From positions 49,778,857 to 49,842,856 of the forward strand of contig NC_057721.1 of assembly GCF_004010195.1 (NCBI RefSeq): a stretch of DNA of 64,000 nt, read 5' to 3'. A program made the position numbers and the translations under genes. Under the pieces are notes generated by a model. The model worked only from the letters and a program-made list of their open reading frames with translations. It was not told the origin of the DNA and did no database searches. Source of the stretch: Chiloscyllium plagiosum. Taxonomy: Eukaryota. Positions 1 to 64,000 of this stretch are shown here, one piece after another (positions within the stretch are counted from its first letter, which is position 1; every line of letters starts with the position of its first letter).

Positions 1-236
1 TCACCTTCATCCCCTCCCCCACTCACCTATTGTAGTCTATGCTACTTTCTCCCCACCCCCACCCTCCTCTCACTTATCTCTACACCCTTCAGGCTCTCTG
101 CCTGTATTCCTGATGAATGGCTTTTGCCTGAAACGTCAATTTTACTGCTTCTCGGATGCTGCCTGAACTGCTGTGCTTTTCCAGCACCACTAATCCAGAA
201 TCTGGTTTCCAGCATCTGCAGTCATTGTTTTTACCT
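1..236 (+). mobile_element. Penelope-like element terminal repeat (family A), apparently inserted in or next to a CR1
   Basis: Pyrimidine-rich 5' part, hammerhead motif at 110-137, then ggatgctgcctgaactgctgtgcttttccagcaccactaatccagaatctggtttccagcatctgcagtcattgtttttacct, shared with 26432-26642. Confidence 0.75.
106..141 (+). ncRNA. Minimal hammerhead ribozyme motif; core intact, stems partly decayed
   Basis: attc-CTGATGA-a-tggc-tttt-gcct-GAAA-c-GTC-aatt. Confidence 0.7.
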
Positions 237-2172
237 ATTTGTCAGGTATAGACAGGATAGATCAAGTGAATCCTTAGAAGAGTATAAAGAAAGCAGGAGT
301 ATACTTAAGAGGGAAATCAGGAGGGCAAAAGGGGGACATGAGATAGCTTTGGCAAATAAAATTAAGGAGAATGCAAAGGGTTTTTACAAATACATTAAGG
401 ACAAAAGGGTAACGAGGGAGAGTATAGGGCCCCTCGAAGATCAGCAAGGCGGCTTTTGTGTGGAGTCACAGAAAATGGGGGAGATACTAAATGAGTATTT
501 TGCATCAGTCTTTACTGTGGAAAAGGATACGGAAGATATAGACTGTAGGGAAATAGATGGTGACATCTTGCAAAATGTCCAGATTACAGAGGAGGAAGTG
601 CTGGATGTCTTGAAATGGTTAAAAGTGGATAAATCCCCAGGACCTGATCAGGTGTACCCAAGAACTCTGTGGGAAGCTAGAGAAGTGATTGCTGGGCCTC
701 TTGCTGAGATATTTGTATCATCGATAGTCACAGATGAGGTGCTGGAAGACTGGAGGTTGGCAAACGTGGTGCCACTGTTTAAGAAGGGTGGTAAAGACAA
801 ACCAGGGACTATAGACCAGTGAGCCTGACCTGGGTGGTGGGCAAGTTGGAGGGAATCCTGAGGGACAGGATGTACATGTATTTGGAAAGGCAAGGACTGA
901 TTTGGGATAGTCAACATGGCTTTGTGCGTGGGAAATCACGTCTCACAAACTTGATTGAGTTTTTTGAAGAAGTAACAAAGAAGATTGATGAGGGCAGAGC
1001 AGTAGATGTGATCTACATGGACTTCAGTAAAGCGTTCAACAAGGTTCCCCATGGGAGACTCATTAGCAAGGTTAGATCTCATGGAATACAGGGATAACTA
1101 GCCATTTGGATACAGAACTGGCTCAAAGGAAGAAGACAGGGTGGTGGTAGAGGGTTGTTTTTCAGATTGGAGGCCTGTGACCAGTGGAGTGCCACAAGGA
1201 TCGGTGCTGGGCCCTCTACATTTTGTCATTTACATAAATGATTTGGATGCGAGCATAAGAGGTACAGTTAGTAATTTTGCAGACGACACCAAAATTGGAG
1301 GTGTAGTGGACAGCGAAGAGGTTTACCGCAGATTACAACAGAATCTGGACCAGATGGGCCAAGGGGTTGAGAAGTGACAGATGGAGTTTAATTCAGATAA
1401 ATGCGAGGTACTGCATTTTGGGAAAGCAAATCTTAGCAAACCTTACTTAATGGTAAGGTCCTAGGGAGTGTTACTGACCAAAGAGACCTTGGAGTGCAGG
1501 TTCATAGCTCCTTGAAAATGGAGTCGCAGGTAGATAGGATAGTGAAGAAGGCGTTTGGTAAGCTTTCCTTTATTGGACAGTGTATTGAGTACAGGAGTTG
1601 GGAGGTCATGTTGCGGCTGTACAGGACATTGGTTAGGCCACTGTTGGAATACTGCATGCAATTCTGGTCTCCTTCCTATCGGAAAGATGTTGTGAAACTT
1701 GAAAGGGTTCAGAAAAGATTTACAAGGATGTTGCCAGGGTTGGAGGATCTGCCAGGGGGAGGCTGAACAGGCTGGGGCTGTTTTCCCTGGAGCATCAGAG
1801 ACTGAGGGATGACCTTATAGAGGCGCATGGATAGGATAAATAGACAAACTCTTTTCCCTAGGGTCAGGGAATCCAGAACTAGAGGGCATAGGTTTAGGGT
1901 GAGAGGGGAAAGATATAAAAGAGACCTAAGGGGCAACTTTTTCACACAGAGGGTGGTACATGTATGGAATGAGCTGCCAGAGGATGTGGTGGAGGCTGGT
2001 ACAATTGCAACATTTAAGAGGCATTTGGATGGGTATATGAATAGGAAGGGTTTGGAGGGATATAGTCTGGGTGCTGTCAGGTGGGACTAGATTAGGTTGG
2101 GATATCTGGTCGGCATGGACGGGTTGGACCGAAGGGTCAGTTTTCATGCTGTACATCTCTTTGACTCTATGA
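237..2172 (+). mobile_element. CR1-clade LINE (HER1-like), ORF2 RT region to 3' tail; frameshifted
   Basis: [62 protein letters not shown]; tail ctctttgactctatgact. Confidence 0.95.
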
Positions 2173-3799
2173 CTTTATCTCAATTGTTCACATCAGTTTG
2201 TTGTAACCATATGGCTGTTTAATTAGTCAGCCCACAATGGTAACTATCATTCCAATGCATGTACTAAGAACTTCAACTATAGGGAGGTTGTCTAGCTGTT
2301 GATCCAAGGCAGCAGAATTAACTAAATGTTTTCAAAAGTGTGTGGTTGAGTCTGATCACTGATAGAGGTGCAATGTTATGTCCGAGAATTTGTTTTCTTG
2401 GAAACTGATGGCATATGTGAACGCAACACAGGAACGGCACCTTGAGCCTTGGCAACAGCTCCTGTGTCTGGGCAATGGGTGCAGCTCCATCCACATAGAG
2501 AAATTCTCAGATTGTCACATACTGCATATTTGACTTTGTTTTCAATCTTGATAGATTCAGGAAGTTTCCATCTCATAGGTTTGGATCAGGCAGTAGAACA
2601 GTGAGGGTAGAAAAATAGCAGGGACTACAACATAGCCCTAATTCATTCCATTCTTGATCACAAATCTGTCAGGAGGAAGAGCTAGATAAATGTTGCTGTT
2701 CAGGTTACCAGGGAAGGACCAGCAATTTTCTCTAATATCCAGTTGACCCCTGACCAATTCACGGTGAGATTGATAAAATCAAAATTAAGTGGTCTTTGTT
2801 GTTCTGTTTCTGCCTCTTGAAGCTGACCGAGGTGGTTAAGACTGCTATGGATCTACCTACTCTGGAAACATATTATGCATCAAGTATAATCTCATGGCAA
2901 ATCATTACAGCTTTCTTAGCACAACGTTAGCCAATACTTTTCTGGTGATGCTGAGGAGTGAGATGCTGTGGTAGTTACTCGAATCTCTTCAATTGCCTTT
3001 GTTCTTGTGTAACCAAATGCTTGTGTCACACACATGGTGTGGGTACAGCTTTTTCTCCAGCAGCAGAGGAGGAGGAGATATAGCAGCAGAGAAGCTTTTC
3101 ATATTTGAGCAGCTCAACTGGTAGGCCATCTTTTTCAGAAATGTCCTTTCTGCAATGGGGTCAGTAGCCTGTTTGACAGTCGCATCTAATCCCGCAAACT
3201 TCTCTGGGATAATTAGGGCTGGGCAATCAATACTGACCTATCCAGCAACACTGATATCCCATGGAAGAAGTTAAAAGGATGTAACTTGCTGACATCTGGA
3301 TGGCTATGTTGGCTGCATGAGATTGAAATGTGCTTTCAGTACAGGAGACAGGTTGTAAGTCAGGTGAGCTGCATTTTTACTAGACCGGAATAACTTCTGC
3401 ATGCTTGGTCTTAAAAACCCTGTGAGAATTTCTGACACTCGTCATCTGTTTTACATGGAATATTGAGGTGTGACAAGTCATTGTATTTGGACTTGCATAA
3501 TTTCCTTGGTTGTACCTTGCCCCTGTTAGTGATGAGTGTGTGACCAGTATCACTCTGCACTGTCATAGATATGTAGTTGTGTGGAATGCTGGACAGATCT
3601 CACTGTCTGGTGTTTATCAGGTCAGCTTCATGCCAGTACCCAGAGCCTGTGCTGATCTTGGCCCTGGAAAAAAGTATTAGGAACTCACAGACCACACTGT
3701 GCACAACATTTTGATTGTTGCTGTCTATTTTTTTTTATTTTACCAATACCATGATGACTGACACATATTTGACAAAAAAAAATCCCCTGATCTAACTCC

Positions 3800-4300
3800 T
3801 GCATTAAAGTCCCCTAAGGGAAGTCACCTCTTTTCCATATCGCTGATGTTTTGAGCACTGGATACAAGGTTGCTCCATAAGTGCTCACGAATAGATAGAA
3901 GGTGATCAGGGGTCACAAAAGCATCTCAATCATCAAACTTTTTTTTGACATTGAAACCCACTCCATGTCCACAGGTGTTCAGTGGAACTTTTGTCATGCC
4001 AGTGGATAATTGAGGATATAATGTGCCTCACATATTATTGTTTTGTTGGCTAATCTAGTCTCTTTGAGAACATCAATTTCAATTTGTACTTACGTTGCTC
4101 ATGGTAGATCAGTGCTGTCTTTTCAATTTTGTCTGTTGACTGAAAGTCCTCATTCCAAGGCACACATACGTGCAGCTCCAGTCATCATGCTAGAGGATCT
4201 ACACATCTTATTTGAGGGGTTCCCATTTGCTATCTGCTTGTTGGAATATGATCTAACCCTCAAATAACCATTTGGGAAGGCAGATGTTTGTGGGTTAGTA
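3800..4300 (+). mobile_element. Possible highly decayed L1/Tx1-like RT relic
   Basis: Broken frame STGYKVA.*VLTNR*KVI near 3855-3910 resembles L1-type STDYK..AKVL.NRLK. Weak evidence. Confidence 0.25.
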
Positions 4301-5341
4301 TCATATTGGCTGGTGTTTGACAAATAGAATGCCAATGCTATTATCAGAGACAATCTCCCATACATCAACCAGGCTGGGCTATAAATTACTATCTCAAGTG
4401 TTGTCGTTCAACACCATCCCACCTAGACAAAGTTAAGGATGAAGTGTCCTATTTGTTTTGGCTGCGGAGTCATGGCAGGATCTGGGCAGCATCTGCATCT
4501 CCCTCTTGGCCAAATGGATTAAATCCAGAGCAAGGGCAGAAGCTTTTTCTTCTTGAACCCATTCCATTGTAAGGAGGTGCGTGTTTGAATCAATCACTAG
4601 CTGTCTGTATGATTCCACTCCAGTGGTTCTGACTTTTCTGAGGCAGGTGCACAAGGCAGTGGCTACTATTGGTCCCATAGTTCAGACTTATCGAGGGACA
4701 TCAGGGGTATCCACCTGCTGCAGGGACTTCACACCTAACTTCTGGGGACCAAGGTTCCTAAAAGATCCTTTGCAGGTCAACCTCAGGCCAAATGATGACT
4801 AGATGAAATGTAGGCACTTCGCAAACAGGCACTTTGCCGTTCTTGGTGATGCAGAGGCAATGTACTGACAAGACAGAACTTCCACAGTTGGTCTTCCCAG
4901 TAAGTTAGATAGTGTCAATGGATCAATCAATCAATTAATCAACACATAACAGCACACAGTGCAAATCTCTGACTTTCGGAGATCCCAATGATCATCTGAA
5001 AAGCAAGGATTGGAATAACTTCTAACGCCAGTCTTCTGACAAAAGCTTTTCTGCAGGAGATTTAAGTGATCTGGCGAATATTTTGACTATCAGGTTTGAC
5101 ACAACATTAGTATTAGAAGTCAACATCTTACAGTCTTGGGTCACTTTGAAAACATACCTTAAGATTTATTTAACTTTCTCAGCTGACTACTTCAGTCTTT
5201 TATTAATTTAAAATAATCAACAGAGTAACATGATACTAAGGATAATATTTGGATGGTTAACATGATGATCTGAACCTCTGAGAAAATAGATTATATTTGA
5301 GATATTTGTCAGAGTAATCAGAGCTTCTATTATTTTTGCAG

Positions 5342-5431
5342 CCCTTGCAGAAGAGAGATCAAGACCCATATTCCCAACTTGGCTTTAACAAAAGGAACCA
5401 GGACACAGAGGCTGGATTTGGAACAAAACAT
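5342..5431 (+). CDS. CD247: CD247 (CD3 zeta) exon, homologous to human exon 4; second half of ITAM1
   Basis: tatttttgcag acceptor; 90 nt, phase 0; PLQKRDQDPYSQLGFNKRNQDTEAGFGTKH. The L-x7-YSQL spacing matches human ELNLGRREEYDVL. Donor cat|gtattt is weak, so the 3' boundary is less certain. Confidence 0.8.
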
Positions 5432-6499
5432 GTATTTTGCTTTTATTTATATTTTAACAAATAAGAATCAATTCCAAAGGCAGACAAAGGACTATTTTAT
5501 AACAGGAAATTCAGAATGAATCTTCTAAATGTTGAGGTTGCAATTTCTGGGATGCTTAGGCTAAAATCTGCAATTGTTATTTACATAAGACTATGGCAGT
5601 ACTGCAGACGTCTGGTGGTGCTGTTCCTTCCCCCGAACTTGAACCCCAGGCTGGAGTCCCACCCCAGGACTTGATGGCCACAAAGTGTTATAACATGATC
5701 AAACAGGTTGTGTATCTGTCTGAAAATCCTTCTCACTCAAGTTAACGGCAAGCAGTAAGAGCAAGAAACATTTCTGCCAGGTGATGGAAAGGAATTTAAG
5801 TACCTCTACCCATCACTGTCCATAGATCCAGACTACAACCTATGTTTCAAAATGAACTGTAACACCATCACCACCATAAACAGTACTAATTGGGAGACAG
5901 GAGAGCATGAGTGTACAACGTTCTGCAAGTGAAATTCCTACATTACATTGCACAGCTAGTTATTTAGTGAGTTGTAACGGTTCAATATTTTCAAAATAAC
6001 TCAAGTGCATTATTTCCATGAACTTGCAAAATGTTATTGGAAAATATTTATTTTCGCTTTTTATGGCCGTATAGCGGTGTTTCTTTAAAGGGGCCCATGA
6101 GCTGAGAATGCGTGTGTATCTGGAACCCTCTTCTCATTCACAAGTGATTCAGTTTAAAAACAACAGTAGTAAATCTTTACATTTAAACAAAATAAAGGTT
6201 ACTTTATTGCAAAACTGCTACTAAGTAGGATGGATAAAATAATTAACTTTACGTAAAACAAAGACTAGAAGCATGCAAGGATCAAAAGATACTTATGAAG
6301 TTGCAAGTAAGATACAACCTACAATCATATTCAACCAAAAATAGCAAATTGGGATTCTGATGCACACAATGAAATGTTTACCAGTTGAAACAAGTCCAGG
6401 AAGTTGAAAGCCTCATTTGATGCATGAAAAAGATTAACTTTTGTTTTAAAACAGGATGCTATTAAATTATCATCATTCATTGTTCTTTTTCTCTAACAG

Positions 6500-6532
6500 A
6501 GAGAAGGTGCTGCTTATAATGACACCTATTCC
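6500..6532 (+). CDS. CD247: CD247 exon (human exon 5 equivalent); first Tyr of ITAM2
   Basis: ttctttttctctaacag acceptor, gtaagt donor; 33 nt, phase 0; REGAAYNDTYS (human RRKNPQEGLYN). Confidence 0.88.
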
Positions 6533-6574
6533 GTAAGTACTATACGGCTTTAAGAAATTAGCCATGATTATCCA

Positions 6575-8225
6575 ATTAGCCAGAGGAAATGGGTGAGATC
6601 CTTAATGAGTACTTTACATCAGTATTCACTAAAGAGATGGAAGTGAGGAATGTTGAAGTTAGGAAAAGATGTGTTAATACTCTTGAGCAGGTCAACATAA
6701 GGAAGGAAGATGTGTTGGATGTCTTGAAATGCATTAAGGTAGGCAAATTCCCAGGGCAAGATTGGATCTATCCCTGGATACTGTGGGAGGCAAGGAAGGA
6801 AAGTTAACCTGGGCTTTAACAGATAGCTTTGCATCCTCTTTCAGCTCAGGCACAGTTGGAGGACTGGAGAATGGTTAATGTTCCTTTGTTTAAGAAGGAA
6901 AACAGAAATAATCCAGATAATTACAGGCCAGTGAGTCTGATGTCAGTGGTGGGAAAGCTGTTGGAGAAGGTACTGAGACAGGATTTATTCACATTTGGTA
7001 GTGAAAGGACTTGTTAATGATTGGCAGCAGGGGTTTATGTGGGGAAGATCATGTCTCACCAACATGGTTGAGTTTGTTTGGAGAAGGGAAAGGTAGTGGA
7101 TGTTGTCTACACGGACTTAGTAAGGCATTTGCTAAGGCTAGTACAGAAGGTAGAGTCTCATGGGTTGCAGGTTGTGCTGGCTAGATGGATACAGTATTGG
7201 CTTGGGCATAGAAGACAGAGAGTAGCAGTGAAGGGAGCTTTCAGAATGGATATCAGTAACTAGTAGTGTTCCGCAGGGATCAGTGTTAGGACCTTTGTTG
7301 TTCATAATATATAAAGAACTGGAGAAAAATGTAGTGGGCTGATTAGTAAGTTTGCAGATGACACCAAAATTGGAGAAGTTGCAGATAGTGAGGAGGATTG
7401 TCAGAAGATACAGCAGGATTTGGATAGATTGCAGATTTGGATGGAGAAATAGCAGATGGAGTTTAGTCCCGACAAATGTGAGGTGATGCATTTTGTACGA
7501 GCAAATTCAGATGTGAATTATACAATAAATGGCAGAACCCTCAGAAGCATTGACATAGAGAGGGATCTAGGTATAAGGTCCAGAGATCCCTGGAAGTAGC
7601 AACACAAGTGGGTAAGGTGGTCCAGAAGGCTTGCCTTCATCAGCCAGGATATCGAATATAAAAGTTGACAAGTTATGATACAGTCGTATAAAACACATTT
7701 GGAATATTGCATGTAGTTCTGGTTCCAACACTACCAGAAGGATGTGGATGCTTTGGAGAGGGTGCAGAGAAGGTTTACCAGGATGTTGCCCGGTCTGGAA
7801 AGTTTTAGTTATGGGGAGAGGTTGGGAATCTCGGATTCTTTTCACTAGAAAGGTGTAAGGGGCAACCTGGTAAAGGTCTACAAAATTATGAGAGACACAG
7901 ATAGGGTGGGTATTTCCCAGGGTGGAAGGGTCAACTACAAGAGGGCACAGGTTCAAGGTGAGAGGGGCAAGTTTAGGGAGAATTGCAGGGTAAATGTTTC
8001 AGCCAGAGAGTGGAGGGTATTAGAATACATTGCCAGTGGACATGATGGAAGCAGGCACATTAGCAATGTTTGAGGCGGATCTTGCTAGACACATGAACAG
8101 GAAATGAACAGAGGGATAGAAACCATGCAGGGGCAATAAGTAGTGAGCCTAAATGAGGATTAGGGATTGGCACAGGCTTGGTAAGCCAAGATTCCTGTGC
8201 TGTATTGTATCGTATATTGTGTAAC
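6575..8225 (+). mobile_element. CR1 LINE fragment (older, degenerate)
   Basis: MGEILNEYFTSVFT, NYRPVSL, tttgcagatgacacc (FADDT), CR1-type 3' end. Confidence 0.9.
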
Positions 8226-9489
8226 TGTTCTACCGTTATTTTCTGTTCCCCCTGTTGAGGAATGATTATAACTTATATTTTTAAAACATAACTGTACTTC
8301 GCTGGCACAAAGTCTTCAGATACAACTGAATCATCTGCTACGGAATTTGATAGACTTCTAATGACCATGTGCTGCTGAATTGTAAATAATGAGAAACAGC
8401 AACATCTTCTATCCATGGATTGTATACACATGATCCCATGTAATGGCAGATATGTTTACAATTTGATTAAATGGAGTATGGTTTGACTTTGATATAAAAA
8501 CTATTAACCACCATATAGGCCCCTGAGGTGAGTGCAGATATTGCACCTTGAAGAACTTACCCCAATGTCATTCTGATAATTATAGGGTAAGACAGAGGCC
8601 ATGAGTAATGCATTTGTCCTACTGAATTTATTGTCAATGTTTTTCAGCCAACAATCAGTCAGATTGAGAGGTTGCTTAGCTCATGGATAGGAAGGCACGT
8701 GTGGGAAGCGTAGTAACATTGGGAGAGTGAAGAAGATTTATGGATTTGTAATGGGGAAAGATGATCTTAAGAGCTTATGGTTTGAGGAAATTGTGAGGAA
8801 AAGGTTATGGACGGGTTGAAGAGACCATGTGGCGTGGAGAGATCCAATGATGGTTGATGAGAGTACAGAGTGTGGGTGATTGTGGGGTGATTAGGTTGGG
8901 TTGCTTTCCACGATATACTCAAGTGCTGGAGAGATATTTATCTCTGGATCTGTTAATTCACTTGTCTCTTCAGCTGCAGGATTCTGGGAAATTCAACCAG
9001 CAGCTATTAAATGTATAATTGTTGAAATTGAAGTGTTGAATCTGATGAGTTGATCTGAATAAATGAACTTCTCATGCGAGGTTAATGCTGGTGTCCCAGA
9101 CCCTTTGCCATTGAACTTGGATGTGGGTTGATTTGAGGCAGGATAGAATTGGGTAGATGTTTGAACATTTAACTAAAGCCTTCCATCCAACCTGCTCAAA
9201 AAAACCTCTTAATTCTATTGACACTTGTAGCAATATTCCTTATTAACTTTTAGTCAGTCAGTTATCTGCAGCATCTAGGAAGTGTCATGGACGAATGCAG
9301 CATAAACCAATGCTTGTGACTTGTGACCATATTAGAGGGAGGTGCTGAATAAAGTTCTGTGGAACAAAACCCAGCTTGCATCTCCTTTGCACATCCTTTA
9401 ATAACTAAATAGAAAACCATAATGACTGGTGCATTCATTTGTAATTAAACAGCATTTCAACTGAAGATCAAAATTTATTTTGATTTCAG

Positions 9490-9546
9490 AAACTGAATCC
9501 TAAGAACAGAAGTGAGCCTTACGGTGAAATCAAACCAACTCAGCAG
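9490..9546 (+). CDS. CD247: CD247 exon (human exon 6 equivalent); completes ITAM2
   Basis: tttttgatttcag acceptor, cag|gtatga donor; 57 nt; KLNPKNRSEPYGEIKPTQQ (human ELQKDKMAEAYSEIGMKGE, also 19 aa). Spliced ITAM2 = YSKL-x8-YGEI. Confidence 0.92.
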
Positions 9547-10219
9547 GTATGATATGAGCGTACTGATCCTATCCACAGATTACTGTAAATTCTGTAAATA
9601 ATCATGTCCCGTTATAAATGTATACTTTTACTTGTGTTACACATAAAATACTCAATCGATTGTTCAGTACTGTAAAAGTTAGTGTAATCAGGTCTGATAG
9701 TGCATATCTTGCTTTGGGTATATGTTACAAACTGTGTCAGCTGAACAAAAGTGCTAGATTTGGAAGGAATGAATTATTTTAGTGTCAAAGGTGGCAGTTT
9801 TAATTTGTCTGGTAACTGAATAAAAATTGCAAATCTGAATGATCTACATCTCCAGTACAAATGCTACACAGATCATTGTCTCCTGTGCAGGTAGTGTTCA
9901 GGGTTTATACACATACATACCCCCTTATTACATGTATGTACAATCTGCAGAGTAATCCAAATTAGAAACACCCTGGAGTTACACTGTGGAATGCCAGCTC
10001 AATAAGATAATTATATTATCCAAAGACTTTGCCTGTCCCTCACTCTGACTATTTGGTATATGCTCACAGCATGCAATGTGTTGCTTACAGGGAAGGACTT
10101 GGAAAACCTATCGTTAAATGTGTTCGCATGAAATTTAGCACAGACAGTTAGCGAAGTACCTAAAAATATATGTATTAGGGATGAATGAATTAATCAACAT
10201 ATATGTTTTTCTTCCCCAG

Positions 10220-10258
10220 CCGAAGCGAAGAGGCAAGGGAGGGAATGACATTTACCAG
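10220..10258 (+). CDS. CD247: CD247 exon (human exon 7 equivalent); basic stretch and first Tyr of ITAM3
   Basis: tttttcttccccag acceptor, cag|gtaaga donor; 39 nt; PKRRGKGGNDIYQ (human RRRGKGHDGLYQ). Confidence 0.95.
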
Positions 10259-11349
10259 GTAAGAAAGTAATGACTGGAGTTACTATTTTTTAAAGATGAG
10301 TTATGAGTGACGTAAACCAGTAAGCCTCCCTTCCATCTTCTATTATATATCGACTTGTCCTAACTTGTATCGTCCCGTTCACCCAGAATCCAGGTGCTTT
10401 CTGACTGATACATGCTCTAAGTTGAACTACACTTCAATCATAAAATTCTAATCCTCATTTCAAATTTCTCCTTAGCCTCGCAACTCCCAAGCTCTTTAAC
10501 CTCATACAGCTTTACAATTTCCAGAAGCTTTTGTATCCCTGTCCTGCCTTTAATTACTGAGTCCCTAAATTTTGGAAACTCATAGACCTCTGCAAATTTG
10601 CTCTTTAAGAGCTCTTCAAACCAATATTTAGGTAATCTGAATAAACGGCCTGGATGTCTGAAGACCAGACAGTCGTTGGAGCAGTATAGATTGAAATTGT
10701 ACTTCAAAATGATATGGAGTCTCTGATGCAATTAATTGTGGGAAATTGAAACTTTCGATGGACAATTCCCCTGCATCTGAAACCCTCTGAAAAAGCCCCT
10801 TAATATCAGAGACTTGAGGATTCTGACTCATTAAACTGAATGTTTCGCAAGGAAAGGTTAAAGGATTCAAATCCTACCCCTGAGTAACTATTAAACTGAG
10901 TCACTGTCTCACAACCCCCTGAGTTAGCCTAACAACAACCCCCCCCATCCCGTCCACCACCACCACTGCCAGGAATAACACTGACCCCTCCTGCCCTAAC
11001 CAGTACTTTGAGCTATCCTAAGCACTTATCCACTTTCCTGGCATCCTACCAACCTGGCTTCCAGCTCTGATTAGAAATTCATGGCCAATAGCTCTTTAAA
11101 TGATGTGCCAAATTCTAGTTGATAATGTTCCAGTGAAGTTCCTGAGAATATTTGACTATGTTAAAGGCAGTATACCACTCCAACGTTTTGCTGTTACAGA
11201 CAGCACATACAATTCACATACACAAATTCTGGCAAATGTTTCCACTTTTGTAAAGGATGGGTCATCTAGAAGCCTTTAATGGAAATCTGTTTGGCTAGGC
11301 CATTTAGTCCCCAACAGTTCTTTCACTTTTTTGAGAAATATGGCCGTAC

Positions 11350-13960
11350 TTTGGGTTAACTCTTTTCTTATTTTCCATGGTACTGTTGGCTAACAAAATT
11401 TTAAAACTAAGGTTGATAGATGTAACAATAAATTCAGCACCAACTGCCATTGCAGAAGAGTTTCAAATTTCTACCACCCTTTATATGTTGGAGCCAACTC
11501 CTAATTTCACCCCTGCGAAGTACAGCCCTAATCTCTAGATAATGTGCCCTTGAACTAGACATTCAACTAGCAGCTACCCGGTCGGTCCCTTCACATCTGG
11601 GAACCTTTTCTTTATTCTTTCACGGGATGTAGATGTCATTGGCAACACCATCAGTTCTTGTCCATCTTGATCTTAAAGAGAGGTGCTTGTTATTTCAGGG
11701 GTTAGTTGAGAATCAAACACATTACTGTGGGTCTGCAGTCACATGTAGGCCAGACCAGGTAAGGCTGACAGATGTACCTCCCTGAAAGACATTAGTGAAC
11801 CAGATGGGGTTTTACAACAATTGAAAGTTTCATGGTCACCATTGCTGAGACTAGGTTTCAATCCCAGATAAATTAACTTAATTTAAATTCCAGCAGCTTC
11901 CATAGTGGGATTTGAACCCTTGACCACAGAATCTGGGCCCTTGGAGTTATGAGTTCAGTGACATTACCACTACCCCATCATCTAACCAAGCATGAGATTC
12001 GATCGGCTTCAATTGTAGCCACATTTCTATGAGGCATTTTATCAAATTGCTTCTGGAAGCAAAGTAACTAAAAATCTTAGAAATTCTCCTGTTTATTAAT
12101 GTGGTCACCCCTTCATAACTTTTATTCAGATTCATCAGGCATCTCCTACTGTTTCAGTCCAGGCTGATTCTCTCTGGTCAGCTGAAAATTTCGAAGAGGT
12201 CAGATTTTAGACAACTGGTTTTTTACTGCCTCGTTTCTTAAGGACTGACACAATTTTCAATCTAAATTCACAGTTTCCAAATTGACTGAACTTTGGTAAT
12301 GTTAGGACACCTGCAATTTTCACCTTTATTTGAAACTCTTTGATATAATCATCTGGTGCTGACATCTGTGACTTTTAAAGTGTCATTATAGTCTTCAATA
12401 TTGCTATTTTACTTAGTTTTTAAATCACTGATTCAAACTTATCTTCCTTTAATATCTGTAGATTCAACTGTTTTTCCACTGTCAGTTCTGATGATACAAA
12501 TAAATTATTCAGTTTGTTCACCATTTCACTGACAATATCACTGTTATCACTTTCCAAGGGATCCATATTGCTAGCAACCATTTTCTTTTTCCTGATGATT
12601 GAACATTTTTGTGTTGAACTTGGATATCCATTGCATTTTTTTCATACCCGCTTTCTGTAGCTGTATACATTTTGTCATCCTTTGCACCTTTCCGATTGAC
12701 CAGGCTTTTGTTTTGCAGTTTTAAGTGCTTTTTCTTTTAGTTTTATGTTGTCTCTTACTGCTGTAGTTTTGTGTGTTTCCCCAAGCTTTAGTGCATCCTG
12801 TGGCATGTAGTCCTGGACTTTGGAATATGCCAGTCTGCAACACTCAGTCAGGGTCTACTTTTTCAGCTGGAAGACCAACAAGTTTCAGGCAGACAACGAC
12901 TGTCTTTCATTGAGTTGATCGTCTTCCAGGCAAAGTCAGTGTTTGTCTCAGTGTGCGTCCCAAGAAACAGACTATACAGCACCGAGTCCTGATTCACAGA
13001 GCTGCTCAGGACAAACACTGCATCTTTCTCTAGACTTCCTTTGCTTAGGCACATTTCAGAAGGAGATGTGTGACAGTCTTTAGGCCCTGTAACCACTTCA
13101 AGGGCAGCATGCAGTGGCGCAGAGAGTCTGGGCATGCATAAAGGATCTCACCACCAGTCAAGTGATTTCTTGGTGCTTGTTGAAAAGTTCTGGCAAATGA
13201 TTTTCACTGTCTGCTCAGGGAACCACATGACAGGATCCACCCTCTCCTTTTCCTGCTGGGTCTCAAGGACACTATGTGCTGACCACTTCCTGATGTACTT
13301 TTGGTCAAAAGTGCTTTTCCACCCGAGTACTGGTGTCAATGGTGAATAAAATGGAACTTGCCTTTCTCACATTACTCTTAGTGATCTGTTCACCTTCTTA
13401 ACTTGTTTGTCCTTATGCCAATTTGTATGTGGATCAGGTAATAACTCAGAGTTTTCTGTTCTCAAAATCCTGTTCTTTAATTTAGTTCCCACTTTCTGGC
13501 ATCCTTGACATTTGGTTAACATTTCAGGCATTCTGCCATCTTTAAATGTAACAAATACATCAATGTTGTTGGACAGGATTAGTTTCTATGATTCCTCACC
13601 CTCTGAAGGTGCCCTTCCCCCATTACACAGCATATTATTGTTATAGCAACTCTATTCAAAACCTGCACCTCTCCAAGAGATATGTCTGAAGTCTGGAGTA
13701 AACTGCCTAGATACTGCTTCCCTTCCTTATGCCAACTTGCAGTGCAGTCCAATAATTCATAAGCTAGAGATTCGAGATGGAGACATTTATCATAGGTGTG
13801 TTCACTTTTTAGTATTGCTATCCACAAAAGTCTACACATCATCGTCCAGCCACACAATCTGCTTAACCAATCCTTGGTCTGTTATTTATGTCCACTTTAC
13901 AGTTTGTTACATCTGTTCATTAACACGTTTTAAGTCCTCAACTTGGTCAAAATCTTGAAA
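11350..13960 (-). mobile_element. Old CR1 relic interrupted by a tRNA-type SINE (~11610-11980) and a Tx1 fragment
   Basis: CR1-like 3' sequence near 11400-11560 and endonuclease-region-like sequence near 13560-13950. The SINE shows gggatttgaaccc (B box on the minus strand). Confidence 0.5.
12778..13320 (-). mobile_element. Tx1/L1-clade LINE ORF2 C-terminal fragment
   Basis: FDQKYIRKWSA..VLE..EKERVDPVMWFPEQTVKII; SSSVNQDSVLYSLFLGTHTETN..WKTINSMKD; TECCRLAYSKVQDY..DALKLG. These recall fish Tx1-type ORF2 C-termini. Confidence 0.75.
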
Positions 13961-14346
13961 TACTAGTCAGTGAACCAATACTTACAAAGGGAATAAAACA
14001 GCATCTTCTTGCCTGTTCATACCAAATTTCTGACTTATGCACTCTCTGCTGCATCACTGTTCAACAGTGATGCTCATGACAAAACTTTTAATCTGACCTT
14101 TTATAAAGAAAAATTAAAAATAGAAACAACTTAAAGCAATGTTCTGTAATCCTGTGCTTTGGCAGGTTGTTATATGCATAAGAATTATCTGCTGAAAAAT
14201 TAGGTATCCTTGACCAACTTTCTCTACAAGTCTGGATTTCTTGAAAGGTGCCATGGTATTATCTCTGCAGAGCGAAGTGTATTTCGGGAAATAAATTCCT
14301 TTTGATATACCCAATGAGCTAAGAATCTCATGGAACTATTTTGCAG

Positions 14347-14430
14347 GGACTGAGTGCAGCTACGCAGGACACATATGACCATCTGCAAATGCAGCAATTA
14401 CCAGCTGTGCCTCCACCTCCTCGTCGCTGA
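14347..14430 (+). CDS. CD247: CD247 terminal coding exon; completes ITAM3
   Basis: tattttgcag acceptor; GLSAATQDTYDHLQMQQLPAVPPPPRR-TGA (human [21 protein letters not shown]). Spliced ITAM3 = YQGL-x7-YDHL. The tail-to-tail position with POU2F1 matches mammalian synteny. Confidence 0.96.
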   Translation, partial: GLSAATQDTYDHLQMQQLPAVPPPPRR

Positions 14431-16880
14431 GATTCTATGATTGATGTTTGAACACCATGAATACCTTTAGGATTAACTCCACTTTACATGCACCAAAGAT
14501 AATGCTGTTTTTGGAATTGTTCTTGAAAAATCCAGTTTTTTTTAAAAAAACATTTGCATCATTTAAAAATATCACCATAAAGGCAACACTCTGAGAGATG
14601 TTTCAAGGCCTGAAATTTTATTTTCCTCTATGGATCATTTATTTTGATTGAGGTTTTTCAGGTAATATGAAATAGATTAAGTCTACACACATCTTTGAAA
14701 GTTTTTTTGGTTGTATTTTTGCATAGGCTTACTGAATCTATGCAATACGAAAAAATAAAGGCAACATACATAACTAAATGGAAATAGGTATTTTAAATGA
14801 TAAATGGTCTCTAACTGGACAAAATGTAAAGAGATAGTATCAAAATAGAATTAGGGTTTTCAATCCTTTTTCTGAAAAGTAATTAAAATTCAATCTGAAC
14901 AGGCATATTTGCATTAGTTTTGTATTAAAACACCTACAGATAAGGAGTCGTGTAAATACCATTAGAAATGCAAAGTAACATGATCGTTTTAACTGTAAAC
15001 ATTTTGTTTTAGCTATCCACTGAATTCTTACACTTCAATGAGATTGTAGAAGTTGCGGTTATATTGTTTGAGATTAGGTTTTTAGATGTTACCTGGCAGT
15101 ATCTAGTCTCACTTTTCTTGTTGAAACAAAGCGAAGTGCTTGGGTTGAGAAGCAAAACATAATTTACCCAGAGTCTTCTAAATGTTAACATTGTTAAATG
15201 CAAAATACATCACGATTATTTCTAAGCAAATGATTTCAGCACATATAGGTATTCATTTAGGGCTAAACTTTCTGATAAAGCTTTTAGTTTGGCTAGAAAT
15301 TTAAAAGTTAATTTTAAATCCCTCCATTATTTCAATATTTAGACTTTGATCATAGCTTACAAAGTAAAAAAATATATACAACACGAACATACATTTTAAT
15401 GAAAATATATTTATTCAAAATTAGATGATCAGGGATATTCCAAAATGAAGAAAAAGCAAAGTAATAATCATTTGAGATCACCCAAAGTTTTCACGGTTGT
15501 GTTCCTTTATACTGTATTAAGTTTTTCTGTTACTCATGGTCTTTGGCCAAGTTTTGTAGTTGCTGCCCATGTATTCAATACAGGAATGGCTACTTAGCTC
15601 GTGCGAGTGTCACTTTTTAAAAATGAGTTATCAAGATCCAAAATATACTGCCTGAAAAGGTTGCGAAAGCAGAGCCAATAATGACTTTCACAAATATTTA
15701 CTTGAAAGGGAAAGACATCAGTGTTATTAAGAGGTGGTGAAGCAGGATTGCTCTTTCAAATAACTGCTACAGGGTATAATAGACTGGGGTTGTTTTCCTT
15801 GGAACTGGCAGAGTTAATAGAGATTTATTTCAGGTGTACAAAATGATGACCTCCCTAGATAGAGTGAAAAGAAAGACTTATTTTTCTCAGTAGAGAGGTC
15901 AATAATGAATAACATTGACTTAAAGTAATTGGCAAAAGCATTAAAGGATGGTTGAGGAGAATGCTTTTCACCCAAAGGGAAATTGGGAGTATGGAACCCA
16001 CTGTAAGAAAGAGTAAACAATGTAGAAATCCTTATTGCACTTAAATAATTTTTCAATATGCACTTGAAGTTCCACAGATTACAGGTTAACAGATTAAGAG
16101 CTGGAAAGTGAGATTAGGCCAAATGGGTCTTTTTCTTCCTGTCAGGATCAACATGATGTGTGCCTAATGTGCTGTAAATTTCCTATGTTTCTTACAAGCA
16201 TGCTTTGACTGAAGTCCTCCTTCTGTGCATTAAAATTCAATTATTATTGTGGTTACATTAACGATCAAAGCAAGTTACAAAGCTTCAGTTTCTGCGTGTG
16301 GGTAACATTTTCATAAGAACAAACTGACTCAACTACAGCTACTACTAATTACCTTGATGTCCATTAACCAACATTGTTTCATTTACTATCCTGGAAATAA
16401 GGTCCTGTTTGCCTAGTAAAGTAGCTTCCTTTATTGTCTAAAAATTACACCTAATTCACCATAATCTTAATTGTATTTTGAATGCACAGTCAAAAAAAAA
16501 GTTTGTTATAAAGTAATATATTCACGAACAAACTAAATACCACATTATTAGACTGTGCAATTAGTTTCTAGTTTTGAAATGAATGCACTACCTGAAGGTC
16601 TATAAAAGGAAATGAACAGATAATCTTCCTTCTCAAGAAATGTGACTCGCTGTTTGATTGTTACAATTTGAACAAATCCAGGAGGCAATTTTTGTTAACT
16701 TATTTTGAATGTGGGCCTAACTGATGAGTTTTCTTTTTGCTTTGTTTTATGGTTGTTTAAAGGAAATTTTAACCATTGTTCACTTTACAATTTCATGTAT
16801 TTAAGATGTAATGTTGTCTGTAATGCCTGTCTATTTTTCTGTATTAAATAGTAGTTATCAAGGTTTATTTGTATATTAAT
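14431..16880 (+). other. CD247: Putative CD247 3' UTR (end uncertain)
   Basis: AT-rich sequence after the stop codon; AATAAA at ~14754 and ATTAAA at ~16843 are candidate poly(A) signals. Confidence 0.4.
15765..16190 (+). mobile_element. Old CR1 3' fragment
   Basis: agactggggttgttttccttgga...tttttctcagtagagagg; CR1 ORF2-end/3' UTR pattern. Confidence 0.6.
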
Positions 16881-17401
16881 AATCTTTTGATTCTTTAGCC
16901 CTAGGGCAGTTTAGTGGGAGAATCCTTCTTTGTGAAGCCCAGTGGCTTTTCCATCAGTAGACAAAACCACGCCAAAATTGATATAATTTTGAGAACAGTT
17001 AGAGTAATAAAAGGATGCTCGATAGTAAATTCATCATGAGCGAAGAAAGCATTACCGCAAGAGGATGTATTATAAATAGATGCATTTACACTGAATAGTT
17101 TAAATTCTGAAATAGACAAGATGCAAACAATATAAGCTTGACAGCTTTGAAAAGTCACGATTTCAGTTTGCATCTTAATCTTCTGTCAGAATGAGAAGGG
17201 AAACAGTTAGCTTGGTGTCATCAATAATCCCTCCTTGTGATGCACAAAAGCTGACTAGTTCATTTGTTCTGTTAGGTAATTGGACAAGCCAAATATCAGC
17301 TAACAGTATAAAATATAAATATGAAACAAGACAGACCACCAAGCCTTTAAGTGATAATAAATTAGAAATGAAGACCAGTGAAGAGGACATTTGGTTGGGC
17401 A

Positions 17402-17780
17402 CATAGAGTCAAAGAAATGCACAGCATGGAAACATACCCTTCTGTCAAACTCGTCCATGCCGACCAGATATCCCAACCCAATCTAGTCCCACATGCCAGC
17501 ACCCGGCCCATATCCCTCCAAACCCTTCCTATTCATATACCCATCCAAATGCCTCTTAAATGTTGCAATTGTACCAGCCTCCAGCCCCAGCCAGTTCAGC
17601 CTCTCCCTATAGCTCAAATCCTCCAACCCTGGCAACATCCTTGTAAATTGTTTCTGAACCCTTTCAAGTTTCACAACATCTTTCTGATAGGAAGGAGAGC
17701 AGAATTGCACACAATATTCCAACAGTGACCTAACCAATGTCCTGTACAGCCGCAACATGACCTCCCAACTTCTGTACTCA
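17402..17780 (-). mobile_element. CR1 3' end with an internal deletion
   Basis: EYRSWEVMLRLYRTLVR...RERLNWLGL joined directly to EAGTIATFKRHLDGYMNRKG. Confidence 0.9.
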
Positions 17781-17954
17781 AGCAGCTTGTCCTTGAGACT
17801 CTTCCTGCCAGGCTGATGTTGTAACTGTAAAGCTGGAAACAATAAATCTTTTCATTAAGAGCTCCATGACAGACATACATATGAACCAAGAACAGAAATA
17901 GGCCATTCAGGCTCTTGAGAGTGCTCTTCCTTTCATTAAGCTTCCATCAACAAG

Positions 17955-18262
17955 CTTACAAGATGATCAGAGGAATAGGTAGGGTGAACAGTGAAAGCCT
18001 TTTTCCTTGGCTAGCACGCAGGGACATTGCTTTAAACTGAGGGGTGATAGATGTAGGACACATGTCAGAGGTAGGTTCTTTATTTAGAGAGTAGTAAGGA
18101 CATGGAACAGTAGTAGACTTGCCAACTTTAAGTGGTCCTTGGATAAATATATGTATGATAATAGAATAGTGTAGATTAGATGGGCTTCAGATCGGTTTCA
18201 CTGGTCGGCACAACGTCGAGGGCTAAAGGGCCTGTACTGCACTGTATTGTTCTATGTTCTAT
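17955..18262 (+). mobile_element. CR1 3' fragment
   Basis: Ends gggcctgtactgcactgtattgttctatgttctat; nested in an older minus-strand CR1. Confidence 0.75.
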
Positions 18263-19560
18263 AAACTGGCTGCTCTGACTGTAATCTCATATCCACATTC
18301 CCATTGATCCCTGATAATCTTTCAACCCATTGCTTAACAAGAATCTATGAAAGTCTACATTAAAAGTATTCAAGGATTCTGCTTACACCACTTCTTCAGG
18401 AAGAAAGTTCCAGTCATGATACTCCAAAACTACTTCACTTAACCTCTGTTATAAATGGACAAGCCCAATTCTTAAAGTGGACCCTTCTTCATAATTTGCT
18501 AACAAGAGGAAACATCATCTCTGCATGTACTGTCAAAACCCTTAGGATTTTGTTTCAATAAAGTCATCCCTTACTCTTCAAAATTCTTGTGGATACAAGA
18601 TCAGCTCGTCTAAACCTTCCTTACAACACAGCCTACCAATTCCAGTTTAGTCTGTTCATATTAGTTTAGTCAACCATTTCTGAATTGCCTCCGATGCATT
18701 TACATAATTCCTTTGATTAAGGTGACCAATACTGTGCACTGTACTCCAGTTGCATACTCAGTAGTGCCCCTTATAACTGAAGCGTTACCTCCTTAATCTG
18801 TATTCAAATAAGTTGGATTAGTTATAAGATTCCAATAATTACTTGTGTCTACAAACTAACCTTTTGTGATTCGTACATAAGGAGACTTAGTTCCCTCTGC
18901 ATCCAGAGTTCTGTAATCCCTCACAATTTAGTTTATTTATTTGCGGCCAAAATGGACAATTTTATATTTCCAATATTATAATCAATTTGCCGCATCTTTC
19001 CCTTCCCAGTTAACCTACCTTAATGTTTTTGTCATCACTTTGTGTCTTCTTCACAAGTTACTTTCCTATCAGCAACCAATTGTGGGCGGTACGGTGGCAC
19101 AGTGGTTAGCACTGCTGCCTCACAGCGCCAGAGACCCGGGTTCAATTCCCGCCTCAGGCGACTGACTGTGTGGAGTTTGCACGTTCTCCCCGTGTCTGTG
19201 TGGGTTTCCTCCGGGTGCTCTGGTTTCCTCCCACAGTCCAAAGATGTGCAGGGTCAGGTGAATTGGCCACACTAAATTGCCTGTAGTGTTAGGTAAGGGG
19301 TAAATGTAGGGGTATGCGTGGGTTTTGCTTCGGCGGGTCGGTGTGGACTTGTTGGGCCGAAGGGCCTGTTTCCACATTGTAATGTAATCTAATCTAATCA
19401 CACCTTCATCTCTTCATTTAATTCATTTATATAAACTGTAAACAATTGAGGTCCCAGCACCAATCCCTGTGATGTTCCACTAGTAATATCTTGCCAGTAT
19501 GAAAAAGACCAATTTACACCTATTCTCTGCTTCTTACTAATGAGCCAATTCTTACTTTGG
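18263..19560 (-). mobile_element. Old CR1 fragment interrupted by a SINE
   Basis: ccaatactgtgcactgtactccag (LEY.VQ.W motif on minus) and cccagcaccaatccctgtgatgttccact (SG.PQG.VLG on minus). Confidence 0.7.
19084..19399 (+). mobile_element. HE1/V-SINE, full length and young
   Basis: tRNA-like head with A box tggcacagtgg and B box gggttcaattcc; V-domain gtgtggagtttgcacgttctccccgtgtctg...; (aatct)n tail. Confidence 0.92.
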
Positions 19561-20479
19561 AAGTTCTAGATCAATCCACATATAAGAAACTGCTCTGAAA
19601 ATGCTGCTCACAATTTAATAGCTGTGACCAAAACAAAAACAATTTATTCTATCTCCCAATATTAAAGGTTGGGTCCTTTAAATAAATTCCAGGATCTACA
19701 TCTCTATCATTGCCTAAACTAATAAGTCCTTCCTTGGTCATATTCTATCTACATATCAAATCTCACCTGTGTTCCAAGTTTTTTTAAAAATCTATTTCTT
19801 TATTTTTGTGATGTGTTACTTTCAGACAAATCACCTGCAATAATGGAGGAAAGGTAAGAACACATTTATAAAGGGAGTTACAAATGTAGCTAATTCATTG
19901 TGGAATGTTATTGTTATTTGCTGTTGTCATCGTCATTATTGTCAGCTCCTTGAAATGAGAATGAAGTTTGCCAGGCTTCGTGAATTATCCCCTCAGGGTA
20001 ATGCATTAGGCCAATGCTGGAGCAATAGGTGATGTGCATATCCTTCCAGTCACTGAGGTGCCAGCGCTTGGATCAGCTTCCATGTTGTCTTATATTTACC
20101 TTAATGAGAACAAAGTGTATGTTTCTGATGGTAAGTCCATGATCATTTCAGAGGAGGCAGAAACTGTTAATATTTGATTTCCAGACTTCTTTCCTGAAGT
20201 TGTCTTTCCAGACAGGAATTGCATTAAATTCTAGCATTAAAATTTGCCAGTGGAATCTGTTTTGTTTTGGGGTGACTATCCATACAGAATGCAGATCCAT
20301 ATAAAAGAGGTCCTTGTCTTGTCAGTAGAATTGAGAGTGAAGCATAAGCAATGATGATTGTGACCCACTGGTTGCCATCAAGCTGAAGGCATAGAGTCAT
20401 GAGCCATTCATTACATCCAATTGGCCATTATATTAGCAAACAAACATGCTTGATGACCTTTCATGCCCTTCCTCATTAA

Positions 20480-21780
20480 GAATCCACTTACTTCAAACAT
20501 ATTCAGACTGTTTCCAATGCTTTTTCAGGAAAAGAGCTTCAAAGACTCTCAAACCTCAGAAGATTCTCTTTACCAATATTATTTTTCAAAAATTATCAAC
20601 TCCTTATTTTTAAGCAGTAGCACACAGTTGTAGATTCTCCTAAAAGTAGAAACATTCTTTCCACCCTGTCAAGACTTGTTACGACGCAAGACTTTGGATG
20701 TTTAGATTAAATTACCATACAAGCCTAGCCTGTTAAAACTTTCCATATAAGATAACCCACTTATTATGGGTATTAATCTCATAAATCCCCTCTGAATTGC
20801 CTCCAACACATTTACATCCTTCCTTTAATAAGTGATCAATACTGTACACAGTATTCCAGATATGGTGTCACAAATGCTGCATTTAAGCATAACCTCAGTG
20901 TTTTTGCATTCAATGCACCTTGTCACAAAAATTAACATTCTATTAGTGTTCTCAATTACTTGCTAAAACCTACATATTAACCTTTGGCAAATCCATGCAT
21001 TAGGCCACCCAGACCCCTCCGCATATTAGAGCTCTGCAATCTCTCAATTTAGATTACATGCATCCTCTCTATTCTTCCTGCCAAAACGTCCTTTTTTTCT
21101 ACATTACGCTCCTTTGCCAGATCTTTGCCCATTCATTTACTCTAACTTTTTATAGCCTCCTTATGTTCTTTTCACAATATAATTTCCCACCTATCTTTAT
21201 GTCACCAACAAATTTAGAAGCACATTTTCAGTCCCTTCATCCAAGCGATTTATTTATATTGTAAGAATTTGAGGCCCCAGCTTGATCCCGGTGGCACACC
21301 ACCCCTTTAATCTTACAACCCAGAAAATTACCTCGAATGCCTGATCTCTCACCAACTAATAGGAAACATTAGTTGTCTATGCCAATATGGCAAAGGTTAT
21401 TTTCTGCAATAACCTTTGGCACTTTATCAAATGCCTTCTGGAAATGTCAGCAGAGCACATGCACTGGTTCCCTTTAGCCACAAGACATTACTTCCTTAGA
21501 GAACTCTTAATAGATTAACAAAACAATGTTCACTTTACCACATTACCATGACTTTTTCTAAGTTGCCTACTATAATGTCTTTCATAATAGTTTCTAACAT
21601 CTTTCCTATGACATCTTCTAATCCAATTGGCCTCTAGTTTGTTACTATCTCTCTCCTTTGAAAAACATTTGCTATTTTCCATTCTAATGGAACCTTCCCT
21701 GAATCTACAGAATTCAGGAAAATTAAAATTATGGCATCAACTATCTCTCTTAATCACTTAATTTAAGTCCATTAGTAGTT
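20480..21780 (-). mobile_element. Old CR1 fragment
   Basis: atcaaatgccttctggaaatg (FQKAFD on minus) and caatactgtacacagtattccag. Confidence 0.7.
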
Positions 21781-23379
21781 GGGGCTTAATGGCCCACAAC
21801 TCCAAGAATTTGCTGAGTATAGCTTCCCTCCTAATTGTAATTCCTCCCTCCCTTCCATTTCCTGTATCTGCAGCAGGTCCATGTCTGACTGCTCTTCTTC
21901 TCAGAGTGAAGTGATCATATTGGTGATTCAATTTTTGATTTTCCCTTCCAGAAAGTACACAAAGTGCACTTTCCTCCTCCCAGGAGTAAGTCTTTTTTTT
22001 TAATTCAGAGCAGCAATATTGAAGTTATTATCTCAGCGGCTCCTAAAATATTACGGTGGTTCTCCTTTCAGGGCATTCTAGGCTCAGACATTTATGCAAT
22101 TTTTTTCACGTTTGTGCTTTCAACTACAAGGGTGGCAATCCCAATGGGTGCAGTTCCCAGTCGGGGCAAATTGAAATAGCCTACACCTACATTTGAGGCA
22201 CCTTTTATAGCCCATTTCTCAAATGATGGTAGCTGAGTGGAGCTTACAAAAGACTGCTGAGTCATGAATGCTGGTGGGGAGCTACTTCTGCCAAACTTCC
22301 AACAGTTCAGTTACCAGTCAGTATCCACTGCATACATACAGATTTATAATACAGACTGTCAGGTTCAGACTTGCTTTCAATGGTATTTGTCTTACAGCTT
22401 TTTGGTGTCCCTGGTGGAGGACTGCACATCATCTCTTAACATGTGGTCATACATACAGTTTGTAGCCATTCAATCTTCGTGAGTTGACAATCTTTATTCA
22501 GCGGTGTGCCAATTAATATGCACACATGCATCATTCACCTCCCTGTTCCACTGTTGATGATATTAAAATGTGCATTTTAACTGAGATTTTCTATTCAAGA
22601 TCTGCCCCCCACAGCTTTAGCTGGGTTTTGGTGGAAAGATAAGCTATGAACAGAACCACAACTGGCCTACTACCTGTGACATGAAGACCAGACCAGACTA
22701 TTGTTGTAATGTAGTAGAGTACTGGTTAAACGTTTTTGATTAGCTAATTGCACAGCTTTGTCTATTGGACAGCATGAAACAAACATATCAAGATAGCCAA
22801 CACATATTGCTTATGGCTATTTTCAGCAATTGCGAACCTAAAAGAAAATCTTCCGATGGTAGGAGAAGGATAAATCTGAGAGGACTCCAAGATATTTCCC
22901 ATATGAAATATGCATCAGAAGTTATTACAATGTAATGTGAAAAGCAGTTTATTGCATGAAAGAGGTAGTTTTAATAAATGAGATCAGAATAAAAGATCCT
23001 GTCAAGGAATAGTGACTATAACATGACAAAATTTAGCATTCAATTTGAGGCAGAAGAATTTGGATTGAAAACAGCTGTCATAATTTAATTAAGGATAATT
23101 AAAAAGGAATGGGGACAGAGCTGGCTGAAGCTTATTTATTTGATTGATTATTGTCACATGTACCAAGATACAGTGAAAAGTGTTTTGCATGCTATCCAGG
23201 CAGATTGTACCATATAAAATGCATCAGGGGAGCAGAACAGAAAACAAAATACAGTGCTGTAGCTGAAGAGAAGGTGCAGAGGGAGAGATCAACATTAACA
23301 TTTGAGAGCTCTGTCCAAAGGTCTGAAAGGAGTTTAGCAGCAAAGACTATCACTAAACAACAGCAGGCTTTGAAGAAAA

Positions 23380-25415
23380 TAGTTCATTACTCACAGCAAA
23401 GACATTTCTCAGTAAGGAAGGAGAATTCCCAGAAAGGCAAGCCTTTGGTTAACATTACATACAAATTGAAAGAGAATCATACTATGTGGCAAATATTGTA
23501 AGTAAACAAGAGAATTGGGCAAGTTTTAAAAACCAATAAAAGATGACAAACGAGGGAGAAAATACGCTTTGAGGGTAAACTAGAAAGTAACATCAAAATG
23601 GATAGCAAGTGCTTGTTTAAATATATAAAATGAAAAAGAGAAGCCAAAATGAACATAGGCCCCATAGAGAGCGAGGTTAGGGAAATAATTATAGGGAACC
23701 AGGAAATGGCAGGGGCATTGAACAAGAAATTTATGAAGGGAGAGAGGTAGATGGCAAATTATAGGCCAGTTAGCCTGACCTTGGTCATTGGTAAAATTTT
23801 ACAATCCATTATTAAGGATGAAATTGTGAAGTGCTTGGAGGTACGTGATAAAGTAAGGCTGAGTCAGCACAGCTTCACCATGGTGAGGTTATGTCTGACA
23901 AATCTGTTAGCATTCTTTGAGGAGATAGTGAGCAAGTTAGACAAAGGAGAGTCAGTAGCCATGATCTATTTGGATTTCCAGAAGGTCTTTGACAAGGTGC
24001 CACAGAGGAGGTTGCAAAGTAAGAGCTTCTGGTGCTAAGGGCAAGTAAATGGATGGAGGATTTGCTGACGGGCAAAGGCAGAGAATGGGGATAAAGTGGT
24101 CTTTTTCAATATGGCAGCCAGTGACTAGTGGAGTTTTGCATGTCTACAACTATTCATATTAAACAAATTAACAATCTGAATGAAGGAACTGAGGGCATCT
24201 TTGGTAAGTTTGCAGATAACACAAAGATAGTTGGAGGGACAGGCAGTGGGGAGACTGAAGAAAGACTTGGACAGGCAAGGAGAGTGGGCAAAGAGGTGGC
24301 AGGTGGAATATAATGTGGTAAAATAAGACAGGTTATGCACTTTGGTAGGGTGGGAAAAGGCTTCAGAAATCTGAAGCACAAAGGAACTTAGGTGTTCTAG
24401 TTCAGGATTACTCTTAATGTAGGTTCAGTTGGCAGTTAGGAAAGCAAATGTAATGTTAACATTCATTTCCAGAGAGCTAGAATATAAGAACAGGGATATA
24501 TTGCTGAGGCTGTACTGGGGTTAGATCATACTGGATTTGGAGTATTGATAGTAATTTTGGGCCCAAAGGATGGATATGCTAGCGTTGGAGGGAGGGGGGG
24601 GGTTAAAAGAAGATGCATAGGATTATGGGGCAGCATGATGGCTCAATGGTTAGCACTGCTGCCTCACAGTGCCACAGACCCAGGTTCAGTTCCACCCTTG
24701 GGAAACGATATAGAGTTTGCATGTTCTGCCAATGTCTGTGTGGGTTTTTTTCCAGGTCCTCTGGTTTTCTCCCACAGTCCAAAGATGAGCTGGTTAGGTG
24801 GATTGGCCATGCTAAATTGCCCATAATGTTCAAGGATGTGCAGGCTAGGTAGGTTAGCAGGTAATTGCAGCATTACAGGGATGGAGTGTGTCTGGATTTG
24901 ATGCTCTTCGGAGGCTTAATACAGACTTGATGGGCCAATGGCCTGCTTTCACTCTGTAATGATCCTATGATCCTGTGGAATGAAGGGCTTGACATATGAG
25001 GAGCAGTTGAGGACTCGGTGTCTGTAATCATTGGAATTTAGAAGGATAAGAGGGTAATCTGATTGAAATCTATAGAATACTTATAGGCCTGGATACAGTC
25101 GATGTCACGATGTTTCCACTAGTAAGACACTAGGTCCCAAGAGCACATCCATGGAGTGAGGGGATGACCTTTTAGAACTGAGTTGATGAGTAATTTGTTC
25201 AGCCAGAAGGTGGTGGATCTGTGTAACTCATTGCCACAGAAGACTGTAAAAGCCAACTGAGTCTCTTTAAGACAGAAATAGATAGGTTCTTGATTAGTAA
25301 TGGGATTAAGGGCAATGGGGAGAAGGCAGGATAATGGGGTTGAGAAACACATGAGCCATGATTGAATGCCAGAGCAGACTCATTGGGCCAAATGGCGTAA
25401 TTCTGCTCCTAGGTT
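23380..25415 (+). mobile_element. CR1 LINE fragment interrupted by a SINE
   Basis: NYRPVSLT, SQHSF, CLTNLL.FFE, IYLDFQKVFDKVP, KFADNTK. Confidence 0.88.
24627..24977 (+). mobile_element. V-SINE (older copy)
   Basis: tggctcaatggttagcactgctgcctcacag head, V-domain, gatcctat tail. Confidence 0.85.
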
Positions 25416-25544
25416 CCAATCAAAAGTTATAGGTGCAAAGGTTGGATACTTGTGAGCACAGTTACTCTTTGGCACTTAAGAATTGATTCTGCGGTTTCAG
25501 AAGAATGCAGCTGCTTGGCCTTGTTGAATTACTGAAATGGGAGA

Positions 25545-25865
25545 ATTGTTGGTAGATAGCCAACAGCTTTTCCCTATGGTCCGGGAGTCTGCAACTAGAG
25601 GGCAGAGGTTTAGGATGAGAGATACAAGAGTCCAGAGGGGCAGTTTTTTTTCATACTGGGTGTGGCGGGTGTCTGGAACAGGCTGCCAGAGGTAGTTGTG
25701 GAAACGAGTACAATTTTGTCATTTGAAAAATATTTGGACAGGTACATGGATAGAATAGGTATGGAGGGAAATGGACCAAATGCAAGCAAATGGGACTAGT
25801 TTGTGAAAACTGGGTGGCATGAACAAGTTGGGCCAAAGGGTCTGTTTTCATGGTGTTCTACAGAA
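25545..25865 (+). mobile_element. CR1 3' fragment
   Basis: actagagggcagaggtttagg...gggccaaagggtctgttttcat. Confidence 0.8.
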
Positions 25866-25898
25866 TGAAAACAGATCCTTTGGCCCAACTTGTTCATG
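25818..25898. repeat. 34-bp inverted repeat (1 mismatch) with a 13-nt spacer, made from a CR1 3' end
   Basis: catgaacaagttgggccaaagggtctgttttcat / atgaaaacagatcctttggcccaacttgttcatg. Confidence 0.9.
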
Positions 25899-26139
25899 AG
25901 ATTGCTCCAAACGTGAATAGTTGTGCATTTGGACAGAGTAGATTTGATAGGGGTCAGCCAATCTTCATATTTTAACTTATGTCCTCTGTGCAATTTGGCC
26001 TTGCAGGGGAATCATAATTAAGGGAGTTTACTGGGCATGGTGACAAAAGCTTCATGTAAGAAAATATTATTGATTTTTTTTTTAAACACAACAGTCTTTA
26101 ATGTTTTTAGATGCTATGAAAGAAGGGAAGATGGTTATC

Positions 26140-26330
26140 AGTTGTAGCTTGGTTGGTATCACTCTCACCTCGGAATGATAAGGTTCTGGATTCAAGTCCA
26201 ATTCTATACCATGAGCACAAAAATCAAGGCTGCCACTCCAATGCAGTACTAAAAGGAGTGCTGCAATATCAGAGGTTCCAACTTTCAGATAAGATTGAAA
26301 AACTGAGGTCCAAATAGAGGACGTAAATGC
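26140..26330 (+). mobile_element. Deu-domain SINE (SacSINE1/AmnSINE-like) fragment
   Basis: tRNA-like head (gattcaagtcc) followed by ggctgccactccaatgcagtactaaaaggagtgctgcaatatcagagg. Confidence 0.65.
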
Positions 26331-26433
26331 ATTTGAGGCTGTCAGAGAAGGTTTTCTGGATGATAACTGGAATAGGCAGACTGTCTTATGAGGAAAGGCG
26401 GCACAGCTTAGGCTTATATCCACTGGAGTTGAG

Positions 26434-26642
26434 GTAAAAACAATGACTGCAGATGCTGGAAACCAGATTCTGGATTAGTGGTGCTGGAAGAGCACAGCAA
26501 TTCAGGCAGCATCCGAGGACAGGCAAAATCGACGTTTCGGGCAAAAGCCCTGATGAAGGGCTTTTGCCCGAAACGTCGATTTTGCCTGTCCTCGGATGCT
26601 GCCTGAATTGCTGTGCTCTTCCAGCACCACTAATCCAGAATC
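26434..26642. mobile_element. Penelope-like palindromic insertion (inverted terminal-repeat pair) inside a CR1 fragment
   Basis: Perfect 86-bp arms at 26466-26551 and 26557-26642, with a ~32-nt tail on the left arm. Flanked by atccactggagttgag (26418-26433) and atccactggaattgag (26640-26655). Confidence 0.85.
26550..26580 (+). ncRNA. Minimal hammerhead ribozyme motif; core and stem II intact
   Basis: CTGATGA-a-gggc-tttt-gccc-GAAA-c-GTC-gat; the 5' arm of stem I is replaced by the inverted repeat. Confidence 0.8.
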
Positions 26643-27543
26643 CACTGGAATTGAGAATAGTAAGAGGCAATTTGATTGAAACACAAAAACATTACAGGTC
26701 TTGACAGGGAAGATATGGAGGGGATATTTTTGCTTATGGGAGAATCTAGAACTAAGGCTCACTGTTTAAAATCCATGAGTTGCCCATTTAAAAATGAAAT
26801 TAGGCAAAATATTTTCTCTAAGGGTCATGAGTCTTTGGAACCCTATTCCTGAAAAGGTTGTGGAAGCACAGACTTTGAATATTTTTAAGACTAGGTAGAT
26901 TCTTGTTCAGCAACGGATTGAATGGTTTATTGGGGTTAGTTGGAATGTAGGTTTGAGGTAAATGGCTGAGTTGGATTTGACCTGCTTCTTGCTCACGGGA
27001 CATACCTGGGCAATTTCTACATCATTTGTAGGGCCAGTGTTGTAGCTGGAAGAATTTGGCCAAGGGTTTGGATACTTCTGGAATATATATCAATACTATT
27101 ACCAGGGTGTTGCAGGCCCCATATCCTTTGCAGTATCCATTGCCTTCATAAGATACATATCATGTGGAGGAGATAAAATTGGTTGAAGACACTGAGGACA
27201 TCTGGCTGAAAATGGACACTAGTTTTCAGCTTTGTCTCTTGCATTGATGTGTTTGGCTCCCCTATTGTTGAAGATGTGGATATTTTTGGAGCCTCTGCTT
27301 ACTGGTAATTGTTCGATTATCCAAAATATTCATGACAGATGTAGCAGTATTGCTGTGTTTAGATCTGATCATTTGATTGAGAGATCACTTAGCCATGTCT
27401 ATTGCATGCTGCTTCCATAGTTTGGCAGGCAAGTCATCCTGTGCTGTATTTTCACCAAGTTGACACTTCATTTTTAGGTATGCCTGGTGTTGCTTCTGGT
27501 ATGACCTTCAGCACTCTTCATTGAACAAGGATTGATTTCATGA

Positions 27544-27823
27544 CAGATTAGATTCCCTACAATGTAGAAATAGGCCCTTCGGCCCAACAAGTCCACACTG
27601 ACCTTCCGAAGAGTAACCCACTCGGACCCATTTCCCTCTGACTGATGCACCTAACACTATGGTGCAATTTAGCACAGCCAATTCACATGGCCTGCACATC
27701 TTTGGACTGTGGGAGGAAACCCACGCAGACACGGAGAATGTGCAAAGTTCACAGGCACCCGACGCTGGAATCGAACCTGGGACCCTGGTGTTGTGAGGCA
27801 GCAGTGCTAACTACTGGGCCACT
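27544..27823 (-). mobile_element. HE1/V-SINE
   Basis: Reverse complement of the 19084 type, with internal deletions. Confidence 0.85.
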
Positions 27824-27865
27824 GCAACTTGATGGTAATGTGTGAATGAGCAATAAGCTGGGCCA

Positions 27866-28184
27866 TTAGATTAGATTAGATTCTCTACAGTTTGGAAACA
27901 GGCCCTTCGGCCCAACAAGTCCACATCGCCCCTCCGAAGAGGGACCCACCCAAACCCATTCCCCTACCCTATATTTACTGCTGACTAACACATCCATCAC
28001 TGTGGGCAATTTAGCATGGCCAATTCACCTGACCTGCGCATCTTTGGATTGTGGGAGGAAACCAGTGCACCCGGAGGAAACCCACACAGACACAGGGAGA
28101 ATGTGCAAACTCCACACAGACAGGCAGGATCGAACCCAGGTGTTGTGAGGCAGCAGTGCTAATCACTGAGACACTGTGCTGCCC
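27866..28184 (-). mobile_element. HE1/V-SINE
   Basis: (ttaga)n tail at 27866, V-domain, head ending gtgctgccc. Confidence 0.88.
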
Positions 28185-29420
28185 TAGGTTAGATTGTGGC
28201 TGAGTAGAATTCAGCTGCTGGCGATGGCTCAATGCTTCACGGATGTTCAGTTTAGAAACGCTATTTCTGTTCAACATTTAAGATGGTGGTAGAATTACAC
28301 GAGTGGAGGGTATCCTCGATGTGAGCACAGGATTTTACCTTCATGAGGACCGTGTGGGAGGTCACCCTACTGCTGTCATGGATGAATGCATCTGCAACAA
28401 GTAGATTGGCGAGGGAGTTGTCAAATAGATTTTTCCCTCGCTTAGTTCTGTCACCATTTGCTGTATACTCAATCTAGCAGCCATGCCCTTATTAACTTGG
28501 CTGGCTTGGTCAGTGGTGGTGCAACTGCTATGTTTGATGACAGTATCTAGGACATTGTAAGGTATGATACTGAGAGTATGACTAGTCTGTGAGATAGTTC
28601 CTTCAATTTTGGCAGAGGACCCCAGAGTTTTGTAAAGGGGATCTTGCAAGGTTGGGATGGCTGTGATTCCCACTGCTGTTTTTGCTGCCTGGATTGATGC
28701 AAGGTGGTCAGTCTGGTTTCATTCCTTTCTTTAGATTTTGTAGTGATTAGTTAAAACCGATTGACTTACTCGGCCATTTCAGAGGGTAGTTAAAATTCAA
28801 CCACATTGTTGTGGGTCGGAGTCACCTGCTGCTCAGACCAGGGAAGGATAGCAGATTTCCTTCCCTATCAGATATTAGGGAACCAGATGGGTTTTATGAT
28901 AATTACATTGCTTACATGTTGACATTTAGGATAGCCTTTAATCTACATAGAATTGAATTAAAATTTCATCATTGCCTGTCGCACAACTGTACAAGATTTC
29001 TATTGAATATATATATTAATATCCAGCAGACTACGCAGTTCCAGACACTGTGCATAATTAGTATCCTTGCCAAATTGCTTCTGTTTAAAAAGGATAGCCA
29101 TCAATGACCCCCTGCACATTGAGGAATGTGTATATAATGATGATTTTGGGTATATTATGGTGTGCAATGTGAAAGAAGCATTGCCCATTCTGACTACTAT
29201 AATTCATCTATTTGAAGTCTGTGATTTGGATTGTTGTAGATGGTGTTGTTCTGGTAAAAATAAATCAGTTTTAGTGCTGTCTGACACCTTACTTTAGAAG
29301 TTAAATTCAAAAGCCTGGGTAGTACATCATTTTCCTGGATGATAAATAGACTGTTTAAGATTAGCTTTTAATGTTACTGCAAAAAAAAAATGAACCGCAC
29401 AAAGGTAAGCAGAAATAAGT

Positions 29421-30098
29421 GACACTACAGGTGACCCCGCTGCACTACACACACACACAAACTCCTACAGATCCAGACACTCATGCAGATCCTCTCTCAT
29501 ACACTCACACATACATATCCCCCCCACCTCCCACCCTCTCACAGACTTGTACCCGTTTACACTCACACACTTTCTCAGACACTCACAACCACCCCTCCCC
29601 ACCCACATTTAAGTTTGTAGGGTGAATTTGTACTTGCAGAATTACATTTTATTTTGCTCAAAACTGAATCCATATAAGATTCTGTAAATCCTTGTTTTTA
29701 GAAATAGAATCAGTCTGAACATTGGGACACAGACTTTAACCTCACAACGTCAATGCATTGTTTGAGCTGACATAGCACCTATTGTTAAAGTTCACTTGAG
29801 AATGTAACTTTAAAAGAAAAGTTCTGGGATTTACATATGAAAGAACAGAAACCAACATGGTCATTCTAAAAGATAAAGAGACTTATACAATCCAGGTCTT
29901 TTTCAATATATCATCTCAGTTGCTTCACACTGTAAACATTTGCTATAAATTCTATGTCTTACGATCTTATGCTCCACAGCCACCTGATGAAGGAGCAGCA
30001 CTCCGAAAGCTAGTACTTCCAAATAAACCTGTTGGACTAACCTGGCGTTGTGTGATTTTTAACTTTGTACACCCCAGTCCAACACCGGCACCCCCAAT
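29421..30098 (+). mobile_element. Non-coding Penelope-like/retrozyme-like insertion (family B) with CA-rich 5' part, hammerhead and poly(A) signal
   Basis: 11-bp TSD cagaaataagt at 29410-29420 and 30099-30109; hammerhead at 29981-30015. Confidence 0.75.
29981..30015 (+). ncRNA. Minimal hammerhead ribozyme motif (family B)
   Basis: cac-CTGATGA-a-ggag-cagca-ctcc-GAAA-g-CTA-gta; AGCT palindrome in place of ACGT; AATAAA at 30022-30027. Confidence 0.8.
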
Positions 30099-33000
30099 CA
30101 GAAATAAGTAAGTTTCCCATCAATATTTAAGTCATATTTTTAATGAATCAAGACGCCATTACAAAAATGAATACAAAATGATTAGATAAAATGACCACAT
30201 TACAATACAAAAAAATCTAGCTGCAATGGAAATCTTTCATGGCAGTTATCGAAGACAGCTTTAACTGCAATTACTCACTACACAATGGAACAGATTTTGA
30301 AAAGGGAAGTTAAAAACCAAAGAGTACCTTAATGCAGACAAAAGCAATATTGTTAAATTTTGCATTTCTAATACAATTGAGCAGTTCATCATGAATACCT
30401 ATCGCTGTGTATCCGGTTTCATAATAAATTAGAAAAATAGGCTCTTGTTTGAATAGATATTTTTAAATTAAAGGGGTAGGGAATAAATTAACATCTTAAA
30501 GCTCAAATATTTATCGCATGTACAGCAGACCAGACTAGTAGCCATTTAACATGACCTTAAAATCAGGCAGCATCATGTAAAATCAGAAATATTTGCAATA
30601 ATCTAAATCAGTCTTTTCTTTAAAAAAATTTTAAAATTTCAAAGAATGTTGTTGTCACATCTTGATTGGGAAGGATGGAAAATGGTCTTCAGTTATAGAT
30701 GTTACCAGCTAATTTAGACCAGTTTGTTTTGCTGGCTCCTGAGTTGAAACATCCAATACAGCTTCCTAGTTCCAGTTCAAACTTTCACCTATATGCTGGG
30801 TGATTATTTATCTATATTTGATGAACCTGTTTTCTAAATAAAGCATGTTTACAGTACCTATGTTAGGGAAGCAAGATCATCCCTAACAGTGAGATATTTA
30901 GTTAATTGACCAGAGGAAAACATAGTTAGGAATCTAAATAACAATGAGCAGAAAAAGTAAAACCTGTAAAATCCGAATTACAGATTCTTAGTTTGACAAC
31001 TAATTTAGATGACTAAATGTACTATTTTCATTGCTATCCAATGAGGTACTGAATTTTAAATTAATCTCTGCAACTACATAGTGATATAGTTAATAACTAC
31101 TAAATGTTTTAAGTGTTGGAAGAAATGAGCTATTTCTGATGCCTCAAAAAAAAAAGACAATTCAATTGCTTCATAGTTGACATCAAATCCAAATACTGTT
31201 GTTGGTTCAGGCATTGTTCAATATGTTCAACCCCTTAAAGATTAAGTAATTTCCCAGAAATTCACAACAAAATTTGTCAAAAATACTTTTCTAAAGTCAT
31301 CAGTAGTACACTAAAGGCCCCTTAATCATCAAGATTTGACTTAGTGACTTCCAGTTAAATGTATACAAATGTGTTAGAAAATTGAATATACAATTTAAAA
31401 ATATACAACTGAAAAGATTTACATTGTGTACCCATGTAATTCACGAACGAAGAAAACCTAAGACTAAACACGGCATAATATGTAGGACCAGAAATAAACA
31501 AAAACACCAAAAAAAATCAAGTTACTAAATTTGTCAAAGTGTAAAATTTAATATCCTGACAGTTAGTTCTTACAGTGTTCCAAAGGTTACTCTTCGAACT
31601 TCTGAGTTTATCATGAGCCAGAAATGATACTGTACATTGTACGTTCATAAAATTATACCAGTACACAGCAATATACAAATCAATGCTTAACAATAATGCC
31701 TTACTGTTGCAATGTGTCAGTAGAAAATTACAATGATATATGTATTCACACCAGTTTATCCTCAAAAATATTCACACAGCATAATGTTGCATTCCTGTCT
31801 TCCAACCATAAAGGCTAGAACCATGTTAAATTTTCCATTACCACTCTTTAAAAGGATTATGCCACTTGGTGTATAAAAACATTCACAGTAAAATGTCACA
31901 CAGTTAGCTGTTGATTGAACTGAAACTGGTGGATTAGTAATAAAAACATACCAACCTGTGATGTAACAATTCTGAATCCCATTGAGTCAGGATTAAAATA
32001 TATGCATGGGCCTTGTTTATTTAAATGTGGTAAAATGGTTATGTAAAATTGTTCCTAATTTTGCATTTTTCATATTCACACAACATTTATTAATACTTCT
32101 GAAATTTCTTCGTAACCATTTTAAATGGAGGTGAATTGACCAAATAAAATATATAACGGTCACAATAGCTAACTAAATTTACTAGTCTTTCCTGTTATTC
32201 TTGAATCTAGACTATGGTGATTAACTGCCTATTTGCAAACTTTCTACTAGTCAACTGAAACTGATGTACATCTAGAGGCACCAAAGGGGAAAATCAATGG
32301 TAAAGGCAATTTGCTTTTTCATATTCATATACATTAGGTCTCTTTGTGCAACATTTCTAATTTTACCATCAACTTTTACCTTGGTAATAACTTTTTTTCT
32401 TAGAAATTAGTTAAAGTTGCTAGTTGCCAAAGTTGTACACTAGACCTTTTAAACAAGTTTTAATCGTTCTGTAAATTACTGATCAGTGGTTCATTTTAAC
32501 ATTATGCACCCTGCCAGAATTATTCCATTTGGATTATTTTAAAATTTCTGGTAATAACAAGAAAACTTGAGGAACTACACTTATTTTTCCTATTTAATAA
32601 AACCAATTCTCTTGAACATTACTTCACAAAAACAGTGAAGATATCCTACATTTGGATGGAAAAGTATTTAGATTAGTGCTATAGAACAAATATTGAAGAT
32701 AATTGATATAATCAAATTATTCAAAGAGAAAGCATTTTTATATCATAACATATATTCATTGGGGCAGACATTCCCAGATGATGAGGAAACAAGGGAAACT
32801 AATGTTCTGGACAAACAGAATTGTTGATATACCCAAGTGTCAACACACACAGGAATAAATAGCAAGATAGACAGTTAACAAAATAGGAGATTGGAATAAC
32901 TTATCAAGACCTTAAAATCAAAGATTAAAATCTAGGCGAGCTCATTTTCAGTTCAAATAATAAGCTATTACTTAATGGCAATTAAGGAGAACCCCACGTG

Positions 33001-33227
33001 CACATCATTTTAGTAAATGGTTGGACTATATCTCTGTAGAAAGTGTACAGTAACGCTTTTACACTGCCGAACAGGTTAATTTATTTTATGCCTTGTTCTT
33101 CACTTTTTCAATAATCTCTCCGATTCTCTTGTATCATTTTATCAAAAACTGCTTATTTTCACTAAATAGTAAATGAGCATTAAGCGGGTCTTCATCAAGC
33201 ATTCTGAAATTTACAATGGTGCAAGCA

Positions 33228-33340
33228 AGGGGCCTTTGCGGTGCAGAAGTAATGTTCCTACCTCTGGGCCAGGTGGTCTGGATTCAAGTCCCATCCGCTC
33301 CAGAGCTATGTAATATCAATTCTGTGACAGGTTGATTAAA
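33228..33340 (+). mobile_element. Short tRNA-derived SINE relic
   Basis: cggtgcagaagtaatg...ggattcaagtccc (A/B-box-like). Confidence 0.5.
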
Positions 33341-36300
33341 AGAAAAACCTACAAGGTTGTTAGGGTGTGGTCAGTCCTTTCTGGGTGAGTCAGCACCAAC
33401 AGTTTCACATATTCAGGAGGAGAATCTTAAATGGTGATAATGGGGTTTCATGGTTTTTATGGGGAGCAATGCAAATTAGTTGCAATTTCACTTTCAGTTC
33501 ATGACAGTTAGACATTTCCAGTCATAAATCAAGATTTTGATGTTTTATGATAAATTTGAAGCCATGCATCCAGACAAACATCACAAGAAGTTATCTTTAT
33601 TACCAAGCATCGAATTTGTTTTAGATTGATGCAAATACATATGGACCAACTTCAGTGCAATCGTTTGGTAATTAAACTGACTTTTCATTAGAATTTTACA
33701 GTGAAGAAATCTGGGAAACTGGAAAGCAAGTACACAATCTTCCACAAGATTAAACAGTTTCTTTTCAATATCCTGCACCATCTCATCCTTCCATCAAATA
33801 TTAGAGTTTCACAAATTCTGTTGTTTTCAAAAAAAACTTTTATTCAAGTTCCTGAAAAAGACTCAAAAAATTGACAAACAAGGTTTGTAACAACAATTGT
33901 TTATGCAAACTATATTGATGAATTGAGTGCCAATTGGATTTCTCTTAAGACAGTATTCTCCTGTTACTGCTGAAATTTTCAGCATTTACAGTATTTTAGG
34001 AGAACTGTATCTTGCCCCAGAAAACAAACACTTCAGGATTTCATGTTGGAAGTTTACTTTAGCTTTAGATTTGCTGTCAATTGAATTTTTGTTGTTTCGG
34101 GAATTTTGCAACAAATCTGGTTATCCAAGTCCCAACAAGAAATGATAGCAAGTAGTATAAGATGATATCAACTCATTACCTATAGTTTCTTTTTGGAACA
34201 TTTGCACTGGTAAAAGGTCTGACATTAGTAACTATCTATCAGAAGTTAATACATAAAATTGTCATCAGGGTATATGTGAACACACTCAACTGTGGTACTG
34301 CATTAAGGTGCACTGGATATAGGGACGTCCGCAGGTTACCTGTGCTGCAGTCTTATTGTACAATAAATACACCATGCACATGTGGGGATAGTTCAACGCA
34401 ATTGAAAATGTTACAGTTACAACTGCTGAGTTGTTTCACATCTTCATTCATAATGAATTAATAAATCATGAAATTTATTCATTGGCAACAGTATCCCTTT
34501 TTTCTTGATCATATACAGGATTCATCAACAGAATAGATGTCGAACACCAGCAAAACTCATATCTACATATCATTTTAGGTCAGAAAAGTAGTATTTTGCT
34601 ATTGTTCCCATAATTCCTGATTAACTTAGTTTAAATATGATTAGATAAAACCATTATATTCATTCTCAGGAATGTTTAGATTCATCATATGGTCATGTGG
34701 AATTAGTGAATTATATATTTATCTAAACTCTTTATCTTGTCAGTCCCGCACTGAACAATATGCATGAGTGTTAACAGTTTATGCTCATTGGCAAACCAAA
34801 CCAGAGAACGGGAAGGAAGAGTGGAACACCCTGAATAAGAATAACTAATAAGATGTTCGAAAAGGCAAAAAACAATGCCTCAGTTTGAAAATTTTAGATT
34901 TAATATACATAAACCATAGGCTGTAACCATCTTTAATGTTGGTCTGGGTGGAAATTTTGCATTCCTAATGAAAAACACTACACCAAATTGAATAACTTAA
35001 TTGTGAATGATGAAGGTATAATTTAAAAATATGATTTAACTTTTGAAGGTTATCATGTAGATATTTTTTATATAAGAAAGGAATACTGTCTATTGAAAAA
35101 CTTTGTTTTTAAAAATCTTCCAATAAATAACACATCTAAAGAATACAAGCCTGCGGACGTCCAAAATTGGATAATATGTACACTTTTAAAACTATGAACA
35201 ACTAGGCAGTGAAAAACAATTATGTTCTCACACACAAAGACACACCCAAAACATACAAAAATACTATATCTTAAACTACCAAGAAAGACAATTTATTTTT
35301 TTTTATCTCATGCCATGACTTAAGAGCAATACACTGAAACGAACAAGGATTTGACAAAAAAAAACCTTTATCCCAGAAATATACCAAAATATACATCTAA
35401 GCTTTGGAATTACTGAGGTTAGACTAATGCCTGCTGGGTAATTGCATTTAATACACAATTAAGGTTGCAAAGAAGAAACAAATCTTTGGTATCTGCATTA
35501 GGCGAATGTTAACATTTGTATTTCGCTTTGGGATAGAGCTTGTATGATCCTACAACCCCCATTTAGCACTCAAAAAAAAAATCACTGAACACAAAGAAAT
35601 CCACCTTTCTCTACACAAAAAAGTACTGACTCTATCTAGTACAAGGTTGAGGAATACAATGCATAGTTGCACAGTGGTATTATGAAAAGGATATGAAATC
35701 TTTGTAAGCAAGCTACATATTTTTTAGTCTTCATTTTTCTTTCGCAAAATGAAATGGCAGCGTCCAGCCAGTTATAGTCAGTTCTGAAGAGCACCTCAGT
35801 GTGTATTAATTCAGATCACCCAGCCCAAAGGGATAAATGCCCCTCAGAAGAGCCAACCCTACCACAGGAGTCTCCAGTCCTTTAACCAATCAAATAGCAC
35901 ACGTGCTCCACTTTTACCTGGCCCTCTATTATTTAATAGGTAGAATGAAGCAGATTTATTTTGCTTTATGCAATTCTTTTGTCACTGTAAGCAATTTACA
36001 CTTTTGAAATAAGATTAGTTTAGGACTGAAGACATTTAAAAAAATTAATTCATACAATCATTAGTAAGTCTTTGGTTTTATCAGCACAATGAAAGGTTGC
36101 TGGCATGTAATAAAAGCACCAAGCTTGGCAGGAATGACCATCACTAACATTTACATTCAGAGAGTGAGTGTTATTCTCAGGGTACTTTTAATGATGGACA
36201 CAAACCCTTACGAGATTGTCAAAACTGAACAGCCCCTCGATATTCAACCAATATTTGGCTATGAACACTACTGTGCATTCATTCGTTTGAGCCTCTGAAT

Positions 36301-39300
36301 AACTGACTGATGCAGCCAGGGAGAAGAATTAGTACAAAGTAACATATTTTTGTTTTTGACTGAAAATCACTGTCAGAAATCAAGCTCCTTGTTTTATTTT
36401 AAGCACATAAAATGTAAGTTTTATTAAGAAGTGTGGTCTTAAGCAATTAGAAATGAGCCAACACATAATAGACAGAATTTGGTAAATTATTTCAGCATAA
36501 AGTCACTTTGCTAGTGTTCATTAGCCTATCCCAATCAGAAAAGACAACAGTTTTTTTCAGTCATTAAAAACTAGGTTTGCAACAAATGAAATACACACAT
36601 CCAGTAAGAATGGTGAGGTGGCTTGCCATCATGCCTAACAAGTTCTCCAATTAAGGAGCCGAGAGTCAGCCCAACAACCTGCTCAGGACATACTATGAAG
36701 AGCATGAACTGCTGGATAAATAAAGCACTTAGTTGCCTACATGCCATTAATTATGTCTGGCGCGTCAGTAGTTCTAGAGTTTGCCTAAAAATATAGTGGG
36801 ATGAAAGAAAGAGTGGAGGGAATTAACAGCTAATGAAACAGTTAAAGACATAATGGAAAGGTTAAAGGATTGCAATACCCTAGTGCTTACTTTAACTTTA
36901 GTTGTCAATTCTGACTGCTGTTATTCTCCTGCTGTGCTTGTGCTAATACATGCCAGATTCTTTTGTTTTAAGTATACAGTTTAAGTATACAATCAGTAGC
37001 AGGTTCAGCCACTCTGAGGGGGGAGATTAAAGCGAGTTACTCAGTCATGAGTTAGAAATGAGGTATACAACAGCTCCTGTACACAGAACAAATGGTGACA
37101 GCACCATTTAAGCAACTGAGGAAGAAAATGAAATAATCACACCATGTGAGTAGACAAATGTAAACCTGAAACATTTCCATTTCAATCTGTAATATGCTAG
37201 AGCAAATGGGCTATCAGACATGGTATATTTTCCATCCCCCTTGTAGCTCAGTAACAAAAGCAATTGTGTAATGTGTTGCAGCATTGATGATGTCATTTAA
37301 TATGATGTAATTTCAAAAACCCACCATTGCCTGGACAGGGCAATTCCTAGGATAGTTGGCGTAGTCACAGTCTCTAAACTTCTATTTGAGAACAGTAAGT
37401 CAGGATATTAGTGGTTGTTGGTTGGGCAATATGATATTTTTAAAAGTACCCAAATCAATTGATAAACAAAATATAATGGAATACAATGGGTCATTTTTAT
37501 TATGGGTAACAAATTTCATTCCTCAGAAAATTCATTTCTAATGCAGCTAAGTTGCTATTCTACCATAATTAGAATGATTAATGTTAATTAATACAACTTA
37601 AAACAAAACCTATTAATTAACCAGTAATTTCTGATTCAGACTAAGACTGTGACAAAATCTCAAATGCACCTTACAAAAGTAACTGACTGTATGATTGTCC
37701 TATTATAGATGCGATGCTTTCACAATATATATGGGGACAGTTATACATAATATTTTAAGGAGGTTGCTATAAAGATCGAAGTATAGAAACCTGTCTGGTA
37801 TTCATAACAACCATGGGAATAAATCTGACAGAATTTCATTTTCTTCCTCAGAATTCCTTCATTTATTAATTTACTATACAAACTGACTCATATTTTGTTC
37901 CAAGTGCTCTTCTTGTATAACTGGAATGGATGCATTAAGACATTTTTTTTAAACATCATTCTCTCAGCGTATGTAGCTCTTTACAAAACCAGCCACTAAA
38001 ATGAGAATCAATTCTACCTGCAAAATCCATCAGGGCAGATTTGTAGTAAAAGTTTTGTTTTTGTATTTATAAACCTCAAGGTAACCAAACATTTATACTT
38101 TCAGAATCCTTAATTTAGTTTGTTCCTACTTTAAATGATTCCAACTCCATATTTCAACAACTAATAACTGTATCACCAATTGGTTTTTATGCCTTTCCTT
38201 ATCATTTCAAAGCAAGGAATTTAATATCAGTGATGAAGCTGTGTGTATCTACCAATTAAAAGCTAACAATTTTATTTTGCTTTCTTTGAGAACTTCTGGG
38301 TGAAAAAAGGATGATGAATAACAGCAGATTTGACTTCACCACGGAGCAAAGTGAACAACTCGTTTATATATAAATAATCAGTATCACCAATTTACATGGA
38401 TATTCTGACTGTCAAAAATTGAAAAGTTTGACTAATTATAAATAAATTGTAACCCTAAATAATTGTGGAGACAGTTTAAATATAAGCAAATAGTGATTAT
38501 ACAGATCAGATCTCATTGCACAGGAAATGCAGAGAAAATGAAAAACTGTTTAGCCTATAGCAACAAGAAAATGGATTGATCAGAGAATTTTTGGAGCATT
38601 TGACACAAGAGTCAAGCAACTTTTATTATTCCTGTAGTGAACTATTGTTACTAGTTTAGGAGTATATCAAAGAAAGCATAATAAAGCAAAAAAATGGTCA
38701 GATATCACTAGCTTCTTTAAATCAGAGTCAGCTGCAACACTTTCATCGGGCACTTCATATGAATACAGTATCAAAAGCTGGGTAACATTTTTAATACTGT
38801 ACCAAGGATGACCGAAAAGCCTTGGAATATTTCAAATTTCCTTTTGAAAGATGGGGAGCAAGAGAAAAAAGTAGCAATGTTGTGGGCTGTTTGGAAGCTA
38901 TTTCAAATGGTATAAAACCAGGAAATGCTGGAAACACTCAACAAGAAATATTCCAAACCTTTTGCTGATCTTAATACTACAGAATACTGTGACTTTTCTA
39001 AGTAATCCTTTTTACTTGCTATTCATTATTTATTGTTTAAAAGTATTACTGCAACACAAACAGGCTGAAACTGCAGCAAAATTAATTGAATATTTTAGGA
39101 GACAAAAGTCAATTACCTTGTTTGGTATGGCAAGCTAAGTGATCAAAGATCCTGACACAACAATTTTAATCTGAAGTTCTGTAATGCCCAACCTTGGTAT
39201 AACTTCAAATTTCTAATACAAAAAGCAGAGCAAACATCATCAATGTCCAACAGTCATAGACTAGTATCAATACCAGACTACAGCTTCATGTAATGACACC

Positions 39301-41919
39301 AGAAAGGCATTTGTTATGCAAAGCTCAAATGTAGTTGTTCAGCAACACCAGTGTAGCCTGAATTTGTAACTACCCACAGCACTACCCAGTTTTGCAATAA
39401 CTTGGCTTTTATAGATATTTAACCTACACCTATGCCACAATTGGCATAAAAACTTAGTATCTATTTACTTTTGGATGTTAGCACAATAGCAGAATTAATG
39501 ATAATATTTAAGGGTGTGCAATATATAACACATTTATTAATATTTTCACATTGTTAGAATATAAAACTACAAATCAAAAAGAAAACAAAAAAATAGATAA
39601 ATACAGAAATTGAATAGCTTTTTTTTTGAAAAGCAAACCAAACTCAAAAGGACAGCTATTTCAAACTGCAATCAGACAGTTTTCACAGCAGAATGCGCTG
39701 AATTGCATGAAACATAAAAAAGAAACTGGCAAAGGGCAGGGAAGTACAGAATTAAACTATTATTAATTTGATGAAGACGTTGTATAGCTAAAACATATAA
39801 TGACAATAATTATTGACCAAACGTATATATAAAAGATTAGATTGACAAAGTTGCCACTTCAACAACTTAAAATAGTCAACTATCTGGAGAACCCATCTTC
39901 ACGAGATGAAAAGAACATTATTGCACACCCCCAATATTTGTTAGTACAGAACTTTACCTTAAAAAAGTCAAATCATGTTACTGATGTTTTATAGCAACTT
40001 CTGAATCCAAAAACAAAATTAATGATTACTGCTGAATCCATCTATTTGACACAATCTATTTTGATACCTCGAGATTACTGCCAAATTCATGAAAATTCTC
40101 ATTCTATCAACTGGATACAACAATGAGAGCTAGGATAGTCAAAGTGTCAAGCCTCTGTTATTCTAAAGCACAAAGTAAATGACTGGAGACAACTGCAGCC
40201 ACATATCAACTTAATTGTTCTTTGATCAGTCAAGCAGGTGCAAGGAGCAGGATATATTTTTGGTCTAGACTGAATTGTTTAGCATTGCTATCAACAACAA
40301 TAATAATACAAAGTTTAAAAACTTACTCAACCATTAATGTGACAAACACTACATTCAATTTACAACACAGATAAAACATGTTCACTTTTTCCTTTTTTTA
40401 AGGAAACACTTTTTCTGTGGTGGAACCCTCTCCCATTCTAACATTGCTGAACTAACCCCTTTCTATCAAAAGGCTGGTGAAAATGAAAATATGGTACTAT
40501 TTCAAAATGTAGAATACAAATCTTAACTAGCTTAAAAATAGTGAAATGACACATGCTAAAACTTAGGCCACATTTTAATTGAGTTGCAAAAGAAGGCATT
40601 TGCTTTGGCAAATAGAGTCATGACTAACTGATTTCTTTCTTTAGTTATCAAGATCACCTTTTCAAGAGAGAAACTAAATCCATAAACATGTCCTTTTAAG
40701 TAAAAGTATCATCCAAAAATCAATATCTACATTCTAAATCTACAATCATATCCACCAGGAATAGTTTTTGCGTTGCAAAGCAAGCCTATAATTGCTAAGC
40801 GATGCTGAGGTATTTCTTCTTAATGAAAAGATTGCAATGAATGGACAAAGTTCACTCACTTCCTACATACATGGAGCAAGATCTGTCTCATTTCTCAATG
40901 AAAATGTTTGCACAAATAATGTAAAGCCATTTTTTACTTAACAACGTTGAGGATAATTATATGTTCAGATGGGATTTCCCATCCCCAATTTTGTTCACAT
41001 AAAATAGGGAAAATACATTATTTCTATTTAACTTTTGGTCTCCCTACCACTTCAACAGGATTCACTCAATGCTGTACAGGTCTCAGAAAGGAGCTCATGA
41101 CAGCTCCAAAAACCTCAAAAGAAAACACAACTGTAATCGACTTAAGTGGAATATCAGTTTCCTCCTTTCAGCCCAAGGTGCGATTCCTCAATATGGTGCC
41201 CATCCTGTCCTACCATGATAACTATATCTATGATAATAAGGGATTCATCATCCCAGCAGCAGCGTTACATATCTTGAAACAAAAATCACTGCTAATAGGG
41301 AAAACAGACTTAAGATAAATGGCAAAAAGATTAGAGGGAGAGGAAGATAATTTTATTTTAATGCAAGAATATGATCTCGAAGGCAATGTCTGAAAGATGC
41401 TGGAAGCAAACTGAACAGGAAAGGCCAAACAGCCTCCTTCATTGCTGAAAGATACTATGGATTTAATGGAATATTGTAGGACAATTTCTATATGTCGTGC
41501 TGAGGGGTTAACCTCATCAAGTCAATACAGATCCTATACAATGTTTTTACCAACTAACCATTAATAAAATAAGTTATGTTTGTAGCAAAGGATTGATCTT
41601 TTTCAAAGCATTATTCAGTAGCTCTTGGTTCAAGAGTGGCTATTAATACTTGAAGAAATAAGCTATTGCCACAAATAGGGAATTAAATCATCAACAGATC
41701 TGCACTGCCAGTTCCACAGTCAATTTGCATTTTTGTTTTTTTTTTGGTGTTTTGAGGGAGGACAAATATGGAGTGATCAGTTGTGGAGTAGAAAATAGAG
41801 GGGAGAAACAGACATTAAACACTATGCAGAAATATTACAAATCTGCATTAAAGAAGTTTTCATTTTGAATACCAGGAGTTTATAACTAAATGGAGTTAGT
41901 TTCACTAGATTACTTCCAA

Positions 41920-42405
41920 AGATGAAAAGATTCACTAGATTAATTCTAGAAATTAAAGACTTGGCTTATGAGGAGAGATCAAGCAGCTTTGGCCCAGATT
42001 CACTCAAGTTTAGAAGAATGAGAGGAGATCTAAGATCTAAGGTAAATTAAGGTATTGAAGTTGCTAAAGGGGATTGACAAAGATGATGCAGAATGGACGT
42101 TTCCCCTTGTGGGGCAATCTAGAATGACAGGCTATAGTCTTAGGCTAAGGGGTGACAGATTTAAAACAAAGATGAGGAGGAATTATTATGGTTGTGAATC
42201 TGTCAAAATCACAACCTCAGATAGCCTTGGATGCTGGGACACTAAATGAATTTGAGGAGAAGATAAGATAGATTATTAATAAGTAACACATTAAAGGGTC
42301 ATAGGGAACAGGCATAAAGTGAATTTGAGGCCAAGATAAGACCAGCCATGACTGTACTGAATTTTGGAGCAGGGTTGAATCACCTACTGCTGCTTCTAGT
42401 TCTTG
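41920..42405 (+). mobile_element. Old CR1 3' fragment within the putative POU2F1 3' UTR
   Basis: ttatgaggagagat...tttagaagaatgagaggagatct...cacctactgctgcttctagttctt. Confidence 0.8.
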
Positions 42406-45400
42406 TGATAAGCCATGATCTAAATTGTGTTTATAAATAAAAGTGCCTGCAGGCATTGACGTTCAGTTCACGTAAGTCAATTTTGAGAACTGGATAAGGC
42501 ATATCTATTTAGTGGAGCACTGTGGCTGCTTTCTGATTTCACCTGGTTGATGATGCCTATCACCAATGTTTGTGGCAACTCTAGCACAAAAATCCTTAGG
42601 AATTCTAACTAATCTTCTGACATATCTGGTCCTATTGCCAAAGGTCCTATTGTCAGGGAACAAACATAAAATAAAATGACACCTGATTTGTCAAACAATG
42701 CAAATTGTTATTCCACATCAAAGTTATGTTTGACCAAAGAGACATTACTATATGGCAGAACATTAAACTAAAATAACTTATAGGAATTTATTGGCCCTTA
42801 GCTGATCAAGCGGTTAAAATGGGACATTGCTCTTATATTACAGCGGGGCAATAAAACTTTCACCACAGAACTATGATCCAATCTAATGCCTAAACAAAGA
42901 CATTTACATTGTATTCTTATGATGCATTGTTGATGTATGCTTAATATACATACTAATTATTTGGGTTAGACCAATTATTATTTATACATCTTGAAAAGAT
43001 GGTTTAGATTAAGTCTTTGAAAATCAAAGTCAAAAGCTTGCTACTGAAAAGTCTGGGAAGAGCATATACATGCACTGAAAATATGCAAAATGTGTACACG
43101 TATTGCATTCAATAATGGATAATTAAAATTTTGAGATTCGAGTATTTATACAACATATAAAACATGAACAGAAATAAAATGGTATATTCCAACAATGTGG
43201 AAAATGGATACATGGACACATTTACTTCCAGTTTATTTTGTGTATCCTCAATGAAAATACACAATTGCATCAGAGGACCAGTTTAAGACTTCATTCAAGA
43301 AATGTATTGAAATTCACAACAGTCTTCCTGTTCACAACCCCCAACTGTTTGAGGAGGAGCAATATTTGAACAAACGTCTCAAAGGCAACAGGGTCATTTG
43401 AATCTGATCATGTAAATGTCTCAGTTACAAAATGTTGCTAGCATCTGTTCATGGATTTCACATATTTAGGTTTGAAATTTAATCCATTAGCATTGGAGGC
43501 TTTTAAAACAAAAAGAGCTTCTGTTGCAAGAAATTTGGCAAATAAATTAGTAAGATGAAGTCAATATTTTAGAATTTACTTTAAAACAGATAATCAGCTT
43601 AGAAACAGGAGTAAAATATTCATCCATGAAGTGTCAATTGATTAATTATTATTAAGAGCACTTCCAGAATTCAATATTTTTAAAATGGATAATTTAGCAT
43701 TTATCATGGAGTATGTCCCACCTTAATGAGCGATTTGCTTTTACCAATTTTATCTGATCTGAAAAAAAGTAGTCCACTTTGACTCAAATGGATTGATGGA
43801 TTAAGTCAGTATGTGTCTGACTTTATGGAAAGTTGGCAAAAAGGGACAATGGCATAAATAGCTTTGAGAGCATGAATTGTAACCATTGCAACCATAAGAG
43901 CTCTGAATTGTTTGCTGCTAACTAAAATTACTAAATTTTAATGATTAAAACTATTCCTTATATTTACCTATGTATCATTCAATTCCAAAAACCTAAGAAC
44001 ACAACCAATTTTTATTGACAAACCTCAATGTCACATAAGCCACTGGCGTTTGCAGAGTTGGTGCAAATGATACTGCCCAGCTCTAACAAGGGCAAAACAC
44101 AATCCTGAAAGAAAATCCTGGTTTGATTGCTTCAAACTACAACATCTCACAAATAAAAGCAGGATTCTCTCTGCAACAGACAAATGCAATGATACGCTGA
44201 CTACCTTTGTAGCAAAACATTAATCCATTAAGGAATATAAAATTAAAAGCTTTACCACAACTTATTTTGTTTCCTTTTCAGATACACAACAAAAAATTAG
44301 AACTAGCTCAGTTAGGTTTAAAATTTAAATATTAACTGTGGTCTGGGGTCAGCTAGAAAGCATTGTCTTAAAGTTTCTATGGAGCATGCCTTCAACTTCT
44401 GTTTCACTACCACCATCAATGACCAGCATTCAGTTCTGTCTAGTATTTAAAACTGAAACAGTCATCTCAGCTTTATGCTTATTTTTCTTCTTGTTGCTTT
44501 TTAAAACATTTGCTATTTATGGAGCAAGTGGAAAAATCAGGAACAAAAAAGTGTTCACAGAAAGCCTTCTGCTATTCAATGAACCAGTTTTATCTATTAA
44601 TTCACGTGTTTAACATGAAAGGGCATGCAATAAAAGCTACAAAGTACACGAGGCTGACACCAACATGGGTTGAATATTATAACTCACCTGTCCAAATTAT
44701 TTTCAATGTGGTAAATATGTAATTGCTTAAATGAAAAGCTAGCTCAACAATTGATGTCCAATACTTGAGCCATGCTACCAAGCAAGTATATTAGTAAGCA
44801 AAGGTCATCTCTAGAAAAGCACTTCACCTTTATTCAGACACTCAGCATTGTGGGGATATCTTTTTACTGCTCCTCACATGCGATGCAATTTATTATTGCC
44901 ACCAATGTGACTGTAGACAACTGGTCTTTATTGCATAGTTTGTACTTCTGGTGCAACATTAATTCTTCCCATACACAAGTACTATGCACATTTTTGTACT
45001 TTAGGTGTCATTGCAAAGTAAAGCAATGATAGAAAACAGTAATGAGGGCAAAAGTGTCATAAATATAATTTGGGTAGGTGCTGGAATTACAGAATGGCCT
45101 GGTTAAATACCTGCCTTGGAGGACTAAAGGTTTTTGGTTTACATTTGTGCATGGGGTCTAAACATTTCCCACTGGTCCAAAGCCCAGAATCTACTATTAG
45201 AAAAGTAACAACATTCCTCTAAAATTTGTTTGAATACCCAGTGAAAATAGTACAAGAGTACAAATACTAGAAGGATACAAGTACTGCAGCAGTACAATCT
45301 GTCACAGGATCTGTTTTGTACATTTAGACAGTGAGGGTTTGTACAACTGGAAATATTATTTTTAACTTTCTTAATATCACTAACACCAGTCTACATTTAG

Positions 45401-47383
45401 CCATCCAGTAAATTTGAATTACCCAATGAAAACTGGTTGCACCAGACTCTTGACAAAATGATTATTATTCTGCAACAATGTAAATTTCACGTTTGAAGAT
45501 TCTTTCACCTGAAAAACGACATTAAAAAGTAGAAAATAGTAACTGTTTACCTTCTATGAACAGGAGCAACTAAATTACTGATGCCTATTAACTGCACTCA
45601 TGCAAACAATGTCATTGGTACAGCAGCTAGGTAAAACTGACTTTGGTTCAAGCTTTTAATAGCTGTCCATATTTGGTAGGCAGCCATATTCATTTTGTTT
45701 GCAGTTTGGTAGTGCAACCCTACCAGAACTGCATATTTTGTGTCTTGAAAAGGAGATTAATGTAGTTACTAACAAGGAAAAAAATGGTGACTGTCATTAC
45801 TTAAGATGAGAAACTTAATTGAATCCAGTTGTTATGACTAACACAAAGAACAATATTAACCAACGTGAATTTGAATTATAACATCAATTCTAGTATCTGT
45901 TTGGTACACGCATAGTGCAGCAATATGAGTGAATAGTCAGCAACAGAGCTCGGGCTTTTTTGAACGAACACTTGTTTGATTCAAGCACATTATTTGTTAA
46001 AACATCAGCTGCGTTTATCAGAAAATATCACGTGCTATTGAACAAAAGAAATTTATACCTCATTCATTTCCCGTGGGTAGCTCAGCACAAAGTTCACACA
46101 TATTGAGTATCTAAACATGTTGTTCATTAACCAATTGGGAATGCTGGACATGTGGCAACAGCAATCATTCTGGCTTGTAATATAAACCTTGCTCCTCTCT
46201 TTCAAGTTCACTACAGAAAATGACAGACACCATTTTTATTCCATGTGAACTGCAATGCTCTACTCCAGTCCTTTAATTTTTGGTTTTAATACGCTTACAG
46301 CAATGGTTCAAGCCATACTGTGCATACTGTAAGCCGCTTGTCTCAAAACAACCCTATTTTCCCTTAAAGATAAACAAACACCAAACTGCACCAACATTAG
46401 ATGTGTTATCAAGTTCTATGGGAACATATATTATTTAGTTTCTATAAATAAATCAGTTTCTGGAAACTAAATAATGAATTTTCCCCATTAGCTTTTATAG
46501 TTGGTCTTGCATATTTGTAGTTTGCTCATCTCTACCATATTCCGTGATGGTTTCAACTAGTTTCAGTATCTGAGCAAAGACAAAAGCTTCACAAGATACC
46601 CATGATCCACTGACAATAAAGTCTTCTCATTTCCAGTTGTTCAGCTACGTGGATCAATATCGCTGATGGTATGACATTTGCTAACATACCCAACCCTTAC
46701 ATTTAGGAAGGACAGACATACTAAGCCATTTTAAAAACCAAGAATGTTTTTAAAACCATCAGTTTGCGAACTTTTGTCTCAAAGCATCTAACTTTGAATC
46801 TTTCCTACAAAAATAACCAACAGTAAACCACTTTATACAAACGGTGCATAAATCTACAGTGTACCCGACAAGGAACAACCTTTTTTTTTCCAAAAGAAAG
46901 GAGATAATTTCAAGAGACATTAACAAGAAGAAAAAAAAATAAAAACCCAATGTAGTTTTCTTAACGGTATACACAGGGGAAAAAAAAGATGCACAAGCAT
47001 CCCAAGTACAGGCCTGCCTAAACTGTACCAGTTAAAGAAACCCATGCTATTTATACATGATATAAACACCTTTATGAAACAAAAAGGCCTGTACAACAGA
47101 CCTAATTAAAATAAACACACAATTAAAAAGAACTAATAAAATAGATACTAAAGGAGACAGAACCCTTGCCTATGCATTGTTAATGACTCCTATATTGTTA
47201 CGACCGTCTGAAACGATAAATATTCACGTGTTTCCTTTTTGGTAGAAGTCTTTTTTTTGTCATTTGTGACACAATCCTGAAAAGCAAGTTAAAAAATTAG
47301 GCAAACATCAGTTTTGCTTTTGCTGGAAGCAGCCAATTACACATCCCATACTGGATTAAATGATCCATTCTAGGGAGTACGTC

Positions 47384-47682
47384 TCATTGGGCCTTGGTGG
47401 TGTTGGTGGCCCCACCTGCTGAGGTCACAGTGAATGAAGAGTTCTGGCTGGAATCAGTTGACATAGAGGCCATCTGGAGACTCGCTGCATGTCCAGTTGT
47501 CCCGGCAGCAGATATCAGGCTTACGGCTGGGTTGCTGGTGAGTAAGGAGAGGTTTTGTGGGTTCAAAAAGAGAGGGGCTGTCACGATGTTTGGAGTACCC
47601 CCTGGGTTCGCTGCATTGGCAAACAATAGATTTCCACTGGCATCAAGGGAGGTTATAGGAAGTGTTCCACTAGATGCAAGCG
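47384..47682 (-). CDS. POU2F1: POU2F1 (Oct-1) terminal coding exon
   Basis: tttcttctcag acceptor; (A)[55 protein letters not shown]...TKAQ-stop. Matches the Oct-1 C-terminus ([22 protein letters not shown]...KAQ). 299 nt, phase consistent with the preceding exon. Confidence 0.97.
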
Positions 47683-48604
47683 CTGAGAAGAAATGACAAG
47701 AGATCCCTGGTTAGAATAAATGCATTTTGTGAAGCTCTTCATACCATCTGTACATCAAAAAGGGAAATAGAATGGAAAAATGACAGTTTGTGTTATCATA
47801 TATATTAAAATTATTGATAACAATGCCAAAGGCTCATAAAAATGCATTTTCAGATTGCTGTATGTATATATGTGTGATGAAATTAACTTTAGAAAAGTTT
47901 ACAAATTGTAGACTCCATCCAAATAACACAGTAACCCAATTCTTTCCAAACTCAATTCAAATAATCAATGAGCAAATTCCAGAATCATAAAATACTGGTA
48001 CACAATCATTTTGTATTGTAGTTTGAATAAGTGAGTTAAGTTTTCTTTAAAGGAAATAATTAATCAGGGACATGTTAATATCCAACATGCTTGAAGTCAA
48101 AAGGTTTTTCTTTAATTGTTTAATTTCAGATTACTACATTCATGTATAATACCTGATCAATTCATTACCAGATTAGCTACAAGTAGTCTAATGAAGTTAA
48201 TACAGGCAGTTAAAAATACATTTGCACTAACAAATATTGCAAATTTCAGTTTACAAAAATAAATCACTTAAACGTTATGTCATAACATGTTTTGCCTCTG
48301 TATCAATTTCTCTTGCCAACTATGGTTTAACGCAATTTAAAACCATAGCCTATGGTTTTACTATAAACATACTTAGCTTTTGTGAGCTCATATCATTTAC
48401 TGCCTGATGTACCTCATTGATTTAATTTTCCAAATCTTTACATTTCAATAAAATGTTGAGGCTGTCTATATCTCTTTCAGGTAGATGTTATGTATTTATC
48501 CGATTTTTCTAAATGGGAACTACAGAATCAGGCCTTTTCTGAAATTAAAACTAAAGTCCAGTAAGTACTCATTGGGTCAGACACTATCGCTTGAGAGAAA
48601 AAAA

Positions 48605-48639
48605 AGTTAATGTTTCAAGTCAATGATCTTTTGTCAGAA
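48605..48639 (-). ncRNA. Decayed hammerhead motif (older family C)
   Basis: Minus strand tt-CTGACAA-aagatcattgactt-GAAA-catt-aact. Confidence 0.45.
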
Positions 48640-49099
48640 CGGAGAAAAGAACTAAAAGGTTTTAAGCAAGTACAGATGTGGCAACATTACCGGCACCGAA
48701 GAAAAGCAAAGGTCTGGGGGTGGGGGCAAAAGAGATAAAAAGATAAGGTAAAAGGGATGGTGATGGGACAAGAAAAGTAACAAAGGATGAATCAAGAGGA
48801 AGCATAACTAAGGCAGATAGCAGCAGCATCAACAACTGCTGTTAAAACAAGCACAGATCATGAAACTGTTCCACTCCATGTTGTGTCCAGAAGGATGCAA
48901 AATTCTTAACTGGACATTGTAGAGATATTTCTCAAGAAATAAAATCCCAAGTGACAAAAAAGTTGGAATTACACTTGTGGAGTACGCACAGGTGCCGGCA
49001 GGCTTCCCACCCCCCACAAAACTTTGTCAAAGATTTAATAAAATTTCCCAGTTCAGGGCAAGAGCAGGAAACGAAACCATGAAGTCATCAACATAATAG

Positions 49100-51252
49100 A
49101 ATTAAGAGGGATAAGAAATGAAAGGCCAATTTTCACAGTATTAGGCAAGAACTTTCAAAAGCTGATTGGGGGCAGATATTTGCAGGTAAAGGGATGGCTG
49201 GAAAATGGGAAGCCTTCAGAAATGAGAACGAGAATCCAGAGAAAGTATATTCCTTTTACGATGAAAGGAAAGGCTGGTAGATATAGGGAATGCTGGATGA
49301 CTAAAAAAATTGAGGGTTTGGCTAAGAAAAAGAAGCAAGCATACGTAAAGGTATAGACAGGATAGATCGAGTGAATCCTTAGAGTGTAAAGGCAGTGGGG
49401 GTATATTTAAGAGGGAAATCAGGAGGGCAAAAAGGGGACATGAGATAGCTTTGGCAAATAGAATTAAGGAGAATCCAAAGTGTTTTTACAAATACATTAA
49501 GGACAAAAGGGTAACATGGACAGAATAGGACCCCTCAAAAGATCAGCAAGGCAGCCTTTGTGTGGAGCCACAGAAAATGGGGGAGATACTAAACGAGTAT
49601 TTTGCATCAGTATTTACTGTGGAAGGTATAGACTGTAGGGAAATAGATGGTGACATCTTGCAAAATGTCCATATTATAGAGGAGAAAGTGCTGGATGTCT
49701 TGAAACACGTAAAGGTGGATAAATCCCCAGAACCTGATCAGGTGTACCCTAGAACTCTATGGGAAGCTAGAGAAGTGACTCCCGAGTCTCTTGCTGAGAT
49801 ATTTGTATCATCGATAGTCACAGGTGAGGTGTCGGAAGACTGGAGGTAGGCTAATGTGGTGCCACTGTTTAAGAAGGATGGTAAGGACAAGCCAGGGAAC
49901 TATAGACCAGTGAGCCTGACCTCGGTGGTGGGCAAGTTGTTGGAGGGAATCCTAAGGGACAGGATGGAAATGTATTTGGAAAGGCAAGGACTGATTAGGG
50001 ATAGTCAACATGGCTTTGTGTGTTGAAAATCATGTCTCACAAACTTGATTCAGTTTTTTTAAGAAGTAACAAAGAGGAATGATGAGGGCAGAGCAGTAGA
50101 TGTGATCTATATGGACTTCAGTAAGGCGTTCAACAAGGTTCCCATGGGAGACTGATTAGCAAGGTTAGAACTCATGGAATATAGGGAGAATTAGCCATTT
50201 GGATACAAAACTGGCACAAAGGTAGAAGACAGAGGGTGGTGGTGGAGGATTATTTTTCAGACTGGAGGCCTGTGACCAGTGGAGTGCCACAAGGATCGGT
50301 GCTGGGTCCTCTACTTTTAGTCATTGAACATAAATGATTTGGATGTGAGCGTAACATGTACAGTTAGTAAGTTTGCAGAAGACACCAAAATTGGAGGTGT
50401 AATGGACAGCGAAGAGGTTTACCTCAGATTACAACAGGATCTTGACCAGATGGGCCAATGGGCTGAGAAGTGGAAGATGGAATTTAATTCAGATAAATGC
50501 GAGGTGCTGCATTTTGGGAAAGCAAATCTTAGCAGGACTTAGACACTTAATGGTAAGATCCTAGGGAATGTTGCTGAACAAAGAAACGTTGGAGTGCAGG
50601 TTCACAGCTCGTTGAAAGTGGCGTTGCAGGTGGATAGAATAGTGAAAAAAGCATTTGGTATGCTTTCTTTTGGGAGGTCATGTTGCGGCTGTACAGGACA
50701 TTGGTTAGGCCACTATTGGAATATTGCGTGCAATTCTGGTCTCCTTCCTATCGAAAACATGTTGTGAAACTTGAAAGGGTTCAGGAAGGATTTACAAGAA
50801 TGTTGCCAGGGTTGGAGGATTTGAGCTATAGGGAGAGGCTGAACAGGCTGGGGCTGTTTTCCCTCGAGCGTCAAAGGCTGAGGGGTGACCTTATAGAGGT
50901 TTACAAAATTATAAGCTGCATGGATAGGGTAAATAGACAAAAGTCTTTTCCCTGGGGTCGGGCAGTCCAGAACTAGAGGGCATACGTTTAGGGTGAGAGG
51001 GGAAAGATATAAAAGAGACCTAAGGGGCAACTTTTTCACACAGAGGGTGGTACGTGTATGAAATGAGCTGCCAGAGGAAGTGGTGGAGGCTGGTACAATT
51101 GCAACATTTAAGAGGCATTTGGATGGGTATATGAATAGGAAGGGTTTGGAGGGATATGGGCCGGGTGCTAGTCGTTGGGATGGGATATCTGATCAGCATG
51201 GATGGGTTTGACCGAAGGGTCTGTTTCCATGTTGTATATCTCTATGACTCTA
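49100..51252 (+). mobile_element. CR1 LINE (same young family as 237-2172), antisense in the last POU2F1 intron
   Basis: MGEILNEYFASVFTVE, KFAEDTK, LVRPLLEYCVQFWSP; tail tctctatgactct. Confidence 0.95.
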
Positions 51253-51565
51253 TAAGAATAGATTTTTTTTTTGAAAGTGAAGATACTTTAAGGGAGATTT
51301 AATTCAGACTATTAAAATCCTGGAGGACCCAGACTGGACAGGAAGGAACAGCTTCCTTTGGAGACAGCAATAATAAGGGAAAATACATTGAAAGTGAGTG
51401 ACAGAAAGTGTCTGTTTCCATGCTGTATATCTCTATGACTCTTTGAAAAGAGCTGGAACAAAAAGGGTTCCACATACAATTTTTCAGAATGAGAATGTAA
51501 TGGAAAAATAATTTTAACATAAAATATTACGATTTTAGCACAAAAAAATAAGGAAATTGCTAATT

Positions 51566-51683
51566 ATTAGATTAGATTAGATTATCGCCTGAGGCGGGAA
51601 TTGAACCCGGGTCTCTGGCGCTGTGAGGCAGCAGTGCTAACCACTGTGCCACCGTGCCGCCCACTATGCCACCGTGCCGCCCA
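51566..51683 (-). mobile_element. HE1 SINE reduced to head plus tail, with a tandemly duplicated 5' end
   Basis: (ttaga)n joined directly to the tRNA-like head; 20-bp duplication at 51641-51680. Confidence 0.85.
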
Positions 51684-51699
51684 CCTATAGTAAGAATTA

Positions 51700-52345
51700 T
51701 AGTAAGAATTAAAATAGAATAATGGAACAAAGTGATCTAGGAGTACCATACACAAATCACTAATGATAGTCACACAAGTTAACAATTATCTGGGGTCTTA
51801 GGGCTTATTTTTAGACAGATAGAATTAAGTAGATATGATAAAACCATATTGAGCTTTGGTTAAACCATACCTGGAGTATAATTCTAGTCACTAAATCATA
51901 AAGAGGATATAGAGACAGGGATCAAGATGGAAAAAAAGTAGAGAATTACATTAGAAATGATAGATGATATATCAGGATAAGATAGATTATCTTTAAATAG
52001 ATGAGGGGTGACTTAGTGGAAATCTACAAAAATCATTGAGGTTTTGAGAACAGACACTTTGGAGAGTAGAAGACTTCCATTTGTGAAAAGCAGGGCCAAG
52101 GGCACAAATATAGCAATCACCCAAAAGGAAAATCAAATATGGAAATTAGAATAAAACTGTTTATACAGAGATTGGTGAGAATGTGGAACCCAGTATCATA
52201 GGGAGTTGGATTGAATATTATTGATGAAGTAAGGGGAGACTGCATAACCACAAGAGAGTAGAAAATACTGGTATCAGTTGAGTAAAAGAGGGAGGAACAC
52301 TAATGTGGCCTGGTTGGATCAACCAGCCTGCTTCTGTGCTGTCTA
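51700..52345 (+). mobile_element. Old CR1 3' fragment
   Basis: ctttggttaaaccatacctggagtat (LVKPYLEY); gaggggtgactta. Confidence 0.65.
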
Positions 52346-52480
52346 ATATTACATAAATAGGCAGATGTAGTTAGAATCCATGGTTGTTTACCAAATGGAA
52401 GGCATTGCCAAGTGATTAAAAGCAAAAGCAGAATGCATCAACAGGACTGGGCAGTTGATGTGGACTGGCAAGACCTCAAC

Positions 52481-52572
52481 TGCTGAAAATGTGTTGCTGG
52501 AAAAGCGCAGCAGGTCAGGCAGCATCCAAGGAGCAGGAGAATCGACATTTTGGGCATGAGCCCTTCTTCAGG
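52481..52572 (-). mobile_element. Penelope-like terminal-repeat fragment
   Basis: Reverse complement is homologous to 52933-53010 (ggatgctgcctgacctgctgcgct...ccagca). Confidence 0.75.
52540..52572 (-). ncRNA. Decayed hammerhead motif (CpG-type transitions in the core)
   Basis: Minus strand CTGAAGA-a-gggc-tcat-gccc-AAAA-t-GTC-gatt; GAAA changed to AAAA, so presumably inactive. Confidence 0.65.
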
Positions 52573-52932
52573 AGAGAACATGGAGAGAACTGACACCCAT
52601 GGTGACAAGGTGATTGTTAGGGCCAGGGATTTTAAATTGGTGGAAGGCATTAGATGAGTCGTAGATACAGTGTAAGTGACACTCTTTGAAATAACGGCTT
52701 GATGTTCAGGGGCCCAGTGACGTGCCTGAGAGTTGGGTGTTCAATCTCTTCCAGACACCTTTGAAATTCCTTGCTACAGAGAGCTGCCAGGACAGAATCA
52801 GTGTGTATACTTAAGACGGAGATAGATTCTTGACCAGTAGGGGAACTAAGGGGACGGGGTAAGGGCAAGAAAGTGCATGTGAGGAATATCATATCAGACA
52901 TGATTCTATTGAATGGCAGAGGAGGACAGAGG

Positions 52933-53059
52933 CCTGAAGAAGGGCCTGTGCCCGAAACGTCGAATCTCCTGTTCCCTGGATGCTGCCTGACCTGCTGCGC
53001 TGTTCCAGCAATAAAGTTTCAACTTTGATCTCCAGCATCTGCAGACCTCACTTTCTCCT
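52933..53059 (+). mobile_element. 127-bp Penelope-like terminal-repeat insertion in a CR1 3' end
   Basis: Perfect 15-bp TSD agaggaggacagagg at 52918-52932 and 53060-53074; starts at the hammerhead core; internal AATAAA near 53010. Confidence 0.85.
52934..52965 (+). ncRNA. Minimal hammerhead ribozyme motif; core and stem II intact
   Basis: CTGAAGA-a-gggc-ctgt-gccc-GAAA-c-GTC-gaat. Confidence 0.8.
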
Positions 53060-54224
53060 AGAGGAGGACAGAGGTAGTGAATGGCCTATTCGTGTTCCTA
53101 TTTCTTATAGACTTATAGAAGGTCATTTTGCCAAACTAAAGCACCAATTTGTTGGCTCGCTTCATGACAATGTTAGGTTTAAACGTGAGTGAATGGAGTG
53201 CTCTACATTCAGAGGGGACTGTTTAGAGGAAGGGAAAGAGCAGAAAATTGTGATGTCTGGTACTATGGAGCAGCTCTCCATAAAATTGTCTTGGGGGAGA
53301 ATGTAATTCTTGATGTAAGAAGTGGACTTGGAGAAAAAAGCCACCAAGGAAGAGCTTAGCTTCTGCCCAAATTCATTACAGAGGGACTGGAAGAGGTGAA
53401 GCTGGGACTGAACCATTCAGGTTCAGACAGGGTTGGATCAGAGGAGATAGACAAAACACCACAAAGATTAAGATTGGAAAAGGTGTAAGGGGAAATAAAA
53501 GCAGAATATAAATCTGGATGGGGCTGAAGGGAACGGAGATCCAGAAATTGTTCAAGTCGTTTCATAAATGGGCAAAAGAAGTCTTTTTCTCAAATCGTTT
53601 TATACATGATTAAGACAATACATTTTCTTTTAAGGGAAACACCACAAAAATGTTCCAAATGCCAACATAAACTAAGTGGCTTTGTGTGTATAGTCTATAT
53701 AAATGAACAAGATATAATTTCACACATTAGTTTGCACAAGATTAAGCACCACTGTAGATGAATAGGGTAATTTCCCTCTCTTTTCATGTCCTTGTACTCT
53801 GTCAGTTTTGTCACCAGGAAGACCACCGTACAGGAGCTAACCTGCATCCTACATGGAGGGAGAGGAGTGTCAGATTTCAAATTAAGGTTGTTATTTCTAT
53901 TTTTCCCAATTTTTATCTCAACCGTTGTAGTAAATTATAATTCAATGATTAAAGTGACTAGAGACAGACAAACATTTAGTTTCAGAGTAAGAATGTAACA
54001 AACAGTATAAAGAGTGGACATGTGGGTCTGCAAGCCTATACTGACGTTCAATAAGATTCTGGTTGACACTTGACTTCACTTCATGTCTAATGCTGAACAT
54101 ATAACACAAAATCCACAGTGGTTTAAGGTAATGGTTCACCACCAATTTCTCAAGGGCAATTTGGGATGAGCAATAAATACTGTCTTGACAGTATGCCTAC
54201 ATCTCTCAAAGAAATAAAAAAAAT

Positions 54225-54780
54225 TACCTCCTCAAACTCCCTCAGCAGAACCTGATTCCTTGTTCTACTTAGGTTGCTGGTTCCGACATGGTCCATGATA
54301 ATTGGATCCTCCCCCTCCCACTCCAAAAGCTTCTCTAGCTGCAAAAAGATTTGCCCTGGCATCAGGCAGGCAACACAACTTTGGAACTGCCCAAGTATAG
54401 TAATTACTCCTAACTATACTACACCCTACCAATACCACATTAGTTTCCATTTCCCTCAGTTGAAAGGCATTTTGTATCAGTGTTGTGGTTGTTTAACTTA
54501 TCCAACACCCAATTTGCCCTCATCCATGCTGGCAGCAAGAAGCTTGCACCTGTTCAATAATGGTAAAGGCAGAGGCTCCTCGGGCACTGCACTTATTGCA
54601 TTCTTGCTGCCTAACTTGCCTGTACATGACCAGTAAACAGATTTGTGCTAGTTCTTAATGTTAGGGGTATGTGGGGCTGTATCCCGAGGGAAAATGACCA
54701 CATGATTCTATCTCTCCAGGATATCTTGCAATGTCCGGACTTTGAATTCCAATCCAACAATTCAAACTGATGTTTTCCCA
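54225..54780 (-). mobile_element. CR1 ORF1 relic (SGNH/GDSL esterase domain)
   Basis: NVVLVGCSIVR...LCCLPDARA...EGEDPII.DHVGTSN..RTRNQVLLREFEE resembles CR1 ORF1 VVGDSIVR / CCLPGARV / VHVGTND. Confidence 0.75.
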
Positions 54781-55614
54781 AACATAGTGTTCTCTAAAAA
54801 CCACCAAATGCTGCACATCTGGCATATCACAAGCACTTCAATTTTTATTCCTGCAAATAGATATATTTCAACTCAGCTTATTGCTTTCAAACCATTTACT
54901 AATGTGACTGAAGGTATAGGTAAAGCAGATCAAATATTTACCTGTATCATGAACCACAACAAGTATTGGAGATAAAAAAGCATTTTCTCTGTCCCTCTCT
55001 ATATCAAATTCCCATTCTTGTCAAATTTTGAACTTTGACACTGTTTATAATGCACTTAATTTATGACTACTTAAAGTACTGGAAAATAATATCTGATTAT
55101 GAATTTTAGCAGAAGATGGACTTGAAACATTCAGAGGTTTCTGAATATCTATTTGGATCAGTCTTCTGAGAAAGTCTGGATTACTTGGCTGTCTCTTTCC
55201 AGAATATCAAAGACTTTGTCATTTTACACCAGTTTTGGGCCACATCAGATTAATATAATGCTTCCACTAATCCATTGAAAAGTTTCATCAGGTAATGAAA
55301 GGAAGGAACAATCTCATGTGATTATTATAAAAAGTAGAACCATTTGTCGAGTGGCAAATAATTTTGTCTCTTTCTAACTTCTTAAGTGTTATAAACATGA
55401 ATATAAATACTGAAAGCAATTTTTCCAACAAAGTAATGAGATGTTTACTTGACTTTTAAAGTATATTAAGATATTCATTAAAACTAAAGCATCTTGGAGC
55501 AGTAAAACACTGAGTACATCATTCTTTCATCAACTTGAAAAGCATAGGCTAGTGCACATTCTATGAAAAGCTCTTCTAGTCTGATAGGAGGCAGTGGATA
55601 CTACAGTTACTGAC

Positions 55615-55703
55615 CTTGAATGGTTGCCAGTGTGCTATTACTCATTAATGCTGGACCAAGAGCACCACCAAGACTCCCTGGATTCAGACTTAGTAAGGCA
55701 CCT
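55615..55703 (-). CDS. POU2F1: POU2F1 penultimate coding exon (absent from the ORF track)
   Basis: tctttgcag acceptor, AAG|gtcagt donor; 89 nt (1+87+1); [29 protein letters not shown] vs human [29 protein letters not shown]. Confidence 0.96.
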
Positions 55704-56261
55704 CTGCAAAGATTAAAAACTTTACTTTAGATTTATTTTATTAAAATAATTTTTCTGGAAAATATTTATATGCCTTGCACTGCATAACAGTAAAAATTAT
55801 CAGAATACAATAGAAATTATCAACATTATTGCTGGCAACAAGAAGGAAGTTCATTGAATATTTTAAAGGTTTTGATAAAAAATTTAGCAACCACTTACAA
55901 TTTCTAGTACTGTCATGATTTTCTCTACTTTTTCCAGCACTCTCAAACTATTGATGCTCTTTATTCATTCAACAGATGTGAATTGTCACTGGCAAGGGCA
56001 GAAATTATTGCTTATCCTGACTTGTCCTCAAGTGGTGGTGAGCCACCTCTTGAAGTATTTCAGTCATGTGCTATTCCCATGTCAAATCCAGTTCCTAGAT
56101 CATTGCTGCATACCTTGTTGATCATATTTTACTCATAGGTTTTGCAATAGCTCTGATACAAATAGCTTGAAATGCAGTAGCTGAATTTAAAGGCCAGTTA
56201 AAAGTTAAATGCATTGCTAAGGACCTGGAAACCTCAATTGTTTGTCTGGGGTGAGGATGGT

Positions 56262-56600
56262 ATAGAGTCATAGAGACTGACAGCATGGAGACAGGCACTT
56301 TGGTTCAAACTGGCCCATGCTGACCAAAATGTCCATCCAAACTAACACGGTTTCCCTGCACTTGGCACACATCCTTCTAAACCTTTCCTATCCATGTATT
56401 TGTCCGAATGCCTTTTAAATGTTGTTAATGTACCCGTCTCAACCACTTCCGCTGGCAGCTCATTCCATTTGCAAACTATCTCTATGTAAAAAAGTTATTC
56501 TTTCTCCTCTGACCTGAAACTGATGCCCTCCAGTCTTTGATTCCCCAATCCTGGGAAAAAGACTGCGTGCATTCACCCTATCCACTATCTCATGATCTTA
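56262..56600 (-). mobile_element. CR1 3' end nested in an older SINE-like repeat (~55960-56815)
   Basis: atagagtcatagaga tail on the minus strand; flanks are homologous to the 11610-11980 repeat. Confidence 0.8.
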
Positions 56601-57844
56601 TTCACTTTGGTGAGAACTCTTAAAGGACATCGGTGAACCAGAGGAGGTTTTATAATAATTTGATAGAATCAAAATCACCATGAATCACACAATTGTCATT
56701 CATGACTAATTAATTAACTGAATTTAAATTCGTCAGCTTCCATAGTGGGATTTAAACTCATGCCTCTGAATGATTAATCCAAACATCTGGGTTACCTATC
56801 TTGTAACAAGGCTACCATGATGGTAACAATTCTTATGTTTAAAAAATAAATAGAATTATTCACTAAGTTTCAGAGCACAACTCTAAGCCAATTATCTTGG
56901 CTTCACTCCAGAAGCTAGATGGCACTTCCAAAAGTTCAACCATGCCACTGAATAAACCCAAATATGCATGCAACAACAACCGAAAAGTTACAGAAATTAG
57001 ACGTACACCAGGCACTATGGCCCTGTCCCAGATACATTTAGAAACTTGACAGCTGGAAGGTGATGGCGTCAGCTCACTTCAAGAATGGTGAAGTTTCACC
57101 TTTGATGAATCGCCTCAAATACTTCCCGCATGCCCTGAAACACCAACTATACAAGATGAAGAACAGTTTGCTCTCATATCAACATTACATAACTTCACTG
57201 AATGGGCCCAAATAAATGCAAAAACAAAATATTAAATATACTGGTGATCTGAAATAGTAGCCGAAAATTCTGGAAACACACAGCCGTTCTGATAGTACCT
57301 GTGAAGTTAATGAGACTGATTTCACATTCGTTTACCAGGTCTATCTTCTACAGATGAAGGCACATAAAATAGATTGTGAGACTGGCCCAGTCACCTCTGA
57401 CCTCATCCTGAGAACATGCTTGGTGGGCACGGAAATCAGTTACCTGGCTGCCATATTTACCTGAATAATTAAAGGTAACCTTCTTAACAAGTAACCTTGT
57501 TAAGAAGCCTATTTGACATGAATTATACAGTGCCCATGCTATAGTATGAACAGTCCAGGCAGACGGGTGGGGGTGGCCAGATCATTTTCAAAGATCTCTG
57601 TGAATGAACGCGTGAAGGAAGGGGAATACCTCTAAGATGTCATTCACTCTTTCCTCCTGCACTGAAAGCCTATAGAACCTGGCCTCCCAAACCCTCTTCT
57701 ATGTCCCTGACTCTGGGATCCCTTGTTTGCCCTAAAGACCCAGCAACTACTTTCCTATTTTTCTTCAGGCTTCTTGTAGCTACTCCCACTACTGAGTTCT
57801 GGCACTACAGGGAATGGCAGAACTGCTGGACAACCATATTGGTG

Positions 57845-58823
57845 TCCTACAGGGTTCAGTGTTGGGGCCGCAGCTGTTCATTTATATATTATTGATCTGG
57901 ATGAGGGGACTGGGGTCTGGCGAAGTTCTCCGATGATACGAAGTTAAGCAGACAAACAGGTAGTTCTGAGGAGGTGGGGAGGCTGGAGAAAGATTTAGAC
58001 AGTTTAGGAGAGTGGTCTAAGAAATGGCTGATGAAATTCAGCGTGAGCAAATGTGAGGTCTTGCACTTTGGAAAAAAGAATACAGGCATGGACTATTTTA
58101 TAAATGGTGAGAAAATTCATAGCGCCAAAGTACAAAGGGATCCGGGAGTGCTAGTCCAGGATTCTCTGAAGGTTGACTTGCAGGTTGAGTCCGCAGGTAA
58201 GAAAGCAAATGTAATGTTGTCATTTATCTCAAGAGGGTTGGAATGTAAAAGCAGCGATGTGCTACTGAGACTTTATAAAGCTCTGGTTAGGCCCCATTTA
58301 GAATACGGTGTCCAATTCTGGGCCCTACACCTCAGAAAGGGCATACTGGCACTGGAGCGTGTCTAGCAGATTCACACGGATGATCCCTGGAATGATAGGC
58401 CTAACATAAGATAAACGGCTGAGGATCCTGGGATTGTATTCATTAGAGTTCAGAAGATTGAGGGGAGATCTAATAGAAACTCACAAGATAATGCATGACT
58501 TAGAAAGCGTGGACGCTGGGAATTTGTTTCTGTTAGGCGGGGATACTAGGACCCATGGGCACAGTCTTAGAATTAGAGGGGGTCAATTTCTTCAGCTAGA
58601 GTGTGGTGGGCCTGTGGAATTCATTGTCATGAAGCGCAGTGGAGACCGAGAGCTAAATGCCTTTAAGGCAGAGATTGATAAATTCTTGATCTCCCAAGGA
58701 ATTAAGGGCTACAGGGAGAGTGTGGGTAAGTGGCGTTGAAATGCCGATTAGCCATGATTGAATGGCGGAGTGGACTCGATGGGCTGAATGGTCTTACTTC
58801 CACTCCTATGTCTTATGGTCTTA
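57845..58823 (+). mobile_element. CR1 LINE 3' part (another subfamily)
   Basis: cagggttcagtgttggggcc, KFSDDTK, LYKALVRPHLEYGVQFW; tail tcttatggtcttat. Confidence 0.92.
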
Positions 58824-58980
58824 TATTAGCGACAGTGGATCTTACTCCCAAATGGAGCAGCAGTCCCACTATTGGTTAATTTAGCCCACCTGCAATGGAT
58901 TTTCAAGGAGTGTATTGCCTTCCAGCTAAATTTTCTTCATGAGCCAAGCAGTCCATGCACCCTGTTTGTAAAATTCTGCC

Positions 58981-59780
58981 CAACATTTCAGGTCTGTTAT
59001 CTTTCATCAAAACGGAGTGAAGTTACAAACACAATAACATTTTAGAAAGCTTAATATGTTGGAAGAATAACAAACAGTGAAATCTAGGAGTGGGTGGAGG
59101 GAAGGAAAAATTAAATGACAGAATATTTCAGAGTAGAAAAACAAAGGGAATGGCAACGATACAAGTAAACATATCAAAGATGTGCACAGGGGAACGTAAA
59201 TGCCAAAGTAGCAACCAAAAGCAAATTAGCAGAATTGAAAACAAAAGAGAAAAATTAGAAAAAAAGATACAAAACTAAATGGAGGTAGAGGTTATGATCT
59301 GACTGTAAAATGTCTAGTTGAAAGATGAGTTACTGTTCCTCAAATTTGGATCGAGATTCATTCAAACATTGCAGTAAGCCAACAATGGAAAAGCTCAACA
59401 TGTAACTGAGGTAAAGAAATAAAATGACAGGCAACAGGAAGCTCAGGGTCATGCATGCATACTGAATGCAAGTGTTCTATAATTGCCCAGTCTGCTCTTG
59501 GTCTTCTGAAAGTGGATGGCACGAATTCTCCCATTGTCATTGTTAGGGCCCTGAACCATGTACATCCTATTTCATGTCCCTCTCTGAGAAACATAATTGG
59601 AGTTCTCAAGGCCTCACTTTTCAGTCTTTTATCCTTCGTCCTAACTTCCTTTTTTGTTTGCTTAAGCACTTCTAACTTTTCTCAATTCTGGTTAAAGGTC
59701 ACAGACTTGAAATGTTGACTCCCTCTCTTGACATAACTGCTGCAAGATCTGCAGAGTGTTTCCAATATTCTGTTTTAACT
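58981..59780. mobile_element. Old Penelope-like element relic with a GIY-YIG endonuclease remnant and oppositely oriented terminal repeats
   Basis: Minus strand ~59350-59505 reads (frameshifted) TKSRLG...EHLHSVCMHDPELPVACHF, resembling Penelope GETKRRL..RF.EH...PVA.HF. Plus strand reads IVRALNHVHPIS. Decayed hammerheads at 58981-59011 (-) and 59684-59720 (+). Confidence 0.65.
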
Positions 59781-59867
59781 GCCAATTGATACCACTTTCT
59801 TTAATGAGAAATGGTCAGAATTATGGTGAGGAGTCTCATCTTGAAATCAATAGCAGAAAACTTTTAC

Positions 59868-61200
59868 AGTCATAGAGATGTACAGCACGGAAACAAACTT
59901 TTCGGTCCAACTCGTTCATGCTGACCAGACATCCCAACCTAATCTAGACCCATCTGCCAGCACTTGGCCCATTTCCTTCCAAACCCTTCCTATTCATATA
60001 CCCATCCAGATGCCTTTTAAATGTTGCAATTGTACCAGCCTCCATCACTCCCTCTGGCAGCTCATTCCATACACACACCACCCTCTGCGTGAAAATGTTG
60101 CCCCTTAGGTCCCTTTTATATCTTTTCCCTGTTACCCTAAACCTATGCCCTCTAGTTCTGGACTCTCTCAACCCAGGGAAAAGATCTTGTCTATTTACCC
60201 TAACCATGCCCTTCATGATTTTATAAACCTCTGCAAGGTTACCCCTTAGTCTGCGACGCTCCAGGGAAAACAGCCTCAGCCTATTCAGCCTCTCCCAATA
60301 ACTCAAACCCTCTTACCCTGGCAACATCCTTGTAAATCCTTTGTGAACCATTTCAAGTTTCACAACATCCTTCCTATAGGAGGGAGACCAGAATTGCACA
60401 CAATATTACAAAAGTGCCCTAACCAATGTCCTATACAGCTGCAACATGACTTCCTGTTATGGCACAGGTAAACCACCCTGCTTAATTTAAATCATCAACA
60501 CAGAAAAGATTTATCCCATGCAGTAATGTGAAAATTCGAGACACCTAGAACTATCCCAAAAGTCACTATTTAAAGTAAAAATTAACAACTTTATTTCTTA
60601 AAGTATATCAGAGAATACTTAACTAACAACCACTTACAACTCCTTCCTCTAACCTGTCTTTTACCTTCACCTTCTACAACACTAGTCCAATAAAACCCCC
60701 GATTAGGATTTACCAATAATTCAAATTTCAAAACCAGCCAGCTGTTGAATTTTCTCTTTGTATCTTCCTCTGTCTTCTTTGGGATTATATTTCACAGGCC
60801 ACTAATCAATAAATATACCTTTGAGAGCTATTTTTCAGGCAGTCTGTACATACTGGTGGCTTGGCAGTTCTCCTTCATTTGTTCCCGTTTTTCCTGTCTT
60901 ATATGCCCAAAGCATCGGATTGTGCCATTGGTATTTAATATTATCAATATGCGAAATTCAAACTTGATTGGAGTTTGCTATTTTTTGTGGTATAATTTAA
61001 ACTGTTGGGCCTAATTACACTAGCTGCTGGACGACAAGGTTTTATTGTATATTGTTCAGAACGCTTGGTGCTGTCAGGTAGTTCTGATAGCTTTTAACTT
61101 TCTTAAAGGTACAGTACACTTCTACACCTCCATAACACCTCCTAACTCCTAAACTCAGTGCTCTGACCAATAAAAGAAAGAATACTAAATGCCTTCTTTT
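59868..61200 (-). mobile_element. CR1 3' part interrupted by a solo LTR
   Basis: ERLNRLRLFSLERRRLRG...RTRGHRF; the CR1 sequence caacatgac resumes as cctcctaactcc after 61137. Confidence 0.9.
60455..61137 (-). mobile_element. Solo LTR (683 bp)
   Basis: TG...CA termini with an 8-bp inverted repeat tgttatgg/ccataaca; 5-bp TSD cttcc/cctcc (1 mismatch); cleanly splits a CR1. Orientation inferred from minus-strand AATAAA near 60590. Confidence 0.8.
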
Positions 61201-61222
61201 TAAACATAGCATTCTACAAGAA

Positions 61223-61362
61223 TCTGCGTGGGTTTCCTCTGGGTGCTCCGGTTTCCTCCCACAGTCCAAAGATGTGCAGGTCAGGTGAATTGGCCATGCT
61301 AAATTGCCCGTAGTGTTAGGTAAGGGGTAAATGTAGGGGAATGGGTGGTTTGTGCTTCGGCG
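61223..61362 (+). mobile_element. HE1/V-SINE internal fragment
   Basis: tctgcgtgggtttcctctgggtgctccggtttcctcccacagtccaaagatgtgcagg. Confidence 0.85.
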
Positions 61363-63657
61363 AGGTAGTTAAAATTTGATTAAAGGAAGCAATGAAACAA
61401 TGGAATTCTCAATAATTATTTTAAGAAATGCAGTAAATCCTAATTTTTTAAAAAGATTATTGATCTAAAGGGTAATTAAAAGCTTTAAAATTAAGACAAT
61501 TTTCACATTTTGATCTATTTATCATAAGGTTGTTATTTTAAGTTAAGCTACTTGGGAGTTACTCTTAACATTCCATTTTATTTCTTCTTGTGTCCCAGAA
61601 AAAGTACAAGGGCTTGTGCATTTCACATTCTGATACTGTTTATAACCTATGCTGTAGCTCACTTGTCAAAACAGTGGCACCTTTTTTACAATGATTTTTA
61701 TCCCTACAACAATTAGAATGCCCAGAGTCAATGTACAGTGAAGAGCTCATAACGTCTGTTCAATCAACAATTCCCCTACCTCAAGACTGTGGTCCAGATT
61801 TTCACCATGTCTGAGCCATTTGAAATCCAAAGTCCTGCGCCCCAAAACTGGTGCTTCCTATTTTTGCAGAGGATTGAGACAGGGATGCATGGTATGTTTG
61901 CTCATGCGTGGCTCACTGAGGCAGCTGGCGATTTAAATATTCAGCAGCCTCTACTCAAATCTGATTGTGGGGTGCCTGCTGCCTGGAACAAGTAAAAGCA
62001 ATTCTCAGTGCATATGTTTATCTTTGCATGGCCTGGGTATCCATTTGAAGAGCTGAAGTAATGGTGTGGTTATGGTTCCAGAAGACCTTGGGGATGAATT
62101 TCACGAATACTTTAGGGTTAGAGCCAGGTATCCTTTCAAGGGGAAGAGGCAATAGCAAGTGTTCTTTGAGATTGTTCCACAGAGAAATTGTGCGTAACAA
62201 AATACATACATCCCTTGGAACTTCCAACCCGTCCAGAAGTGTCAAACTCTCCAAAAGCATCAAGTAGTGACACAATTTGTCAAAATATATTTTTTTTTTG
62301 AAAAAGGGACTGCTTTTCTTGAAAAAGTGCAATCTGCATTATAGAACGTAAGTAATACGTCTTTATGTATTCTCATATGTACTTGGGTCTTTGTGATACG
62401 AGATAAGTTGTCATGTTAGGAAAAGATGGTGCATGGAACTAAGCACTAAATTAATGCTGGGAGCACAAGGGCCCATGGTGAATGGGTGAAAGGGCATAGG
62501 GTAGCATAGGAAGTATGTGGAGTTATTGAGAATGGATAGAAGGGTCTAGGTGCCATGAGCTAGCATTGAGGAGCATGGGGTACATGTAGATGTGGTTGGG
62601 ACTAACAGAGGTGAGAGCAGTGAGGGACGGATGAATATTTATTGTTTTATTATAATTTTTGATCACAGTACTGGTACCCGCTTTCTGTTCTGCCCACCTC
62701 AGGAACTGGGAGCCTCCTCAACTCTTGCTGAGTCACCTGGTTCAACTTCTAAGCTGGTCTGCCCCACCGAGTTGCCATTATTTTAATGTTCAGTTTGCGG
62801 TACCTGGATTTTTCCTGTCTCTTTATACTCAACTAGGGAACGAAAATCAATGTGTATGTCTCAAGTTTTGAGCAGGCATTTAAAGTACATCAAAATACAT
62901 CATTGTATCTGTCACTGGAAAATATTGTGGCATGATGCAACTTGACCTTTGATCATAGGATCCTGAATTTAAGTAAAATGCCAAAGCCTACCATGAAGGC
63001 AGCAGGAAATGGAATTTTGCAAATAATTTTTTTTTGATGAACTTCATATAAGCATTGAGCACTGAAACTTTCGGAGAAATCTGAAACGACTTGTGGGAGA
63101 AAACTACAACCTATACAGACTTTAGTTGTATGCACACGATAAACATTTGCTGCTGCGAGGAAAAAATAAGATATGCTTTGGGCAAATCCATATAACCTCT
63201 TGCTCCCATCCTTCCAATGTTTGTCTGATTTTTTTTTTAACTCATTCCAAGTCCAAATATCAGCCCTGATGTTCCCCCCAAATCTATATAATTACACCTT
63301 TCATATGGAAAATATCAAGTGACTGTCCATGGTCAAATGTCTTGAACAGAGAATGCCCGAGGTGATTCTCCCTCAAAGTAAGATGATGCAAAGCATTTAA
63401 ATGTACGTGAAGGCTGAAAAAGTGAGGAAAGATCATTTCACATCTCACATAAAAATATAACACCTTATTTATCAAAACTTTTATTTGAAAGGGTAAGGTC
63501 TTAATTTTCCATGGTTCTTGAGTAATTCAATTCCTTCACTGTGCACATTAAGTCTTTATTTGATGACTTAATATGAAACTTTATATTGTAAAAAATACAC
63601 ATTCATAAATAAATCAAAATTATAATCCACCAGTGGCAGAATGGAGTGAAAACTTAC

Positions 63658-64000
63658 CCAGCTGCAAATTGAGGGGCTGACATTAAGCTAGGATTGGCTA
63701 GTCCTGCAGCAGCAGCCATGGCAGCTAGGCCTGGATTGGTGGCAAGACCAGCACCAGTGGATACCTGTGCAGCTGCTGCTTGCAGCGCAGTGGCACCTGT
63801 CTGCAGTCCAGATGCTGACACCGTGATTTGGCTTGTGCACAGCGGGTTTACTAAGCCAGTTGAGGTTGACTGTGTGGTATTTGCATCACTGCTGCTAGAT
63901 GACTCAGTCACTGAAATGGACGCTGACGGTGAAGGGGTTAGAGATGGAGAAGTGACTGATGACGTAGAAACTGCAGAAGATAAGCCGGTGATTACAGATG
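63658..64000 (-). CDS. POU2F1: POU2F1 Ser/Thr/Ala-rich exon, running off the window end
   Basis: Open frame [27 protein letters not shown]...[24 protein letters not shown] ending at GG|gtaagt. Matches Oct-1 VTSPSLSPSPSAS...[15 protein letters not shown]...QFAAG. Confidence 0.95.

What the first reader, a model, noticed from the sequence alone, without database searches (positions are those of the whole stretch)
106..59720. Dense population of minimal, probably dimeric hammerhead ribozymes carried by three Penelope-like families
Seen: eight motifs of the form CTGANGA-A-[stem II]-GAAA-N-NTH, at 110(+), 26550(+), 29984(+), 48605(-), 52540(-), 52934(+), 58981(-) and 59688(+). Four keep every catalytic-core nucleotide. 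Stem II covaries between families (GGGC/GCCC with loops TTTT, CTGT, TCAT; GGAG/CTCC; AGGTC/GACTT). Helix III is replaced by a 4-nt palindrome that also covaries (ACGT vs AGCT). Short stem I pairing is family-specific (ATTC/GAAT across two related copies; AC/GT). Established: Penelope-like elements carry minimal type I hammerheads in their terminal repeats, thought to cleave as dimers through a palindromic helix III. Inference: about one motif per 8 kb here, so if this window is typical a shark genome holds on the order of 10^5 per Gb, which standard annotation would miss. I cannot tell whether these specific families are already catalogued.
Basis: partly seen in the sequence, partly recalled or inferred. 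Interest (0 to 1): 0.9.

Follow-up and report, generated by a model that had tools for sequence, protein, structure and literature searches.

The report
Penelope-type hammerhead relics in shark DNA
Short dead copies of Penelope-like jumping genes, each carrying a tiny hammerhead ribozyme motif, are scattered through this stretch of shark-type DNA; the kind is already known from other animals, so this is a new example, not a new thing.

Summary
Four (110, 26550, 29984, 52934) keep every catalytic-core base. Three also keep an intact helix II, against 0.04 expected by chance (0 of 100 shuffles). The other four are decayed, mostly by CpG transitions. A ninth decayed copy lies near 57300(-).

They are retrotransposon relics. 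Family 1 has five arms; two insertions have solid 14-15 bp target-site duplications. It has two discrete 3' ends 33-35 nt apart and one head-to-head inverted insertion with the ribozyme at its apex. Family 2 is a 678-bp non-coding insertion with the ribozyme 114 nt from its 3' end. This anatomy matches published Penelope-like elements (PLEs): hammerhead near the 3' end, internal start of reverse transcription, a 30-40 bp "tail", and an inverted 5'-truncated copy.

No PLE reverse transcriptase or GIY-YIG gene is in the window; every RT found belongs to APE-type LINEs. The same hammerhead sequence and the same palindromic insertions occur on stony-coral contigs.

Most copies look inert. Minimal PLE hammerheads are in print since 2014, so this is a new member of a known kind. 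The density is notable but rests on one window. First readers of this scan noted the same thing on other pieces of this genome (unchecked).

The parts
109..236 (+). Family 1 copy A, long form. Hammerhead motif at 110-137, core intact, but the 10.1/11.1 pair is T/T. It is followed after 7 nt by a 5'-truncated APE-type LINE starting at 244.
26434..26641 (.). Family 1 copy B, a head-to-head inverted insertion. The left arm (minus strand) is the long form with the tail; the right arm (plus strand) is the short form. The intact hammerhead at 26550-26577 sits at the apex. The arms at 26466-26551 and 26557-26642 are 100% complementary. The insertion lies inside a LINE C-terminal region.
26420..26433 (.). 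Target-site duplication of copy B. Its partner is 26642-26655; 13 of 14 bases are identical.
52484..52573 (-). Family 1 copy C, short form, decayed (G12 to A, ACGT to ATGT). Its limits are uncertain: a possible 11-bp duplication would make it about 233 bp.
52933..53059 (+). Family 1 copy D, a 127-nt unit. The intact hammerhead is at 52934-52961. The 5' end lies one base before the core. It is flanked by a 15-bp duplication at 52918-52932 and 53060-53074.
29421..30098 (+). Family 2, a 678-bp non-coding insertion. The intact hammerhead is at 29984-30012, and the 3' end lies 114 nt after the first core base. It is flanked by an 11-bp duplication at 29410-29420 and 30099-30109.
48554..48668 (-). 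Family 3 copy a, decayed hammerhead (first core base 48637).
58930..59039 (-). Family 3 copy b, decayed hammerhead (first core base 59010).
59659..59769 (+). Family 3 copy c, decayed core but helix II fully paired. Its downstream box resembles that of family 1 (p about 0.002).
57265..57344 (-). It was found by profiles through its downstream box.

Best explanation
These are relics of retrotransposition by the machinery of Penelope-like elements (PLEs): 5'-truncated or non-autonomous copies, not ribozymes working in place.

In this element type the minimal type-I hammerhead lies about 90-125 nt upstream of the point where the PLE enzyme starts reverse transcription. Almost every insertion, however short, therefore carries one hammerhead (inferred). 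That alone explains the density.

Two alternative start sites give two 3' ends 33-35 nt apart, the 'tail'. Priming from both nicked target strands gives head-to-head inverted insertions with the ribozyme at the apex (inferred from Frangieh 2024). In the master elements the hammerhead would help to process longer-than-unit transcripts, probably as a protein-assisted or dimeric ribozyme (published hypothesis, not tested here).

The copies in this window decay neutrally, chiefly at CpG. Most cannot fold as a hammerhead in their present context.
For: Motif:
- 3 strict hits against 0.04 expected.
- All 8 copies have the bulged A after A9 and A15.1/U16.1.
- Of 68 pair cells, 80.9% pair, against 19-47% when the partner columns are slid.
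- 3 of 4 helix II pairs change on both sides between families.

Repeat families:
- Five family-1 arms share 83-92% identity.
- A profile built from family 3 alone finds all five family-1 arms, E 1.4e-4 to 0.028.
- Catalytic boxes and a box at +45 to +77 are conserved between families (0.61-0.73), whereas helix II and spacer sequence are not (0.35-0.36).

Retroposition:
- Target-site duplications are 15 bp (copy D), 13 of 14 bp (copy B) and 11 bp (family 2).
- 5' extents vary: -564, -1, 0 and +7 from the first core base.

PLE signatures:
- Two 3' ends are seen: +91 (2 arms) and +125/126 (3 arms).
- This matches the 30-40 bp tail and the two internal start sites 111-118 nt into an ORF that begins at helix II.
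- Copy B is an inverted pair with the tail on one side only, as drawn for PLEs.

Comparison outside the genome:
- The same 24 specified bases occur at 17 metagenome loci.
- The one contig tested for origin (L009, group X) is stony coral by its GPCR gene.
- Three independent palindromic insertions there have flanking duplications; L012 has 89-nt arms with 5 nt between them.
- Helix I, which was not in the search pattern, is complementary: at least 3 bp in 11 of 17 loci against 6 of 68 slid controls.

LINE link excluded:
- The unit's 3' ends match no LINE copy in the window.
- LINE homologues align only from residue 79-80, just past copy A.
Against: - No PLE RT or GIY-YIG ORF was found among 141 open frames of at least 72 aa. 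The four RVT_1 hits were not assigned to frames; the window's RT-bearing frames read as LINE, and homologues of 1-819 carry APE endonuclease domains. None was found on the 7 long ORFs of the coral contigs either.
- The tail and the 5'-end patterns rest on five arms.
- The duplication of copy C is doubtful: 11 bp, chance about 0.035 per locus over 8 loci.
- Box similarity is significant only for family-3 copy c (p 0.0014-0.0022 with 3 of the 4 box versions, 0.067 with the fourth). It is 0.03-0.12 for copy b, 0.11-0.72 for copy a and 0.11-0.71 for family 2.
- Whole-unit folds are not better than shuffles, z -0.05 to -1.93.
- The double-hammerhead fold is less stable than the predicted dimer minimum: -18.9 against -24.6, -16.3 against -17.9, and -13.7 against -17.8 kcal/mol.
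- There are no RNA data.
Confidence: 0.8

Rival explanations
1. They are monomers of non-LTR retrozymes: non-coding hammerhead repeats that spread through small circular RNAs made from tandem arrays, rather than direct truncation products of PLE insertion.
For: - The units are short and non-coding (127-678 bp).
- A 2026 preprint finds tandem retrozymes in one chondrichthyan genome and derives them from PLE pLTRs.
- Monomers are common in some families.
Against: - No tandem copy of any family is in the window.
- Unit ends are not at the predicted cleavage site, as cut-and-religated circles would suggest. They are at fixed points 91, 114 or 125 nt downstream of the first core base.
- This rival partly overlaps the best explanation, since both use PLE enzymes.
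Confidence: 0.12
2. They are SINE-like elements moved by the abundant APE-type (CR1-like) LINEs, and the hammerhead is a passenger.
For: - The window is full of such LINEs.
- Copy A abuts a 5'-truncated LINE, and copy B lies inside one.
Against: - The unit's 3' ends show no similarity to any LINE copy in the window.
- The inverted pair and the two 3' ends are PLE traits said not to occur in LINE insertion.
- The same architecture occurs on coral contigs.
Confidence: 0.05
3. They are host-adopted ribozymes that process the POU2F1 pre-mRNA or other transcripts in place.
For: Six of the nine loci lie between two POU2F1 C-terminal coding pieces, both on the minus strand.
Against: - Both orientations occur.
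- Five of nine copies have lost core bases, mostly through CpG decay.
- Copies are bounded by target-site duplications.
Confidence: 0.02

Closest known systems
Minimal hammerheads of Penelope-like elements (Cervera and de la Pena 2014, PMC4209133; parts 1-2 of the text read)
   Same: - CUGANGA and GAAA boxes.
- An unpaired base between positions 9 and 10.1.
- G10.1-C11.1 in families 1 and 2.
- A palindrome at 15.2-16.2 in place of helix III, and a short helix I.
- Mostly single dispersed motifs, with some pairs on opposite strands 100-700 bp apart.
- Several families per genome that differ by compensatory changes.
   Different: - Helix II is 4-5 bp here, against 7-8 bp in the schistosome families.
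- The host lineage (an elasmobranch) is not named in the text that I read; the supplements were not seen.
- Local density is far higher than the per-genome totals given there (about 4,000 in coelacanth, about 9,000 in Xenopus).
Poseidon PAc of Anolis (Frangieh et al. 2024, PMC11167929; parts 1-2 read)
   Same: - The hammerhead lies just upstream of the 3' end of inserted copies.
- Two internal reverse-transcription start sites bound a 30-40 bp tail.
- The start site is AC-rich.
- Both target strands are cut and extended, which would give inverted pairs.
   Different: - There the ORF starts at helix II. Here the frame from the ATG in the core stops after 17 codons (read).
- No enzyme is present in the window.
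- The duplicated target sites here are not AT-rich.
Non-LTR retrozymes (Cervera and de la Pena 2020, PMC7229834; Li, Clavereau and Pollet 2026 preprint; passages read)
   Same: Non-coding type-I hammerhead repeats tied to PLEs, with target-site duplications longer than 4 bp; present in a chondrichthyan.
   Different: Retrozymes are tandem and have canonical loops or a short helix III. These copies are dispersed single units or inverted pairs with the minimal motif.
Stony-coral minimal-hammerhead repeats (loci L001-L017 fetched here)
   Same: - Identical core, helix II (GGGC/GCCC) and ACGUC.
- Palindromic insertions with the ribozyme at the apex and 5 nt between the arms.
- Flanking duplications of 12-19 bp and two classes of 3' end.
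- A CAGCACCAC stretch downstream.
   Different: - Helix I, the loops and everything else differ in sequence.
- The two 3' ends are about 58 nt apart.
- Only the contig of L009 was assigned to a coral.
Rfam hammerhead families (names recalled, not returned by any search)
   Same: Same catalytic boxes.
   Different: No match at the gathering threshold or at E up to 10. Those models expect a helix III and a longer helix I.

Membership tests
Hammerhead ribozyme, minimal type I | Core C3 U4 G5 A6 N7 G8 A9 and G12 A13 A14 | tested here: met
   Met by 4 of 8 listed copies (110, 26550, 29984, 52934). The other 4 have 1-2 core changes.
Hammerhead ribozyme, minimal type I | Helix II closed by the 10.1-11.1 pair | tested here: met
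   89.3% of helix II cells pair. G-C at 10.1/11.1 in 4 of 8, A-U in 3, and broken in copy 110.
Hammerhead ribozyme, minimal type I | A15.1-U16.1 and a palindrome that can form helix III between two molecules; cleavage triplet NUH | tested here: met
   A/U in 8 of 8. The inner pair is C-G in 3, U-G in 3 (CpG decay), G-C in 1 and unpaired in 1. Triplets are GUC, CUA and GUU.
Hammerhead ribozyme, minimal type I | Helix I | tested here: inconclusive
   Only 62.5% of cells pair over three positions in the window copies. At the 17 coral-type loci there are at least 3 contiguous pairs in 11 of 17, against 6 of 68 slid controls.
Hammerhead ribozyme, minimal type I | Self-cleavage | not testable with these tools
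Folding predicts competing structures.
Hammerhead ribozyme, minimal type I | Match to a curated Rfam hammerhead model | tested here: not met
   No hammerhead family at E up to 10.
Penelope-like element | ORF with a telomerase-like RT and a GIY-YIG endonuclease | tested here: not met
   Among 141 open frames of at least 72 aa: RVT_1 in 4, no GIY-YIG. The four were not assigned to frames. Homologues of the RT-adjacent frame 1-819 carry APE endonuclease domains. The copies are therefore filed as PLE-derived, not as PLEs.
Penelope-like element | Hammerhead close to the 3' end of the inserted unit, with variable 5' truncation | tested here: met
   3' ends lie at +91, +114 and +125/126 from the first core base. 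5' ends run from -564 to +7.
Penelope-like element | Optional 30-40 bp tail at one end | tested here: met
   There are two 3'-end classes 33-35 nt apart. The inverted pair has the tail on one arm only (definition).
Penelope-like element | Inverted 5'-truncated copy next to the 5' end | tested here: met
   Copy B has 86-nt arms, 100% complementary, with 5 nt between them.
Penelope-like element | Partial tandem (pseudo-LTR) | tested here: not met
   No direct adjacent copies in the window.
Non-LTR retrozyme | Tandem repeats with a hammerhead in each unit | tested here: not met
   No tandem copies.
Non-LTR retrozyme | Unit-length circular RNA | not testable with these tools
   No reads could be laid.

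The most novel reading that the evidence does not exclude
Elasmobranch genomes may hold the densest population of hammerhead motifs of any vertebrate: about 50 intact and about 140 recognisable per Mb in this window. For comparison, 126,247 motifs in 28.21 Gbp of axolotl is about 4.5 per Mb.

The density would arise because PLE reverse transcription starts just 3' of the ribozyme. A recurrent 5' end at the first core base (copies B and D) would then mark a discrete RNA 5' end, that is, a ribozyme-headed, SINE-like mini-element made by run-off, rather than random truncation.
Probability: 0.3. Interest if true: 0.45.

Novelty: new member of a known kind. Interest (0 to 1): 0.27.

Why it matters
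It adds an elasmobranch to the hosts of PLE-type minimal hammerheads. It also shows in one window the whole set of PLE insertion signatures (tail, inverted pair, target-site duplications) on very short copies.

If the density holds genome-wide, ribozyme motifs would be a sizeable, unannotated part of shark repeats, since Rfam models miss them. Thousands of natural copies would then be available to map the two reverse-transcription start sites and the 5' ends of PLE templates. It does not change what is known about how these ribozymes work.

Tried and rejected
**Approaches that gave nothing**
- Rfam at the gathering threshold and at E up to 10, on the whole window and on two 161-base stretches, gave no hammerhead. 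It gave only weak miRNA-like hits to the hairpin at 26509-26600.
- The first metagenome scan, with a 29-base anchor from the downstream box, gave 0 hits.
- A protein search with the open frame across the hairpin gave 0 hits.
- A protein search with frame 1-819 gave 42 LINE-type hits. All 42 align from residue 79 onwards, so none covers the module.
- Pfam on 7 long ORFs of the metagenome loci found host genes only.

**Weak or rejected signals**
- Upstream homology between copy A, family 2 and family 3 gave only weak C-rich matches (E 0.02-0.4), not relied on.
- Long-range helices closing the hammerhead appear in single folds, but at different places and with z -1.8 to +0.85, so I do not claim them.
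- I rejected 16721 and the other hits with at most 2 mismatches as chance: no family, palindrome or box.
- The literature searches were swamped by hammerhead sharks and cartilage papers.
- Searches found no paper on dispersed PLE hammerheads in sharks. Only the 2026 preprint covers tandem retrozymes in one chondrichthyan.
- Supplements of Cervera 2014 and of the preprint (species lists) were not opened and may name a cartilaginous fish.
Full report
**What is there**

The window has no N. By its repeats it is elasmobranch DNA. A LINE-type frame at 1-819 has its best named relatives in Heterodontus, Mobula, Chiloscyllium and Pristis. Two frames on the minus strand, 63657-63998 and 47387-47710, are the likely source of two Pfam POU2F1_C matches. 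I assigned them by composition, not by a per-frame scan.

**Chance**

- The bare pattern CTGANGA-N6-30-GAAA is not significant: 11 matches against 5.8 expected.
- Requiring a helix II of at least 4 bp gives 3 hits (26550, 29984, 52934) against 0.04 expected, with 0 of 100 dinucleotide shuffles reaching 3.
- With at most one core mismatch there are 8 against 1.7. With at most two there are 36 against 23.7.
- A hit at 16721 under a looser loop limit has none of the other features.
- Profile searches add one more decayed copy at about 57265-57344(-).

This makes nine loci in 64 kb. Four have an intact core, and three of these also have an intact helix II.

**The carriers**

Family 1 has five arms:
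- Copy A: 109-236.
- The two arms of hairpin B.
- Copy C: 52573 down to 52484.
- Copy D: 52933-53059.

The solid boundaries are these:
- Copy D is a 127-nt unit bounded by a 15-bp duplication.
- Copy B is a 208-bp inverted pair bounded by a 14-bp duplication (13 of 14 identical). It lies inside a LINE C-terminal coding region.
- The 3' ends fall into two classes: +91 from the first core base (B right arm, C) and +125/126 (A, B left arm, D). They are 33-35 nt apart.
- Family 2 is a 678-bp insertion with an 11-bp duplication. A first-reader note (s1-883568) gave the lead, which I confirmed. Its hammerhead ends 114 nt... more exactly, its 3' end lies 114 nt after the first core base.
- The three family-3 copies share about 65 nt around the decayed motif.

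The three families are related:
- A profile built from family 3 alone finds all five family-1 arms, with E 1.4e-4 to 0.028.
- Between families 1 and 3 the two catalytic boxes (0.71-0.73) and a box at +45 to +77 (0.61) are conserved. Helix II and spacer sequence are not (0.35-0.36).
- The box match on its own is significant only for copy 59688 (p 0.0014-0.0022 with three of the four box versions, 0.067 with the fourth). It is weaker for the others.

Within family 1 the downstream box (0.92) is at least as conserved as the core (0.88-0.90).

**Structure counts**

On the eight motifs, 80.9% of pair cells form a standard pair, against 19-47% when the partners are slid. Three of four helix II pairs change on both sides. 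A15.1/U16.1 is kept in 8 of 8.

There are only about three independent lineages, and the structure was derived from these same sequences.

The inactivating changes are mostly CpG transitions: ACGT to ATGT or ACAT, CCCG to CCTG or CCCA. This fits neutral decay.

**Link to Penelope-like elements**

No PLE gene is in the window. Among 141 open frames of at least 72 aa, Pfam finds RVT_1 four times and no GIY-YIG. I did not map the four hits to frames. The window's RT-bearing frames read as LINE, and homologues of frame 1-819 carry APE-type endonuclease domains. The link is therefore architectural.

- Frangieh et al. 2024 (parts 1-2 read) show that a PLE enzyme starts reverse transcription at two internal sites 111-118 nt into an ORF that begins at helix II. 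The stretch between the sites is the 30-40 bp tail. Both target strands are cut and extended.
- Craig et al. 2021 (passages) list heavy 5' truncation, an inverted 5'-truncated copy at the 5' end, and a tail often at one end only.
- Family 1 shows each of these features.

A LINE-driven SINE is unlikely. The 3' ends of the unit resemble none of the LINE copies. Of the 42 LINE homologues, none aligns before residue 79, and nine begin exactly at residue 79-80, just past copy A.

**Outside evidence**

A scan of metagenome contigs for the family-1 core, helix II and ACGTC found 17 loci. Helix I was not in the pattern.

- One contig carries a class C GPCR whose best named relatives are stony corals.
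- The loci form two groups.
- Three independent loci are head-to-head palindromes with the ribozyme at the apex and flanking duplications. L012 has 89-nt arms with 5 nt between them, like the shark hairpin.
- Two classes of 3' end recur.
- Helix I is complementary, with different sequences in each group: at least 3 pairs in 11 of 17 loci against 6 of 68 slid controls.
- No PLE ORF lies on these contigs either.

**Function**

Nothing here shows cleavage.
- No listed holder of the stretch is on record as RNA.
- The predicted double-hammerhead dimer is less stable than the minimum-energy dimer.
- In the 26550 monomer, U4-G8 pairs with CGUCG.

This agrees with the low in vitro activity reported in 2014 and the protein-assisted cleavage reported in 2024.

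In context, 26550 sits in a perfect hairpin and 52934 lacks its upstream helix I strand. Only 29984 keeps native flanks.

**Known or new**

- Minimal hammerheads in PLEs, their mass occurrence, the dimer idea and opposite-strand pairs are in print.
- Tandem retrozymes in one chondrichthyan are in a 2026 preprint.
- My searches found no paper on dispersed PLE hammerheads in sharks. Supplements were not seen.
- The local density (47 strict, 140 recognisable per Mb) exceeds the axolotl figure of 126,247 in 28.21 Gbp, but it comes from one window.
- First-reader notes on other pieces of this genome report the same families: 179 of 998 notes fit the look-up. These are unchecked leads.

**Verdict**

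The motifs are real. They are correctly read as PLE-type minimal hammerheads, but they are relics rather than a working population. This is a new member of a known kind.

Noticed in passing
window 63657-63998(-) and 47387-47710(-): Two Ser/Thr/Ala-rich open frames, the likely source of the two Pfam POU2F1_C matches (best E 1.8e-35). If so, the window lies in a POU2F1 gene on the minus strand, and six of the nine hammerhead loci sit in the intron between these pieces. The 2026 preprint reports retrozymes as depleted from introns in Xenopus.
   Followed up: partly
window 237-2200(+), 17400-17850, 23750-24040, 49150-51200, 57900-58740, 59947-60312(-): Many fragments of one APE-type (CR1-like) LINE. 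The copy at 244 is 5'-truncated and joined to hammerhead copy A through 7 nt of unknown origin. This could be a chance neighbour or a template-switch chimera.
   Followed up: partly
window 26509-26600: The hairpin of copy B gives weak Rfam matches to miRNA precursor models (mir-2007 E 0.002, mir-722 E 0.008, far below gathering). If transcribed it would be a perfect 86-bp double-stranded RNA.
   Followed up: no
window 57265-57344(-): A ninth, strongly decayed member, recognisable mainly by the downstream box.
   Followed up: partly
window 154-236, 26434-26516, 52978-53059: All three long-form family-1 units are predicted to form the same three-way junction. The 5' half of the box pairs with the tail. 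The third hairpin differs in sequence between D and A/B but stays a hairpin. The short-form 3' end falls inside that hairpin. Whole-unit z-scores are not significant.
   Followed up: partly
window 186-236 and 26432-26482: Copies A and B (left arm) are 100% identical over their last 51 nt, although the copies differ by 8-11% overall. They belong to a young subfamily.
   Followed up: no
L002-L017 (group X) and window 179-187, 26619-26627: The stretch CAGCACCAC lies downstream of the hammerhead both in shark family 1 and in 8 of the 11 coral-type group X loci; L003 and L005 differ from it by one base. This is a possible shared start signal for reverse transcription. It was picked out after the fact.
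   Followed up: no
window 28073-28126: Places that read laying would not lay (a filter; no meaning attached). I left them out of all later searches.
   Followed up: no

What the first reader, a model, noticed from the sequence alone, without database searches (positions are those of the whole stretch)
26418..26655. Perfect 86-bp inverted repeat whose apex is the ribozyme core
Seen: 26466-26551 and 26557-26642 are exact reverse complements around a 5-nt loop (gatga) that is part of CTGATGA. Only the + strand has a full core. The left arm has a ~32-nt tail that the right arm lacks. A 16-bp target duplication with 1 mismatch flanks the insert. Established: inverted terminal repeats with a tail are a Penelope hallmark. 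Inference: either a very recent insertion or arms homogenised by intra-palindrome conversion (the TSD has a mismatch but the arms have none). If transcribed it gives long dsRNA that masks the ribozyme and could feed Dicer or ADAR. As DNA it could form a cruciform.
Basis: partly seen in the sequence, partly recalled or inferred. Interest (0 to 1): 0.7.

Follow-up and report, generated by a model that had tools for sequence, protein, structure and literature searches.

The report
Young twin-armed Penelope hairpin insertion
This 206-base DNA hairpin is a real, very recent stub of an abundant Penelope-type jumping gene, one of thousands like it in this genome; its arms are likely identical because both were copied from the same source RNA during insertion, not because they were corrected later.

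Summary
In detail: 86-bp arms at 100% identity, GATGA loop, 32-nt tail, 16-bp TSD with 1 mismatch. It is a 5'-truncated insertion of an endonuclease-bearing Penelope-like element (18,711 exact tail copies). A tailed and a tail-less pLTR end are joined head to head through a 3-nt CCT/AGG overlap. Read contigs cross both junctions, and a related species has the empty site with G, so the TSD 'A' is a later substitution. Conversion is not needed: the arm equals non-hairpin siblings (0/118), and family-wide arms diverge as much as TSDs (3.4% vs 2.0%). The apex recurs at 52 loci, in several subfamilies and both loop orientations (25:17). That fits twin priming and not a master hairpin. The ribozyme has lost the 5' strand of stem I. 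Side results: family 5' ends pile up just ahead of the core and, about 8-13-fold over downstream controls, at the predicted cut site. A fold-back copy of this locus on another scaffold is probably an assembly artefact. The architecture is published, and this scan noted such hairpins many times on other DNA.

The parts
26418..26433 (+). Left target-site duplication (ancestral G at 26428)
   Evidence: related-species contig has a single copy with G (X10 record 9)
26434..26465 (-). 32-nt PLE tail (likely the stretch between two RT start sites)
   Evidence: tail-less arms start at family position 29-38 in 51 of 56 hairpins; PMC11167929
26434..26551 (-). Tailed 5'-truncated pLTR copy (118 nt), stops at the 5' edge of stem II and lacks CTGATGA
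   Evidence: 0/118 differences to non-hairpin copies L038 and L062
26549..26551 (.). 3-nt CCT/AGG overlap shared by both copies (the join)
   Evidence: sequence compared with parent-like L038; same join at 52 loci
26552..26556 (+). Unpaired loop GATGA, part of the tail-less copy
26549..26642 (+). Tail-less inverted pLTR copy (94 nt)
26550..26577 (+). Minimal hammerhead motif: CTGATGA, stem II GGGC/TTTT/GCCC, GAAA, CGTC; predicted cut 26577/26578; stem-I 5' strand missing
   Evidence: sequence; min-HHR definition in PMC4209133 Results
26640..26655 (+). Right target-site duplication (derived A at 26650)
   Evidence: X1 contig 26617-27400 with 0 differences
26380..26960 (+). Older host repeat interrupted by the insert (CR1-like LINE 3' part; label recalled, left edge approximate)
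   Evidence: 37 of 40 listed matches of the right flank are 72-79% identical; two relatives read GGAGTT at the site

Best explanation
This is a real, very young, 5'-truncated and likely dead-end insertion of an endonuclease-bearing (likely Neptune-type) Penelope-like retrotransposon, whose two arms were likely made together by twin priming. Inferred steps: the enzyme nicks both strands about 13-16 nt apart, and each 3' end primes reverse transcription on the same or a sibling RNA, one at the tail end and one about 32-35 nt inside. Both cDNAs stop near the ribozyme core, where family copies end most often. They anneal through CCT/AGG, and repair fills the gaps. Shown: the anatomy, both junctions, the empty site, recurrence, and mirrored subfamily variants. 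The arms are therefore identical at birth, none has mutated since, and the TSD took one G>A. If transcribed, the RNA would be a long hairpin with a non-functional ribozyme.
For: Family: 18,711 exact tail matches. Longer copies carry a GIY-YIG frame next to the pLTR (E 5e-4, just under the Pfam cut-off). A 78%-identical protein has RT motifs, a CxxxxCxxC linker and GIY-YIG. Recurrence: 28 of 91 apex-blind tailed copies were flagged as hairpins, with varied joins. 2,120 loci have apexes 0-10 nt ahead of both cores (several families). 52 have this exact apex. TSDs are 11-20 nt, mostly 13-16, in 56 of 74 hairpins. Built afresh each time: several subfamilies share the join, diagnostic sites agree between arms in 50/51, 50/53 and 40/45 loci against shuffled means of 25, 28 and 11, and loop orientation is 25:17 in 42 of 52 loci. 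In this orientation neither single cDNA holds both tail and loop, so one fold-back cannot make it (inference). Ends are concentrated at family positions 127-134 (11 of 37 at risk; 0.037/nt against 0.004-0.007 outside 118-134). Youth: empty site in organism B, about 2.6% diverged; left junction present in a second study. Both-strand extension and two internal RT starts were shown in vitro for another PLE (PMC11167929).
Against: No experiment shows twin priming for this family, and a 3-nt overlap is short. Arm concordance is also what copying one arm from the other predicts. Why cDNAs stop at 118-134 is not shown: a cap-derived base followed only 1 of 11 such ends. No contig spans the whole hairpin, so perfect identity of the interior rests on the assembly. 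Right-junction support comes from X1 only, which may be the source sample. The clade call rests on a homologue's linker, with no tree.
Confidence: 0.72

Rival explanations
1. Self-priming or fold-back (Arkhipova 2013 model, possibly on an antisense template): one cDNA folds at CCT-TCATC-AGG and copies itself, and the loop may flip later.
For: Near-complete arm concordance. A mirrored rare variant at L015 and L004. The model is proposed in PMC3846280.
Against: This locus and 25 of 42 scored loci have the loop on the tail-less arm, which fold-back of the tailed cDNA cannot give. The tail-less end is precise at family position 29-38, as expected of a second RT start. Many joins carry inserted bases or very unequal arms.
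Confidence: 0.17
2. An older insertion whose arms are kept identical by intra-palindrome gene conversion.
For: TSD 1/16 mismatch against arms 0/86. Both loop orientations could reflect flipping. TSD calling favours few mismatches, which weakens my test.
Against: Arm equals siblings at 0/118. Empty site in a 2.6%-diverged species. Arm mismatches 141/4197 against TSD 14/703; non-CpG 2.5% vs 1.9%, p=0.42. CpG changes are 51 one-sided against 10 mirrored, 6 of the 10 at one common variant. Perfect-arm loci have the same TSD rate (3/162 vs 11/541).
Confidence: 0.05
3. The 206-bp hairpin is itself a non-autonomous element (SINE, MITE or retrozyme-like) copied as a unit.
For: Near-identical full-length 206-bp matches at many loci; nearest differ by 2-6 nt.
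Against: Only 52 exact-apex loci against 18,711 tails. The join is present in several subfamilies with mirrored variants and both orientations. One search was biased by the query.
Confidence: 0.04
4. Assembly fold-back artefact at this locus.
For: A fold-back copy of this locus exists at G000:C17:38432958-38436345, so the hairpin may trouble assembly. No contig spans the interior.
Against: TSD; tail asymmetry; X1 and X5 cross the left junction, X1 the right; empty site in X10.
Confidence: 0.02

Closest known systems
Insertion unit of canonical EN+ Penelope-like elements: pLTR, adjacent inverted 5'-truncated copy, 30-40 bp tail, TSD (PMC8557442 Fig. 2 legend; PMC3846280 Pen2a_Av)
   Same: Head-to-head inverted pLTR ends, tail on one end, TSD, palindrome at the junction
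   Different: No ORF (206 bp only); TSD 16 bp against 8-10 bp in Adineta; join lies inside the hammerhead core
PAc/Poseidon of Anolis in vitro (PMC11167929)
   Same: Two RT start sites define the tail; both strands are extended; uncleaved RNA is the main template (both arms here run past the cut site)
   Different: Other clade (linker Zn-finger in the homologue). That paper saw no RNA-seq ends at the ribozyme cut, whereas this family shows an excess of genomic ends there
Minimal hammerheads (min-HHR) of metazoan PLEs (PMC4209133)
   Same: CUGAUGA / stem II / GAAA / palindromic ACGU / GUC; opposite-strand pairs 100-700 bp apart were noted there
   Different: Stem II is 4 bp rather than 7-8; stem I is lost at this locus; one core only
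LINE-1 twin priming (recalled, no call)
   Same: Two target strands prime on one RNA; inversion joined by microhomology
   Different: L1 gives non-overlapping inverted segments; here both cDNAs copy the same 86 nt and give a palindrome

Membership tests
EN+ Penelope-like element | C-terminal GIY-YIG endonuclease next to the pLTR in parent copies | tested here: met
   L055 frame hits PF01541 at E 5e-4, 20.7 bits, cut-off 22.6; L099 gave no Pfam hit but finds PLE-type proteins at 49-78%
EN+ Penelope-like element | RT and EN in one ORF of this family | tested here: inconclusive
   Seen in homologues P0001 and P0003 (RVT_1 below cut-off); no full-length copy was fetched from this genome
EN+ Penelope-like element | pLTR with inverted 5'-truncated copy and 30-40 bp tail | tested here: met
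EN+ Penelope-like element | TSD and empty site | tested here: met
Neptune clade | CX2-5CxxC linker between RT and EN | tested here: inconclusive
   CHRRNCKTC in P0001, 78% identical over the EN part; also a Nematis trait; no tree built
Minimal hammerhead ribozyme | Conserved core and stem II | tested here: met
   26550-26577 on +
Minimal hammerhead ribozyme | Stem I (4-5 bp) at this locus | tested here: not met
   5' strand replaced by the other arm; forcing stem II costs +17 kcal/mol
Minimal hammerhead ribozyme | Self-cleavage | not testable with these tools
   Only indirect family-level end counts
Independent hairpin element (MITE/SINE/retrozyme) | One master copied as a unit: fixed loop orientation and one lineage | tested here: not met
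   25:17 orientations, several subfamilies
Conversion-maintained palindrome | Arm divergence below neutral paired divergence | tested here: not met
   TSD ascertainment bias noted

The most novel reading that the evidence does not exclude
The family's scars record the whole Penelope integration cycle in a vertebrate germ line. Both nicked strands prime at two fixed sites on one RNA, the cDNAs run off at the RNA's 5' end just ahead of the hammerhead or, in about 4% of copies, exactly at the hammerhead cut, and they are joined head to head. The excess of ends at the cut site would be genomic evidence that the supposedly sluggish minimal ribozyme cleaves in vivo and that cleaved RNA is still copied.
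Probability: 0.5. Interest if true: 0.55.

Novelty: new member of a known kind. Interest (0 to 1): 0.27.

Why it matters
The locus itself is an ordinary young insertion with no shown function. Its value is as one clean data point for how Penelope elements make their inverted, tailed ends, which is still unsettled (self-priming in PMC3846280; unvalidated later steps in PMC11167929). The family-wide excess of ends at the predicted ribozyme cut bears on the open question of whether these ribozymes act in vivo. In practice such perfect hairpins may cause fold-back duplications in assemblies.

Tried and rejected
Rfam scan: 0 hits. A DNA search with the 70-nt tail end returned nothing because common words are skipped. 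Gene conversion: rejected. Apex set by ribozyme cleavage: rejected for this locus, since both arms pass the cut site by 21 and 29 nt; only 6 loci genome-wide have a cut-site-to-cut-site apex, and that pattern omits the query's own subfamily. Cap signature suggested by earlier notes: 1 of 11 ends at 127-134 was followed by C; C follows AAT in several rows, seen by eye and not counted, so unresolved. No RNA holder was listed and no RNA run was laid. X6 contigs stop short of both junctions, so they say nothing on polymorphism. The duplicated right flank was laid only to 27400, so the right junction of the C17 copy is unchecked against reads. The protein atlas gave no result. Searches listed no paper on shark PLE hairpins, PLE twin priming or genomic ends at the cut site; the library lacks most subscription papers, and no supplements were read, where such details may sit.

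Full report
Observation. The coordinates are right: 86-nt arms at 100% identity, loop GATGA, a 32-nt left tail and a 16-bp TSD with G26428/A26650. The hairpin folds at -200 kcal/mol, z -24.75. The insert is 26434-26639 (206 bp), with ATC at 26640-26642 shared between arm and TSD. It interrupts an older dispersed repeat (the CR1-like label is recalled). Rfam found nothing.

Identity. The tail has 18,711 exact matches in the own genome. Longer copies continue into a GIY-YIG frame (one of two frames hit Pfam, just under cut-off). The best homologue, named by its source as a Chiloscyllium punctatum protein and 78% identical, has RT motifs, a CxxxxCxxC linker and GIY-YIG. This is an EN+ Penelope-like element, likely Neptune-type. 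Against a parent-like copy (L038), the insert is a tailed 118-nt copy on - (26434-26551) and a tail-less 94-nt copy on + (26549-26642), overlapping by CCT/AGG. The + copy keeps CTGATGA, stem II, GAAA and GTC but has lost the 5' strand of stem I, and opening stem II costs 17 kcal/mol. The ribozyme is thus truncated as well as masked.

Reality and age. In one search (4 of 24 listed runs laid, all contigs), X1 (possibly the source sample) crosses both junctions, with 0 differences from 26617 to 27400. X5 (another study) crosses the left junction. X6 is uninformative. X10 (organism B, 31 differences in about 1,180 nt) has one contig that skips 26429-26650: the empty site, with G. The insertion therefore likely postdates that split and the A is derived. 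No contig spans the interior. The tailed arm has 0/118 differences to two non-hairpin copies.

Conversion test. Of 74 hairpin rows, 56 were kept (TSD of 11 nt or more with at most 2 mismatches, arm overlap of 25 or more, tail-less second arm); 18 were dropped. Arm mismatches were 141/4197 (3.4%) and TSD mismatches 14/703 (2.0%); non-CpG 2.5% vs 1.9%, p=0.42. CpG changes were 51 one-sided and 10 mirrored. Perfect arms occur in 13 of 56 (7 of 38 with 80 nt or more), with an unremarkable TSD rate of 3/162. One mismatch has a 16% chance of lying in the TSD. TSD calling biases TSD divergence down and part of the set was picked by likeness to the query, so weak conversion is not excluded, but none is needed.

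Recurrence and mechanism. In an apex-blind sample (first 90 of the 100 listed tail matches on C1, 91 distinct tailed arms), 28 were flagged as hairpins with varied joins and 14 ran into gaps (a few flags are doubtful). The exact apex occurs at 52 loci. 2,120 loci, across families sharing the core, turn 0-10 nt ahead of both cores. Among the 52, the tail is on the core-less arm in 25, on the core-bearing arm in 17 and unclear in 10. Subfamily sites agree between arms in 50/51, 50/53 and 40/45 loci. Each hairpin is therefore likely built afresh from one source. Tail-less arms start at family position 29-38 in 51 of 56, and TSDs are mostly 13-16 nt. Ends are densest at 127-134, just ahead of the core (50 arms, 26 ends, 24 censored). 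With both-strand extension and two RT starts shown in vitro (PMC11167929, parts 1-2 of 4 read), twin priming with a microhomology join is the best reading. Simple fold-back cannot give this orientation, because no single cDNA has both tail and loop (inference).

Ribozyme cut site (family level). 5 of the 91 blind arms, about 7% of those not cut by gaps, end at position 97, the predicted GUC^GAUU cut; one of the five is ambiguous. Genome counts with one anchor (query's own subfamily not covered; 16,713 continue to 106): end 97, 297 matches, 28 of 30 checked true; end 96, 68, 15 of 15; end 99, 29, 6 of 15; end 104, 31, 12 of 15. After assumed capture fractions these are about 770, 270, 58 and 99 events, and still 554 against 116-207 under harsh assumptions. 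Only three control positions were used, and pausing or microhomology is not excluded. This locus was not made from cleaved RNA.

Second copy. G000:C17:38432958-38436345 holds window 26466-29459 at 99.87%, preceded by a fold-back of the right flank centred on the same apex, with no tail and no TSD seen; it ends in a CA repeat. X1, X5 and X6 contigs pass 27036 unbroken, and depth on the right flank is not raised (4.5, 9.8, 14.2 against 4.8, 14.5, 14.5 on the left, loose-end table cut). It is probably an assembly artefact; I put a real hairpin-seeded duplication at about 12%.

Context. A POU2F1 C-terminal exon lies on - at 47384-47710 (E 2e-35), so the hairpin is about 21 kb downstream. Read-through would give the core-less strand. 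Expression is untested.

Literature seen: PMC8557442 (passages), PMC4209133 (abstract and Results), PMC3846280 (passages), PMC6155905 and PMC6765202 (passages); no supplements. The architecture is known. Earlier notes of this scan describe the same hairpins, twin priming, run-off and cut-site excess on other DNA; they are unchecked and are not counted as support.

Verdict: a real, young, ordinary member of a known kind; interest 0.27.

Noticed in passing
G000:C17:38432958-38436345 (L030, L158): 3.4-kb copy of this locus beginning with a 965-bp fold-back on the same apex; a roughly 113-bp tandem duplication lies just left of it. Probably an assembly artefact.
   Followed up: partly
family-wide; L182-L211: Excess of 5' ends exactly at the predicted hammerhead cut. 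L199-L201 go from that end straight to the second RT start site, like a template jump.
   Followed up: partly
window 47384-47710 (-): POU2F1 C-terminal coding exon ending KAQ-stop (Pfam PF19536, E 2e-35).
   Followed up: partly
window 25818-25898: 39-bp, 92% inverted repeat with a 3-nt spacer; looks like two LINE/SINE 3' ends tail to tail (label recalled).
   Followed up: no
window about 60-234, 29984-30090, 52491-53044: Other Penelope-type pLTR pieces: a non-hairpin copy of the same family (92%), a second family with a CTGATGA core, and an older inverted pair.
   Followed up: no
L014, L026, L174: Hairpins with this or a similar apex that carry the tail on both arms.
   Followed up: no
L049, L178: Hairpins whose arms appear to come from different subfamilies, a hint of two RNA templates.
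   Followed up: no
L091, L204, L017: Several copies are joined to the same other repeat end, suggesting template jumps or a preferred target.
   Followed up: no
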